Assembly (NCBI GenBank): GCA_036172245.1
Contig: JAYWIR010000087.1
Coordinates: 186,001-250,000, forward strand
Origin: Raillietiella orientalis
Taxonomy: Eukaryota
Direction of reading: 5' to 3'
DNA: 64,000 nt
How positions within the stretch are numbered: position 1 is the stretch's first letter; each line of letters opens with the position of its first letter. A program made the translations under genes and the position numbers. This document shows positions 1 to 64,000 of this stretch, piece by piece. Below the pieces are notes generated by a model. The model ran no database searches, had not been told where the DNA came from, and worked only from the letters and a program-made list of their open reading frames with translations.

Positions 1-1025
1 CGGGGCAGCAAACCATCCAGCTTTTCTCCTTGGCCAATATTGCCATGCGCCTGAGCAGTAGGCAGCATCTTCGAATCTTCCGGCCACGGCTCAGAAAAAA
101 AGACGCTAGTCCATCGCACCGGGACACACGGCTGGCAAGGAGGCGGGCCGGAGTGTACCAAGGGGTGTTCCACATCTTTGCTGCGATGGCAAGGGTTTGA
201 AACCGCAGCTGCTTCTCCACGCACTCCAGCTTCAGGAGTCCAATACCGCCGTCCCGACGCGGAGCGCACAAGTCCTTCAAAGAGACTTCGGGCGTCCCCT
301 TGCCCAAAGGGCGATGCGGAGGAGGTCCTTTGTCCTCTTCATGGATTCCACGGTGAAGGGGCAAACCAAAAGCAAAAGGCGGAGGATGGGGGCCGCAATG
401 ACGTTCCAAACCGCGGCCCGTTCCGGCAAGTGACACTTGCCTTCGAAGAACGCGCCGATCGCCGTCTCGACTTTCTGGAGGCAGCTGGACCACGCTTTCG
501 CAGGGGAGTAGTTCCTTAACGGGACACCAAGGTACTTGGAGCACTTCGTCGTGGGAATCCTTAGACGGACGCATTCCTGCTTCCCTGCCCACGACGCACC
601 TATTGGCACAACCGACGACTTCGTTCTGTTAACCTGGAGTCCGGTCCCGCTGCTCAGCAGATCGAAAAAATCTCCGACCGTCTTTGCCGGGGTGAACACT
701 GGCAAGGAGAGCAAAAGATCTTCCGCGTACGCTGCTACGGGGGGCGTGCCAGGGCACCAGCTCATCAAGGGGGTTAAAGTCACTCTGCACGCTATCAGCA
801 CTAAATCAAAGTAGGTACTGTAGAGCAGGGGGCTGAGGTTATCTCCTTGCTTTATGTCCCGCCGCACCGGCACCCCATACATCTTCTGACCGCTGAAGGA
901 GACGCTTATCATCGCATTCCGCCAGCAAGAGCGCGGGTAGGAAATCAGAGACGGTGGGAAGCTCATGCGACCAAGGAGCTTCAAGAGGAGTTCTTGATCA
1001 ACATAGTTGACCGCGTTATGCGCTC
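1..1025 (-). mobile_element. Copy S, alpha-family non-LTR retrotransposon: RT second half and thumb region; runs off the window start; host of J1
   Basis: ORF 277..984 has RRDIKQGDNLSPLL, YAEDLLL and KYLGVP. The degenerate 'HNAVNYVDQELL' (= HKAFDCVDQELL) reaches about 1020, where J1 begins. Confidence 0.85.
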
Positions 1026-2140
1026 GAGGGGGGACGTGTTCTGTAGGTGCTCCTTGTGCCAGGAAGTCTCCCCCAGTGCAAGCGTCGTGTGCTTCGGTGG
1101 TCGATCAGGCAGCGATGCCTGACGCGACCAGCAGGGATAGCAAGGGGGCAGCGGCAACCCCGCCCCCAGAGGCGATGGAGAACCAGGGGGCGGCGGCAAC
1201 GTCGTCCCCAGAGGCGATAAAGGTGGAAGCATCGGCCCTCACAGAATCGGTCCCCGCTGCAGCGCGGGCGTGAAGCGCCGTTGTGTCGACGCCATCGCCT
1301 GCATTGCGGCGGATTTGTAGGCCTATGTAGAGGAGAGGTACAACAGCTCACTGTTCTACAAGGTAGGCAATCTTAATTCTTTAGACAGCGCGCGCGCTTT
1401 TTTGAAGGGCATGCGCGCTCTCGATGTGAAACAGGAGGAGATCAGCGCTATGACCATCCGCAGCGGGCGTCAGTACGTTGAGGTCATCTGCAAACATGCA
1501 GAGCTGACCCAACGATTGCTTAAAACCCTTGTTGTGATGGGGACGCGTAGACTCCTCCTCACTTTGGCGGATTGCAGCATGGTGGTCCACTTGTAAGGTG
1601 TAACCGCGAAAATGCGCAAAGAACAGGTTCGCGATGCCCTGCAACAGTTCGGAACGGTCCACGCGCAGTTGACGAAAGTTACTCCACTCGAGGAGACCAC
1701 GGGGCTGCAGCACGACCTCACGGCTGCGCGCGTGATCGTTCGGAAGTGCTGCACCCTTCCCCACAAACTAGTGGTCCAAGGCGAAACCGTGCACCTCTGG
1801 AATTTGGGAAAGCCGAAATACTGCGGCTTCTGCAATACTTCGGGTCACCTCAAAAAGAGGTGTTGAAACGTGCAGTGCCAAGTATGCGGCAAAATGGGGC
1901 ACACGAAAAAGGTGTGCCGAAAAGCAGCAGTGCGGAAGGTTTCCAAAAGAAACCTTAAAAAACGCGCATGGCTTCTGCAGAAAAGGCTGGCGGCGAAAGC
2001 TGAAGCGTAGGCTGGGCCACTCGCGCCCAAGGCCCACGTCGCACCCGAGACCCCGGCGAACAGCGCCGTACAAGTCGAGGGAACTAGCCTAGGGAAAGAA
2101 CAGCAGGCAGGCGAGCAGATTAAAAAATGCAGCGTTCTCG
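1026..2140 (+). mobile_element. Copy J1, gamma family: 5' end and ORF1 (gag-like, two CCHC knuckles), frameshifted; cut off by D
   Basis: 5' motif GGACGTGTT at 1032. ORF1 starts at ATG 1115 (MPDATS), followed by CGFCNTSGHLKKRC and CQVCGKMGHTKKVC. Colinear with J at 49900-51031. Confidence 0.85.
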
Positions 2141-2171
2141 TTTATTACCCGGTTGCGCCGGGACGTTTATT
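2141..2171 (-). promoter_or_regulatory. Conserved 3'-terminal poly(A) signal plus CCCGG-N5-CCGGG hairpin (representative copy)
   Basis: Recognisable, with varying decay, at the ends of D, E, A, B, C, F, H, I, K, N, P and Q. Confidence 0.75.
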
Positions 2172-4578
2172 CTTGATATCAACTGAGAACTGTGTTCCCA
2201 AGCAAGAAGAGCAGAAAATGGGGAGTAGATTTCCCGGAACGCGGGCCAGGTACACTGAGATTTCGGAACGAGAGAGGGTGGGACCATAGATAAATAAATT
2301 GAGTAAGAGGGCGGGGATTGGGGTATACAGTCTAACCGTTCCTGTAATCAGAACCGGCGGTGAATGCCGCCGATCTCTGTCCTAACTTCTGCTCCCAGGT
2401 GTGGCCAACCTGCAGCCATTTGCAGGTTGCAGGCTGCGGTTTCGGGGACCAATGTTGAGACTGCTCGCATCTGCAATACGTAGCGGGCCCTGACAATGGT
2501 GCGGACGCAGCAGATGACTGCGACTACCGCTCCAAGAGAAAGACCGCCACGCCTGTAGAAGTGGCGCATCCGATCGAGTTCGGTGTGTCCCGGTGGAGAG
2601 GGGGGTTAAGACAGACGTTGCCACAGATTCTGGAGGGCACCGCACTCAAACAGCAAATGCGGAAGCGATTCCATCGCTCCGCAATAAGCGCAGTTCGGGA
2701 AAGCAACTCCCCCGGAAATCAGGTGCGCCCGCCTGTTGCAGTACAAACCTCAATGCAGCAGAAGAAAAGCGTCCTGCTTCCACCGAAGGAAAAAGAGCGT
2801 TCCGTCCAAACACGCAGAAGGGACCACAAGTTCATTGGTGGGCACCCCGAGGAGCTGAGTCCACCGGAGAAGCCCCTAGGCACGAAGGCGAGGTGTGGCA
2901 GCTTCTGCCACTTCGCAAGTCCGCCAGCCGCCTAGCAGTCGGGTTTCGGCTGCGATTTCGCAAGTGATCTCTTACTTCGCCGGCAGGTCTCTGTCATCTC
3001 GCACTATCAGTGCACACAGTGCTTCGGCGAGTGCCGTAGCGGCTTGGCGTGACCACTAGTCCTGGTCTTCCAGCACCTCCCCCACTGGTCAGTATGGGGA
3101 AAGTTTCACGCAACGGAGTTCCAAACGGGACACATCCTGTTGCGCTGCCCAGGACGATAAGGCTTCCTGCCTTCAGGCGTTAAAGTTCCAAGGCCGGAAG
3201 GAGATCCACTCATGCTTTCCCAGAAGCGTGGCAAGCTGCTTCAAAGGGAAGCCGAATCCTCGCTGGGCGCGAACCGTGCGCAGATGCAACCAACGTAGTC
3301 CGTCGCCACCCGTGCAGCGCCGCAGCAGTGGCCGCACTGGACCACACCAGGGAGTAGTCCAGAGCTGCACACATTGTGCCAGCATGCGGAACTGCACTAG
3401 CAGTCCTATCCGCTCCAGGGTCAGGATACCCATTCCTGCATCCCGCCGAGGAGCCGCCAAGTCTTTCAGGCGTATCCTGGACCTCGCCGGTCCCCACAGG
3501 GCGTTCCGCAACCGGCGTTGCGCCCGCCGCTTTGCCGAGTAGGGAGGGAAACCAACAAAAAAAAGATGACGAAGGAGGGGGGCAACCAAAATGTTCCACA
3601 CGAAGGCCCGTTCCGACAGGAGAAACCTGCCGCCATGGAACGGGCCCATAGCAGTGTCGGCCTTTTAAGGCATTCCGAACACGCTACTGCTGGACAGAAG
3701 GCGCCCAAGGCAACGCCGAGGTACTTCAAGCACCTGGCCGTGGGTATCCCCAGGCGGATCCAGTCGGAATGACACTCCCACGTAGAGCCAACCGATACAA
3801 CGGTTGATTTCGTCCGGTTGACGCTCAGGCCCACTCCCCGACGAATGAGCTCGAAGAAATCCTCGAGCCTGGACGTCGAAGTGCACATGGGCAGCGGCAG
3901 GAGAAGGTCGTTAGCATATGCGGCCATGGCCGGTGTTGTCGGGCAGGAGCTCGGCAGGTTGGCAAGCGTTAGCCTGTACTCCCTCAGCACCGACTCAAAG
4001 AAGATGCTGAAGAGCAGGGGGCTTAAGCTGTCTCCCTGCCTGATACCCAGCCGTATAAGAATGCCTTCCACGTGGCGCCCGCTGAAAGACATACAGGATA
4101 ACGCGTGGCGCCTGCAGGAGCGCGAGTAGGCGACGAGATGCGTCTGAGGCCAAGGCGTCCGAGAAGCTTTAGAAGGAGGTCCTGGTTTACGCTGTCGAAC
4201 GCTTTGCAGAGATCGACGGCGACCGCTAAGGCTCTTGGCGTTCCATCGTGCTTTGAACACCGCCGCTTACCTTTGGCAGCGGCTGCCTGGCTCTGCTGCG
4301 CCACGCTCTGCTGCTAGTCGAACCATGTTAGCGAGAAGAAGAGAATCGCGTCCATGGACCGCCCCGGAACAGCATACGTCTGCTCCTGATTTACCAAGGA
4401 CTCCGCGATTCTTCCCAAACGCGCGACTCATAGCTTGGAGACCAAGTTGATGTCCGAATTCACCAAGGTGATCGGACGCCAGTTGCTGAGGTGCCGCAAA
4501 TCACCGCCTTTTCGTAGGAGCCGCACCTTTGCTGAGCGGAAAGAAGCGGGAACATCTCCTGTCTCACGCATCAATGAG
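2141..4578 (-). mobile_element. Copy D (3' part), beta family: RT to C-terminal CCHC finger, 3' UTR and terminus
   Basis: LSNWRPITLVNSD, AVDLCKAFDSV, GIRQGDSLSPLLF, YANDLLL and KYLG. ORF ends at 2348. Terminus AATAAA-CGT-CCCGG-CGCAA-CCGGG-TAATAAA at 2171-2141. Confidence 0.88.
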
Positions 4579-4656
4579 GTTCTGCTGTGCTTGTGTGGTG
4601 TAGTGGAAGCAAGGAACAACATCAGCCGCAAGAAGAGAACGCCACTTTCTCCTGAG

Positions 4657-6684
4657 ATGGCTGCTTCGGCTGCTAGCAAGGAGCCTCTTTCCTCGCCGTC
4701 GGCGAGGACATTCGCCCAGGTCGCTGCCCTCGCGGCTACGATGGGTCCTTCGCCCGACAGCCCTGACCGCCAGGCGTATGTATCAAATGGCTACACGCCT
4801 GCACTCAGCTATAAGCTAAGTGTCTTTATGCCTGAGCGGGTTGGGCGTTAGTTTGACCAGGAACTCCAACGGATTGGAGTTCAAAAAGGCCATTTGGAGT
4901 CCATCATGCCCATGAGTGGGTGCGGCTACTGGGAGGTGTTCAGTAAGGACGCTCTTCTTACGCAGCGTTTGCTGTACACGCCGGTGCTTATTCGTGGGCA
5001 GCAAATACTTCCTGTCACAACGGAGCAGTGGTTCGTTGTCCGCCTCAGTGGAGTGTGTAAGGTTCTTTCGGACCGCCATGTCGTGAGAACCCTTGAAAAA
5101 TTCGTTACCGTCCACGCGCTTTCGCGGCTGCCAAACCCTGCAGAAGGGTTCGAAGACCACCACAGCAGGCTTGCGCAAATGCGATTCACGATGACGGATC
5201 GCCGTCAATGCCCACGCAACTACAGGTGGATGGAATGACCGTCCGCCTGTGGTTTGCCGGGGAAAGGCGCGTATGCGCGGAATGCAGGCAGGAGGGTCAC
5301 CGCATTACGAACTGTCTCTCAACCGCTTGCCGTTACTGCCACGAGCACGGGCACACTAAAGAACGTGCACGGAGAACCTTTTAAAAAACGAAAAGAGCAG
5401 GAACGAATCGCGTTCCGCATCGCGGAATAATCACCGCGAATCGAGAGAAAGAAACATCAAAGCTCCGAAAAGCGTTGCGAGAACCGCGACCACGCACGTG
5501 CAGAAAACTGTTTCTCGCCCCCACAAAGAAGGGGAGAAAAACACAAAAAAACTCGCCGCGGCAAAGCCTCCGGCTATCGACCCGAAGGAAGCTCGCGAAG
5601 AATGCGACCTTTCTACGAGACCTCGCAGGTGATGGTTGGATGCAGGAGACATTGTGTCGAAGGCCAAAAAGCCTCCTACTGTCGGCATCACGACCGCGAA
5701 GCCTCGTACCAAGGCCTCGACGAGCAGGGCGGAATTCGGTCGTTTGCCCGATTCGGGAAAAACGCGGCCGCGGACAAAGAAAACCGAGCCGTCTGAAGCT
5801 ACCGCGGCCAAGGTTCCCCAGGCACCGAGTGCCGCGAAGAAACAGCCGTCAAACCCGCAGTCCTCGCGCGCGGACGCAGCGCCAACTGCGATCAAGGAAG
5901 AAACTGCTAAGGCGAACACAACCGCTACAGAAGTGCCCCCTACGGTCGCAAAGGCAACGCGCGAACCCTCCGATCTGGAAGAGGCAGCGCCTCTCGCGAT
6001 CGCTAAAAGAGTTGCTTACGCCTGCGTGGTGGCAGAACTCCAAGAGGAAGCCAAGGCAACGCCTCTTACATCCGTTGAAGCAGCGCCATCTCAGAATGGC
6101 AAAGATAACTGCGACGCGAAGGAAGACGGCTGGGTGCAGGTGAGAAAGACCATTAGAAAGAAACCATCAAGGTCGTCGCAGCTATGTGTGAAGGTGAGTG
6201 GGCGAAAGAAACTCGCGAAACCTTCCCAGAAAAAGTTTGCGATTCTTTCCTCCTAGGCCCCGTCGTGCTCTCGAGGATGGAGCGGGAAACTGCTGCTGCG
6301 CCTTAAACGACTTAAGTCCCTGCCGCAGTTGCAGAAAGCGCTAGGAAACAGGCAGCGAATGATTTCTCTGATTCCGGAAAACCGCAGCAGCGGCTGGCAA
6401 GCCCTCGACTGTCGGATTCTGATCCAGAGTCGGTCAGAAAGAGCACACAGCGCGACAGCCGCTCGAAACCGCGCAATCGCCTCCCGAAGACCCGCAAGCG
6501 CGTGGTTGCCGAGGAGGAACTGTTGCTGGGGAGCAAAGAGGAGGAAAAGGACTTCACCACTGAGCAACCTGCAACAAGCAGTGCGGCTTTGAATTGAGAT
6601 GTCCAGTCTCCGAGATCGATCGCTCTGTCTCGTCACCACTCGCCGCACGAGGCGAGAAATCTGTACTCACCTTCCCAGCCTTAA
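4657..6684 (+). pseudogene. ORF1 (gag-like nucleic-acid-binding protein) of E, disrupted
   Basis: GYTPALSYK block, CxxC-GH-C knuckles at about 5270-5365, Lys/Ala/Pro-rich tail; ends 'PSQP*' at the TAATG. Confidence 0.75.
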
Positions 6685-9600
6685 TGCAGGAAGTCGCCTC
6701 TTTTCGTCGATTCAGCGTAGCCTGTTGGAACGTCAATGGGCTGCGCAGGGACGGAAAGAGGCGCGACGTGTCAGACAACCTGCGACATTGGGAATTGGCG
6801 ATCCTTCAGGAGATGCATGACATCTCCGATGCGGAGGTTGCCTAAATCGAACAGCACGCGGGTGGCACCCTGTACTGGCGAGAAGGTTCTGCACAATCGT
6901 GCGGAGTCGGTTTTCTCGTCAATAGTAGGATGGCGGTAGCGGAGCGCAGCGTTCGATTCTACCAGGAAGGGCGAATGGGCCAACTTGTACTCAAGTGGTC
7001 AGATTCAATCGACCTCGTCGTAACGAAGGTCTACGCGCCGAGCGGCTTTTATCGGCGTGTCGACCGAATCGAGTTCTTTGACGTGCTGGAGAGCGAATGG
7101 CTCAGAAACTCAGGAGCCAGAGTAACGCATCTCGTAGCAGGGGACTTCAACGTCCACCTGCTTTCCAACGAGACGCGGTCCCTGGCGGAACGGTCGCGGG
7201 TGGAAGAGGCATGCGCGTCGGTGCACGCGCGAAACTTGGAAGCTGGCGAGCCTCGACTGGAAAGGTTATTGGATCACCTCTACCTCTATGAACACCTACT
7301 CTCGCGAGTAAGAAGGAGAGACAGGGTGCCGTCCACGTAATGGGACTATGATACGCTGGAGTTCGAGCTACTTTGGCCGGGCAAGGGACCTCCAAACAAT
7401 GTTTGCAGGATGCCGGCGGATTGGCTGAGTCACCCGGAAGCGGCGCAGCATCTTCGATACTTCCTTCGCGGCTTTGCCATCGGGAAACTCGCCGACTGGG
7501 ACGATCTTAAAAGATCGGTTCGCGAGTTTTGCGACCGGTTCCCCCTGCACCTGCTACCACGCGGCTTCGGGAAAGGCGTCGCCAATAGCAGAGCATTTCT
7601 GCAGGCGCGCACCTTCTCGAGACGTGCGGAAGTTAAGCAACTCGCAGAGTACATGGCGAGGACGGAGCGCCAGGTCTAGCAGTCTGGAGCGGCTATTCTG
7701 CTCGACGACCAAGCCCGGGAATGCACGGCTCCTGCCGAAGTGCGGCGAGCTCTAAAACGTCACTTCTCCATGCTCAAGAGCGCGTTGCGGCGGATAGCCG
7801 AACAGCGGCAAGACCTTCAGCCGACTGCGTGCGCCAGTGCGGACGGACGGGAGAAAAGCCTGGAGCCTTGGCACTAGCAGTAGATTTGCACAAAGCATCC
7901 GACTGCGTAAACCAGTAACTCCTCTTGGAGCTCGTAGAGCGTCCTGGGCTCTTGAATCATCTTCTTCTGTACTTGCGCTCCTGCTGGCGCCATGCGATTA
8001 TCAACTTGTATTCCAGTGGCTCCCGCGTGTACGGAGTGGCCGCGAGCAGGGGCATCAGACACGGCGACAGCTTAAGTCCGTTGCTCTTCAGGATCTACTT
8101 TGAGTTGGTGCTAAAAGAGTACAGGCTGACGCTGGTCGTCCTGCCCAGCGCCTCTCCGTGCACTCCGTCCACGGCAGCATACGCCGACGACCTTTTGCTT
8201 CTGTTGCCCATGTCTACTCCTCCGGACCCGTTCCAAGACTTCTTCGAGCTGATCCGTCGTGGAGCGGGCTCGAGCGTTAACAAGGCGAAGTGCTCCGTCG
8301 TGCCAGTGGGTGCGTCGTATGAGGGACAGGCCGACTGCATCCGCCAGGGGATCCCCACGGCCAGGTACTTCAAGTACCTTGGCGTACCGTTGGGCCACTT
8401 CTGCTCGTTTGAATCGTGGTCGGTCTGTCTTCAAAAGGCAGTGATGTCTCTAGGCTTGTTCCTGGAAGGCAAGTTCGTCGTGCCGGAAGGATCGTACATA
8501 TGGAACACTTTCCTTGCCCCCCTCCTCCGCCCCTTATTTTTTGTTTCCCCGCCTCCCTATGTGGTTAAACTCCGGGCACAGCGTCTTGTACGTGAGGTCT
8601 TGTGGGGCTCTGTGCAATCCAGGGTTCGCCTCGTAGATTTGGTAACGCCACGCCAGGACGCAAGCCTGGGCATGCTGACCATCCAGAAGTTTGGACTGCA
8701 AGTGCAGTTCAAACTTCTATCCATATGTGGGAAATTCTGGTCTAGTTACTGGTGCGCTCCGGCTCGCCATATTCTCCAGCGATGTGTCAACAGTGCATGA
8801 TTGCTTTCGTTGCTGCCGCGCAACCTTCGCCGGAAAACTGGATATGGCTATCCAGTGAGGCATTCGTCCTCGTTGCTGTTAGCCCATTCCTGGATTTTCT
8901 GCCGCCCCTACAATTGGAATCCTTGGCAGCAGGAAGCTCTGGAGCACTGGGCGTTCACTTTGGATGTGCGCGCAGAGCAGCTGCGACCCGTGCAGAGCCG
9001 CTTACGCAAGCCGCTAGGAGTGATCGTAGAGGACTGGTCGCTTTGGTCCCGGATAGTCGTCTCACCCATCGCCGCAGCGCTGTCTGCTGTCTGCAAACAA
9101 CGACAGTAGCCAATCGGCAAGGAGGGAGATCTTCTGCAGCATTGCAGGAGTGAAAAGACTGCTGAGTGGCTGCAGAACGAGCGTGTTGGTAGACGCTGCC
9201 ACTCCTCGTTACCTGGCAAAGGGACTTGATCGCTGGAGTGAGGTTCTTGGATTAATCCCCGAAGCTCTCGTGGTCCCTTCCTTGTGTGTGGACAGCTCCG
9301 TGTTCCCGCTTCGATTAAAACAAAATGTTCTTTTTCTGCAGTGGGAATTCGAGTGCAATAAGCGCAGAAACTTGATTACAGGGGGAGTCGTCTCCCCGAA
9401 CTGCCTCAGGTGCGAGGCGATAGAATCGCTTACGCACCTGCTCCTTCAGTGCAGTGCCTTGCGTGAGTTATGGTGGAGACTTGCTTCGGTACTTCGGCCT
9501 CCTCAGGACACTGCCACAGACCTGCTTCGACGCTTTTTTAGCAAAGAGGGACTGGAGAAAGGCGCTGTTATCGCAACAATCTCTGGCATCCGCGCCATCG

Positions 9601-9746
9601 TGATCGCCCGCCGTAAGCTAGAAGGAAGGTCGCTGCGAACGGACGCCGCCAGAATCGCTGCGAACCTTTTGAAAGCAGCTGTGAGGTGGCCTCATCTGAC
9701 TAGAAAAGTCTTTAGGGAAGTCGCCACTGTCAAACACCGCTTCTAG
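6684..9746 (+). pseudogene. ORF2 (APE endonuclease, RT, CCHC finger) of E, with stops, frameshifts and a deletion of the early RT domains
   Basis: WNVNG, LQEMH, VYAP, AGDFN, LDH; YADDLLL and KYLG in ORF 7925..8800; CLRCEAIESLTHLLLQC in ORF 9150..9746. Confidence 0.88.
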
Positions 9747-10000
9747 AAAGATTAGGAACGTTTTCTACCCAACATCATCCACCCCACTCTGCACTGTTTT
9801 TTTGTTTGTTCTCTTATGTTTTGTTTCTTTCGTATCCCTCTCCTTCCGTTCCTTTCTTTTGGAAAGCAACCTGCGTGCCTGTGATCTTTCTGAACTGAAC
9901 TTTCTGTATGTGCGTTTCTTGTGTCTTAAAAGAATGAATTTGCCTTGAAAACTGTGGTTCGTTTTTGCAAATAAACTTCCCGGCAAAACCAAGTTCAAAA

Positions 10001-10221
10001 CGCATCAGCGAGAAAAGGCTTAGCACCAGGGGGACGTGCACCAGGGGGGCAGCTCGGAGAGACTGCGTTTCGTGGGCTACTCCGCGTACAACGAGGAGTA
10101 GTAGCGCTTGACTACACGCTGTACTTCGGCTGCAGCCGAGCATTCCTGGCCAGCGTCATCGAGCAGACAAGCCGCTCCAGACTGCCAAACCTGACGCTCG
10201 GCCCTGGCCTTATACTCCGCC
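10001..10221 (-). mobile_element. Copy D (upstream part): endonuclease-RT linker, internally deleted
   Basis: AEYKARAERQVWQSG ... RYYSSLYAE ... PLVLSLFSLMR, which continues into 4578. Confidence 0.75.
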
Positions 10222-10479
10222 AGACGCCGCATTCACTACTGTGCTGGGACGCCAGTTGTCTACCTTGCGATTGTCTCCTCCTTTCGGCAGGAGACGTACT
10301 TTAGCTGGCCGAAACGATTTGGGGACGTCCCCTTTTTCTCGAATCAGCATGCAAAGCCGATGCACCAGGGTGGCCAGCTCCTCCACGAAGCCTTGGTAGA
10401 ACTCCGCGGGCAGACCGTCTTCCCCTGGTGCTTTCCTCTTTCTGAGCTTTCCGATGGCGGAGACGATCTCCGCCATCGG
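10222..10479 (-). mobile_element. Delta-family RT N-terminal fragment, probably the downstream half of G
   Basis: KAPGEDGLPAEFYQGFVEELA ... GGDNRKVDNWRP matches Q at 62100-62350. The position fits G continuing beyond the deleted 5' end of F (inference). Confidence 0.65.
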
Positions 10480-11927
10480 ACGACAAAATCGCCGAAACCA
10501 ACGACGCTGCCTTCGAGAAGGCCGCCGAGATGCTTGCGGCAACGCTTGCCGAACGCGAGAACCCTTCGCGAAACGGGTTTCGTAGGCCGGCAGCGGCTAA
10601 AATGGCCCTCGCAGGTGAGTCGGACCTGGAGGCAGGAAGTGCATCCTACTCTGCGGTCGCACCACCAAGGAAAGCGTGGCGATAATTGCAGAAACCGCAG
10701 AGGTGCATTCCGCCTCCACGCGGGGGGGATCCAATGGAGGAGGAACCGGTGGATGACAGCGTGGGAGCACAATTTGGGCATCACCCACGTGCGGAATTGG
10801 ACAAGGAGGCGACTCCAATGGAGGAGGGTAACCAGGGGTCAGCAATGCCCTCTGAAACCGCCGAACCTGATCCACCCGCACTAATATATGTGGGCCAACA
10901 GGTACGAACAACATCTCCTTCGCATGGGCAGCCGGAAACTTCGGAACGTAAGAAGGATGGGGAGTTTGTGGACCAGACCCCAACCCCATCCAGCGACCCG
11001 CCCCAAAAGGTGGCGGGAGCACCACCGTCAGGTTCCCAGTAATAACACCTGGACTCGCCTGTCGCCGTCGGATCCGCGCGGCCTGTTGGAATGTTGACGG
11101 GCTGCGCGACGACGGAAACAGACGAGATACAGCCGCCAGCTTGCAAGATTTCGAACTGGTGCTTTTCCAGGAGGTCCACATGATCACGGCAAAGGACGCC
11201 CAGGAGAGCGAAACGATCGCGGGAGGGCGGTTGTACTCGCGATTCGGCGCACGCAACACTTGTGGGGTCGCGTTCTTCCTAAAGCCAGGCATTAACGCTG
11301 CCGTGAAGATCGTGCGCATTGGGGACGACGGACGGATCGGTCAACTGATTCTCAGATGGTCCGATTCGATCGACCGCATCGTCACCAATGTGTACGCTCC
11401 TAGCGGTAAACAGGGATACCAGCAGCGCAACGCGTAACTGGAAACCTTGAAGCGCGAATGGCTGGTGGACGCGGACTTGTGAAAGGCGCATCTCATAGCA
11501 GGGGATTTCAACGTCCGTCTGCTATCAGATCTTCCAGGAGCACAGGGAAACGCGATCAAGGAGTTGTGCACCGCCATGCGCGCGCGCAACTTGCTGACAG
11601 AAATAAGCGGGATGGTCAGGAGCGTGGACCACGTCTTCCTGGACGAAAACCTGTGCACACATGTCGGTAAACCAGGGACACTTGAATCGACGCTGGCGGA
11701 CCATTCCCGGTTATTATTCGAGATGCGCCCGCGCCACAAGGGACCGCCATAATGGGATTACCGTATGTCAGGGGACTGGACGCGCCTGTCAGGAGCGAAA
11801 GAACATCTTCGCGAATTCCTGCGAGGCGTCACCCTCCAGAGATTCGCGGATTGGAACCAATTTAAGGACTTGGACCGGGAGTTCTGCGTACAGTTCCCTG
11901 TGCAACGTCTGCCCCGGGGATTCGACG
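10480..11927 (+). mobile_element. Copy F (5' part), alpha family: ORF1 C-terminus and endonuclease, interrupted at LPRGFD by A and B
   Basis: DAAFEKAAEMLAATLAERENP, TAACA junction at 11043, FQEVH, NVYAP, GDFN, RSVDH, LADH; ends at QRLPRGFD. Confidence 0.85.
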
Positions 11928-12136
11928 TTGCCACCCGGGTACGCCCAATGCGTTTATTTATAAAAAACTCTACAATCGCGGTACTAGTCCCCGCTCACGT
12001 CCTTATGCATGGGATCTACCGGGAGACCGAGACGCAGCCTGGCGTGACACTCCCCGGCAGCGAAAGGTAATGAGGAAAAACAAAAATAAAAACAAAAACG
12101 CAAAGAAACAAATGAGGTTGGAGGGCAGGGAAGGGA

Positions 12137-15100
12137 TCACTGTTCGCTGTGAGGAGGGCCCATCCGTTGCAGGAAGTCCCCGAGGTCCGTCCGTATTTTC
12201 CCCAGTTGGGGCCATCCAGCAGCTCTCCTCAAGAAACGTTGGGCATATACGATGACATCGCTCGCAAGTTGACTTACACCTTCCTTGTTGGTGTCGCTCC
12301 ATGCCGCCACGATGCCTCGGACGCAGCACAAGGCTGCAAGGGCTGCGGCTGGCTTCAGGGCGCCTTTCACGAAGAGAAGCCGAAGAACGTCTCTAGGGGA
12401 ACTGCCCGTAGGGAGACCGAGGTTCGTCCCAAACCGTTCTCAAAGGGGACGAAGGGCAGCACAGTCCACAATAAGGTGGGAGAGCGATTCCCGCTCTCCG
12501 CACCTGACACACGCAGGATCCACAACTCCTCTTGTCCAGTAAGAACGACGTGCGTTACAGGGTTAACCTCAATGCATCAACAGCAACGCCGACTCTTTCC
12601 ATTTAAGGGGCAGGATCCTGGATTCCTGAAGAAGCGGGAGCCACTTCAGCACATCCATAGAGATGGCCAGCAGCTCTCCTCATCTTCTTAGTTCTCGCGG
12701 CTGGTAGCTCGGGGTCGTGGCGTTCGCCAGTTGACCCATGGTCCAGCCGCTCATTCTCTTCTCATGTCCCTCGATGCAGCAGGAGACTTGCCACGTTGGC
12801 GTCCGACTGCTGTGAAGCGCCCTTCTCAGGAAGGGCAGCGCCGTAGCCAGGCAGGTTGTCTCTGCTTACGGGCTTCTAGCTGGATTCTCCAGAAGATTCC
12901 TCAGAGTGCTGCGGGCGTAGGGGCTGCATCGGAGACGATTCCACGTTTCGTGGCTTTTCTGATTAAACACTGCCCACGTTTCGTTGTTCTCCTCCAGCCA
13001 GGCGGAGGAGTTGGCGGGGCAGCCAACCATCCAGCTGTTCTCCATGGCCAACGATGCCATGCGTCCGAGCTGTAGGCCGCATCTTCTGATCTTCCGGCCT
13101 GTTCACAGAAGAAAAGGCGCGAGTACCTCGCACCGAGACACACGGCTGGCGAGGAGGCGAGCTGGAATGCACCACGGGGTGCTCCACATCTTTGCTGCGA
13201 TGGCCTGGGTACGCCATCGCAGCTGTTTCTTCACGCGCTCCAGCGTCAATAGGCCAAGTCCGCCGTCCCGACGAGGAGCGCAAAGGTAATTCAAAGGGAC
13301 TCGGGGCCTACCCTTGCACCAAAGGGCGATGCGGAGGAGGTCCTTCGTCTTCTTTTTAACAATTCCTGAGGCGTTGCAAACAAAAAGCAGCGGGCGGAGC
13401 ATGGGGTCTGCAAAGGCGTTCCAAATTGTGGTTCGTTCCTGCAAGTGAAACTTGCCTTCCAGGAACGGGCCGATCGCCGTCTCGACTTTTTGGAGGCAGC
13501 TGGACCACGCATCCGCAGGGGAGAATTCCCCGAACGGCACACCGAAGTACTTGTTGCACCTCACCGTGAAGATCCCCAAACGGACCAAGTCCTGCTACCC
13601 GGCCCACGCCGCACAAACTGGCACCATTGACGACTTCGCCCTGTTCACCTGCTGTCCGGTCCCGCGGTTGAACAGGTCGAAGAAATCTCCGACCGCCTTC
13701 GCCGGGATGGACATAGGTAACAGGAGCAGAAGATCGTCGGCATAAACACTTACGGCCGGCGTGACGGAGCACGAGCTCGGCAAGGGGGCTAAAGTCACCC
13801 TGTACGCTCTCAGCACCAACTCAAAGTGGGTGCTGAAGAGCAGGGGGCTGAGGCTATCTCCCTGCCTTATGCCCCGCCGCACCGGCACGCCATACACCTT
13901 GTGGCTGCTGAAAGAGACGGTAATCATCGCATTCCGCCAGCAAGAGCGCAGGTACGATATCAACGAGGGTAAGAAGCCCATGCGACCAAGGAGCTCAAGA
14001 GGAGTTCCTGGTCTACACAGTCGAACGCCTTATGGAGATCGACTGCGATCGCTATTGCTCCCCTCCCCGCGCCGGGACCTTTTCTTATCCCCGCTGGCGG
14101 CTTCAATGTGGGGTTGCCGATTTTCCCTTTCCCTTTCTTTTCTCTCCTTTGCAGGTGCATCGGCGAAGAGATTTGCGTCCATACTTCGCCAGGGAACATC
14201 ATAGGTCTGCTCCGGGCTAATTATGGAATCTGCCACCTGCCCCAAACGCGAAGCCCATAACCCTGCTAGCAATTTGGCGTCCGTGTTCACGATGGTGATC
14301 GGACGCCAGTTGTGCAATTTTCTGAGGTTTCCCCCTTTCGGAAGGAGCCTCACTCTGGCTGACTGAAACTAAGCGGAAACATCGCCTTCATGTCGGATCA
14401 GCCTTGTCAACACGAGCAGATGGGGGCAAGCTCTTCTGCGAAGCTCTGAAAGAACTCCGCGGGCAAGTTGTCGTTCCCTGGAGCTTTACGTCTCTTGAAC
14501 CTTTTGATACCGGCGAGAATTTCGCCGGTAATAAAAGGCTCATTGAGGCTTTCAATCTCCTCCTAACCTATTGCCGGGATGCCATCCGGAAGCAAGCGCC
14601 GAGCAACGTCTCGATCCGGGGGCTCCCTGGCGTGAAGGAAAGCATAGAAACTTCGCACGAGATGCCGTACCGACGCCGGGGACGGACATTCCCGGCCCTG
14701 GTCGTCCAGCAAGCTGGCCGACCCGGATTGCCAGGCTTGGCGTGCGGCCTTGGCGCGGTACTTGGCCAGGGGACCGACATTAGGGGTTCTCTCGTACCTA
14801 CGATCCTGCAAATAGGCCGTATGGTTGCGAGGACCTTCGCCGGATGCGAAAGGCAGGCGGTCCCGAGGGAACTGTTCGCAGAACTCCCGGACCGAGGCCT
14901 TGAGAAGCTTACAATCCGTGAGACTCTCGAGCGTGACGCCTCTCAGGAATTCGCGAAGGTGTTCCTTCGCACATGAGAGTCGCGTCCAGTTTCCCGGCAG
15001 ACGCGAATCCCTGGATGGTGGTCTTTTGTCGCGAGGTTGCATCTCGAAAATTAACCGGGAATGTTCCAACAACGTCGACGCAACCCTCCCATGGTTGTCG

Positions 15101-15720
15101 ACCCGTGAACACAGGTCAGCGTCGAGGAAGCCGTGGTCGATGCTGCGGACCATTCCCCTCTCACCCGCGATTAAGTCGCGCGCGCGCATGGCGGCGCACA
15201 ACTTGTTCATCGCGTTCTCTTGTGTTTCTGGCTCAGCTGTTAGCAGACGGAGACTGAAATCTCCCGCTATCAGGTGAGCCTTCCGCACGTTCGTGTCCGC
15301 CAGCGAGTCGCGCTTCAGGGTTTCCAGCAGCCTGGTGTGTTCGCGGTACCCCTGTTTGCCGCTGTGGCCATGCATGTTTGTGACGATTAGGTCGATCGAG
15401 TCGGACCAGCTGCAAATCAGCTGACCGATCCGACCGTCGTCATCAAATCGCACGCTTTTTACGGCAACGTAGATGGCCGGCTTCAAGGAGAACGCGACTC
15501 CGCAGGTGTTGCGGAGGCCGCATCGCCAATACAACCGACTCCGCGCGATCGTCTCGATCTCCTGGGCGTCTGCCGCGGTGATCACGTGGATCTGCTGCTG
15601 CAGCGCCAGGTCGAGCTCACGCAGGGTGTCAGCCGTATCTCGCCTGTTGCCGTCGTCGCGCAGCCCGTTGACGTTCCAACAGGCCGCGCGTATCCGACGG
15701 CGACTGGCGAGCCCAGGTGT
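12137..15720 (-). pseudogene. ORF2 (APE-RT-CCHC) of A, frameshifted
   Basis: ORF 14563..15585 (endonuclease and linker), ORF 14030..14353 (NWRPITIVN), ORF 13595..13981 (RQGDSLSPLLF, YADD), and the C-terminus ending at 12137. Confidence 0.88.
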
Positions 15721-17593
15721 TAGTCCTGGGAAAACGGCGATGCGGCGTCCGCCACCTGGTTGGGCGGGACGCTAGGTGGAGGAGGAGGAAGGACAGGTAC
15801 TGAAGGCACCTGTTTGTCCTCCTCCATCGGTGCCTGCGCGTCTGCCGGATCACCCGCAGGTGGAGTCGCGCCTACTCGTTCGCCCACCTCCATGGGTTCG
15901 GGTTGCTCAGGTTCCGCGACTGCAGGGAGGACTTCACCCCCCTGCTCACCCTCCTCCATAGGATTGGCCGACTAGAAAGCTTCCGGGCATAGGTGTTCTT
16001 GCTCCGGGATTCCCACGCTGCCGCTCCCTTCCGGCTTCTACTCCTCGCTGCTGGAGGGGAGGCGCCTCCTGCGTTTTTGGGACTTGCGTCCCGACTTCCA
16101 AAGTGGTGCCTCCGAGGAGGTGGATCCGCTTTCGGCCCTCAGGTTGCACTCACCTGCGGGGGCCTTCTTCGTCGGAGCCGACCTGCGTAGTACCTTGCGC
16201 GACGGGGTTTCGCGCTCGGCGAGCTTTGCTGCGAGCTCCTCCGCCGCCTTCTCGAACCCCGCGTCTTCGCCAGCGGCGACCGTTGCCGCGGGATGCTCCG
16301 CGACCTTATCGAGCGCAGCGTCATCGCTGACGGCGAACGTTGCTGCGGGCTCCTCCGCGACAATATCGAGCGCGGCGTCCTGGCTGTCGGCGCAGGAGTC
16401 TCGCGTCTCACCCTCTAAACGTAGAATGGGCTCGTCCACGCGAGTATTCATCGCGTCCGTATCAGCTGTTTGATGGACATTGCCGCGGGCGGCCTCGGCA
16501 GGAACGGCTATGTGTTACAGTGCCACCGAGCATTCGCGAAGTTCTTTTTTGTAAGCGGCGCGGATTTTTTCTCTTTGCCGGCAGTTTTCTTCTCCGACTT
16601 TTCTTCTGGCATCCTTTTCTCTTTTTTTTCTTTTCAGGCCTGAACCAGCTGCCAAAGCTCCTCCATTTCCGCGTTTACGGGAGCTCTTTCCTCCGACGCC
16701 TGTACAGAAGGAAGGGAGGCTGGCAGTTGGGAACGGCCATTTTCGCGAGCTGGTCTTTCTACCAGCTTTCCACGTTTTCCCTGCGCCTTTTTTGCGGCAG
16801 GGGGCACCGGGGTGGGGCTCTTGGGGCACCCGCGCCAAACGTGAAACTTTTCGCCGCATAGGTGGCACACAATGTTCGGGCACATTTTTCGTAGATGCCC
16901 TACTGAATTGCAGTAGCCACAAAATTGGCGTTTTCCAACCTACCAGAGGTCCACCGCTTCTTGGCAAACCTCCAGCTTGTGAAGAAGCGCCCCACCCTCT
17001 TTTACGGTGATACGCGCCGCAGCTTGACCTCCGGAAAGGCTATTGTAGCCTTGGAAAATCGTCGACTTCGGCCACAACGCGTGCACTTCTGCGTGCTTTT
17101 GCAACTATTCACGAACCGCTGACCTTGTCATGCGACTGGAGATCCCAGTGAGATGGACATCCACCGAGCGGTTCATCGTCACCGGCAAGATCTTCCGAGC
17201 ATCCACAATCAGCAGGTCGGTGATCAGGCGTCGGGCCAAGGTGATATCTTTGCATACCACCTCGACCCGCTGCCTGCCGCTGAGAACGGAGAGGCCGTCA
17301 AGAACTTTTTCGAAGATATTGGCGTTCTGCAGCGCCCTCGTAAAGGCGCGTGAAGTTCGCTCATCGAAAAGATTGCCTACCTTGTAGACTAGCGAGGGTT
17401 TATACCCCGCTTTCGTGTAGGCTTCCATCTCGGCCATGACATAAACGCTAGGCGCTGCCACCATGGCGCTCCATGACCTCGGCGTCGCCGGGGACGATTC
17501 CGGGGCCGATGCCCCTGACCCAGTAGGCGTTAAGGACGAACAAGCCTCCCACACGCCTAATTCCATCCCGGTGTCCTCTGGCAACGCTGCCAT
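15720..17593 (-). pseudogene. ORF1 of A, disrupted
   Basis: Starts MAALPEDT; GYKPSLVYKVGNL; CHLCGEKFHVWRGC knuckle; acidic Pro-rich tail ending SQD*. Confidence 0.82.
16225..16385 (-). repeat. Degenerate 57-nt (19-aa) triplication in ORF1 of A
   Basis: DAALDIVAEEPAATFAVSD / DAALDKVAEHPAATVAAGE / DAGFEKAAEELAA in ORF 16038..16451. Confidence 0.75.
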
Positions 17594-17703
17594 CGGACAC
17601 CGACGATGTGCACGCACAATCCACTCAGCAAAAAACCACTTGCCTTGCCACGCAAGCGGAGAGCAGGAAAAGCACGTCCTCTCTCCACAGCGGGGATTCG
17701 ACG

Positions 17704-20700
17704 TTGTCACCCGGGTACGCCCGCAGCGTTTATTTGTAAACTCTACACGCGTAGTACGAGGCCCCACCACGGCCGTAATCACAGGACACCTTGGGACACC
17801 GGAACGCAGCCCGGCGTGGAACTTCCCGACAGCAGAGGGGGATGGGGATTAGAAAAAAAGAAAAATAAAAGGAAACAAACAAAAAGAAGCTGGAGGGCAG
17901 GGAAGGGATCACTGGTCGCTGTGGGGAGGGCCCATCCGTCGAACGAAGCCCTCGAGGTCTGTCTGGATATTTCCCAGTTGGGGCCATCCTGCAGCTCTTC
18001 GCAAGAAGCGTTGCGCATACAGGATGACATCCCTCGCCTGTGAACCCACTCCTCCGTTGTTGCCTTCGCTCCATGCCGCCACGATGCCACGGACGCATCA
18101 CAAGGCTGCGATGGCTGAGGCTGGCAGCAGTGCGTCCTTCACGAAGAGGGGCCGAAGAATGCCACTGGAAGTGCTGCCTACAAAGAGCCCGAGGGTCGAC
18201 CCGAACCGTTCCCAAAGGGGTCAAGGGGCAGCACAATCCACAATAAGCTGGGGAAGCGACACCCGCTCTCCTCACCTGGCACACGCAGGATCCAAAGCTC
18301 CGCTCGTACAGTGGAAGCGGCGTGCGTTGCAGGGTAGACCCCAGTGCAACAGGAGCAATGCCGACTCTTGTCACTTGAGGGGCAGGATCCTGGATTCTTG
18401 CATCACCGTGGGCCACTTCAGCTCATCCCTGGGGATAGCGAGCAGCTCGCCCCATCTCAATAGTCCTCGCGGCTGGACGCCCGGGGTCGTGGCGTCGGCC
18501 AGTTCTCCTGTTGTCCAGCCGCTAATCACCTTCTTGCGTTCCTCGATTCAGCAGGAGACTTGCAACCTCAGCGTCCGGCTGCTGTGAAGTGCCCTCCTCA
18601 GCAAGGGCAGCCTCGTAGCTAAGCAAATCGTCTCTCCCCACTTGCATCTTGCTGGACTCTCCAGGAGATTCCGCAGCGTGCAGCGGGCGTAGGGGCTGCA
18701 TCGGAGACGATTCCACGTTTCGTGGCTCCTCTGGTTAACCGCTGCCCACGTTCCAATATTCTCCTGCAGCCAGGCGGTGAAGTTGGCGGGGCAGCAAACC
18801 ATCCAGCTGTTCTCCTTGGCCAATGTTGCTATGCGCCCGAGCAGTAGGCCCCATCTTCGCATCTTCCTGCCACGGCTCAGAAGAAAAGAAGCGAGTCCGT
18901 CGCACCGGAACACACATCTGGTCAGAAGGCGGGCCGTAGTGCACCAAGGGGCGCTCCACATCTTCGCTGCGATGGCGAGGGTTCCTCACCGCAGCTGCTT
19001 CTCCACGCGCTTCAGCGTCAGGAGGCCAATACCGCCGTCCCGACGCGGAGCGCACAAGTCCTTCAGAGGGACTCGGGGCCTCTTCTTGCCTCGAAGGGCG
19101 ATACGGAGGAGTTCCATTGTCCTCTTCTTATATTCCACGGTGGGGAAGCAAACAAAAAGCAAGGGGCGGAGGATGGGATCCGCAAAGGCGTTCCAAACCG
19201 CGGCCCGTTCCGGCAAGTGGAGCTCGCCTTCCAGGAACAAGCCGATCGCCGTCTCGACTTTTTCGAGGCAGCTGGAACACGCTTCCGCATGAGAGTAGTC
19301 CCTAGACGGCACATCAAGGTACTTGAAGCACCTCGCCGTGGGGATCCCCAGACGGACCCAGTCCTGCTGCCCTGCCCACGCTGCACCTATTGGCACAACC
19401 GACGACTTCGCCCTGTTAACCTGCAGTCCGGTCCCTCGGCTGAGCAGATCGAAGAATTCTCTAACCGCCTTTGCCAGGGTGGACATTGGCAACAAGAGCA
19501 GAAGATCGTCGGCGTACGATGCTACGGCGGGCGTGCCGAAGTACGAGCAAGGCAAACGGGCCAAAGTCACCCTGTACGCTCTCAGCACCAACTCAAAGTA
19601 GGTGCTGAAGAGCAGGGGACTTAGGCTATCTCCCTACCTTATGCCCCGTCGCACCGGCACACCATACACCTTGTGAACACTAAAAGAGACGGAAATCATC
19701 GCATTCCGACAGCAAGAGCGCAGGATGGAAATCAGGGAGGGTGGGAAGCCCATGCTACTCAGGAGCTCCAAGAGGAGTTCCTGGTCTATACAGTCGAACG
19801 CCTTGTGGAGATCGACTGCAAGCGCTAGGGCCCCCTTCCCCGCCCGGGGGTCCCTTCCCAGCCCGGCTGGCGGCCCCAATGTGGGGTTGCTGACTTTCCC
19901 TATCCCATTCTTCTCTCTTCTCTGCAGGTGCACCCACGTGCTTGCGAAGAAGAGGTTCGCATCCATACTTCGCTCGGGAACAGCATAAGTCTGCTCCGGG
20001 CTAATTACAGAATCAACGAACTGCCCCAGAGGCGAAGCTCATAGCCCTGCTTTCAACTTGGCGTTTGTATTCACAATCGTGAGCGGACGCCAGTCCTTTA
20101 ACTCCCTGAGGTCTCCCCCTTTCGGAAGGAGCCTCACTCTGGCTGAACGAAACGATGCGGGAACATCGCCTTCGTCTCGGATCACCCTGATCAACTTAAG
20201 CAGCAGGGGTGCCAGCTCTTCCGCGAAGCTCTGAATGAACTCCGCAGGCAAGCCGTCTTTCCCTGGAGGTTTCCGTCTCTTGAGCCTTTTGATACCGGCG
20301 AGAATTTCGCCGGTGGCAAAAGGCTCGTCGAGGCTTTTTATCTCCTCCTTCCCTATTGCCGATGCGCCATTCGGAAGCAAGCGCCGAGAAGCGTCTCGAT
20401 CCGGGGGCTCCCTGGCGTAAAGGGAGGAATGAAAACTCCGCACGAGATGCCGTACCGACGCCGGGGACGAACATTCCCGGCCCTGGTCGTCCAGCAAGCT
20501 GGCCGACCCGGATTGCCAGACTTGGCGTTTGGCCCCGGCGCGGTACTCGGCCAGGAAACGGACATTAGGGGTTCTCTCGTACCTACGAGCCTGTAAATAG
20601 GCCCGACGGTTGCAAAGACCCTCGCCGAATCCGGCGAAAAGGCGGTCCAGGGGGAACTGCTCGCAGAACTCTCGGACCGAGCTCTTGAGAAGGTCCCAAT

Positions 20701-21045
20701 CCGAGAGATTCTGGAGCGTGACGCCTCTCAGGAATTCGCGAAGGTGTTCCTTCGCACCTGAGAGTCGCGTCCAGTCCTCCGGCAGACGCGAATCCCAAGA
20801 CGGCGGTCCCTTGTCGCGAGGCCGCATCTCGAAAATTAACCGGGAATGGTTCGACAACGTCGACGCAAACCTCCCCCGTTTGCCGACCCGTGAACACAGG
20901 TCAGCGTCAAGGAAGACGTGGTCGATGCTGCGTACCATTCCCCTCTCACTTGCGAGCAAGTCGCGCGCACGCATGGCGGTGCACAACTAGTTCATCGCGT
21001 TCTCTTGTGTTTCTGGCTCAGCTGTTAGCAGACGGAGACTGAAAT
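17704..21045 (-). mobile_element. Copy B (3' part), alpha family: late endonuclease, RT, CCHC finger, 3' UTR and terminus
   Basis: ORF 20039..20986; ORF 19634..19966 (VDLHKAFDC); ORF 18986..19591 (YADD). Terminus AATAAA ... CCCGGGTGACAA at 17734-17704. Confidence 0.9.
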
Positions 21046-21358
21046 TTATCACCCGGTCACGCCGGGACGTTTATAAATAATAATAAACTGGTCAGGGACA
21101 ATGTCCTCAACCAACAGAACGACACATAACATAGAAAAATTAGCGGCACGCAGGCCTGGTAACAAAACCGCTTGCAGCGTGGGAGGAATGAGAGGAAAGA
21201 AACAAAAATCAAAAACTGGAGGGAAGGGTAACGGGTTTTTGGTTAGGCTCCGTACTCACGGGGATTTACACGATGTGCACTTAAAATGTTCCGGAGCCTA
21301 TGGGGACGCGGGTGTAAAAAGTAAATACAAAATAAGTTTATGGAGGATAGGGCAATGA

Positions 21359-24300
21359 TCACCGGGTTGGCCGCTGTTGAGCGTGTGTAAACCGGCGGTG
21401 TATTGCGGCGAGATTCCTCTTTGTCTCCTCTGTCAAATGAGGCCATCTAGCGGATGCTCCCATGTAGAAGGATGCTTTGCTGATTACCTCTTTGTGCTGT
21501 CCGTTGATTACCAACGCCTGGCGGACGGAAACTATCGAGCGTATGCAACCGATGGTTGCAATCCTTGCGCTTAGTGACAGCCCGCTCGGCGTGAAGAATC
21601 GTCGCAGCAAGTCTCTTGCGGTGTGCACGGGATGCATTAGTGCTGTTGCCAGCCTACGCCACAGTCCTTGTAGGACACCGCAGTCCAGAAGTAGGTGCGG
21701 AATCGACTCCGTCGATCCGCACCGAACGCAGTTCGCAGACGCAAGTCCCTCGGAGTCACGAAGCCAACGCTCGTTGCACTGAAAACCCCAGTGAACGAAG
21801 AGGAGCACGGCTTGTTTTAAAGCAAGAAGGAGCAGCGAACTGTCAATACACTGTGGAGGGACTACAAGTTCTTCGGGGGTGACAGCAAGTTCTTCGGCTT
21901 ACCGGAGGTGTCCCTTTGCAGTAACAGGAGGAGTGGCGGCGTCCGCCAACTCATTCGTCTTCCAGGAGCCAAGGAGTTTGGTGTTTCCCGCTATCGTGCA
22001 GAAAACCTCCCACCTCGCCGGTTGGTAACTGTCGTTTCTTGCCCTAAGGGCAGACAGCGCTGCAGCAAGAGGCGTGGCAGCCAGGGTATAAAACTTCACC
22101 TCGTCCTACAATACTTCTTCCAAGGATCGTGGAAAAAATTGGCGCAGGGGGCGAAGCTCTTCAGGGCGTATTCCTTGGAATGCCGCCCAGGATTCAACAG
22201 ACTCCTGCCGCCAAGCTTCAAAGTTCATTGGGCGGCTGGAGATCCACGAGTGTGCTTTTAGAAGTGCGGTCAACTGCCGCAATGGAAACCCGAAACCCCG
22301 CTTCCTGTATTGAGTTTTCGGCAAGAGCGAGAGAAATATTCCGCTGCCGCCGCATCTCCTTAGGAGAATGCGGGCTGGCACACACAGGGGGGATGTCCAT
22401 AGCTGGGCACACAGTGCCAGCAGTCGGAACTGCACCTGCAGTCCGATTCGCTGCATTGTCAGGATACCCAAACCAGCATCCCGACGCGGAGCAAACAAAT
22501 CTTTAAGGCGGATCCTGGATCTCGCTGGACCCCAGAGAGCGTTCCTGAGCAGGCGCTTAGCCCGCTGTTTCGCCGGATAGGGAGAGTCCAAAACAAAAAA
22601 CCGATGACGGAGGAAAGGGAGCCACAAAAGTGTTCCAAACAGTCGCCCGTTCCTGCAAGGTAAACTTGTCGTTACAGAACAGGCTGATGGCCAACTCTGC
22701 TTTCTGAAGACAGTCCGCCCACGCTTTGGCTGGAACGAAAGCGCCCAACGGGAAGCAAAGGTACCTAAAATACCCGCCCGTAAGGATCCCCAGGCGGATC
22801 CAGTCGGACTGCCCCTCCCACGACGTACCCACAGGAACGACCACGCTCTTCTCTCTGTTCACGCTCACGCCCGCTCCCCGACGAATCAGGTCGAAGAAAT
22901 CCTCGACACTGGACGCCAAGGTGGACATGGGGAGCAGAAGAAGCAGGTCATCAGCGTAGGCGGCCACGGCAGGCGTTCCCGGGCAGGAGCTTGGCAGCTG
23001 ACACAGCGTCAGCCTGTATGCTCTTAGCACCAACTCAAAGAAGATGCAGAAGAACAACGGGCTTAAGCTGTCGCCCCGTCGGATGCCCCTACGAACGGGA
23101 ATACCATACACGCGGCAGCCGATGAAAGTAATGCAGGTTAGCGCATGGCGTCAGCACGCGCGCAAATACAGCAGGAGTTGCGCCGGTAACCCAAGGCGTT
23201 CCATAAGCTCCAAAAGCAGCTTCTGGTTTACGCAGTAGAACGCCTTGTGGAGATCGACCGCGACCGCCAAGGCACCTGGCGTTCCCTCCTGCCGTCGGCG
23301 CCTGTTCTTCTTGCCTGCGGCAGTGACTTTCGCAGCAGCCTGGCTTCGCTGTGCCACAACCTCCTGCAGCTGCATCCATGTACGTGCGAAAAGGATGTTC
23401 GCCTCCATGGATCGTCCCGGAACTGCGTAGGTTTGTTCGGGGATCATTACAGATTCCGCGATACTTCCTAACCGCGCGACCCTCAGCTTGGAAAACACCT
23501 TGACGTCCGAGTTCACCAAGGTGATCGGACGCCAGTTGTTAAGTTGACGCAAGTCTCCGCCTTTCGGCAGGAGACGCACCTTCGCTGAGGGGAAGGAATC
23601 CAGGACATTCCCGGATTCACTCATCAGCGTCGCTAGTTTCAGCATCAAGGGAATGAGCTCCACTGCAAAGCATCGATAAAACTCTGCAGGGAGCCCATCC
23701 TCGCCTGGCGCCTTTCGTCTCCTCAGCCCAGCGATTGCGGACGAAACTTCATCCGCCGTGAAGGGCTCGTTGAGACGTTCGCGTTCCTTCTCGCCGACAA
23801 CACGAGCATCCTGAGACAGGAGTATCTCAGAAAGAATATCCTCCGTCGGGAATTCCGCGTACAGCGAGGAGTAGTAGCGTCTCACAATGCAGCGTACTTC
23901 GGCTGCTGCCGAACATCCCAGCCCTTGTCGTCCAACAGGCATGCTGCTACCGACTGCCACACCTGGCGCTCGGCCCTCGCCTTGTACTACGCAAGACGCC
24001 CGACATCCGCGCGTCTTGAAAACGTGCGGGCCTGCAGAAAGTCTCTACTGTTGGCCACGCCCTCTCCGAAACCGCGTGGAAGCCGGTGCAAGGGGAATTG
24101 GCAGCAGAACTCGCGGACAGATCTTTTGAGATCGTCCCAGTCCGCAAGTTCTTGAATAGCAAAGCCTCGAAGGTATCCACGTAGATGCTCCGTAGCCTCC
24201 GGTTGGCTAAGTCAATCCGCCTGCATCCTCCAGTTTTGCAACGGAGGCCCCCTGCCTGGCGGAAGAATCTCAAACTTCAACCTGTGGTGGTCAGAAAGCC

Positions 24301-24950
24301 TAGTCAACAATCTTCCTCTCCTACCTACATGCGAATGCAGATTTTCATCGAGGAAAATGTGATCGAGCGATCTTTTCATTCCAGGTTCGCTGACCATCAA
24401 GTTGGCGGCGTGCACGGACGCGCACTTCTCGATGGAGAGCGCGCGCTCACTCGGCCGGCTCCAATCGTCGGAGAGCAGGCGGACGTTGAAGTCCCCAGCA
24501 ACGAGGTGCGCCACTTGGAAACCGGAGTTGTTGAGCCAGTGGCTCTGCACCTCACCAATGAAAGCTACTCTTTCTTCGAGGTAGCGATAGCCACTCGGCG
24601 CGTAGACGTTCGTAACGACGAGATCGATGGACTCGGAACTCTTCATGACAAGCTGGCCTATCCGTCCGTCGTCATCGAAACGAACACTACGCACCGCTTC
24701 CGCCATTTTTCCTCTTACGAAGAACGCGACGCCGCACGTGTGTGCGCCGTCGCACCGCCAATGTAGCGTTCCGCCTGCGCTTCTCGATTTCGGCTGCCTG
24801 CTCGTCGGAGATTACGTGAATCTCCTGCAGCAGCGCGAGCTCGAAGGGGCGGAGGGCGTTGGCTACTAATCGCCTCCTCTCGTCGTTCTGCAGCCCGTTC
24901 ACGTTTCAACACGTTACGAACAGACGACGAGAAGACGCGATTCCCCGCAT
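21359..24950 (-). pseudogene. ORF2 (APE-RT-CCHC) of C, frameshifted
   Basis: LQEIH, NVYAP, AGDFN, SLDH, LSDH; KAPGEDG, NWRPITLVNSD, YADD; CVRCGSTESIPHLLLDC. Confidence 0.9.
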
Positions 24951-26690
24951 TACTTCTGGGAAGGTGGCAGCTTTTTGCTCGCTTTATCCGGCGAGCAGAC
25001 GGCGAGCAGCACGACTGGCTGGAGGGGACGGTCGCCACCGTCCTCTGTCGTGCTGCATGCATGTAATGCCTCCACGCCAGGCTAAACCGCGTCGGCTTTC
25101 GTGAAGACTTCGCGTTGCTTCGCCGCGAGCGTTGCCTGGCGGCCTACTTTCAATCGGCGCGCACACGCTTTTGAACGAGTTGTCCTCGTCTCGGTGATCG
25201 GAACGGCATCCTTTTCGGAGTCCGACCGGCGCATGTTCGATCGGGTTTCGCCCTTCCGCGAAGTGTGACAGGTTCTGCTGGATTGACAGCTGTCCTGTTG
25301 TCTTTTTCCGTCTCCAGAGCATCGCTTTTGGTGACGGCTGCTTTCTCGGCGCGCGCGTTTTCAGCGTGCTCACGCGCAGTTGCACGAGGGACCTTTGCTG
25401 AAGTCTTTTTTACTTCATTACGGTTCCTGACTTCGCGTGGCGCCGTAAATGGAGATTGTGCTCCATTGCCATCTTTTTAGCCATCCTCGTCTTTGGACGG
25501 GAGCACTTTCGATGTCTCCGACACGCTTGTCATGGACACTGACTTCGGAAGAACCTTTATATTCTTCATTGGCATGGCATCCGCGCCAGTCAAGAGGTTG
25601 CTCTCCGACTGCGACGGCGTGAGATTTTTATCCGGGCGTGCTCAAGAAGGATAGCTATTGCGCCTAGGGGGACTTACCATTGCCCCGGATTTTCCGCACC
25701 CCTTCTTTTGCGGCTCCCCTGCCGCGAGAGAAGGCGCGCAGGGCTTCGCGTGCGAGGTTTCCTGCTGCTTTGGGGCGACATTGCGCCTCGCGTTTTTTCG
25801 GAATTTCTGCCGTGGGGTCTCCAGGTTTTTCGCAGATTTTTTCTTTTTATTTGCGCTTTGTTTTCTAAGATGGAGCGCCACGGCTGCCTGTTGTCGCCAA
25901 AGATCCGGGCAATTTTTCAATTGGTACCCGGATAGTTTGCAATAACGGCATTTTCCAGAGGGGCATTTATCCAAACAATGCCCTTCCTTCCCGCATTGCT
26001 CGCACTTTCTTACTTTGCCAACGAACCACAGGTGAACGACCGTGCCTTCCACCTGTAGTTTGGTGGGCAGCAGACGGCGGTCCTGCATTGTAAGCTGGAC
26101 TCCAGCGACTCCGCTGTGTATGGACAGGAAGTCCTTGAGGTTGCTACGCACCCTCCACAGCGCATGAACCGTGGCGAATTTCGTTAACGCATTCCGAATA
26201 TCAATATCGGAGATTTCCGACTCGATGTCGAAAATCTCCGCCACAAATGAGTCGTCCATGGCGGCCGGGAAGACCTTCTGGCCACGGATCGACAACGGGG
26301 TTAGCAGCAAGCTTTGCACAAGTGCAGCGTCTTTGCAACGCACCTTGAAATAGCCCATGTCTTTTACGGGCATAATGGCGAGAAGGTCCTCCTCCCGCAC
26401 GCAAACACGGGTCAGTTCATCGTTGAACTGATTCCCGTCGCGCGCAGAAAGAAAACCACTCGCCTTATATCGGAGAGCAGGTCTATAGCCTTCGGCTACG
26501 TATGCTCGCAACTCCGACTCTTTGAGTGGTTTTCTTTTGACGGCTGCTGTGGCAGCAACGTCAGCAAAACTCCTCTCCATTGGCGAGAAAGACGAAGTGG
26601 AGGCGGCCGTCGGTTCCGCGATTGCAGATCCGGATGCTGTTCCTCCAACTTCAGTAGCTTCAAGTTGGGTCGACTTAGCCGTCAAAATGT
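24950..26690 (-). pseudogene. ORF1 of C
   Basis: ORF 25642..26817 has GYRPALRYK, CEQCGKEGHCLDKC and CRYCKLSGYQLKNC. Ends PSQK* at the TAATG (24952-24948). The start is approximate. Confidence 0.8.
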
Positions 26691-26755
26691 ACGACGCCAA
26701 AGATGAAGCGGATGAAAGCACGGAGACGAGAGCGAAGAAAAACACGTCCGCACTC

Positions 26756-29075
26756 GATTTAAATCTCCCGCTATCAGGTGAGCCTTCCGTACGTTCGTGT
26801 CCGCCAGCCAGTCGCACTTCAGGGATTTCAGCAGGCTGGTGCGATCGCTGTATCCCTGTTTACCGCTGGGGGCGTACACATTCGTGACGATCAGTTCGAT
26901 CGAGTCGGACCAGCTGAGAGTCAGTTGACCAACCCGACCGTCGTCATCGAAGCGGACGCCCTTCACGGCAGCGTCGATGGCCGGCTTCATGAAGAACGCG
27001 ACCCCGCAGGTGTTGCGGAGGCCGCATCGCCAATACAATCGACCCCCCGCGATTGTCTCGGTCCCCTGGGCGTCTGCCGCGGTGATCACGTGGATCTCCT
27101 GCAGCACGGCCAGGTCGAGCTCACGCAGGGTGTCGGCCGTATCTCGCCTGTTACCATCGTCGCGCAGCCTGTTCACGTTCCAACAGGCGGCGCGATTCCG
27201 ACGGCGACTGGCGAGCCCAGGTGTTATTCCTGGGAAATCGGCTCTACGGAGTCCCCCACCTGTTGCCGCAGGACGCTAGGTGGAGCAGGAGGGACAGGTG
27301 CCTCGAGCAACTGGTCCCCCTGCTCCATCGGTGACGGCGCGTCGGGCAGGTAGTCCTCCGGTGGGGTAGCGCCTACCTGTTGGCATTCCTCCATAAGAGT
27401 GGGCTGTACAGGGTTCGCGTGGGCAAGGAGGACTTCGCCCCCGGCTCATTCTTCTCCTTGAAAGTGGCCTGCTCGACGACTTCCGCGCGTGGGATTTTAC
27501 GGTTCCGGGATTCTCACGCTGCCGTCGGCTTCCTGCTTCTTCTCCTCGCTCGTGGAGGCGAGGCGCCTCCTAGGCTTTTGGGACTTGCGTGGCGTCTTCC
27601 GGGGGGGTGCATTAGACGAGGAGGATGCACTTACGGCCCCCAGGTCGCACTCACCTACGGGGACCTTCTTCGGCGGAGCCGGCCTTCGCGCGGCCTTGCG
27701 TGAGGGGTTCTCACGCTCGGCCAGCGTGGCCGCGAGCTCCTCCGCCGCCTGCGGGAACGCGGCGTCCTCGCTTTCGGCGTGCGCTTCAAGCGGCTCACCC
27801 TCTGTGCAAACAGAGGGTTCGTCGTCGCGAACCTCGGGCGCGGCGGAAACGGCGAGGGAAGGCTCGTCGCCCAGGGTGGCAGTCTCGGGAACTGCTCTGC
27901 GCTCCAGTGCCACCGTACATTCCCGCATGCTCTCAGAGCGCGGCTAAGATTTTTTTGCGTTGTCGGCTGTCTTTTTTACCGCTTTCGCGGGTTTCGCAGG
28001 GGGCACCTTTTTCTCTTTCCTGTCCTTGACCAGCTGCCAGCCGTCTTGGACTCCCGCGTCTTCGGAAGGTTTTTCTCCCGACGCCTGTGTGGGAGGAACG
28101 GGCGCTAGCGGCTGCTGCTGGCCAGTATCTCTTCTTGGTCTTTCGACGTGTTTTCCGCGTTTTGCCTGCGCTTTCTTTGCGGCAGGGGGCAATGGAGTGG
28201 GGCGTTTAGGGCATACGCGGCGCACGTGGCCCTTCTCCCCGCATAAGTGGCACACAATGTTCAGGCACCGCTTGCGCAAGTGCAGTACTGCATTGCAGTA
28301 GCCACAAAAGCGGGGTTTCCTTACGTCCCAGAGGTCTACGACTTCGTCATTGACCTCTAGTTTGTGGGGAAGCCCACTCTCCTTTACCGTCACGCGCGCG
28401 GCGGCCTGCCCTCCGAAAAGGCTATCGTAGCCGTCGAAGATTGTGGCCTTTGGGCATAGCGCGTGAACTTCTCCATATTTTCGCAGTTGATCACCAACCG
28501 CAAACCGTGTCATGCGGCTGGTGATGCCAGTCAGATGGACCACTACGCAGCGGTCAATCGTCACTGGCAGGATCTTGCGTCCGTCAACGTTCACCGGGGT
28601 GGTAATCAAGCTTTGCGCCAAGGTGATGTCCTTGCAGACAACCTCGACGCGCTGACCCCCGCTGAGCACAGATAGACCGTCAAGATCGTTTTTTTATACG
28701 TTTGCGTTCTGCAGCGCCCTCGAAAAAGCGCGTGCAATTCGCCCGTCAACAAGATTGCCTACCTGGTACACCAAGCTGGGCTTGTACCCAGCTGCCAGGT
28801 AGGCCGCCATCTCTGCCATGGTTTCCGCGCTCGGCGCGACCACCATGGAGCTCCAGCTCCTCACCTTGGGCGGCGAGGGCGATTCTAGGGCGGTCGCCCC
28901 TGATTCTGTAGGCGGAGGTGGTGGGAAAGCCTCCCTCACACCTACCTCCATCGTGGTTTCCTCAGGCATCGCTGCCATCGGACACCAACGATGCTCCACA
29001 CGAACACACACAAAGAAAAAACCGCTTCCTGTCGACTCGCTCAGAAGCTCAGGAAAAACACGTCCTCTCGCCAAA
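26756..29075 (-). mobile_element. Copy B (5' part): 5' UTR, ORF1 (ATG 28978) and start of the endonuclease
   Basis: GGACGTGTTTTT at 29065; MAAMPEET; CGYCNAVLHLRKRC and CHLCGEKGHVRRVC; TAACA at 27226; LQEIH ... AHLIAGD. Confidence 0.88.
29054..29065 (-). promoter_or_regulatory. Conserved 5'-terminal RGACGTG(T)n motif, DPE-like internal promoter candidate (representative copy)
   Basis: Also at 1032(+), 17679(-), 26749(-), 37613(+), 51027(-) and 62677(+), always within about 12 nt of the 5' junction. Function is inferred. Confidence 0.55.
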
Positions 29076-32011
29076 GGAGTCATCGAAGGGGCTCGCAACG
29101 AACGCGCGTATTTGCACGCGCGTCGTCACGAGAGCAACCCCAATGTCCGTCGCCTGGCCGAATACCGCGCCGGAGCCGAGCGACAAGCCTGGCAATCCGG
29201 GTCAGCCAGCATGCTGGATGACCTGGGCCGGGAGCGATCGTAGCCGTCTGCGGTACGGAATCTCGTGCTGTGCTTTAATTACTCCCTTTAAGCCAAAACA
29301 CCACTTGAACAAGGCGCCTCGCGGCGATTATTCATGAGTGCTTCCGTGGCGATAGGGGAGGAAGAGAGAGAAAGCCTCGATGAGTCTTTCACGACCGGTG
29401 AAATTCTCGCTAGTATCAAAAGGCTCAAGGAGCGTAAGGCGCCAGGGGAGGATATCTGGCCCGCTGAGTTCTTTCAGAGTTTCGCGGAAGAGCTGGCCCC
29501 CCAGATGCCCGAGTTGACAAGGCGAATCAGAGAAGAAGGCGATGTTCCCGCCTCGTTTCGGTCAGCCAGGGTGAGGCTCCTCACAAAGGGAGGAGACCTC
29601 AGAAAACTTTGCAACTGGCGTCCGATCACGATTGTTAACACCGAAGCAGGGTTGATTGCCGGGCTGTGGGAGTCGCGATTGGGGCAGGTGTCCAATTCGA
29701 TAATTAGCCTGGAGCAGACTTACGCTGTTCCCGGGCGAAGTATGGAGGAACACCTCTTCTTCGCGAGCACATGGATGCACGCGCAGCAGAGTAAGAAAGA
29801 AGGGAAAGGGAAAATTTGCAACCCTACTTTGGGGCCGCCAGTGGAACAGGGAAGGAAACTTCATGCGGGAAAGGGGGTCCTAGCGATCGCAGTCGACCTC
29901 CATAAGGCATTCCACTGTGTTGACAAGGAACTCCTCTTGGAGCTCTTGGGTCGCATGAGCTTTACACCTTCCCTGATTACCTACCTGCGCTCTTGCTGGC
30001 AAAACGCGATAATCTCGATTACTTTCAGTGGACAAAAGGTGTATGGGGTGCCAATGCGGCGGGGCATAAGACATGGCGACAGGTTTAGCCCCCTGCTTTT
30101 TAGCACCTACGCTGAGTTGGTGCTGAGAGCGTACAGGGTGACTTTGGCATCGTTGACGAGCTCGTGCCCTGGCAAGGAAGCCGTAGCGGCGTATGTTGAC
30201 GATCTTCTACTCCTCTTACCTATGTCCATCCCGGCGAAGGCGGTCGGAGATTTCCTCGACCTGCTTAGCCGTGGGGCCGGATTACAGGTTAACAGGGAGA
30301 AGTCGTCAGTGTTGCCAGTTGGAGCGACGTGGGCACGGCAGTAGGACTGGGTCCGTCTGGGGATCCCTACGGCGAGGTGCAACAAGTACCTCGATGTGCC
30401 GTTGGGGGACTACTCCCCTGCGGAAGCGTGGTCCAGCTGCCTCCAAAAAGTCGAAACGGCGATGGGCCCTTTCCTGGAATGTAAGTTTCACTTGCTGGAA
30501 CGGGCCGCGGTTATGATCGCCTTCGCGGCCCCCATCCTCCGTCCCTTGCTTTCTGTTTGCCTCGCCCCCGTGGAATCCAAAATGCGGACGGAGGACCTCC
30601 TCCGCATAGCTCTTTGGGGCAAGGGGAGGCCCCGAGTCCCTTTGAACGACCTTTGCGCTCCTCGTGCGGACGGCAGACTTAGCCTTCTGACGATGGAGCG
30701 CGTGGAAATCCAGCTGCGATGGCGGACCCTCGCCATCGCAGCGTAGATGTGGAGCACCGCTTGGTGCATTCCAGCGCGCCTCCTGGCCAGGCGTTTGTCC
30801 CGTTGCGAAGGACTTGCATCGTATCTTCTGTGCCCTGGCCGGAAGATTCGAAGATGCGGTCTACTGTTCGGCCGCATGGCATTTCTGGCAAAGGAGAACG
30901 ACTGGATGGTTTGTGGCTCTGCCAACTCCTCTTCTTGGCTAGAAGAGAGTGCCGGCACCGGGGCCAAGCAGAACCAGAGGTGCGAAGACCGGATGAACTG
31001 CCTGCGAGTCGGCTTTTACGCCCGCCGAACACCGTGAAATTCTTGAATTTCCACCGAGTTCACATGGGCGGAAGGCACATCCCTTGTTACGGCGATGCCC
31101 TTCCTCCAAAGAGCAATTCACGAAAGCCGGAAGCCAAGGTGGCAAGTCTGGTGCCTTATCGCTGGCAGAGAGAAGATGATGAGCCGCTGGACCATAAGAG
31201 AGTTGAGAGATGCAACGAGCCCTAGTCTCGAGCTGCGTGGATTAAGATGGGGCGAGCTGCTCGGCATTCGATTGGATGACCTGAAGTGGCCCCCGGTTCT
31301 ACTTGGATCCAGGATTCTTCCCCTGAAGTGGCAAGAATCGGCGCTTCTGTGGCTGCATTGGGGTCTACCCTGCAACGCGCGCCGCTTCCACTGGACGCGG
31401 GGAAGAGTAAATCCTGCGTGTGCTAGGTGTGGGGAGCGGGAGTCGCTCCCCCACCTCTTAGTTGAATGCCCTGCCATCCGGATTCTTTGGGAACGTCTTC
31501 AAACGGCACTTGGGATACCGGATGCTGGCAATGGTGGATGTATCTTCAGTCTTGTCTTCGTGCGGGACGCCCTCAGTCCAGCTGCAGCCCTGGCAGCACT
31601 TTGCTGCATTAGTGGTATAGTGGCGGCCTGGAGTGATGCCGAAGATGACGACTGCATCGTGAGGGATGTCATCGAGTATGCTTCTCGCTTCCTGCAGAGA
31701 GCTACCCGGTGGAACCATCTAGGAAGGATGAAAAAGGAACTAGAAAGCATCCTTCTAAGGATGGGCCCTCCCAGCAGTTTTCTGTGATCCCTTCCCGCCC
31801 CTCCAAACTTATTTTGTTTTTTTTTTTTCTCTTCTATTTCATTTTTGTTTTCTACCTTATCCCCCACCACTGCCAAGGAGAGCCACACAAGGCAGCGTCT
31901 TGGTGACCCGGCAGTTCCGGTATTGCGTGGCTGTCAGTGGAGCCTTGTACCACGTTCTGTATTGACTGTTTAAATGTTTTTAGTAAATGTCCCGGCGTAT
32001 CCAAGTGGCAT
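29076..32011 (+). mobile_element. Copy F (3' part): linker, RT, CCHC finger, 3' UTR; the terminus abuts the GFG site of G
   Basis: Resumes 'EGARNERAYL' after B. ORF 29334..30344 (NWRP, VDLHKAFHC, YVDD); ORF 31095..31787 (CARCGERESLPHLLVEC). Terminus at 31982-32011. Confidence 0.88.
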
Positions 32012-33391
32012 CCCCGAAACCTCGAGGGAGACAGTTCACGGGAAACTGGTCGCAGAACTCGCGGACTGAGCTCTTCAAGTCGTCGCAGTCCGCTAGCGAC
32101 TGCAGATGAAAGCCTTGCCGGAACGGAAAATGATGTTGCGCTGCTCCTGGAAGGCGCAGCCAGTCCCCTGGCAAACGCCACGCTGTGGAGGGTGGACCTC
32201 TAACGCGCGGGTGTATTTCTATCACAAGCCGGGGATGGTCGGAAAGTTCGGATGGCACTGCCCCTCGATTTTCCACCCGCGAACACAGGTTGTTGTCGAG
32301 GAACATGTGGTCGATCCTCGTCTCCGTCCCGGCGTCACCGGCTAACAAGTTGCGCGCGTGCATGGCAGCGCACATCTCGTTGACCAGCTGTGCGCGAATG
32401 TCGGGCGCACCTACCAGCAGGCGGACGTTAAAGTCCCCGGCAATGAGGTGCGCCTTTCGCATGTCTGCTTCGGCCAGCCAATTTCGCCGCAGGCCTTCGA
32501 AGAACGCAGTGCGTCCCTCGCGCCTGTGGCTCGTGCCGAGCACGTACACGTTGGGCACAACGAGGTCGATCGCGTCGGACCACTTGGCAACAAGCTGCCC
32601 GATTTTACCTTCCCCGTCGGAGTGCACGTCGCGCAGCGCATTAACGACAGCTGGCGTCAGCATGAAAGCCACACCGCGGGTGCTGTCTCTTTTGTTCTCG
32701 TATAGGAGCCGCCCGCCTTCGATCTGTTCGATTTCCTGGGCCTCCTCTGCGTGGAGCACGTGCGTCTCCTGCAGAAGCTCCAGGTCGAAGTCCCGCAGGC
32801 TTGCAGCCACTTCTCTCCTCTTGCCGTCGTCGCGCAACCCGTTGACGTTCCAACACATTATGCGCAGTCGCCGGTAGGAGGAGTGTCCACGCGTTGTTGT
32901 GTTTATGGTGTTTGCTTACCGTCATCCGCCTGCTGTACAGCAGGCGGGACTTCTGTGTGCATTGCGACGGGCTGTTCCTAGCAAGAAGGTGGTCCGTGGG
33001 TGGTTGTGGTGGTGGTTGCAGGATCCTGCTCGGCCTGGGACTCCTCCGGCCACGAGTCGCGAGACCTCGCGGACATCGCCTCCCCGTCGTCGTAATCCGA
33101 CCGCATTTCCTCCTCCGCCGGTGAAGGTGCGGAGCGCCACGGGTTGCCTACCTTGCGGCACGCTTTGCGCTTCGGGAGAGCGACAGCCGGAGCGTTGCCG
33201 GATTCGGCTTCGGACTCGGAAGTTTCCGGTCCTTTCGCCTAAGCCGGACGCCTCAAGGCCTTCTTCTCGGCCTTGGGAGGCTGCTGGAGCATGGCTGTCA
33301 ACTCTTCCGCCGCGTTATTGACATCCCGGTCGTCGCTGCTCACGCTGGACTCGCGACTTTGTCGCGGCGTCGCCATTCGCGCGGCGGCGGG
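32012..33391 (-). mobile_element. Copy G, delta family: ORF1 C-terminus and endonuclease, interrupted at LPRGFG by F
   Basis: ORF 31980..32858: CWNVNG, LQETH, AGDFN, RIDH, LSDH ... CLPRGFGD. Confidence 0.85.
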
Positions 33392-35130
33392 TTGTTCACA
33401 CCCGGATGTGCCGGGGCATTTATTTCTTAGAAATAAAATTACAGAAAAATGTCGCGTGGCGAACCCGAAGGTTCACCACTCCAAAAGAGCTTCCTGGTTA
33501 CCGGCTCCGTGCCGGAGAGGTCCTTCCGATGCGCGGGGATGGAAAATAAAGAAAAACAAAAAGAAACAAAAAGTTCAAATGTGGGGGGGAACAAATGTTG
33601 TAGGGGTGGGAGGGCGGGGAAGGGATCACGATGCGCGTGAAGAGGTCCTCTAAATCCTATTCAGGATCCGCACAAGCTGAGTCCTTTCAGCGCCCAAGTG
33701 GCGCCACTTGCAGACACTGCGCGCGAAAAGGCGAGTCCAGTGTAAGGCGTTGCCGGTTGGCTGACGCCTTCTTCTGGTGGCGTTCCAAGCCGCCACTATT
33801 CCTCTGATGCAGCAGAGGACTGCTACACTAGCGGGCGGGGACAAGACGTCACTACAGAAGAGGCGCCTGAAAACGTCCTTTGGGCCGCATCCGAGCAAGT
33901 CCAGGATCGCCGCGAGACGATCCCACAAAGGGCGGAGGGCGCTACACTCACGGAGAAGGTGAAGGAATGTTTCTTTTTCCCCACACCGGTCACAATTGGG
34001 ATCCACAGCCCCCCGGGTGGTGTGGTGCAGGCGTGCTTTGAATGGTAATCCTCAGAGTACGACAAGCAACGCCACATCCTGCCATTTCAGGGGGAAGGAT
34101 GCACTGTTCCAGGACGCTGGGGGCCACTACATCTTCTCCGGAGATAGTCTGAGAAGCTCGCCCCAGCGTCGAATTCCGTTGGGCGGTACACTCGGCGTCG
34201 CAGCGTCAGCTAGCTGCCGAGATGTCCACGCCTTTATCGATTGTGTTCTGCCGCCTATAGTGCAGGACACGGTCCATTTCCCCTGCTCGCTACTGTCCCT
34301 GGCATTCACAAGGAAGGGCAGCACTGGGGCGAGGAGGGTTATCAAGGCCCACAGAAGCTTGTCGTGGGACTGCACGATCTCCTGCAGCGTCCAGCGGGCG
34401 TGCCTTTTCATACAAGTGATCCTTGTGCCCGCCGGAACGTGGATCTTTTCCCAGGTGGAGACTGACTCGTGCAGCCAGGCGAAGTAGTTCCCTGGGAGGC
34501 AGGAGATCCAGGCGTTCTCCCGAAATGCAACAAAGATGCGTCGCAGCATAGAGCCACAGTATGGTCTTCTTCAGACGCGCGCAGACAGAAACGACAAAAG
34601 TCCGCCGATTCCGCAGGCTCGTTGGGCCAGGAGGCGTGCTGGAACGCACCAAGGCGTGTCCCACAATTCTGCCGCAAGGGCAAGAGTCCTGAATCGAAGT
34701 TGTAGTTCCATGCGCTCCAGCGTAAGTACGCCAAGTCCACCGTCCTTACGTGGAGCGCACAAGTCTTTGAGCCTCACACGGGACCTCCCTTTGCTCCAAA
34801 GGACTGTCCTCAGGAGGCCCGCTAATCGTTTCCGAATAAAATAAGGGGCAAGGCAAACAAAAAGTAGGGGGCGAAGGAGGGGAGCCGCAAACGCGTTCCA
34901 CACCGCGGCCCGTTCCTGCAAGTAGAACTTGCCTTCTTGGAACGGACCGATCGCCAACGCTGCCTTTCGGAGACGGTCGGACCATGCTTCTGCTGCGCAG
35001 AAGTCCCCCAACGGAACGCCAAGGTACTTGAAGCACCTGCCCGTGGGGATCCTTAAGCGGATCCAGTCCGACCGACCAGCCCACGCCGTACCGACAAAGA
35101 CCATAGACGACTTCGCTCCGTTCACCTCCA
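33392..35130 (-). mobile_element. Copy H (3' part), delta family: thumb, CCHC finger, structured 3' UTR and terminus
   Basis: FKYLGVP in ORF 34571..35131; CDRCGEKETFLHLLREC; terminus AATAAA-TGC-CCCGG-CACAT-CCGGG-TGTG. Closely matches N. Confidence 0.87.
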
Positions 35131-35858
35131 TGACCTGAAATGGCCCCCGGTTCTACTTGCATAGAGGATTCTTTCCCTGAAGTGGCAAGAATCCGCGCTG
35201 CTGTGGCTGCATTGGGGTCTACCTTGCAACGCGCCCCGCTTTCACTGGACGCGGGGAACAGTAAACCCTTCGTGTGCCAGGTGTGGGAAGCAGGAGTCGC
35301 TCTCCCACCTCTTAGTTGAATGCCCTGCCGTCCGAATTGTTTGGTATCGTTTCAAAAGGGCCCTTGGGATACCGGATGGTGGCAAGGTTGGATGTGTCTA
35401 CAGTCTTGTCTTCGTGCGAGACCTCCTATGACCAGCAACATCCCTGGCAGCACTTTGCTGCATTCGTGGTATCGGCGCGGCCTGGAGTGAAGCCGAAGTT
35501 GAAGTCTGCATCGTAAGGGACGTCATCGAGTATGCTTCTCGCTTCCTGCAGAGAGCTACCCGATGGCTCCATTTAGTAAAACTGAAAATGGAACTAGAAG
35601 CATCCTGCAAAGGATGGGCCTTCCCAGCAGTTTTCTGTGATCCCTTCCCAACCCTCCAAACTTTTTTTTGTGGTTTGTTTTTCTCTTTTATTTTATCTTT
35701 GTTCTCTCTTTCATACTTCTCCACTGCCGAGGAGAGGCACACCGTATCGGTGTCCAGGCAGTTCCGGTATCGCGTATCCGTCAGTGGAGCCTTGTACCAC
35801 GTTCTGTATTGACTGTTGAAATGTTTTTAATAAACAACCCCGCGTATCCGGGTGGCAT
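35131..35858 (+). mobile_element. Copy I, alpha family: 3' fragment inserted antisense at the GFG site of H
   Basis: Near copy of F 31277-32011. Terminus AATAAA ... CCGGGTGGCAT at 35829-35858, followed by cgccgaaacc. Confidence 0.85.
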
Positions 35859-37104
35859 CGCCGAAACCTGGAGTAAGTTGATGGAAGGGAAACTGGTCAC
35901 AGAACTCTAGGACTGAGCGTTTTATTTTGTCCCAGACAGCGACAGTCTGTAGTTCGCAACTACGCCGGAATGCGCGCAGATGTTCGCGCGCTCCTGCGAG
36001 TCTCAACCAGTCCCCCGGTGCGCACCACTCTTCGGAGGGTGGTCTTCTGTCGCGCGGATGAATGCTGATCACTAGACGAGGGTGATCGGACAGCTCCGAC
36101 GCAATTGCTCCTCGAGTCCCCACCCGCGTACACAAGTGATTATCTAGGAACACGTGGTCGATTCTGCTTCTCACGCCGGCTTCATCGGCCAACAAGTTCC
36201 GTGTGTGCATAGCCGCACACAACTGGTTGACCAATTGTGCTCTAATGTCGGGCGCTTCCGACAGCAGGCGGGCGTTGAAGTCTCCCTCTTTCAGATGCGC
36301 CCGGCGCACGCCTGCTTCGGACTGCCAGTCTGGCCGCTGGGCTTTGGAGAACGCAGTGCGTTCTGAGCGCCTTTGGCTGGTGCAGGGCGCGTACAGGTTC
36401 GTCACTACGAGGTCGATCGATTCGGACCACTTCAGGACACGCTGTCCGAACCGACCTAGCTCGTCTATCAGTGCACCGGCTTCAGCAGGAAGGCCACTAC
36501 GCGGGAGTGGTCTCCTCCACCACGCCAAAGTAGCCTCCCCCCTGTGAGCGTCTCGATTTCCTGAACGTCCTCTGCTATGAGGGCATGCACCTCTTGGAGA
36601 AGTGCCAGGTCGAAAGGTCGCAGGGTATCGGACACGCTACGCCTCTTGCTTTCGCTACGCAGCCCGTTTACATTCCAACGGGCTATACGCAGCTACCGGC
36701 AAGAGGCGATTCCACGCATCATACTTATGATGGTGGTGGCGAGTGTATTGCCGACTCCTGTTCGGGAGGCGGCTGGTCGTTGTCTATCTGTGCTGGTGGC
36801 GTTCCGGCAACAACCGGAACGTCAGCAGCCGGAATGAGGTCGATAGGAAGGTCCGACGGGATGCTATCCACGGAGGGATCCCGCAACCTCGCGGACATCG
36901 CCTCCTCGCTATCCGATCGCATCTCCTCCTCAGCCTGAGAGGGAGGTACGCGCATAGGGTTGCGCGACTTCCGGCCCGCCTTCCTCTTCGAAAGGGCGAC
37001 GGTGGGAGGGTTTCCGGCTTCCGCTTCTGAACTGGAAGTTTTGGGGCCCTTAACTTCCGCAGGACGACTGACGGCCTTCTTTGCAGCCTTAGGCGGCTGC
37101 ATTA
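35859..37104 (-). mobile_element. Copy H (5' part, assignment inferred): ORF1 C-terminus and endonuclease
   Basis: WNVNG, LQEVH, NLYAP, GDFN, RIDH, LSDH ... HQLTPGFGD; ORF1 tail in ORF 36725..37102. Confidence 0.75.
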
Positions 37105-37605
37105 AGGTGGCCGCGAGTTACTCCGCTTACACGAGTGCACAGGTGCTCGTCAAGGAACACGTGATCGATGTTGTCCTCCATTCCTGGTACACTGGCCAAC
37201 AAATTACAAGTGTGCACCGCCGCGCACACTTTGTCGACCAGGTCCCGCTCGTGATTAGGCCCATCCGGTTTCAGACGAACGGTTAAATCGCCTGCAACCA
37301 GATGGGCATTACGCACGCCTGCCTCGGTAAACCAGTCGCGATGGAGGGCAAGGAAAATCAGTTTCCTGGCTATCCTGTTCGTCAGGTCCGCTCCTCTCGG
37401 GGCATAAACGTTCGCGACGGTCAGGTAGATCGAGTCGGACCAACAGAGAGTCAGCTGGCCGACACGACCGTGATCGTCGAACCGCACTCCACGGGCGGCG
37501 GCCTCGATGGCGGGCCGAAGCAGGTAGTCGACATCACAACTTCTCGATGTTCCACACTTATACCACGTTCGCCCACCAAAGATGCGTTCGATTTCCTGCG
37601 CTCGT
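37105..37605 (-). mobile_element. Copy J (downstream part): endonuclease core, truncated
   Basis: AQEIERIFGG ... NVYAP ... AGDL ... NIDHVFLD continues the endonuclease that stops at 49108. Confidence 0.78.
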
Positions 37606-38966
37606 ATAGTGCAGACGTGTTTCCGCGTCTATCCGCGCCAACGATCGGGCAACTTTGTGCCTGCGTTTTCGCTCGCACTTGTGTGTTCCTGTGCAATCTG
37701 CCAAGTAGCATAGTGCAACATGGCTAGTACACAGAATAGTGTGGAGGAGCAGGCCACTGGATGCACTTCAGCTGCACTTGAAGTGGCCGCATCCTCCGTA
37801 ATGGATTCCTCGCCCCCGGTGAGGAGTTACGTTGCCGTTACCTCTTAAAGACCAGGACCCTGCGATGCAGAGTTCCAGGCATATGTGTCATCAGGATACA
37901 TGCCTGCACTCCGTTATAAGGTCAGTGGGCCACTTTACGGGAGAATCGGTCGTGAGCTCAATGATGAGCTCGTCCGGATAGGCGTTCGCGAGGAGGAACT
38001 CCTTGCCATAATGCCTGCTGGCAGGATGGAATATACGAAGATTCGGTGCAAGAACGCAGCACTGGTGCAGCGCCTTCTCCGTACGCCGTTGACCATTAAT
38101 GGCAAGGAAGTCCTACCTCTTGCGATGGATGACTCTTTTGTCGTTCAATTGTGCGACATCGAACCGGAAATCTCCGACCGCAATGTCGTAAGTGTGCTGG
38201 CGAATTTCGCCAACGTGCACGCTCTGTGGAGGAGGCCAAATCCTTTGAAGGATTTTCCCTCTGTCCACATACGACAAGCCTCCGCGCGGATCACCGTCGC
38301 GAACACGCGTGTTGTGCCTGAGCAGCTGCAGGTGAACGGCACGGTCGTTTACCTGTGGTTCATAGGCTTGACTCGCGCGTGCGAGCAGTGCGGCAAGGAT
38401 GGGCACCGAATTAAAGGGTGCTTCTCTCGAAGATGCCGCTATTGCTAAGATTCCGGGCAAGAAATCAAAAAGTGCCCATTACTTGCAAGAAAAAGAGCCG
38501 CAGCGGAAATTTGTCGGGTTCAAGAGACCACTGCACGAAAAGCCGCAGCGGCAAATAAAGAACGTCGTCCGCAAAAACTCGCAAAAAACCACGAGCGATC
38601 CGCGGATGAAAAGAAAGAATCCCCGCCCGCAACTCCCGGAATAGGGGAAAGTCACGGCGGGAGAGCGAATTAAAAAGGGGCGCGAGGGTTTGACGCGTGC
38701 CGTGCCTTCCCTCTCTGCCGAACTCGCAGGCACCTCTGCGAGCCAGGAACCAGGTAATCTCCGTAACACCCTGGAGGGAAAGGTAGGAAAAGAGAAAGAT
38801 CGCAACAGTACGAAGACTTCTTGCCCCGTTCCGTTGTCCCATCCGAGTTCCGGACAGCCCCACTGCAGCGCAGGCCCCTCTGCAAAAGCTACGAAAGCCG
38901 TAAAAAGCAGCGTCGCGACGAGGAAAAGCACGCTGCATGCAGTCGCCCCATCGCCGACTCGGCAGG
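37606..38966 (+). mobile_element. Copy K (5' part), beta family: 5' end and ORF1, inserted antisense into the J endonuclease
   Basis: AGACGTGTTT at 37613. ORF 37885..38448 (GYMPALRYK, CEQCGKDGHRIKGC). TSD atttcctgcgctcgt (37591-37605) / atctcctgcgcttgt (49108-49122). Confidence 0.88.
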
Positions 38967-39041
38967 TTTCCCCAAGTCCCACAAGGGGTGGGGTAAGTTT
39001 ATTTTTCTACAAAAATACAAAATTTACATTCGCACTCTCAT

Positions 39042-42000
39042 TCACTCAATACAAACATTTTGCACTTGAGGGTCCTTGGGTTGCACTAGAGTTCTGCTTT
39101 TCAGGGGGGAATTCCAGCTGGATAGTCCCGGGCGTCGTCTTGGATCCTCTTCAGGATGAATCGGTACGTCCAGGCGTGGATCTTCCCGCAGTTCCTGATG
39201 CCGATTTTCATCTTCAAGAGCCCTTGTAGGATCTCCATCGGTGGTGCGACTCTCCTGGCTTTCCTCATTTTCCACCACAAGTATGGCGGTGATGAAGAGG
39301 GCTATGGTCGTCCTCACCATGGGATTGTAACAGGGAACATTACCATCCATATGAAACATCCTGGCGAGGATCTCCATAACGGACTTGTTGGTAAGTCCTA
39401 TGATCCTTTTCAGGATCAGCCAGTCATGCAGCAGTGTGGGAAACGTCAAGTCGTGAAGTCTCGTGTCGTCGTCTCCACATGCTGCGCAGTATCGGTTTTC
39501 CCGTCTTCCTGTGAAGTGCTGCAATCGCGACCCACTCTGGATTCCTCCGTGATAAAACATCAGGAGGTCATCCTGGGTGCCCGGCGGAAGGTCACTCCTC
39601 CAGAGCGTCGTGCCGATCACTAACAGGTTGAACCGTTTACTCCCGTAGCGTTCGGTGGCTTCCTGGAGGGCAGTGGTGTCACGGTCGTTTTCTTGGATAA
39701 GCCTTCAAAGGTTTGTTCTGGTTACCCTCGACCATGCGAAGTCGTTGTGGTTTAACCACACTTCGCGGGTCCTGTGGGTAAACCTTCCTAACATCATCTC
39801 TGTATACCGAAGTATACGTGTTTGATGTAGGTAGCCTCCTCGCCTCCACTCCTGGATTTGCTGTAGGGTAACTCTGGACCGCTGGTAGATCCAGCTTCTC
39901 GTGTCCGGCGGGACAGAAAGCAACCAAGGGATCACCAGGATGGACTCGTCCTGCCAGAGTTCCCTGCTTCGCGGCACGATCTTGATTTGGTGCTTCCGCA
40001 CCAGCCGTTGCTTCCTCCTCCAGGTCAAGTCGATTGTTATCCATTCCCCTACTTTGCCTAGCAGCGCAGTCATCAGGCCTTTCGAGTTGTTAAGCAACAA
40101 CGCGTAGGCCCTGTGCGCCGCATACGGCCAGTCATCCCAGTGAGTGGCAATGTCCAGGATGTGTCGCGTATCCATGATTTCCATGGAATGTGCAAGCGAC
40201 TTCATCCCGGAACCGCCTTCTTCCCTGGGACGACACAGGGGTTTCAGTCTTACTCTTGGGCGATAGTGGCCCCACAGTGTTTTTCTTTGCAGCTTCTCGA
40301 ACTCCCTAGTAGTGTCCTTGTTCATCCTCGCGAAGGCCGCCCCGAGGAGCACTTTCGGAAGAAGTACTCCTTTCCATATGTTGGCCTTTCGCTTCATCCG
40401 AAGGTCCGTTCGGGTGTACTTGGCTGCTTCCTTGGCCGTTTTCCACTGAATTTCCTTCCACAGCAGCTTCGACGCAGAGCCGTCGCCGATGTAGACTCCC
40501 AGGTACTTGGCCGTGTCCACCGTACGGAATCCACTACCCGTTAGAGTGGAGAGATCCAGTATTCCGACGGGCAAAAGCTGGCTCTTCTGGGAATTGATTT
40601 TTAAGCCCAAGCCCTGTTCCATCAGGTCCACCACATCCAGAAACGCACGCTGATTTTTCTCTCCCTTGATGAAGAAGAGTAGATCATCGGTGTATGCCAG
40701 ATGGGTAAGACGCTTGCAATCGATGGTAGTCCCGCTTAGTCGTCCGCTCTTCTCGATAAAGGACGACAACGCCTCCATATAGATGACGAACAGCATCGGA
40801 CATAGCGAGTCGCCCTGTCGGACTCCTCGTTCCATTCTGATTGCTGCCGTCTCCTGGCCGCTGATCTTGATCCGGCAGTACTGGTTCTGGAGTACCACCC
40901 TCACGAAGTTGCTGAAGTGTTCCGGAAGCCCTAGGTTCTCCAGAACCTTCTGCAGCATCCCGTGGTCGATGGAGACGAAGGCCTTCTCCATGTCAGTGAA
41001 CACCAGCACCAGGTTCTCGCCGACGTATCGACTGAGTCCAACAGTGGCCTGGGCACACTTGACATTGTCCGACATGTGTCGTCCTGGGACTGCACATGTC
41101 TGGACCGGAGAGATCAGCCTCGACATGACCTTGCCTAAGCGGTTGGACCATATCTTCGCCAACCAATTGGCATCGGAGTTTAGGATCAAGATTGGCCTCC
41201 ATTGGGCGATCTGGGTAGAGTCGCCTCCTTTCGGCAGCAATCTCATCCGACTCTCGTAGAAGGACTGAGGTAGTCTGCCTTCTTCCCGGATGCAGAGGGT
41301 CAACTGGTGGAACAAGCGCAGGTAGGCGTGCAGGTACCGCTGATAGTGCGTGATGGGTACACTGTCAGGGCCCGCTGCAACGTCCTTGCGAAGTTGCCCA
41401 AACGCAGTCTTCACCTCTTCTTCGGAGAACTCCTCCTCCAGTCTGTTCCGCTGGAGGTCGTCGGTCCTTTTCTCGAGATAGCTCAAGAAGGCCTGTTGAC
41501 TAGAGCGACACAGCTGTTGTCGCCTGAAGTGTTTCGTGTAATGCCTGTGAAAGGCCTCTACGATGTCCTCAGACGACTGTCGCTTTTGGCCGTCGTACTG
41601 GATGCAGAAGATATCTGTTGCCAGATTTCTCTTCTCCAGCACGCCGACTTCCCCTTTTATGTTATTGAGGACGTACCGACTCTCGTACTGATCGAAGTAC
41701 TTTAAGAGGGAGCGATCGTGAATGTTCAGCTCCCGGTACGCCTCTTGCCTCAAGCGCCTATCCCCGAACTGCATGTTCGACAACAGGTGTATCCTGTGTC
41801 TCAGGCTTTCCCAGTCGGCGACTCTTCGGATTGTTGTTGCCCTCAGAATCGCCTCCAGGACAGCCTGATATCCGGGATGGGTTTCGAACCAGGCGGGCAT
41901 GCTGATGAGCGCCGCCCTGATGCATTGCCTTGCCGAGGATTCTCCGTTCCTAGGGAAAACCGCACCAGGGGGTGATCGGACACCGTAGTCATAGTGTCGC

Positions 42001-42613
42001 GAAACCCCTGGAGGCGGTTCCCAAGTTCGGTGCTGTGCAGGACATGATCGATTGGCTTGTAGCTTGCTGTTCGCCAGACCAGTCCGATCTCCACGGATAG
42101 CCGTCGATACGCCGTCCTTCCTCTGGCGTCTTCCGAATGAAGGATCTCATCCAAGATGTTGAGATCGCCAGCAACAATCTCGACGTCCTTAGGGGCGACC
42201 TATTGCCGGAGTGTTGCATACAGCGCCTCCGCACAACGATGTTTTAGCCTGTGCGGCCCGTACACGTTCAGCAGGATAAGGTGAACAGTTGCGGACCAGG
42301 CCAGTCGCACGCCGATGTTCCGTCCGGGTTGGGGACAGAACACTTCCAGAATAGTGGGGGCTAAGTGGTTCTTCATTAGCACCGCCACACCCTTCGTGTT
42401 CCGTTCTCCTTCGTTGACGAACATCTGCTCGTTGAATCGCCGTTCCATTCGCTGGCTTGTATCCAGACCCATCCTGTGGGTCTCCTGCAGGCACACGATG
42501 TCTTGTTGTGGGATGGTCCGCACAATCCTTCTTCTATTTCCCTGGTCGACCACACCGTTTACGTTCCAGGAGGCGGTGTTCATCCTCCTGGCGGTCGATA
42601 GGGAAGAGGCCAT
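39042..42613 (-). pseudogene. ORF2 of M; contains the longest open RT frame in the window (39705..41900, 731 aa)
   Basis: SWNVNG, CLQETH, NVYGP, AGDLN, IDH, SDH; AAGPDS, QWRPILILNSD, DMEKAF, GVRQGDSLCPMLF, YTDD, KYLG; C-terminal CAACG. Frameshifts between segments. Confidence 0.9.
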
Positions 42614-42928
42614 AAAAGGGGAAGACCTATTTTTTGGCCTTCCTGAGCTTCTTCTGTCTGAGAGAGCGTGCTCTTCCAGACAATGAAGATGCAGCGGGCT
42701 TATCGCTGCCGGCGTCACTCTCTGTACCTGTGAGGTCGGTAATTTCCCCTCCTCCGTAGAGTGTTCCGCCTGCGCGATCAATTTTCGAGATAGCGCCTCT
42801 ATCTCGACCTTGGCGCAGAAGTGCGCCTTCACGTCGAGAAGCTGTTCCTCTAACTTCTTGCGTTCAGCGACCTCCACCGCCTGGTTGATTTTCTCTTGTG
42901 CAGTGCAGATCTTCTGCAAGATTTTCTC

Positions 42929-44295
42929 TTACTGAGGACCGCTCTGCACCTCCATGATCTCCTCCGCCAGTGTTGCAAACTCCTCCGTAGTCTGCAGAGC
43001 TTCCTGCGACACTTTAGTGGCTTCCTGTCTCTCTTCCTTCGCGCCTTCCTGCGCTACCTCCATCTTCTCGCCTTCCTGCTCTGCTGCTTCCAGGATTTGA
43101 GGAGTTCCTGGCTCCTTGACGAGCATCCTCCTCTTTCCCTTCTTTCCCACTTCTATGAAGCCGTCCGCCGACACCGGGACAGCTTGTTTCACTTTTTTCT
43201 GCCTTCCTGCCTTCTGAGGCTGTTCGGCCTCCTTGATGTTTCTCTCTCTCACGGGAGAGAGACCTCGAATCCTTCTGCAGTTATCAAACTCCGGACAGCT
43301 CTATTTCGCATGTCCGTGTTTCTTGCAGAAGGAGCACACCTCCGGATGCGGCAGTTTCGGACTTGATGTCCTACTTTGCCGCAGCGGAAACAACGACACG
43401 TTGGGCAAGAGCCGGCCCTGTGACCGAACTGCTTGCACCCGGTGCAGAATACCGGTTGTTGCCGGTAACGCACATTCACTCCCTGGGATTGTTCGTCAAT
43501 AACGGCCAATCCCGGGATCACCGCTCCCTCCCTCAACTTCATCTTGGCGATCATGTCGCCAGAAAATATGTTTCCAGAGAAGTTCTGGAAATCAAGGTCC
43601 AGAACTTCCCTAAAGTGCTCCAAGTAATTCCACACCGCTAGTTGAGGTGTGAGGATGGAGATGCCGTTTAAAAAGACGGTTGTGTATGGCATCTCGCCAA
43701 TACCACAAACCATCCGTCCTTGTATATTGATCCCCTTCTAGATCAATCGCTCTCTAAGGTTTTCACAGTCTGTAAAGACTGTGAACCCGTTGTTTGATGG
43801 AATGATCGCCTGAATGCGATCAAAGTCTATGTCCTTCTTGTCGAGGGACAAATAGACCTCCCTGATGTTATTAAATTTCATTAGTCCCGTCTTAAAGATA
43901 ATGGGCTTCACGTTGGGGCCTATTTCGACTATTGGTCGGTCCACTTTTAGAACTTTTCCGCTAAGCGGCTTTCCGAATTTACTAGGTGGGTGGACACTCG
44001 CCTGTCCAGCCGCCACCGACGCATAAGAAAAGGGCTGCGACGCCGCAACCGAACAAAATGGCGTCGCTCCCTGCACCGCGTAGACGCCCGCGGGTCCCGC
44101 CTGGGAAGCCACCGCCGCGGGCGCCAATCTCGACGTTGCCGCCGTTACCGCCGCGGGCGGCACCCTCGGCATCGCCGCCGCGGGCACCACCCTTGGCATC
44201 GGCGCCGCCGGCGCAGCAAAGCACGCCGCGGGCGCGATCCGCGCCATGCCTGCCGCCACCTCGCTGTTGCCGCACGTTACCTCCATGGCTTCCAT
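42929..44295 (-). pseudogene. ORF1 of M (Ala/Pro-rich leader, possible RRM-like region, CCHC knuckles, charged helical tail)
   Basis: CTGCKQFGHRAGSC and CFRCGKVGHQVRNC in ORF 43249..43713; Glu/Lys/Gln-rich ORF 42929..43252. Confidence 0.8.
44114..44250 (-). repeat. GC-rich degenerate tandem repeat of about 27 nt encoding PAAAMPRV-like units in ORF1 of M
   Basis: gccgcgggc recurs several times; protein reads APMPRVVPAAAMPRVPPAA. Confidence 0.7.
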
Positions 44296-44506
44296 GGGGG
44301 ACGACGGTCTCTCCACTCCTCCTCTATGTGCCTGTATCCTGGCTGCTGGTCTTACTGCACGGGACCACTGCAGGTCTTTTGCCGCGATCTCCTCGCCGCT
44401 TCTTTTTTTTAGTTTCGTCTGGAAAACTTCCCCTCTCCGGGCACACACGAGCACAATTAACTGATTACTTTGTCAAGCGCACAATACTTTGAGCCGCGGA
44501 GCAAGT

Positions 44507-47500
44507 TCACCGACTCGGCAGGAGAGGAGCAATCTCCCGACTCTAAACAAGGCGACTCCGTTGCCGTCTTTGAAAGGCGTAGCGAAAGCAACGCTCCCAG
44601 AGAACCCAGAAAAAATCCCGGAGGTTTTCGCAACTACTGTCGCGGAAGTCTCATAAAATCGCAAAGGCGAATGAAAGGTTGTGGAGAGGAGGAAAGAAAA
44701 ATCTCCAAAAAAAGCTCCGCAACATCCATCCCTGAGCTCTTCCAAAGGAAAAAGCAGTCGCGGGAATACGGAAACACGCGCGGCTTGTGCATCTTTCAAG
44801 GAAAAAGTCAGCGCTTTCAACGCGTGCAAGTCCGCTTCTGTGACCGCCCAAGAGACCATTACGGTGCAATCGGACCTATGCAAGCGCACGTCGATCGTGC
44901 GAGCATCAGACTTTGCAAAGGAGTCCGATAGCGCCGCTGAACGACGCCTTACTAGCGCGAGAGCGAACGCCCGCAGGGCTGAAGCCCCGAGGCGTGACAC
45001 ACTCGCCGCGGAACTGCGAGTGCTCACTCCGGAACCCACAGGTTCTGCACCCGGGGAGGAGCACCCGATTACGTGCAGCACAGTTAAGTCCGGTAACGAC
45101 CGCGCCCTCCAGCCCGTCGTGCTGCTTCCTGCCCGCTCGCCGGGTGAGGCGAGCACCACGGCCTCGCTTTCCCAGCCGTGATGAGGGCAATCGCGTCTTC
45201 TCGTGGTGTTGTCGTAACGTCTTGGAACGTCAACGGGCTCCAACACGAGGAGAAGAGGCGACTAGTGGCTGACGCTCTGCGCGCCTTCGACTTGACGCTC
45301 CTGCAGTAGATTCACAGCATCTCCGGAGAGCAGGCTGCCGAAATCGAACGGCGCGCGGGCTGAACGCTACTTTATTGGTGCGGCGTTGCACGTACGTGCG
45401 GTGTCGCTTACCTCGTGCGAGGAACTTTGGCGGGAGCGGTGCACAGCGTTCGCTTCGACACGGAAGGCCGAGTGGCACAGCTTGTACTCAAGTGGTCCGA
45501 CTCCATCGACCTTGTCGTAACCAACGTGTACGCGCCGAGTGGTGCTGGACGATGGGCCGAAAGGATTGAGTTCTTCGGTAGCCTTCAAAGCCAGTCGCTC
45601 ACTCGATCTCACCCTTCTGTGGCCCATCTCATTGCTGAAGACTTTAACGTCCACCTGCTTTTTGAGAATAGATCCCACAAAAGGGAAAAGTTGCTAGCGG
45701 AAAAGATGTGTGCGTCCGTGCACGCGTGCAACTTGTTCGCTTGCGATTCTGTTATGGCAGCAACGCTGGATTACTTATTCCTTGATCCACACTTTCTCTC
45801 TTGAGTGGGTCGGAGAGGTCCCGTGCCGTCCGTGCTTTCAGACCACAACAGGCTCTAGTTCGAGTTGCTCCCGCCAGGCAAGGGGCCTCCAAACTGTTTT
45901 TGGAGGATGCCGGCAGACTGGCTAAGCCACCCGGAGGCGGTTGAGCATCTACGCCAGTAACTCCTCGGCTTTGCCGTGAGTGAGCTCGAGGACTGGGACG
46001 ATCTGAAAAGATCGGTCCGCGAGTTGTGCTGCCGGTTTCCCTTGCACCAGCTACCGCGCCGCTTCGGAGAGGGCGTAGCCAACAGCAGAGATTTTCTGCA
46101 GGCCCGCTCCTTTTCCAGGCGCGCGGACGTTGGTCGATTATCCGAGTACAAGGCCAAGGCCCAGCGCCAGGTCTGGCAGTCAGGGGCGACAGTTCTGCTC
46201 GACGACCAGGACCGGGAATGCTCGGCTCCAGCCGACGTGCGACGGATATTCAGGCGCTATTACTCTTCTCTGTATGCAGAGGCACCGACGGAACGCAGCC
46301 TCTCCCGGCTGCTTCTGCCGATTGATGCACCTGCTGTAGACGAGGAGAAACGCGCGCGTCTTGATGAGCCCTTCACGGCAGAGGAAATTTCCTCGGCCAT
46401 CTCGGGGCTCAAGAGACGAAAAGCGCCAGGCTAAGATGGGCTCTCCTCGGAATTATTTCAGTGTTTTGCGGCGGAGCTCATCCCCCTGGTGCTCCAACTC
46501 TCGTCGCTGATGCGAGACTTGGGAGATGTCCCCGCCTCGTTTCGCTCAGCGAAGGTGCGTCTACTGCCGAAAGGCGGAGACTTGGGTCAACTGAACAACT
46601 GGCGTCCGATCACATTAGTGAATTCGGACGTCAAGTTGTTCTCGAAACTTTGGGTGACGCGAATGGGTAGGATCGCGGAATCCTTGGTATAAGTCCGGAG
46701 CAGACGTACGCTGTTCCTGGGGGGTCCATCGACGTGAATCTCTCGTTCATCCGCACATGGCTGCAATTGCAGCATCGTGTGGCGGTGGATCGTCGTGCGG
46801 AAGAGACGCCTTCGATCTCTCACCGACGAAGGCGCGATACGCAAAGGGAGACCCCGGGAGCCTTGGCGGTTGCAGTCGATCTGCACAAAGCTTCCGATTG
46901 CGTGAACCAAAATCTTCTTCTTAAGCTTTTGGAACGTCTGGGTCTTCCGGCATCCCTGTTGGCGTGCTTGCGCTCCTGCTTGCGCCACGGGATTTTATGC
47001 ATTGTTTTCAGTGGCTGTCGCGTGTACGGCGTGCCGGTACGACGAGGAATTAGGCAGGGTGACAGCTTAGGCCCACTGCTCTTTAGCATCTATTTTGAAT
47101 TGGTGCTGGAGGCTTACAGGCTGACGCTAGCCAACCTGCCGAGCTCCTGTCCAGGTACGCCGGCCGTGGCAGCCTATGCCGACGACCTGCTTCTTCTGTT
47201 GCCCATGTCCACCCCGGCGACATCGCTTGAAGACTTCTTTGAGTTGATTCGTCGCGGTGCGGGAGTGAGCGTTAACAGGAGTAAGTGTATGGTTGTTCCG
47301 GTGGGTGCGACGTGGGAGGGGCAGTCCGAATGGATCGACCTGGGGATCCCCACGGGCAGGTACCTCAGGTACCTTGGGGTGCCGTTGAGCGACTTCTGCA
47401 TCTCAGAAGCGTGGTCGAACTGACTTCGGAAGGCAGAGCGTGCACTTGGCCCGTTTTCAGGAGGCGAGTTCGTCTTGCCGGAACCGGCCTGCATCGGAAC

Positions 47501-49107
47501 ACCTTCGTTGCCTTCCTCCTCCGCCCTCTGTTTTTTGTTTGTCTACCCCCCCAGGAAGTCAAAGTCTGGGCGCAGCGCCTTCTACGCAAAGCGTTGTATG
47601 GCGCTGCAAGATCCCGTTTTAGACTGAAAGACTTGGTTGCGCCGCGTCAGGATGCCGGCTTGGGCATCCTCGAATTAAACAGCATCGAACTGCAGGTGCA
47701 GTTTCGCATGCTGCGGCTCTGTGCCAAGCTGTGGTGTACGTCTTGGTGCTTACCCGCACGCCTTATACTGAGGCGCTGCACGGGAAGCAAGGGACTGCTT
47801 TCGTTGCTACCCCACTGTCGGCACACCAGAATAGGGTTTGGCTTCCCGCTGAGGCAGCTGTCCTCACTGCTGGAAGCCCAAAGCTGGATCTCCTGCCGCC
47901 CCATGAAAATTAATGCATGGCGGCAGGAATCTTTTTCATCGTGGGCAGCTTCCGAAGGAACGCGCCCAAAAGATCTTCGATGCCTGCGACTTCTCCTCAG
48001 TCATCAAATGGACGAAGTCATGCAGGACAAGAAGTTGTCGGATCGTCTGGGCGCCACACCATTCGCCGTAGCGCTGTCTGCCCTCAGGGCAAGCAACGAC
48101 GGTTGCCTACCGGCGGAATGGGAATTCTCCTGCAAAAAACCGTGAGTCAGTAAGCTCCTCGGCACCTGGACGACAAAGGAGCTGGTGCAAGCCGCCACTC
48201 CTCGAAATCGGGCGGAGGGTCTGCTTCGGTGGAGCGAACAATTAAGTGTGCCCCCCGGAGGAAAGGTGGTTCCCTCCGTTTGTTTGGACAGGTCCGTGTT
48301 CCCACTTAAGTGGAAACAAGATGTGCTGCTCCTTTTACATTGTGCATTACACTTTAATAATCAGCGAAGCATCGTTTCCGGGGGAGCTGCTTTGCCAAAC
48401 TGTTTAAGGTGCGGAGAGATCGAGTCTTTTCCGCACCTTTTGCTGGACTGCGGTGACCTCCGGGAACTGTTGCGAAGGCTCACTTTGGCCATCATGCCAC
48501 AAGGAGGCACTGCCATTGATGTGCTGCGGCGCTTCTTCAGCAGAAATGGACTTTCGGTTGGCGCGATTGTCGCAACCATGTGTTGCGTTCGCGCCATCCT
48601 GAAGGCCCGCTACGCCCTGGAGTTGTCAGCGCAGCGAAGGGAGGCTCACCTGCTTGCAGCTCAATTCATGGGAAAGGCTTCAAGGTGGTCTCATCTTCGT
48701 GACAAGGTGCATGAGGACATCACCGGCATACATCGCCGGTTTACACACCTTTGAGAACGGCGTAATCCGGTGACCCCTGCAACCTTTCGCCCACCTATAC
48801 CCCGTCCCCGTTCGCTCGGTAAAATTTTTGGTGCCCATGCTTTTATACCCGTGTCTTCCAGAGCGATCCCAAAGACCCTTATCATGTCCTCCTTATTTAT
48901 TGTTTTTAGTTTATTTTGGTTTCTTTGTGTTCCCCGCCCCCTCACACCGTTCACAAAACTGTTACTCTGGCCTGCGTGCCAGCAACATTCTCTTCATTCT
49001 TGTTCAGTCGTCGGTTGGGAGTTTGGTTCTTAACTGTTTTATTTTGTATAATTAGTTTTTTTGGTTATGTTATATGAAATACACGCCCCGGCGTGACCGG
49101 GTGAGAA
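44507..49107 (+). mobile_element. Copy K (3' part): ORF1 tail, complete ORF2 span, 3' UTR and terminus
   Basis: ORF1 ends SQP* at TGATG 45179-45183. Terminus AATACA-CGC-CCCGG-CGTGA-CCGGG-TGAGAA at 49078-49107. Confidence 0.9.
45181..48754 (+). pseudogene. ORF2 (APE-RT-CCHC) of K, colinear but with stops and frameshifts
   Basis: WNVNG, NVYAP, EDFN, SDH, KAPG, NWRPITLVNSD, RQGDSLGPLLF, YADD, RYLG, CLRCGEIESFPHLLLDC. Confidence 0.9.
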
Positions 49108-51031
49108 ATCTCCTGCGCTTGTTCTCCAGAGATCACAAAGATCTCCTGCAGCCGCCCAAGGTAGAACGATCCTAGAATGGCGGCCATGTCTCCTCCCCTG
49201 CCGGCGTCTGTCATTGCGTTCACGTTCCAAACGGCGATGCGTAGACGACGGCGGGAGAAGATTCCCGGCATTACTGCCGGGTAGATGAAGGTGTGGGAGA
49301 ACCCGCCTCTTCCGAGGCGGGTGAGATGACCATTAGGGTGTCGTCCTCCTCAGGCACCTTGGATACTTTTCCGGCTTCAACCCCCTCCATCTCCTCCGTG
49401 TCTGTGCGTGGTGGTCTTTCGGGTTATGATTCCCGGGATTCTCCCACACTGATGGCCCCCTCGCAGTCGGAAGTCATCTCCACGCCTTCGGCCTGGAGAG
49501 GGACTTTCCGGGGTTTGCTCGACTTCCTTCCAGCCTTCCGGCGGGGTGCCGCGGAGATGGAAACTTGGTTTCCGGCCTGCGCTTAGGGATCGGAAGTTAC
49601 CGACTCCTCGGTGGAGGTCGGACGCCTAACTACCTCTTTGTTATCCCTAGAGGGGTCTCGCTGCAACGATGCAGCCAGCTCCTCCACCGCACGCTTGAAG
49701 GCGGCGTGATCGATCACAGTCTCGATGACGGACGCTTCCGCCGGTTCGCTCCGCACGCTGTTCACATTTTCAACAGTGGGTTGCTCGTAGGTAGCATCGA
49801 TTTCCACCTGGCAGCGTTCGGCGATAACGCGTTCCAAGACGACGCTGCATTCTTTTAAATTCTCGCTAACCTGCTGTTTGTTATTTTGGTAGGCGATCTT
49901 TTTTTCAATTCGTCGTTCTTTCTTCTACTTTTTCTTTTTCGCTGTGGCTTCTTGCCATTCGGAGACCTGACCGCTTTTGTCGATGTTTTCGGCATTCGTT
50001 GCCAAGGTGTCAACTGCTGCCTGGATCACGGGTGTGGGTGGCATAGCTAAAGCGGCAGCCTTCTCCGCCAGCCTTTTCTGTAGCATTCCCGCGGGTTCTT
50101 TTAGGTTCCTCGCGAAAACCGCGCGCACAGCGGATTGCGGACACACTTCCTTCGTGTGGCCCATTGTCCCGCATACCAGGCACTGTACGTTGAGGCACCT
50201 CTTTTTGAGGTGTCCCGACGTGTTGCAGAAGCCACAGTATTTGGGCTTCCCCACGTACCTGAGTTCGACGCTTTCTCCGATGACCACCAGTTTGTGAAGA
50301 AGGGTAGAGCCCTCCCGGACGGTTACACGGGCAGCCGTGAGGCCGCACTGAACTGTGGTATAGTCCTCGAAAGGACTAGGCTTGGTCCATACTGCATGTA
50401 CCGTGCCTTCTTTTCCCAACGCGGGGCGTAACTGTTCTTTCCGTATCCGCGCGAAAACTCCTAAAAAATGGACCACCATACTTTGGTGCGCCGCAATCGG
50501 AAGGCGTCTGCGTGTCCTCATCAACACGGGGGTTTTGAGCAGGCGTTGGGCCAGATCTGCATGTTAGCAGATCACCTGTACGTACTGCCCCCCGCTACGA
50601 ATGGTCATAGCGAAGACCTCCTCCTCTTCAACATCGAGAGCGCGCATCCGCTTCGAAAAGGCGCGCGCACTCTCAGAAGAATACAAATTTTCTACCTGGT
50701 AGAATAGTGATGGGTTATACCCCTCTTCTACATAGGCAGATAATTCCGCCGCCGCTGCAGGGGATGGCGCCGACACGCCGGCGCTCCACGCCCGTGCTGT
50801 AGCGGGGACCCGTTTTGTTGGGGCGGACGCCCTCACCACCTTCTCCACTGAAGGCGACGTTGCCGCTGCCACCTGGCACTCCATTTCTTCAGGAGGCGAC
50901 GTTGACAACGCCCCCTGACACGCGCTGGTGTTCGTGTCAGGCATTGCTGCTTGATCGAGCTCCACCACACACGAAGCCTACACCTAGGGACGGTTCCCGG
51001 CACGGGGAGCACTGACGAAACACGTCCGCTC
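49108..51031 (-). mobile_element. Copy J (5' part), gamma family: 5' end, ORF1 (ATG 50944) and endonuclease start; inserted antisense at the RT DLxKAFD motif of N
   Basis: GGACGTGTTT at 51027; CGFCNTSGHLKKRC and CLVCGTMGHTKEVC; TAATG at 49273-49269, then MPGIFSRRRLRIAVWNVN ... AQEI. Confidence 0.88.
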
Positions 51032-53165
51032 TAACCGCCGTAAAGCTATCGACTGCGTCGACCAGGAACTTTTTTTGGAGCTCCTCGAACGCATGTGTTT
51101 CTTGGCCGTGCTCCAGTCCTACCTGCGCTCATGCTGTCGCAACGCGTCGATAAATGTTGGTTTCAGCGGACGGCGCGTGTACGGCGTGCCAGTGCGCCGC
51201 GGCATCCGGCAGGGTGACAGCCTGAGCCCCTTGCTCTTGAGCATCTAGTTCGATTTCCTGCTGAGGGCATACAGGCTAACTTTGGCAACCTTGCCGAGCC
51301 CGTGTGCCGGCACGCCTACCGTGTCAGCCTATGCAGACGATCTTCTCCTGCTGCTTCCCGTGTCCACCCCGGTGAGTGCGCTCGAGGACTTCCACTTGCT
51401 GCGCCGCGAGACGGGCCTGGAGGTGAACAGGGCGAAGTCGTCAATGGTCTTTCTCGGTTCGGCGTGGGCAGGACGGTCGGACTGGATCCGCTTAGGGATC
51501 CCCACGGGCAGTTGCTTCAAGTACCTTGGCGTTCCGTTATGGGACTTCTGCGCAGCAGAAGCCTGGTCCGTCCGTTTCGAAAAGGCATCGTTGGCGATCG
51601 GTCCGTTCCAAGAAAGCAAGTTCAACTTGCAGGAACGGGCCGCGGTGTGGAACGCGTTTGCGCCCCTTCTCCTTAGCCCCATGCTTTTTGTTTGCTTTGC
51701 CCCTTATTTTATTCGAAAACGAGCAGCGGGCCTCCTGAGGAAAGTCCTTGGGTGCAAAAGGAGGTCTTGCGTGAGGCTCAAAGACTTGTGCGCTCCACGT
51801 AAGGACGGTGGACCTGGCGTCCTTACGCTGGTGCGCATGGAAGTGCGACTACAGTTTTGGACTCTCGCCCTCGCGGCAGAACTGTGGGACACGCCCTGTT
51901 GCATCCTAGCATGCCTCCTAGCCAAACGAGCCTGCGGATCCGGGGGACTTTTTTTGTTTCTGTCGGCGCGCTTCGGTAGAAGATCACACTGTGGCTCTCA
52001 CCTGCGACGCATTGTTATTGCGGTTTGGGAGAACGCCTGGATCTCCTGCCTTCGAAGGAACTACTCTGCTTGGTTGCAAGAGTCAGTCTTCATCTGGGAA
52101 AAGATCCACGTTCCGGCGGGCACAAGGAACACTTGCCTGAAAAGGCACGCCTGCTGGACGCTGCAGGAGATCGTGCAGTCCCGCGACCAGCTTCTGTGGG
52201 CTCTGATAACCCTCCTTTCCCTAGTGCTGCCCTTCCTTGAAATTGCCAGGGACAGTAGCGAGCAGGGGAAATGCGACCATTGGACTGTGTCCTGCAACAT
52301 AGGCGGCAGGACACAATTGATAAAGGCGTGGACATCTCGGCAGCTAGCTAACGCTGCGATGCCCAGTGTCCCGCCCAACGGAATTCGAAGCTGGGGCGAG
52401 CTACACGGACTAACTCTGGAGGAGATAAAATGGCCCGCAGCGTCCTGGATCAGTGCATCACTCCCCCTGAAATGGCAGGATGTGGCGTTGCTTGTGGTAC
52501 CCTTTGGATTACCATTCAAAGCACGCCTGCACCTCACCATTAGGGGGGCTGTGGATTTTAATTGTGACCGGTGTTGGGAAAAAGAGACGTTCCCCCACCT
52601 TCTCCTTGAGTGTAGAGCCGTCCGCCCTTTGTGAAATCGTCTCGCGGCGATCCTGGAATTGCGCGTATGCGGCCCAAAGGACGTTTTTAGGCTACTCTTC
52701 TGTAGTGACGCCTTGTACCCGCTCACTAGTGTTAAAGTCCTCTGCTGCATCAGAGGAAAAGTGGCGGCTTGGAACGTCACCAGAAGAAGGCGTCAGCCAG
52801 CCGGTAAAGCCTTACACTGGACTCGCCTTTTCGCGCGCAGTGTCTGCAAGTGGCGCCACTTAGGCGCTGATAGGACTCAGCTTGTGCGGATCCAGAATAG
52901 GATCTAGAGGAGCTGTCCACGCGCAACGTGATCTTTTCCCTGCCCTCCCACCCCTAAAACATTTGTTCCCTTCCATTCACATTTCAACTTTTTGTTTCTT
53001 TTTGTTTGTTATCTCCCATCCCCGCTCATGGGAAGGACCTCTCCGGCATGAATCCGGCAACCAGCAAGGTGTTTTGCAGTGGTGAACTTTCTGGTTCCCC
53101 ACGCGACATTTCATGTATTTTCATTTCAATGAAATAAATGCCTCGGCGCATCCGGGTGTGAGTCA
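51032..53165 (+). mobile_element. Copy N, delta family: RT second half to terminus
   Basis: RKAIDCVDQEL, RQGDSLSPLL; ORF 51282..52634 (YADD, KYLG, CDRCWEKETFPHLLLEC). Terminus at 53133-53165. Confidence 0.88.
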
Positions 53166-55336
53166 CCACGGCACGCGTCACCATGGACGACCGGAGGCTC
53201 ATGCCTTTGCAGATTCTCTTCGGTGACGTCGTGATCTATCTCCGGTTTACCGGGCAAACCCCTGCATGCGGCAACAGCAGGAAGGAGGGCCAACTTCCGC
53301 GGAAGTGCCCAACACGCAGTTGTCGATACTGTATGCTGCTTGGCCACTCGATTAACGAGTGCGCCGAGCTAAAACGAACGAGGAGGGCAAGAAACCTTCC
53401 CGCAACATCGCCGTCTGCTCCGACTCCGTCCGCTCCGTCGTCTGGAAAGAAATCCGGCGCTAACGGGGATTCTCAGCGGAGAAGTAAAAACTCCGCTTGC
53501 GCGGGCGATTCTCGGAGCAATGCTCCACAAAAATCCGCGCGAAAGGACAAGAAGCTTTACCAAGCAGCTTTATTAATGCCCCGAGTCACTAAGTCCGTTG
53601 ATAAAATCGGGCAAGCTACAAGACCACCGCTTCCGTCCGCTCTCGCTCCGGAGCGAAATAGCGGTGGCACGCCCGAGAAGTACACCGGAGCGTCGAAAAA
53701 GGGGTCGCGTGCCCCTTTGCCCGCTACAGGCAAGCCGGCCATGGCGGACCGGACGCCAGCAAAGGCTAAAAAGCCACGCGCGACCTCCGAAAATCCCGCC
53801 ACTTTGCCCGCATTTTCCGGTAAGGAGGTGCAAAAGACAGACGTGGCGAAGGAGACACCAGCCTCCATCGCCGTATCCGAGACCTTGGAAAGAATGGGAA
53901 GGACCTTCGAAGCCCTCGCGCTCAACCGAGGCAAACCGGAAGGCATCGAGGATGGCTAGACCTTTGTTGGGGGAAGGAAGAGGCAGCTTAAACCGCGCCA
54001 TCCTTCCCACTTTCCGATCAAAAAGGTAGGCGGGGTGAAGAGGCAACCCCGCCCGCCAAGGAAGGCGAAAGAAAAAGACTCTGCTGCCTCCACGCGAGCC
54101 GCCGCAAGCACCCGCGGCGAGAGGGAAGCTGTAGAAGTCGTGACCCCGAAAGGGGGATCGGCGACGAAGGCACCCTCTAAGAGTGCTGGACCAGCTCCGG
54201 GCTGGCTACAAAACAAGAGGCAGGCGGAACGCCCGCCGCGCGCACGCAATTCGGACTCCGAGTCGGAGTCCGAGGGCAGCGCTTAGGTTCGCCAAGCCCC
54301 GGTCAAGGCTAGGGCTGCGCGCAAGCCTAAACTTGCCAGGCAAGAGCCTGATGCCGGGAACGGTTCCCGATGCTCCTCGGAGCCAGAGGCAATGGTCCTC
54401 GACTCCAGCGAGCCAGCAGCGAGCGGCGCGACGGGGAAAGGAAGCGCTTGCGCTACCTCATCCGCCGTGCTCCCGGCTAATGCCTCGCCGGACGGGGCGA
54501 GGATCGCACTTTCATGTCCGTAGCAGCAATGCGCGGTCTCTCTTCTTCCTTTCGCGTCCGAGTGGCCTGTTTGAACGTCAACGGACTGCAGGACAACGAG
54601 AAGAGGCGATTGGTTGCCAATGTCTTGCGGAACTTCGATCTGGACCAGCTGCAGGAGATTCAGGCACTCTCCGAGCAGCAAGCGGCCGATCTGCAAGTTC
54701 GCGGTGGCGGGACGCTCCAATGGAGGTCAGCCTCCCAGAATACCTACGGAGTCGCATTGCTTGTCCGGGGCAGGGTGTCGGGAGCGGAGCGGAGCGTTTC
54801 TTTCGACGAGGAAGGTCGTGTGGTCCAACTTATTCTCAAGTGGTCCAAATCGATCAACCTTCTCGTCACGAACGTGTACGCACTTCGCGGCACCGCCTGT
54901 CACACCGAGAAACTGCAGTTTTTTGAGCGACTGCGCGACCGCTGGCTCAGCAACTCCGACCCCGACGTGGCTCACCTCGTAGCCGGGGTCTTCAACGTCC
55001 ACGCGCTATCCGAGGAGTCTCATTGTCGCCGGGAGAAACGGCTGGTGAACGAGGTGCGCGCGTCCGTGCACGACTCGAATTTGCTGGTTGACGATCCCGA
55101 GATGCGTGCTTTGCCGGACCAAGTGTTCCTCGACGATCACCTGAATTGTCGGACGGGTCGAAGAGGTCCCGTGCCGTCCGAGCTTTCCGACCACAACAGG
55201 CTGCAGTTTGAGCTACTCTCACCTAGCAAGGACCCTCCGACGCACGTCTGGAGGTGGCCGGCCGACTGGTTGAGAAGTCCGGTGGCTGCGGAGCACCTCC
55301 GCCAGCATCTCCGGACCTTGGCCGTTCGAGAGCTCG
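53166..55336 (+). mobile_element. Copy O, beta family: ORF1 second half and endonuclease (ATG 54529), interrupted by P
   Basis: ORF 53183..53959 (CRYCMLLGHSINEC); ORF 54514..55434 (NVNG, LQEI, NVYA, AGVFN, SDH ... AVREL). Confidence 0.85.
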
Positions 55337-58300
55337 TTTTTCACCCGGTTGCGCAGAAGCGTTTATTCTTTGAAATAAAAGAAACCTTGTTGGCTGACCA
55401 GGTGGTCCGGCCACGCACTGGTTTACAAAATTAAGCCTGCCGGGTCACCGGTTCGTATTCCGGTACGGTCCACCACGACAGCAGAGGGGCCAAGGACAAA
55501 ACAAAAAATAAAACAAAACATAGAAATATATAAAATCAAGATCTGGATGGCACGGAAAGGGATCACAGTCTGCTGTGGAGCCGTCACATCCTTTGCAGGA
55601 TGCCGGCAAGCTGTTTTTGGATGTTTGAATACAGATGGGTCCATGCTGTCGCCGTCCGCATAAATTCGGCTGCGCACTGGCCGGCACCCATATCGCGAGT
55701 TCCTCCCGTTGCCTTGCTCCATGCAGCAACGTTCCAGCGAAAGCAGCACAGAGCTGCTAACAAGGCCGAGGGCCGAAGGGCGTCGCAAACGAAGAGGTAT
55801 CTAATTGTGCCTCTGGGGTTTCCACAGGGGTTACCGATTGTGGCGACAAAACGGTTCCAAAGGGGCTGAAGAGGCACACAATCCAACAGAAGGTGAGTGA
55901 GGGACTTCCGTTCTCTTCACCTCGCACAATTAGGGCTCAACGCTCCCCAGGTCCAATGGTGTCATCGTTCGTTGCAGGGGACTCCCCAATGCAGCAACAA
56001 TACCGCCCACTCCTGCCATTTTAAGGGGAGGGAGGAGATGTTCATCAGCACAGGGGGCCACTTTAATTGTTCCCGCGGAACATTTAGCACCTCGATCCAG
56101 CGCAAAAGTCTAACAGAAGTGGTAGTTTGGGCCCCGATATCGCAGAGAATTCCCGTTTTCCATTCCCCGATCTTTTTCTCCGTACCAGAGATTGTGACGT
56201 AAACATCCCATTTCGCAGCAGTGTTGCTGTTTAAATGTTCCGCAAGCGAAAACAGCATTGAAGCGAGGGGAGTTTTTCTTGCCCACGCTCGTTTTGGGGG
56301 GTTCTCCAGGACCTCTGGGAGCGTCAGGCGGTCATTACGGGCGAAAAATTGTCTCTGCCCTTCTTGAATGCGTTGCTGGTTCTCCTTGCCCACGTCTGAA
56401 CCGTTTCCTGCAGCCATGCAGGTCCGTTAACGGGGCGACAGCAGAGCCATTCTGCGTTCTTCCTCATCAGGTCAGTCACTCTCCGTAGCTGCAGCCCGCA
56501 GTGACCGTCTTGGCGGCGCCGACGGAGCGCAAGGAAGGATGACAGTCCCACCTTGCCGGTAGCCTGCTCGACGAGGAGACGTACGGGCTCGCACCGACTG
56601 CTACTCTAGTATTTCGCCACTAGGGCGAGTAACCGAAATCGCAGCTACAGCTCCAGCCGCTCTAGCGTCAGGAGGCCGAGACCGCCGTCCCGACACGGAG
56701 CGCTCAAGTCCTCAGGCCGGATTCGGGCCCTCCCATTACCCCACAGGGCAATCATGGGCAATCTTCTTGGGCAACATCGAGATTGTAAATACCATCTTTC
56801 GTTACGCACGCTTTTACCAAACCCGGCAGGCAGAAGGTTCATAGGGAACTCGTCGCAAAACTCTTGGAGGGAGCGCTTGAAGCGGTCCCAGTCCTGAAGC
56901 GTCTGCAAGCTGAAACCTCGTACGAATCCGCGGAGATAATCCGCGGCTCCCGCTAGTTTCAGCCAGTCCCCCGGTAAGCGCAACGCAGATGAGGGGGGAC
57001 CCTTATCGCGTGGCCGCACCTCGAGTACGATGCGGTCATGGTCAGACAGTTTCGACGGTAACTTGCCGCGCCTGCTCACGCGTGAGCATAGGTGCTGATC
57101 AAGAAACATTTGATCTATGCTGTCAAGCATTTGCGGATCTCCTGCGAACAAGTTGCGGGTGTGCATCTCTGTGCACAGCTCGCTCAAGCAGTCCCGAAGT
57201 GTGTCGGACGCACCTGACAGCAGGCGCAGGTCAAAGTCACCTTCGATTAGGTGCGCTTTGCGCACTCCCGCTTCGTCCAGAAATTCGCGCCTCAGGGTAA
57301 GGAAGAAATCTCTCCTTGCCTTTGCCCTTAGCGCGTGGCTGCTGCTTGGGGCGTACACGTTGGAAATGACCAGATCGATGGAGTCGGACCACCTGATGAT
57401 CAACTCCCTGAAGGGATGGGCACTATCGACCGTACGCCCTTTGTTGCAGCCTCAACAGCTGGACGAAGCAGGAACGCGACACCGCAAGAATTAACGGTGC
57501 TGCAACGCCGCAGCAGCCGTTCACCCGAGATACGCTCGATCTCCGTTGCTTGATCTGCGGAGATTACGTGGATCTCTTGCAGCAGCACCAGGTCGAACGA
57601 TGCCAGGGTGGAGGGAACGTCTCGTCTCTTGCCGTCGTCGCTTAGCCCGTTGACGTTCCAACAGGCAATTCTCAGACGGCGGCAAAAGCCGATTCCCAGC
57701 ATTAAGGCTGGAAACGTGGCGTTGCAGCACCTGTCAACGGACAGGTGGGAGGGACGAGTAAGGGGACCGCGGCCATCTCAGGCACTTGAAGCACCAGGGG
57801 CACAGACTCTACCCTTTCCCTCCCTCCGGGGTCGCAGCGTGGGGTTGCCTCTCCAGAAGAGTCCCCAAAGTTTCTCACTTTATTGGCACGCTAGCTTTCC
57901 TCAATTATCTCTAACTTTTCCACGGAAGGGATAATTTTGCGGGTAGGCTTCTTCGTGCGATTGGCTTTCGAGCGGGAGGCCGCGATGCCGCAGGCAGTGT
58001 TTTCCGCCTCTGCGTCAGAGTTTGGAATCTCCGACTTCTTGATCGAGATCGGACGCCTCAAGGCCTTTTTCGCGGATTCAAGGGGACACTGCAAGGACGC
58101 AGCGAGCTCCTCCGCCGCTCGTTGAAAGTCTACGTCGTGGAGCATACGTTCGACGACGGCGGCCACCGCCGGGTCGATAGCTTCCGGCATCAATTTGCCG
58201 GAGGGCTGAAAGTCGGCAGCGACGAGTGCATTTTTGCCGCTCTGTTCGACTGCAGGAATGCGCTTGATGACGACACAGCAGCGTTTGACATTTTCGCGAC

Positions 58301-59429
58301 GCGGCAAATTCTCGCTGCGTTTCGCAACATTTTTCTTTGGTTCCTTGAAGATTTTCTGCCTCTTTGATTTTACTACCTGCCATCCAGGATCCTGGCCGTT
58401 CTCCTCGACCTTGTCCGAGTTTTCCAAGATCTCGGAGCTGACCTTCACCTGGGGCACGATAGTTGCCTTTCTGGCGGCGGCAGTCTCTCGGGCTGCCTGA
58501 ACTCTTCGTTTTCTCGCCGCGCGCTTCATCGCATTCTCTGCGGACGCGAAGCGTACTTTAGTTTGCGGGCACACTGGAAGAGTGTGCCTGGGTTGTTTGC
58601 CTTGCTTGCACTGCAAGTGGGATCACCTTTTTTTCAGGTGACCTGAAGCGTTGCAATGCGCGCAGAAATGCGGCTCACCAACATACAAGATGTGAACGCG
58701 TTCGCCGTTGACCTCCAGCTTGTTTGGTAGGGAGCAACCCTCGCGGACCGTGATGCGCGCGGAAGCCAGACCGCAATACAGCAGGTAGTACTTCCAAATT
58801 AATTTCGGCTTTTTCCACAACGCGTGGACGGTTCCAAATTTATTTAATTCATTTCGGTCAGCCACTTTGGCCATCCGGAAGGTGATATCGAGGAGGTGGA
58901 TCACGATAGATCTATCCTCCTTGATGGCAAGGAGCCGGCGATTCCCCAAAGTAACAGGTGTACGGAGCAGACGCTGGGCAAGATTTGCTTCTTTGCAAAT
59001 CACCTCAACGTACTGTCCACCACTCCTGATGGTCATCGTCAATAGCTCCTCCCGGGGTACTTTGAGAGAGTGCATCGATTTCAAGAAAGCGCGTGCACTC
59101 TCAAAGGTGTGAAGGTTGCCTACCTTGTAGAGTAGAGGGGGATTGTACCCCTCCTCTAGGTAGGCTTTGAACGCAGCCGCAGCCGCTTGCGTTGGCGTCG
59201 TAGCCACGAAACTTCAGCTTCTCCCTAACGAGGGAGTCGCTTCTGTGGGGGCGGATGCCCCCACATCCATTGATTCATGGGGCGACATAGACGTCTCCCC
59301 CTCCTTAACATTGGTTGTGGTCCCAGGCATTGCTGCCAATCCACCACCGAATCCACTGCGACACCAAGAAAAAAAAAAAAAAAATGAAACCACAAACGCT
59401 CACGAGCGAAACAAAAACCCACCCGCTCT
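55337..59429 (-). mobile_element. Copy P, gamma-related: both ends intact, RT domain deleted (4.1 kb), inserted antisense into O
   Basis: 6-bp TSD agctcg (55331-55336 / 59430-59435) restores O's 'VREL|DD.DD'. ORF1 ATG at 59330; TAATG at 57704-57700. The endonuclease linker is fused to 'IALWG' at about 56757. Confidence 0.88.
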
Positions 59430-59684
59430 AGCTCGACGACAGGGACGATCCGCAAAGATCGATCCGGGAGTTTTTCAGGCGGTTCCCCTTGCGCCTGCTT
59501 CCCCGTGGCTTTGGGCAAGGCGTGGCTAACAGCTGTGAGTTTCTGCAGGCCTGCCAATTCTCCCGATGCGCAGACATCCTGTGCCTTGCAGAGTACAAGT
59601 CCAAGGCCGGGCGCCAGGTCTGGCAGTCAGGAGCGGCTTGTCTGCTAAACGACCAGGGCCTGGAGTGCTCAGGCGCGACCGATG
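59430..59684 (+). mobile_element. Copy O (continuation): endonuclease-RT linker, interrupted by Q
   Basis: REFFRRFPLRLLPRGFGQGVAN ... RQVWQSGAACLLNDQGLECSGATDV. Confidence 0.82.
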
Positions 59685-62669
59685 TTTCTCAACCGGATAT
59701 GCCGGGGAATTTATTATTCTAATTTGTTACAAAAATTAGATAATAAAGTCTTTAAAAAATGTTTTCTGTGGGGGAACACTGGGTTCTTCCACGCTACAAT
59801 GTACTCCCTACCCGGTCTTTAGACCGGCAAGGTTCTCTCCCCAGGCGCTGGGAACGGGAAAAGGAAAACAGAAAACGAAAATAAAAAGGAAATAACGAAG
59901 AGGAAAACTGTTTTATGAGGAGGTGGGGGGTAGGGAAGAGATCACTGGTCACCTGCTTCAGTCCTCCGCATCCTGTTCAAGATGGCGTCAAGTTCTGCTT
60001 TCACCGTGGTAGGTAGACGCCACTTTGTTGCCGTCTCCAAAGAGATCGTCGTGCAGAGGATGTCGTCCCTGCATCTTAAGCCTCTTCTTGTTGCGTGCCA
60101 CCTATGCACAATGCCGCGCAAGGCAGCAGAGGACTACTAGAGATGCAGCGGGGTGCAGGCCGTCACGCGGAAAGAGGCTACGGTAAATGTCCTTAGTGTC
60201 GCCTACTGTTAGATGGAGGATTGGGGCGATTCGTCTTCAGAGTCCATCCAAGGAGACACACTCGAGGATGAGATGCGGGAAGGTTTCTCTTTCACCGCAC
60301 TCCACTCAGCTTGCATCCACATTCTCCAGTGTCCAGTTAAACAGGCGTGCTCTGCTTAACAATCCCCACTGCAAAAAAAGCAACGCCGTCTCCTGCCACT
60401 TTAAAGGAAGGGTGTCGCTATCCCAAGACGCTGGGGGAGAGTTCACCTCCTACAGAGCTATTGCGAGCAGCTCTCCTCAGCGCGCAAGTCCGTGAGGCGG
60501 GGCGCTCGGGGTGGCAGCGTCCGTTAGCCCCCGAGTCGTCCACGCTTTTAAAGCTATTCTGCTGCCTTAGATGAGGCAAGACATTTCTCACGATGCACTC
60601 TCGTTGCTGCTTCTAATGTTCTTCAGGAAGGACAGAAGGGGTAAGGGGACTAAAAGAAGCCCACAGAAACTTCCAGGGCGTGTTGATAATCTTCTGCAGC
60701 GGCTGTCGAGCGTACGGTCCTCGTCGTAGGCAGTTGTATTCCGCCTCACTCGTGCCGTTGATCTTAGCCCACGCGGGGGATGACTCTTGAAGCCAAGCAG
60801 TGCAGTTCGCAGGAAGGCAGGAGATCCAAGTATTTTCCCTCATTAGGGTGACCATCTGGCGCAAATAAGGACCACAGTTAAAAAGTCTGCGCCGGAAGGC
60901 CACGAGGTTCGGGGACAATCCTTCGAGGCCTGTCGCTCTTCTGGCGAGGAGCCGTACTGGATTGCACCATGGCGTCATCCATGAGCAAGTTGCAAGGGCT
61001 AACTTCCAAAGTGTAGTTTGCAGTTCGATGTGCTCCAACGTAAGGAGGCCCAAGACACCATCCCTGCGTGGAGCGCACAAGTCTTTCAATCGGACTCGCG
61101 ACCTCGCTGTGCCCAAAAGGGCATTCCTCAAGAGGGCTTTGGTCCGTCTCTGTATGATGGGAGGGGCGGGACAAACAAGAAGTAGTAGGCGAATGAGGAA
61201 AGACGCAAACGCGTTCCACACCGCGGCCCGCTACTGCAAGTAAAACTTGCTGTTCCGGAACGAGCCGATCGAAAACTCCACCGTTTGGAGACCGTTGGAA
61301 CAGGCTTCTGCAACGCAGAAGTCCTTCGACGGAACGCCAAGGTACTTGAAGCTCCTGCCCGTGGGGATCGACAAGCGGATCCAGTCCGGCCGTCCGGTCC
61401 ACGCCGTATTTTAAAAAGCAGTGGTTATGTAGGAACGATGTAAGATTTCTCTCTGTTCACCTCGAGGTCCGTCCCGCATCGCAGCAACTCAAAGAAATCT
61501 TTCAGCGCCGACGCCGGTGTTGACCCGGGGAGCAGGAGCAGATCGTCGTCGGCGTATGCGGACGCGGCAGGCGTGCCGGGACACGAGGTTGGCAAAGATG
61601 CCAGAGTCTGCCTGTATGCCCTCAGCACCTGCTCTAAGTAGATGCTGAAGAGCAAGGAACTCAAGCTGTCACCCTGCCTCATGCCACGCCGAACGGGCAC
61701 GCCGTACACGTGCCGGCCGCTAAAAGTGATGTTTATCAGTGCGAAGCGCCATGAGAAGCGCAGGTAATTTCGGAAGACGGCCTGGAATCCCAAGCGTCCC
61801 AGGAGCTCCAGATGGAGTTCCTCGTCGACGCAATCGAACGCTTTACGTAGATCGACTGCGACCGCAAGGGATCCGGGCGCGGTACTTCCATGAAGGACGT
61901 CCCCTCCCTGGTCACAGGAGAATCCAGGATTCTCTTGCCCTTCCTGGTCTTTGCTTTCTTGCAACTTCTACCGTGTACTGGCCTAGAACAGGTTGGCTCC
62001 CAAGGATCGTCCTGGAACAGCGTATGTCTGTTCCGGACTGACCACTGAATCCGCTACCCGTTTCAGTCGCTCAGCACAAAGCTTGGCAAGCAGCTTCGCA
62101 TCCGCATTCACTAATGTGATGAGACGCCAGTTGTTTACGTTACGATTGTCTCCTCCTTCCGGCAGGAGACGTACTCCAACTGACTGGAACGATTTGGGGA
62201 AGTCCACTTGTTCTCTGATCAGCATGCAAAACCGATAAACCACGAGGGCCAGCTCATTCACGAATCCTTGGTAGAACTCCGCGGGCAGGCCTTCTTTACC
62301 TGGCGCTTTTTTTTTCTGAGCTTTCCGATATCGGAGGTGATCTCCGCCATCGAGAAAGACCCCACGAGTTTATGTTTTTGCTCCTGCTGTAACGCGGGAG
62401 CGCCTTGCGGGAGCGAGCGCTGCGCCTCGGCGCGCTCTGTTGACCCTCTTGCGTGCAGAAAGGAGTAAAAGTCACGCAGGATGCGGTTTATTATCGCTGG
62501 AGCTGAGCATTCCTGGCCTTGGGCATCCAGCAAGGTGACCAACCCGGATTGCCAGGTCTGTCTCAGCCCCAGCTTTATACCATCCCAGGCGTCGAACCTC
62601 GGGAATCCTACAGTAAAGACGAACGCAATGGTATGCCCGGTCGTTCTTCAGCCCTTGGTCGAAAGTCGG
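59685..62669 (-). mobile_element. Copy Q, delta family: linker, RT, C-terminus and terminus; host of R
   Basis: NWRLITLVNAD, VDLRKAFDCV, RQGDSLSSLLF, YADD, KYLG. Terminus AATAAA-TTC-CCCGG-CATAT-CCGGT-TGAGAAA at 59715-59685. Confidence 0.87.
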
Positions 62670-64000
62670 TGTAGGTGGACGTGTTTTTTGGCCGCTCCGC
62701 CAGCGCTTGTCTGGGCAGCAACCGAAGTTCTTGCAGTTAGCTCTCAAGTGTGGGTCATCGGTGACCGATGGCAGTCGTGCCAGAAAACAACGCATTGGAT
62801 GTAGTCGTGGAAGAGGCAAGTCCTTCCACACAACCTACAGCTATGGCGGCAACAGTCCCTGGACCGGCTTCGCAGCCGGCGAAGGCTTGGAGCGAAATGG
62901 TCGCCGAACCCAGTACGGAAGCCTTGGCCGAGGAAGTCGCTTATCTGGCCTGTGAATACAAGCCATCGCTTATATACAAGGTAGGCCCTTTTTTTAAGAG
63001 AATCATGGCGCGCTCTTCCAGCAGAGCGCTTCAAAATGCTAATGTACGTGAGGAAGATCTGCAAGGTCTGTGCGTGCTCAACGGGGCGCAGCGTGTTGAG
63101 CCGGTGTGCAGGAGCTTCAGCTTAGCCGATCGCCTGATAAATACCCCGCTGATCATGAACGGCCGTTAGGTCTTTCCGGTGTCAATGAACCACTCGGTAG
63201 TGGTCCACTTCACAGGAATATCTAAGCGCATGACGTGCAATGCCGTCAAAGAAGAATTAAGTAAGTACGGGGACGTACGCGCGCTGTGGCCGAAGCCCAC
63301 TATCTTTGAGTGCTACGGACGCCACTTGGAGGCCTCGCCGCGGCACGTGTGACCCCAAAAGACGATGCGAAGCTTCCCCACAAACTTAAGGTCGCAATAG
63401 AACCGGTAGACCTCTGGTATGCGTGCAAGCCACGGTATTGCGGCTAGTGCGATGCGGTCGGACACATCCGAAAGAGGTGCCCGAACATCGTATGCTACTT
63501 GTGCGGGGAAAAGGGACACGTCCGTCGCGTGTGCCCTAAACGCCTCAACCCAATTTCCTCGGCCGCCAAAATGGCGCAAGGGAAATTGGAAAACCGAGAA
63601 ATTGGACGAGAAAAGCTGCCAGGAACCCGAGCTCCAAGCGCGGCGTCGGAGAAAAATCTCCTTGAAACCGCAGAGGGAGAACAGGGCTGGCAGCTAGTCA
63701 AAGCCAAAAAAGAGAAACATGACAAGGATGTCCCGAAGAAAGGAGAGAAGGCGGCGTCTGGAACAAACGCTAAATCGGTACCGCGCGAAAAAACTCTCCG
63801 AGAATGCACGGCTACGCTGGAGCGCATTGACGTTCCCGCCGACAACACCGGAGGCGATACGGCTTCAATCGATTTTCCCGCCGCGACGGTTGTGCGCGAA
63901 AACCCACCCCCTGCTTGCGAAGAGTGTCAGCCGGGCTACAAACTCGCCAAAACCGGGGACGCAGCCCTCAACAAGTCCGCGGAGGAGCTTGCGGCAACGC
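62670..64000 (+). mobile_element. Copy R, alpha family: 5' end and ORF1 (ATG 62768), inserted antisense at the (G)FD site of Q; runs off the window end
   Basis: GGACGTGTTTTTT at 62677; EYKPSLIYKVG; CYLCGEKGHVRRVC. The host strand reads 'TFDQGLKNDRAY' from the junction. Confidence 0.87.

Follow-up and report, generated by a model that had tools for sequence, protein, structure and literature searches.

Antisense copies of one LINE family at the reverse transcriptase catalytic codon of two sibling elements suggest a dedicated target site

When two copies of one LINE family lie antisense at the same codon of two other LINEs, does the family have a target of its own, or did the copies come to rest there by other means? 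The question is raised by a 64-kb stretch of DNA (hereafter the window), whose content is densely packed, nested L1-like non-LTR retrotransposons with APE and reverse transcriptase (RT) domains. Nearly all of it could be tiled with a single 5.8-kb LINE reference, and its RTs are L1-like, with top named matches in streptophyte algae and plants. A preliminary description had placed the 5' ends of two copies of a family, gamma, at the RT catalytic motif of two hosts, in the same register and antisense, and our analysis confirmed this match at the nucleotide level. The two loci consist of the following segments.

1 to 1025, minus strand: host S, an L1-like element of the alpha family, of which the 3' part is present, with RT running from the motif-A Asp codon off the window start.
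1026 to 2140, plus strand: gamma copy J1, 5' part; 5' terminus GAGGGGGGACGTGTT, 5' UTR to 1114, ORF1 from 1115.
49108 to 51032, minus strand: gamma copy J, 5' part; 5' terminus AGAGCGGACGTGTTT, 5' UTR 51032-50945, ORF1 50944-49274.
37101 to 37608, minus strand: continuation of J (APE domain) past the inserted element X'FL, with the second duplication copy AGCGCAGGAAAT (37602-37591).
51033 to 53159, plus strand: host N, an element of the delta family, of which the 3' part is present, beginning at the motif-A Asp codon and closing with the natural 3' end, a hairpin.

At the first locus S ends at 1025 and J1 begins at 1026, the RT of S reading ...(D)(L)HNAVNYVDQELLLKLLGRM downwards from 1025. At the second, J begins at 51032 (minus strand) and N at 51033 (plus strand) with AAC CGC CGT AAA GCT ATC GAC, which reads as a decayed GAC CTC CGT AAA GCx TTC GAC (D L R K A F D). 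In S and N alike, the host RT begins no more than about 3 nt from the AVD-L-x-KAFD Asp codon, the register being resolved to about 3 nt because S has a 1-nt deletion and substitutions in the DL codons. Set against nine uninterrupted RT copies of the window, the homology of S and N stops at the D codon (GTC/GAT CTC CAT AAG GCG TTC GAC, the slash marking the junction). The same limit was found with P0067, an intact external relative 58-63% identical to S and N: alignment to it begins at residue 229 for N and 230 for S, and host sequence upstream of its motif D228-L-R-K-A-F-D is absent at both loci.

The motif at the junctions had also been said to carry the first catalytic aspartate. The assignment of this aspartate to motif A stood, as AVD-LRKAFD aligns with SID600-AEKAFD of human L1 ORF2p, in which we take D600 to be the catalytic residue. 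P0067 and this protein aligned over 395 residues (E ~1e-39), with D228 opposite D600. Human L1 ORF2p (structures 8c8j, 8uw3, 8sxt) is thus a homologous RT against which motif A of the gamma hosts could be aligned. Both inserts are antisense to the host RT, and the gamma copies at the Asp codon share one orientation (2/2 in the window) in hosts of different families. In an alignment of the window RT copies the target motif is among the best conserved DNA across families. The site is unoccupied in 9 of the 11 copies, none of the nine being allelic to S or N.

Both J1 and J begin at true element 5' ends. A 5' UTR of about 90 nt precedes, in each of them, an ORF1 with two putative CCHC knuckles, and each copy starts with GAG.GGACGTGTT, the 5' terminus of full-length elements in the nest. 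The exact GGACGTGTT occurs only five times in the 64 kb, both strands included, and all occurrences are at inferred element 5' ends. The two ORF1s are 59-61% identical at the amino acid level, as against 31-37% between the J1 ORF1 family and alpha and other ORF1s. In translation, J and J1 each show two CX2CX4HX4C motifs, and Pfam returned for the gamma knuckle only the AIR2-like ZnK (E 0.005, 17 bits, below the cut-off of 27). ORF1 of J has 557 codons with three stops, and an APE N-terminus starts at 49247. This N-terminus (..IAVWNVNAM..LQEI..) and its continuation matched sibling APE segments at 42-52% amino acid identity (E down to 3e-40). The sibling segments carry Pfam Exo_endo_phos, and the gamma APE fragments alone gave no Pfam match. 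By its likeness to the sibling segments, gamma has an APE-type endonuclease domain at the start of ORF2.

The extents first given for the two copies did not hold. J1 ends at 2140, at about ORF1 codon 340 in J numbering, where the 3' end of another element interrupts it. J extends from 51032 to 49108 and resumes at 37608-37101. Its cut at 49108 lies within the APE N-terminus, and this part of J ends in a target duplication, AGCGCAGGAGAT (49119-49108); the duplication is 12 nt long, with 11/12 positions matching between the two copies, and the reading frame continues over the split (..GEQAQEI / AQEIERIFGG..). Two elements adjoin the cuts, and a third insertion concerns the nearest relative of gamma.

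2141 to 4589, minus strand: X, a 5'-interrupted Y-family element whose conserved 3' hairpin end (..CCGGGTAATAAA) adjoins J1.
37609 to 49108, plus strand: X'FL, a full-length Y-family element, antisense within J.
55337 to 59429, minus strand: P element, gamma-related, with an ORF1 40% identical to that of J (amino acids), antisense in a Y-family host.

X was assigned from an alignment of four Y-family 3' ends together with RT matches. The ends of X'FL are GTGCAGACGTGTTTCC at 37609 (5') and 49107/8 (3'), and X'FL is itself split by the R element (~38990-44511, minus strand). P is flanked by AGCTCG (55331-55336 and 59430-59435). Target duplications are therefore found in the nest for X'FL in J (12 nt) and for the P element in V (6 nt), and ordinary insertion with short duplications is at work there. 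That P lies elsewhere, as had been noted before, was verified: its site in the Y-family host differs from the motif-A Asp site. An internal deletion takes out its own RT motif-A region.

The hairpin-like stretch that follows both J1 and J was considered as shared APE sequence, as expected of a duplicated composite, and this was rejected: it is the conserved Y-family 3' end, and J1 and J are therefore cut at different gamma positions. The two gamma insertions are independent, because S belongs to the alpha clade, N is sister to c61852 and the two hosts are 63% identical, and because the later insertions fell in ORF1 in the case of J1 and in the APE domain in that of J. Since the two copies are cut differently, J by a full-length element with its own 12-nt duplication, a duplicated composite is excluded. 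The placement of the hosts is well supported. S, a Pfam RVT_1 match, falls inside the alpha clade (support 92/100) as sister to alpha2, to which it is 84% identical, and is 80-84% identical to the alpha copies at 13015-14034 and 18787-19807. For N, the support of the pairing with c61852 is 96/97, and identity to the copy at 33396-35130 is 87%.

A more elaborate scheme, in which one ancestral insertion was copied as a composite and S was later converted by an alpha copy, would account for a single BLAST alignment that spans both junctions (133-2028 versus 51924-50030, 70%). However, 70% is the between-family identity level throughout the window, the tree places S, along the whole of its 1 kb, within the uninterrupted alpha copies, and the inserts downstream of J1 and J lie at different positions. 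We disfavour this scheme as highly improbable.

The order of events could also be reversed, the alpha and delta elements being newcomers that were 5'-truncated at motif A and inserted at the gamma 5' boundary. In the available text of PMC8226300, 5'-truncated copies are frequent in such clusters, and the natural 3' terminus of N does lie inside another element. Two coincidences would nevertheless be needed, truncation of two families at one and the same point and insertion at gamma nucleotide 1, and the alpha family has its own target elsewhere, so that we regard hosts arriving after gamma as quite improbable.

Target-primed insertion is less precise at the 5' junction; its diagnostic features are the 3' junction and the target duplication. 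The earlier remark that the 3' junctions are missing proved correct at both gamma loci: the gamma 3' halves are absent from the window, where neither copy has sequence beyond the APE domain (RT, 3' end). Within the window no target duplication was seen at the gamma/host junctions, and the tiling gave no host 5' fragment ending at the Asp-codon site. As the gamma copies are without RT and 3' ends, the nest stays unclosed, and one has to assume large deletions; an attempt to close it, so as to locate gamma 3' ends and host 5' halves, stopped at 2140/2141, 10227 and 37101.

These absences bear on a reading in which the junctions arose by repair-type or chimeric joining instead of endonuclease targeting. 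The motif DNA, semi-palindromic in alpha copies (GATCG CAGT CGATC), might break or stall, or host cDNA might stop there and be ligated to gamma cDNA in a twin-priming-like or endonuclease-independent manner. A full-length 5' end against a truncated antisense element is indeed the geometry of twin priming, and the missing 3' halves and target duplications would fit, as would the 2 nt (TC) by which the sequences may overlap where they meet. In addition, the reverse complement of J nt 24-38 matches 14/15 nt upstream of the alpha1 Asp codon in the same register. Yet this match was found in alpha1 only (1 of 16 comparisons) and is absent for J1, and the visible later insertions partly account for the lost 3' halves. 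Twin priming from a single RNA is excluded, because the ORF1 family of J1 differs from that of its host (alpha). Taken together, joining of this kind appears rather unlikely.

How surprising is the coincidence of the two junctions? Chance was estimated by our own arithmetic for the single gamma pair, with a match defined as within 3 nt. If insertion is uniform along a 5.8-kb host and may take either orientation, a further match in the same orientation has p ~6e-4; with insertions confined to the junction-rich region of ~900 nt and the observed antisense bias, p is ~6e-3. The second figure addresses the view that gamma has no recognition of its own, and that a regional hotspot, an antisense-favouring stretch of ~1 kb from APE to the RT core, brought both copies together by coincidence. 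By our own tally over the nest, about 13/18 insert/host contacts are antisense and the breakpoints fall mostly between reference positions ~2770 and ~3660; Y-family elements, moreover, inserted at several different sites. Even inside this region, however, a match within 3 nt of the only gamma pair keeps the probability of ~6e-3, and another site in the nest demonstrates that some families regularly insert with precision. We consider a hotspot with coincidence unlikely.

That other site, the alpha site, lies in the APE-RT linker and is antisense and nucleotide-precise. It comprises five junctions in four hosts: three 3'-side junctions, which follow CAGTT at a distance of 25-27 nt, and two junctions on the 5' side at the same place. 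As this site was hit five times to the nucleotide, gamma too could plausibly have a target specific to its family. The proposal that a second family has its own target was thus upheld in part: two precise antisense junctions and the precedent of the alpha site speak for it, at a count of two insertions. The further idea, that a host could hardly lose such a target by mutation, is an argument from evolution and a speculative one. Same-spot antisense copies in two sibling elements suggest, with n=2 only, a dedicated gamma target. We give target-primed, site-specific insertion, the best reading of the two junctions, a probability of roughly 0.6, since both the alpha site and duplication-flanked insertions exist in the same nest.

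Under site-specific targeting, gamma would be an L1-like non-LTR retrotransposon with a CCHC-knuckle ORF1 and an APE endonuclease in ORF2, moving by target-primed reverse transcription. Its putative target within the RT of sibling LINEs is GCA GTC / GAY CTC CRY AAR GCN TTC GAC (A V / D L x K A F D), into which it would insert antisense to the host RT. As the insert is antisense, we infer a priming nick on the host sense strand beside the motif. A full-length cDNA would then be made, its end (the complement of GAG.GGACGTGTT) being joined directly upstream of the Asp codon; a gamma 5' junction directly upstream of that codon was seen twice, at the same nucleotide within ~3 nt. Each insertion would split the host RT at the motif-A catalytic aspartate, and gamma would be kept within the existing LINE nest, as rDNA- or repeat-specific LINEs are within their targets. 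The scheme further postulates that the gamma endonuclease or ORF2 protein recognises the sequence, that the first nick falls where stated above, and that a target duplication is made.

In green algae, self-inserting LINE clusters mark centromeres, and site-specific LINEs are known for rRNA genes, snRNA genes and simple repeats; Tx1L targets another transposon. Human L1, by comparison, nicks loosely at TTTT/AA-like sites and is not known to have a fixed target of this kind. Zepp ends in poly(A), whereas the window elements end in a hairpin, and several diverged families occur together in the window, each perhaps with its own site. The available texts on Zepp and ZeppL of green algae describe L1 LINEs that insert into their own copies and so form nested LINE-only clusters (PMC3446292, PMC8226300, PMC9940879). 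The window has the same nested LINE-only architecture. As far as these texts describe them, Zepp and ZeppL target existing copies and show tandem 3' ends; the nucleotide-defined antisense site is a feature of the window. Sequence-specific elements are described, in the portions available, for R1/R2 (28S rDNA), the Tx1 group (snRNA/5S genes, repeats) and Utopia (U2 snRNA genes) (PMC4640811, PMC5035012, PMC1919474). Gamma would resemble these in that one family has one nucleotide-defined, conserved multicopy target in a fixed orientation. In contrast to them, its target is the catalytic codon of a sibling LINE RT, protein-coding and antisense, and its evidence is two copies, not dozens, with a putative endonuclease specificity. 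A literature search of a limited library found no LINE targeted to an RT motif. These comparisons suggest that gamma is a site-specific LINE variant within Zepp-like nested clusters.

If so, cluster assembly would involve sequence-specific recognition beyond regional preference, and transposon competition would be written into the target site. It would also provide, for biochemical tests, a compact pair of endonuclease and target in which the sequence recognised is GC-rich and ~20-30 bp long. More tentatively, and in our judgement short of an even chance, the sibling L1-like families may form a guild in which each has its own precise antisense site in the coding sequence of the others (the APE-RT linker for alpha, the motif-A Asp codon for gamma), gamma parasitising LINEs at a target fixed by its competitor's catalysis. 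Each gamma insertion would then kill a competitor polymerase, and mutual targeting would explain the growth of LINE-only, centromere-like clusters.

Relatives of these elements were sought in other collections. Neither relatives of the J ORF1 in metagenome contigs nor relatives of the alpha0 RT in viral contigs were found; genome contigs and viral contigs alike were without a match (0 in each) to the gamma 5'-end pattern GGACGTGTTYYGTMRGTGCTCC, so that these collections yielded no further gamma copy, and a word-based search of the N RT against longer proteins gave no match. P0067 was represented in metagenome contigs by 22-61% fragments only, at 7 loci, and in genome contigs by one 26% match. 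Two assignments within the nest were also rejected. S is not the 3' part of an element with the fragment at 10227-10478, which is 84.5% identical to c61852, S being alpha; and E1 (10488-11915), tried as the continuation of J1, is alpha-like and no nearer to J than are other families. Among the ORF1s of sibling elements, one scored above the Pfam zf-CCHC cut-off (23.1 versus 20.8 bits), and another had a sub-threshold match to zf-CCHC_2 (20.8 bits, cut-off 27).

At two loci, copies of the gamma family (J1 and J) begin directly against the reverse transcriptase (RT) of a host LINE from another family, S being an alpha-family host and N a delta-family host. The four sides are:

Locus 1, reading down from 1025, - strand: host S, RT from ...HNAVNYVDQELLLKLLGRM
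Locus 1, from 1026, + strand: insert J1, starting with GAGGGGGGACGTGTTCTG...
Locus 2, from 51032, - strand: insert J, starting with AGAGCGGACGTGTTTCG...
Locus 2, from 51033, + strand: host N, AAC CGC CGT AAA GCT ATC GAC TGC GTC GAC CAG GAA

Nine uninterrupted RTs of the window read GCA GTC GAT CTC CAY AAR GCG TTC GAC TGY GT. (A V D L H K A F D C V), and P0067, an intact external relative of the host RTs, has AVAVD228LRKAFDCVDQELL at the same motif. The opening codons of N are a decayed GAC CTC CGT AAA, while S has GAG CG- CAT AAC where uninterrupted copies have GAT CTC CAT AAG. In translated comparisons, the alignment to P0067 opened at residue 229 for N (58% identity over 372 residues) and at residue 230 for S (63% over 247 residues); thus, both hosts start no more than about 3 nt from where the Asp codon begins. 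P0067 D228 aligned with D600 of human L1 ORF2p (in SID-AEKAFD), which we take to be the motif-A catalytic aspartate. The preliminary description had placed two gamma starts in the same register, antisense to their hosts, and both junctions (1025/1026 and 51032/51033) proved to be real, with registers matching within about 3 nt. The same-site observation is therefore solid at both loci. The motif-A site is empty in 9 of 11 window RT copies.

The best reading, plausible from two copies only, is that gamma is site-specific for motif A of sibling RTs. Gamma would insert by target-primed reverse transcription, the recognised sequence lying around the motif-A codons and the element entering antisense. 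By our arithmetic, a second match within 3 nt in the same orientation has a chance of p about 6e-4 under uniform insertion, and of p about 6e-3 within the ~900-nt region holding most breakpoints. A regional hotspot combined with coincidence is an unlikely explanation. Few stretches of DNA are as well conserved between families as the motif-A target, which fits a site-specific element; by itself this conservation is no proof of selection for an "unmutable" target. Single-RNA twin priming was excluded because the insert is of another family than its host.

J nucleotides 24-38 (CCCGTGCCGGGAACC, 50995-51009) match the reverse complement of 14058-14072 in the full-length alpha copy alpha1 at 14/15 nt, in the same register from the junction, the counterpart lying upstream of the Asp codon. 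This level was reached by 0 of 5000 shuffles, but it is one of 16 element/host comparisons, and no such match was found with the other seven hosts or for J1; we regard it as an oddity. Joining of a repair or chimeric type, at the semi-palindromic DNA of the motif, would place the junctions without target recognition, and we consider it improbable, on a par with the hotspot.

The J1 and J starts are real element 5' ends. J runs from an 88-nt leader through ORF1 (50944-49274, 557 codons, three in-frame stops), which carries two CX2CX4HX4C knuckles, to the start of the APE domain (..IAVWNVNAM..LQEI..), and J1 is organised in the same way, at 59-61% amino acid identity. The remaining window ORF1s are 31-40% identical to J, the closest being that of the element P; gamma is thus a distinct family with J1 and J as its only window members. 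The exact 9-mer GGACGTGTT occurs at only five sites on both strands of the 64 kb (1032, 26749, 29065, 51027 and 62677), namely in J1, J and three further inferred full-length 5' ends, and close variants lie at two more (17672-17685 and 37609-37624). Two of these 5' ends were fixed independently, that of X'FL (the element cutting J) through its target duplication and that of c23254 by host halves abutting across the element. A 5' terminus GAG.GGACGTGTTT is common to full-length elements of several families and might serve as an internal promoter or start-site element.

Truncated hosts might instead have inserted at the 5' boundary of gamma, an order of events that we regard as distinctly unlikely. 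P0067 residues 1-228 had no counterpart at either locus in the translated comparisons, and no host fragment ending at the motif-A site was found in the window tiling. As had been claimed, the 3' junctions are missing: everything beyond APE is absent from both gamma copies, and Pfam recognised no domain in their short APE pieces. No further copies were found with J ORF1 against metagenome contigs or with the 5'-end pattern against genome and viral contigs.

One BLAST alignment spans both junctions (133-2028 against 51924-50030, 70%), and an antisense Y-family element follows each gamma copy. A single duplicated composite, first suspected, is opposed by the host tree, the differing cuts and the presence of full-length X'FL at J only. 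A maximum-likelihood tree built from the 1 kb on the downstream side of the junction placed S within the alpha clade (92/100), where uninterrupted alpha2 is its sister (84% identity), and N as sister to the copy c61852 (96/97), S and N being 63% identical. One ancestral event followed by conversion is accordingly very improbable. The sequence common to both loci after J1 and J was ruled out as gamma sequence, since aligning four 3' ends identified it as the Y-family 3' terminus, a conserved hairpin (ATAAACGTCCCGGCGTGACCGGGTGATAAA and variants). J1 is cut at 2140 (ORF1 codon about 340, J numbering) and J at 49108, inside the APE N-terminus. X'FL is flanked by AGCGCAGGAGAT and AGCGCAGGAAAT, a 12-nt duplication, and the J reading frame picks up again beyond it (37608-37101); no equivalent structure was found at locus 1. 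The three-deep nest at locus 2 comprises:

37101-51032, - strand: J, interrupted by X'FL
37609 to 49108, + strand: X'FL, full length, split by R
about 38990-44511, - strand: R, the window's most intact element, with an 813-codon open RT frame

Further contacts in the window have the character of ordinary insertions, and one landing place, in the APE-RT linker (alpha site), is used repeatedly:

59429->55337, - strand: P, inside a Y-family host, AGCTCG at both junctions (duplication)
17692-29075: alpha2, halves 29075-26756 and 21050-17692, interrupted by a full-length, like-oriented Y-family element
11915/11916, 29078/29079, 32023/32024, 35868/35869, about 62663-62674: alpha-site junctions

Gamma-related P was said to lie elsewhere, and indeed its insertion point is not motif A but a position about 85 nt upstream of the alpha site; the internal deletion of P (about 2896 to 4355 in alpha1 numbering) removed both sites. 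The alpha2 halves abut in reference coordinates, the break falling just after the APE motif ..AGDLN. At the alpha site, three hosts are interrupted 25, 27 and 27 nt past CAGTT, where an antisense element follows with its 3' end, and two resume there after an antisense full-length 5' end. Nucleotide-precise antisense landing is thus a trait of at least some families here; Y-family elements, by contrast, have several different landing places. Alpha1 and alpha2 form a tandem pair at one alpha site. Of 18 inferred contacts between insert and host in the window, about 13 are antisense by our own unchecked tally, which suggests a general orientation rule in the nest. The nest does not close at 2140/2141, 10227 and 37101, so deletions, or insertions with target loss, must be assumed. 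Element Y (7747-7853) is missing about 590 nt (reference 3027-3621) from the stretch that joins APE to the RT core, and the motif-A site lies about 30 nt downstream of the right edge of this gap.

Zepp and Zepp-like L1 elements of green algae form LINE clusters by inserting into existing copies, and the portions of these descriptions drawn on here give no nucleotide-defined target (PMC3446292, PMC8226300, PMC9940879, 10.1101/2025.03.28.645958). Site-specific LINEs are described at rRNA genes, snRNA genes and repeats (PMC4640811, PMC5035012, PMC1919474); none targeting an RT motif was reported in the literature searched.

The window has a GC content of 53-60% and consists almost entirely of nested APE-type non-LTR retrotransposons, with Pfam matches to RVT_1, Exo_endo_phos, zf-RVT and CCHC knuckles on both strands throughout. 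Alpha1 (17690->11916, - strand, 5775 nt), our coordinate reference, tiled almost all of it in a single nhmmer run. The window RTs are L1-like: P0067 (619 aa), which is 61% identical to an alpha RT, hits human L1 ORF2p at E about 1e-39. When the most intact RT was used in a word-based search, matches reached 22-32% only, the named ones coming from Closterium, land plants and Phytophthora, and a feature search indicated Streptophyta. In every family the 3' end consists of AATAAA, then a short hairpin rich in GC (CCCGGCG..CCGGGTG) and finally a few bases particular to the family, and poly(A) is absent; this 3' end is probably the RNA element recognised by the RT. Examples are:

2141-2170, 9971-10000, 11916-11960, 17692-17735, 21046-21075, 31985-32023: 3' hairpin ends
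33393-33430, 49079-49108, 53130-53159, 55337-55370, 59698-59740: further 3' hairpin ends

Follow-up and report, generated by a model that had tools for sequence, protein, structure and literature searches.

How does a LINE that inserts into other LINEs come to its position within them? The question is raised by a 64 kb stretch of DNA (the window, meaning the whole stretch analysed) that consists of a nested cluster of decayed L1-type LINEs, encoding an endonuclease and a reverse transcriptase and belonging to about four clades. One family, alpha, is present with five copies that have a visible end (A, B, F, I and R), and all five lie antisense at one site, GG(A/T)TTCG(A/G)(C/G)G^. This site, site 1, codes for G-F-(G/D) of the motif LPxGF(G/D)EGxxN between endonuclease and reverse transcriptase, about 75 residues downstream of the endonuclease domain. 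A preliminary description had claimed that every alpha copy with a visible end sits antisense at the same LPxGF[G/D] codons, and a profile search with a 6061-position LINE model bears this out for 5/5 copies, with the alpha breaks falling at profile position 2977-2985 and always in opposite orientation to the host. For the host Q the alignment begins at profile 2954, and its F-D codons align at the break position. A sixth alpha copy, a0, is without a visible end and is uninformative on site 1.

By sequence comparison alpha classifies as a LINE of the L1 superfamily. It is about 5.76 kb long, with an ORF1 and an ORF2 (APE endonuclease and reverse transcriptase), and it ends in AATAAA and a short terminal hairpin, without poly(A). 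The reverse transcriptase matches Pfam RVT_1, and for copy F the top solved-structure matches are human LINE-1 ORF2p chains (E ~1e-30), with R2 proteins at 1e-7 to 1e-10. A zf-RVT match in F (31047-31787) is weak in these decayed copies, at 20.5 bits (E 7.7e-4) for a cut-off of 27.5 bits. Pfam Exo_endo_phos is matched by the Host2 ORF (1.5e-9) and by 54481-55434 (3.5e-6); alpha's own APE (ORF of A, P402) gave no Pfam match and no solved-structure (PDB) match by sequence, and we infer its APE domain from 49% tblastn identity to the Host2 ORF and from the motifs WNVNG, LQE(I/T)H, GDF(N/S) and IDH in alpha translations. L1 proper typically carries a poly(A) tail at its 3' end. All 3' ends examined here (11/11) read ...CCGGGTG(N)2-7 with an A run of at most AA to AAAAA, so that the long A run of L1 proper is absent throughout. 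The terminal hairpin is unsupported by covariation, with compensatory pairs at 0/7. Even the best relatives from the database share only some 30% identity, and most of them are unnamed; a single-protein query of metagenome and genome contigs returned zero relatives, and a narrow-alignment query returned just two remote loci from metagenomes (L001 and L002, 28-32% identity), which were set aside, and nothing from genome and viral contigs. None of the alpha copies has an intact ORF2, and since all are decayed the window is silent on present activity. The window also holds a long-ORF element at 39705-42928, the borders of which could not be fixed.

The six junctions named in the preliminary description are all present, to within 1-4 nt of where it had placed them. 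Read in host sense, the 3' junctions are CTGCCCCGGGGATTCGACG/TTGCCACCCGGG for A (11927/11928), GGGGATTCGACG/TTGTCACCCGGG for B (17703/17704), CGAGGTTTCGGGG(A)/TGCCACTTGG for F (about 32011) and CCAGGTTTCGGCG(A)/TGCCACCCGG for I (about 35858), and these four fall at the same host base with a spread of at most 1 nt. At the other side, the 5' end of B lies at about 29077 and is followed by a decayed target copy, GGAGTCATCG, and then by AAGGGGCTCGCAAC (EGARN), and R starts at about 62667, adjoining ACTTTCGACCAAGGGCTGAAGAAC (TFDQGLKN). Position and orientation are thus observed directly. Signature scans for all families detected 7 full-length 5' ends and, once 3 spurious matches were discounted, 8 true 3' ends, and revealed no further alpha 3' or 5' end in the window. 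The target has the form GGATTCGACGAAGG, and the junction after insertion the form GGATTCGACGTTGTCAC.

Table 1. Alpha inserts, their hosts and the target copies between them, in order along the window (coordinates in window positions).
Feature	Position	Strand	Remarks
a0, alpha copy, RT region (profile 3806-4826)	1..1020	-	3' side beyond window edge; upstream side cut by 5' end of gamma W
X1, probable downstream remainder of delta Host2 (profile 3297-3539)	10228..10488	-	assigned to delta by 83% identity to Q
Second Host2 target copy (GGTTTCGGCG+A)	10489..10499	-	exactly at 5'-truncated end of F/Host1; TSD of F (10490-10499), 9/10 nt vs 32012-32021
Host1 5' half (5' part of alpha F; profile ~1321-2980)	10500..11927	+	ORF1 end and APE up to ...QFPVQRLPRGFD
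Target and left TSD copy CGGGGATTCGACG in Host1	11915..11927	+	nick after 11927
Alpha A, full-length, 5.76 kb	11928..17690	-	5' end ...GCTGTGGAGAGAGGACGTGC; 3' end AATAAA...CCCGGGTGGCAA; poly(A) absent; own site 1 degenerate and empty (LPFASGEGPRN)
Right TSD copy CGGGGATTCGACG between A 5' end and B 3' end	17691..17703	+	13/13 nt vs 11915-11927
Alpha B, 3' part (profile 2554-6060)	17704..21045	-	holds intact empty site 1 GGATTCGGCGAGG at 20632
Beta, full-length element of another clade, sense within B APE domain (profile 2554-2561)	21046..26760	-	TSD AAAT; not site 1
Alpha B, 5' part (profile 2-2561)	26761..29077	-	5' end full-length
Decayed target copy GGAGTCATCG (TSD of B)	29076..29085	+	7/10 vs GGATTCGACG; between B 5' end and Host1 resumption
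F = Host1 3' half (profile 2977-6060)	29086..32011	+	resumes EGARNERAYL, collinear with GFD at 11927; ends ...GTGGCA(T) in Host2
Host2, delta 5' part	32012..33397	-	APE up to ...QFPVNCLPRGFG; target GGTTTCGGGG at 32012-32021
K, delta 3' part (profile 4187-6058)	33392..35131	-	probably Host3 remainder after ~1.2 kb host deletion at I
Alpha I, 5'-truncated (profile 5199-6060)	35132..35858	+	87% identical to F tail; ends ...GTGGCA(T) in Host3
Host3, second delta element, 5' part	35859..37100	-	APE up to ...QFPFHQLTPGFG; target GGTTTCGGCG at 35859-35868
Q, delta host, downstream part (profile ~2975-6060)	59685..62666	-	opens with retained target ACTTTCGACC (62657-62666), then AAGGGCTGAAGAAC
Alpha R, full-length 5' end (...CGGTGTAGGTGGACGTGTT...)	62667..64000	+	antisense in Q; runs past window edge

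The arrangement of these pieces (Table 1) shows more than one event. F is at once an insert, in Host2, and a host, of A and B; when the inserts are removed the two halves of Host1 rejoin without loss (...LPRGFD followed by EGARNERAYL) and are collinear with intact A and B. Target-site duplications of 10-13 nt are observed directly at A, at F and, in decayed form, at B, and R has a retained target copy beside it; I has a host deletion instead, and its joint with K shows microhomology without a target-site duplication. The 5' junctions are unlike one another: R is full length, F is cut at profile ~1321 and has a duplication, and I is cut at 5199 with microhomology and host deletion. A and B lie side by side as direct repeats with a spacing of about 5772 bp, a tandem for which unequal crossing-over between the duplicated targets is a possible alternative origin to a second insertion.

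The hosts themselves come from two clades, as the preliminary description had proposed for its two host families. In the APE tree A and B are joined by Host1 (local support 0.999), and Host2 and Host3 form a pair (0.97). Alpha as a whole (A, B, H1 and a0) has a support of 1.0, and the delta clade comprises K, K' and Q in the RT tree. Host1 is an alpha element, with the uninterrupted A and B as nearer relatives than Host2 or Host3, and Host2, Host3 and Q are delta elements. Because an interrupted LINE cannot yield the uninterrupted A and B, Host1 must have been hit separately from the delta hosts. The same description spoke of other retrotransposons as the target, which is right for the delta elements but too narrow, since alpha itself is also hit (A and B in F).

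Would such agreement be expected by chance, or from any LINE in the cluster? By our arithmetic, one further landing at the same position (+/-1 nt) and in the same orientation within an element of ~5.76 kb has a chance of about 3/11,500, and with at least three structurally independent events coincidence falls below about 1e-7. The window also provides an internal control in about 10 non-alpha LINE insertions, all of which lie away from site 1, at profile ~1200, ~2250, ~2554, ~2790, 2903, ~3150, 3222-3421 and 3803-3806. One of them is SM (55337-59436), of the gamma lineage, which the APE tree places sister to alpha: it is one internally deleted element in host N at profile 2903, antisense and without a duplication, 77 nt upstream of site 1, and it counts against the explanation that we favour below. 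Its 3' part, S (55337-56757), had been a candidate for an alpha copy at a non-motif site and was rejected as such. A supposed third recurrent site at profile ~2250 was likewise discarded, U and Y being one element and T and V its host halves, and thus a single event with a 10-nt duplication.

We consider it probable that alpha is a sequence-specific, self- and kin-targeting LINE working by target-primed reverse transcription. It would integrate at one short sequence, 5'-GG(A/T)TTCG(A/G)(C/G)G^-3', on the sense strand of LINE ORF2. The alpha endonuclease would nick the host sense strand 3' of the final G, the freed 3'-OH would prime cDNA from the 3' end of the alpha RNA, and, presumably after this first nick, the second strand would be cut 10-13 nt upstream to give the 10-13 bp target-site duplication. 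Priming on the nicked host sense strand would place the new alpha copy antisense to its host. Specificity would presumably reside in the endonuclease, in base-pairing between read-through RNA and the target, or in both; pairing of the alpha 3' CCCGGG with CCCCGGGG of Host1 was considered and dropped, as by inspection it is absent in the other hosts. Since the motif is present in alpha and in its sister clade delta, alpha would land both in delta elements and in older copies of its own family, and these landings would break the host ORF2 and build recursive nests of alternating orientation (Host2 > F > B and A). As the duplicated target copy survives beside the insert, the site can be hit again, giving head-to-tail tandems such as A beside B, so that the regenerating duplication would account for both nests and tandems. 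A mobile alpha unit that includes an antisense host fragment was also tried and rejected: the outer ends of the fragment vary (profile ~1321, ~1600 and ~1716, estimated from window coordinates), it is absent from B, and at F its outer end bears the duplicated target of Host2.

Several observations count against this explanation in its simplest form. The perfect site in B (GGATTCGGCG) is empty, as are the near-sites TTCGGGA and TTCGGAG in E1, beta and Y. The 5' junction of F combines its duplication with filler and with ~310 nt of Host2 missing between the target copy and X1, next to a 13+3+13 nt palindrome (10451-10479) before X1, which a simple model does not predict. The consensus GGWTTCGRSG was drawn post hoc from four host sites; it occurs 8 times in the window, 5 times as an occupied site or duplicated copy, once as the intact site of B and twice at unrelated positions. 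Its 7-mer core TTCGRSG occurs 51 times, and if the core alone were recognised the use of other sites would be expected. The preliminary description had regarded the target as a conserved motif of related LINEs; the motif is indeed kept across the window's four related clades, but among 89 distant L1 relatives it is found at a comparable place only in P0009 (1/89), and a loose pattern in 7/89.

An unlikely alternative is a nick preference of alpha that is no more than loose, such as ...TCG/CG^ within a short stretch rich in G+C, together with a general tendency of these elements to enter LINEs antisense, so that five hits overstate the specificity and the linker motif is merely the best-conserved instance of a short sequence. 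Non-alpha events, on our reading of the profile search, are also mostly antisense in LINE ORF2 (8 vs 3-4 in sense), the nicks of SM and Z also follow ...CTCG^, the site used by the T/W lineage adjoins another TTCGAC (GCGTTCGAC, RT motif KAFD), and TTCGRSG is the sole 7-mer instance common to at least three elements at one profile position. With 51 TTCGRSG sites available, however, the five alpha events fall at one homologous position to within 1 nt, and non-alpha elements whose termini are closely similar are inserted elsewhere.

The events could instead be fewer than they appear, if one or a few ancestral host-alpha chimeras had been copied as DNA (by segmental or tandem duplication, unequal crossing-over, or co-mobilisation of a host LINE with its nested alpha) and the junction inherited rather than re-created. 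Alignments do cross the junctions (11084-14839 vs 32855-29084 at 71.6%, and 31276-33284 vs 35130-37100 at 74%), the halves of Host1/A and Host2/F differ little (73.0% vs 77.4%), and A and B are direct repeats. The trees pair F with I and Host2 with Host3, a congruence of F/Host2 and I/Host3 in which depths alone differ and which counts against independent origin of these two; the depths, however, differ clearly, with the F tail matching I at 633/726 = 87.2% and Host2 matching Host3 at 904/1212 = 74.6% (z = 6.6), or 88.4% vs 77.1% when CpG columns are removed (z = 5.6), and sliding windows show a sharp step in identity at the junction, from inserts to hosts. The same difference in depth could arise if the tails of F and I had undergone gene conversion. 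Copying of a chimera also fails to explain how F can be the insert of one chimera and the host of another, with A and B inside it, which gives at least two events that are not mutual copies, or why Host1 lies with uninterrupted alpha copies, and why the inserts differ in 5' extent and junction type. Block pairs share at most one junction, and the 5' border that Host2 and Host3 seem to share is the end of Host3 only, as Host2 continues for another 113 nt. The preliminary description had held that its claim would fall if host and insert trees pointed to one duplicated ancestral chimera; the double role of F, the duplications, the two host clades and the F/I identity step all speak against that, and this already weakened alternative seems to us quite improbable. 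It is more improbable still that a single insertion was spread to homologous LINE positions by ectopic gene conversion or recombination, for although there is homology between the hosts around the site, related sequence abounds in the cluster and duplicated target copies would travel along, this requires conversion tracts carrying heterologous sequence of up to 5.7 kb between hosts that are only 62-75% identical and leaves the differing 5' truncations, the perfect 13-nt duplication at A beside the decayed one at B, and the alternating nesting unexplained.

A sequence-specific alpha has counterparts among LINEs with fixed targets, which are known to use rDNA, telomeres, small RNA genes, microsatellites, DNA transposons and LTR elements. 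R1 and R2 are LINE lineages that each occupy one fixed site of the conserved, multicopy 28S rDNA; alpha likewise keeps to a single site in a sequence that is conserved and multicopy, perhaps with a comparable role for its endonuclease, but its target is other retrotransposons and not a host gene array. Its precise 3' junctions and constant target-site duplications are those of the functional class of R1, TRAS and Tx1. For R1Bm the target specificity has been located in the APE endonuclease (PMC1919474). The Tx1 clade, described from animals, includes Tx1 in the piggyBac-type transposon Tx1D, the crocodilian Tx1-Mar in Mariner-N4, Tx1-9_AMi in Harbinger, and Tx1-8_Crp and Tx1-4_AMi in LTR retrotransposons (PMC4494074). 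Like these, alpha is an APE-type element of the wider L1 group at a fixed position in another multicopy mobile element, in 5/5 copies of one window, a likeness of target use; unlike the examples given in that account, its target is an ORF2 coding motif of LINEs, including its own family, and it is always antisense.

Closer in habit are Zepp of Chlorella and Coccomyxa and ZeppL of Chlamydomonas, L1 LINEs that insert into their own copies and form nested, partly tandem clusters richer in G+C (PMC8226300, PMC3446292, PMC9940879, bioRxiv 2025.03.28.645958), and CNL1 of Cryptococcus neoformans, a non-LTR element with a reported preference for insertion into its own copies in arrays (PMC12810828). 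These accounts of Zepp, ZeppL and CNL1 speak only of a targeting of existing copies, or of a specificity that is not defined (PMC8226300, PMC3446292, PMC9940879, PMC12810828, bioRxiv 2025.03.28.645958). The L1-type LINEs of the window similarly enter existing copies, as in the Host2 nest and the A/B tandem, a likeness in insertion habit; alpha differs from Zepp and ZeppL, as there described without a nucleotide-level target, in its defined site, orientation and duplication, and from CNL1 in being an APE/L1-type element with a defined site. Tandem transposon dimers have been traced to double insertion at one target site (bioRxiv 158386 / PMC5932611). The order A, 13 nt, B is similarly head to tail with one duplication copy between; unlike the dimers of that account, the reuse in alpha rests on a specific target, which the duplication restores. 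In open-access text we found no prior description of a LINE of this kind.

Site 1 may not be the only position of this sort. The T/W lineage, the 3' junctions of which lie out of view in the window, hits the codons for H-K-A-F-D, in RT motif A, at one and the same base in hosts that belong to two clades. We suggest, tentatively, that the ORF2 of kin serves as a common landing pad, as rDNA does for R1 and R2, on which several sister lineages own different conserved codon blocks, each insertion killing a competitor or an older relative in a self-perpetuating nested cluster. An equally speculative part of this reading would assign the G-F-G/D codons of the linker to alpha and the H-K-A-F-D block to the T/W lineage. 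If true, it would explain at the level of sequence how LINE clusters of the Zepp type, possibly centromeric ones, come about.

For one self-nesting LINE system, the window gives an answer at the level of the base pair: the elements enter a conserved coding motif of their own ORF2 family, on one strand. If the same pattern holds genome-wide, alpha would clearly exemplify a retrotransposon living as a parasite on its own kin and inactivating them, its APE endonuclease would be a natural enzyme with a recognition site of the 10-nt class, and its insertions would offer a testable mechanism for the growth of LINE-only clusters, which are candidate centromeres in some algae.

The alpha copies with a visible end, members of a clade of ~5.76 kb L1-type LINEs, are all inserted antisense to their hosts, and at one host position. 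All 3' ends (4/4) and all full-length 5' ends (3/3) within the window fall at codons G-F-(G/D) of the block LPxGF(G/D)EGxxN, in agreement with the preliminary description, which had placed every alpha junction at a single antisense LPxGF(G/D) position. The site lies ~75 residues past the Pfam endonuclease match and, by our arithmetic, ~90 residues ahead of the residue aligned to position 441 of human ORF2p, so that "linker between endonuclease and RT" is a fair name for it. This evidence comes from one window and five copies of a dead family.

LINE insertions and junctions in the window (profile, nucleotide LINE model; Host1, alpha copy F split by B and A; Host2, Host3 and Q, hosts of F, I and R)
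Feature	Window position (strand)	Host	Orientation	Profile position	Junction (host sense for alpha)
A, 3' end		Host1	antisense	2977-2985	Host1 CCCCGGGGATTCGACG then A
A, 5' side		Host1	antisense	2977-2985	duplicated target, then B
B, 3' end		Host1	antisense	2977-2985	duplicated copy GGGGATTCGACG then B
B, 5' side		Host1	antisense	2977-2985	GGAGTCATCG, then Host1 AAGGGGCTCGCAAC
F, 3' end		Host2	antisense	2977-2985	Host2 CGAGGTTTCGGGG(A) then F
I, 3' end		Host3	antisense	2977-2985	Host3 CCAGGTTTCGGCG(A) then I
R, 5' side		Q	antisense	2977-2985	Q sequence ACTTTCGACC AAGGGCTGAAGAAC
Duplication around A	11915-11927, 17691-17703				CGGGGATTCGACG, 13/13 identical
W	1021-1903 (+)	a0, 1-1020 (-)	antisense	3806	
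T (of V+T)	49108-51035 (-)	K', 51036-53165 (+)	antisense	3806	
V+T, host of U+Y	37127-37620, 49108-51035 (-)				
U+Y (beta clade, one element)	37596-38591, 45092-49106 (+)	V+T (gamma)	antisense	~2250 (APE)	10-nt duplication GCGCAGGAGA/GCGCAGGAAA
Long-ORF element (distant family)	39705-42928 (-)	U+Y	antisense		
SM	55337-59436 (-)	N, 54449-55336, 59437-59682 (+)	antisense	2903	GAGCTCG^ACGAC
Q		N	antisense	~3150	
E1		X2+Z	antisense	3222-3421	
Z, 3' end (Z+X2, beta)	(-)	W	antisense	~1200	
beta		B	sense	2554-2561	duplication AAAT
Two delta elements		V	sense	~2790	

The whole 64 kb has a G+C content of 53-60% and is nearly all decayed LINE copies, whose longer open frames match Exo_endo_phos and RVT_1 in Pfam. 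Among solved structures the RT of copy F best matches human LINE-1 ORF2p (E ~1e-30), with R2 proteins at 1e-7 to 1e-10; its C-terminal region gives a weak zf-RVT match, and the nearest proteins in a large database, ~30% identical, are unnamed metagenome proteins and L1-like proteins of fish and plants. Copies were mapped against full-length A (reverse complement of 11929-17690 as first delimited; true 3' end 11928), and a search with a nucleotide profile built from A, B, beta and Host1 returned 31 matched segments (profile coordinates 1-6061). In identity tables and in FastTree trees of four regions the copies fall into four related clades: alpha (A, B, Host1/F, I, a0, R), beta (beta, E1, U+Y, Z, X2, N), gamma (T+V, W, SM) and delta (K, K', Q, X1). 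Host2 and Host3 most likely represent delta elements too, by their 5' parts. A, B, Host1 and a0 group together in the RT tree (support 1.0), Host1 with I (1.0) and A with B (0.93) in the tail tree; A, B and R are split from beta and gamma in the head tree (0.999), and in the APE tree the sister of alpha is gamma (0.91), for which SM stands. The distant long-ORF element represents a fifth family and has the longest open frames in the window (813 residues, at 39705-42146, and 242 residues; RVT_1 2.7e-27); it is only ~30% identical to its best database relatives and is presumably the youngest element present.

Shared junctions could also arise if one ancestral chimera had been duplicated, the alternative raised in the preliminary description. 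The nesting of F, the host trees, the 5' junctions and a step in identity argue against it. The Host1 halves (10500-11927 and 29086-32011) rejoin without loss or gain (...LPRGFD to EGARNERAYL) and are then collinear with intact A and B, so Host1 is a single alpha element, F, interrupted by B and A. The 3' end of F lies at the same site of Host2; F is therefore both insert and host, a combination that copies of a single chimera could not give. In identity tables and trees Host1 clusters with the uninterrupted A and B, and Host2 and Host3 cluster apart; because an interrupted LINE cannot leave uninterrupted progeny, Host1 and the delta hosts were targeted separately. The 5' junctions also differ: R has its full length, F is cut short at profile ~1321 and has a duplication, and I, cut short at profile 5199, meets K across a few microhomologous bases at a point where ~1.2 kb of host is missing. 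The F tail and I are 87.2% identical (633/726) and Host2 and Host3 74.6% (904/1212; z = 6.6), or 88.4% and 77.1% without CpG columns (z = 5.6), and in sliding windows the insert side (83-91%) gives way to the host side (69-81%) at the junction; since copies of one chimera should decay equally on both sides, this step argues against such an origin. Together with the target-site duplications described next, this evidence indicates true, separate insertions at the alpha junctions. An outer border that Host2 and Host3 seem to share (33284/37100) was considered and rejected, as it is only the truncated end of Host3; Host2 extends a further 113 nt and takes in a possible start codon.

Target-site duplications accompany several of these insertions. 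The 3' junction target of F, GGTTTCGGGG (32012-32021), is repeated as GGTTTCGGCG at 10490-10499, the exact meeting point of the 5'-truncated end of F and minus-strand delta sequence, and this is not a chance match, since the pattern GGWTTCGRSG has only eight matches in the window, both strands counted (five occupied sites or duplicates, one intact site in B and two unrelated). The right-hand target copy of B has decayed to 7/10, which fits the ~18% divergence between A and B. That the duplication is perfect around A and decayed around B favours insertion of B before A. The two uses of the Host1 site have only the 13-nt duplicate and one native flank in common, which limits the essential target; which flank is shared depends on the order of A and B. 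At 10451-10488 the F 5' junction also has 9 nt of filler together with a palindrome, perfect over 13+3+13 nt (CCGATGGCGGAGA TCG TCTCCGCCATCGG). The host remainder X1 starts with the inner arm of this palindrome, and ~310 nt of host are gone there although the target is duplicated.

Occupied sites read TTCGACG, TTCGGGG, TTCGGCG and, in a retained copy, TTCGACC. Homologous sites without an insert read TTCGGCG in B, TCCGGCG in A (context rearranged), TTCGGAG in beta and Y, TTCGGGA in E1, TTTGGGC in N and TTTGGTA in SM. The presence of TTCG-R-S-G/C in 4/4 occupied and 1/7 unoccupied sites, with the pattern drawn from the occupied sites themselves and occupancy tracking clade as well, is only suggestive of a requirement for it by alpha. 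The window holds 51 instances of the 7-mer TTCGRSG, so recognition would have to reach beyond it.

Insertions of the other clades provide a control, as their termini closely resemble those of alpha. The 5' ends read ...GGACGTGTTTTT, and the last ~45 nt of 11 elements from all clades (e.g. 11928-11972 (-), 21046-21090 (-) and 49062-49106 (+)) contain AATAAA, a hairpin CCCGG-N5-CCGGG (CGGG-CGTA-CCCG in A and B) and TG..AA, with no poly(A); the stem is conserved among the 11, with compensatory changes in 0/7 pairs. All alpha events (5/5) share one site; the ~10 other events lie elsewhere, and among them only T and W have a site in common. SM, a single, internally deleted element with both ends present (profile 1186-2027 poorly matched, 3033-4507 missing), lies in a continuous host, with neither duplication nor host loss, and its insertion point precedes the alpha site by 77 nt. 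U+Y is itself split by the long-ORF element at ~38.6-45.1 kb. Across the window, by our reading of the segmentation, insertions of LINEs into LINEs are strongly biased towards antisense, ~13 antisense (five alpha and the others tabulated) versus 3-4 sense (those tabulated and K' beside an ORF1 fragment).

T and W, of the gamma lineage and 69-76% identical, have full-length 5' ends, each with 11 nt after CACGTCC, that meet one host column in the H-K-A-F-D codons of RT motif A (CATAAGGCGTTCGAC in intact copies); only their 5' junctions fall within the window. Their hosts belong to different clades (a0 to alpha, K' to delta), and T and W may represent a second site-specific lineage.

The left part of the window (2141-10228) yields no clean de-nesting. 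Z+X2 has its 3' end in W, but its 5' end, which is truncated, borders on X1 (delta). This suggests that a0, W, T/V, K' and Host2 lost their missing halves in a large deletion or rearrangement. Besides A/B, the window holds a second tandem, two minus-strand delta elements head to tail (33392-33397 / 33398), in which Host3+K ends (3') directly where Host2 starts (5'); the Host2 region before ORF2 has only a short possible ORF (MATPRQSRESS...).

As read from the sequence, the alpha junctions have the geometry of target-primed reverse transcription: the sense strand of the host, ending ...GRSG-3', runs straight into the complement of the alpha 3' end, and the 10-13 nt duplication would imply that the opposite strand is cut second, at an upstream point, the cutting and priming steps being taken by analogy from the established L1/R1 model. 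Specificity could reside in the alpha endonuclease, as described for R1Bm (PMC1919474), or in pairing of read-through RNA with the target.

Among known systems, the available accounts place Tx1-clade LINEs at fixed sites in DNA transposons and two crocodilian families in LTR retrotransposons (PMC4494074), and the LINE targets listed in reviews include "transposons" (PMC4640811). Zepp and ZeppL are described as nesting in existing copies and forming putative centromeres (PMC8226300, PMC3446292, PMC9940879, bioRxiv 2025.03.28.645958); the accessible portions of these descriptions give no insertion site, whereas the alpha site is defined to the nucleotide. CNL1 is reported to insert into its own copies, with "precise sequence specificity undefined" (PMC12810828). 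In open-access main text we found no prior description of a LINE targeting a codon block of LINE ORF2. LINEs specific for mobile elements are already known; the alpha family differs from them in its target, a block of ORF2 codons in LINEs.
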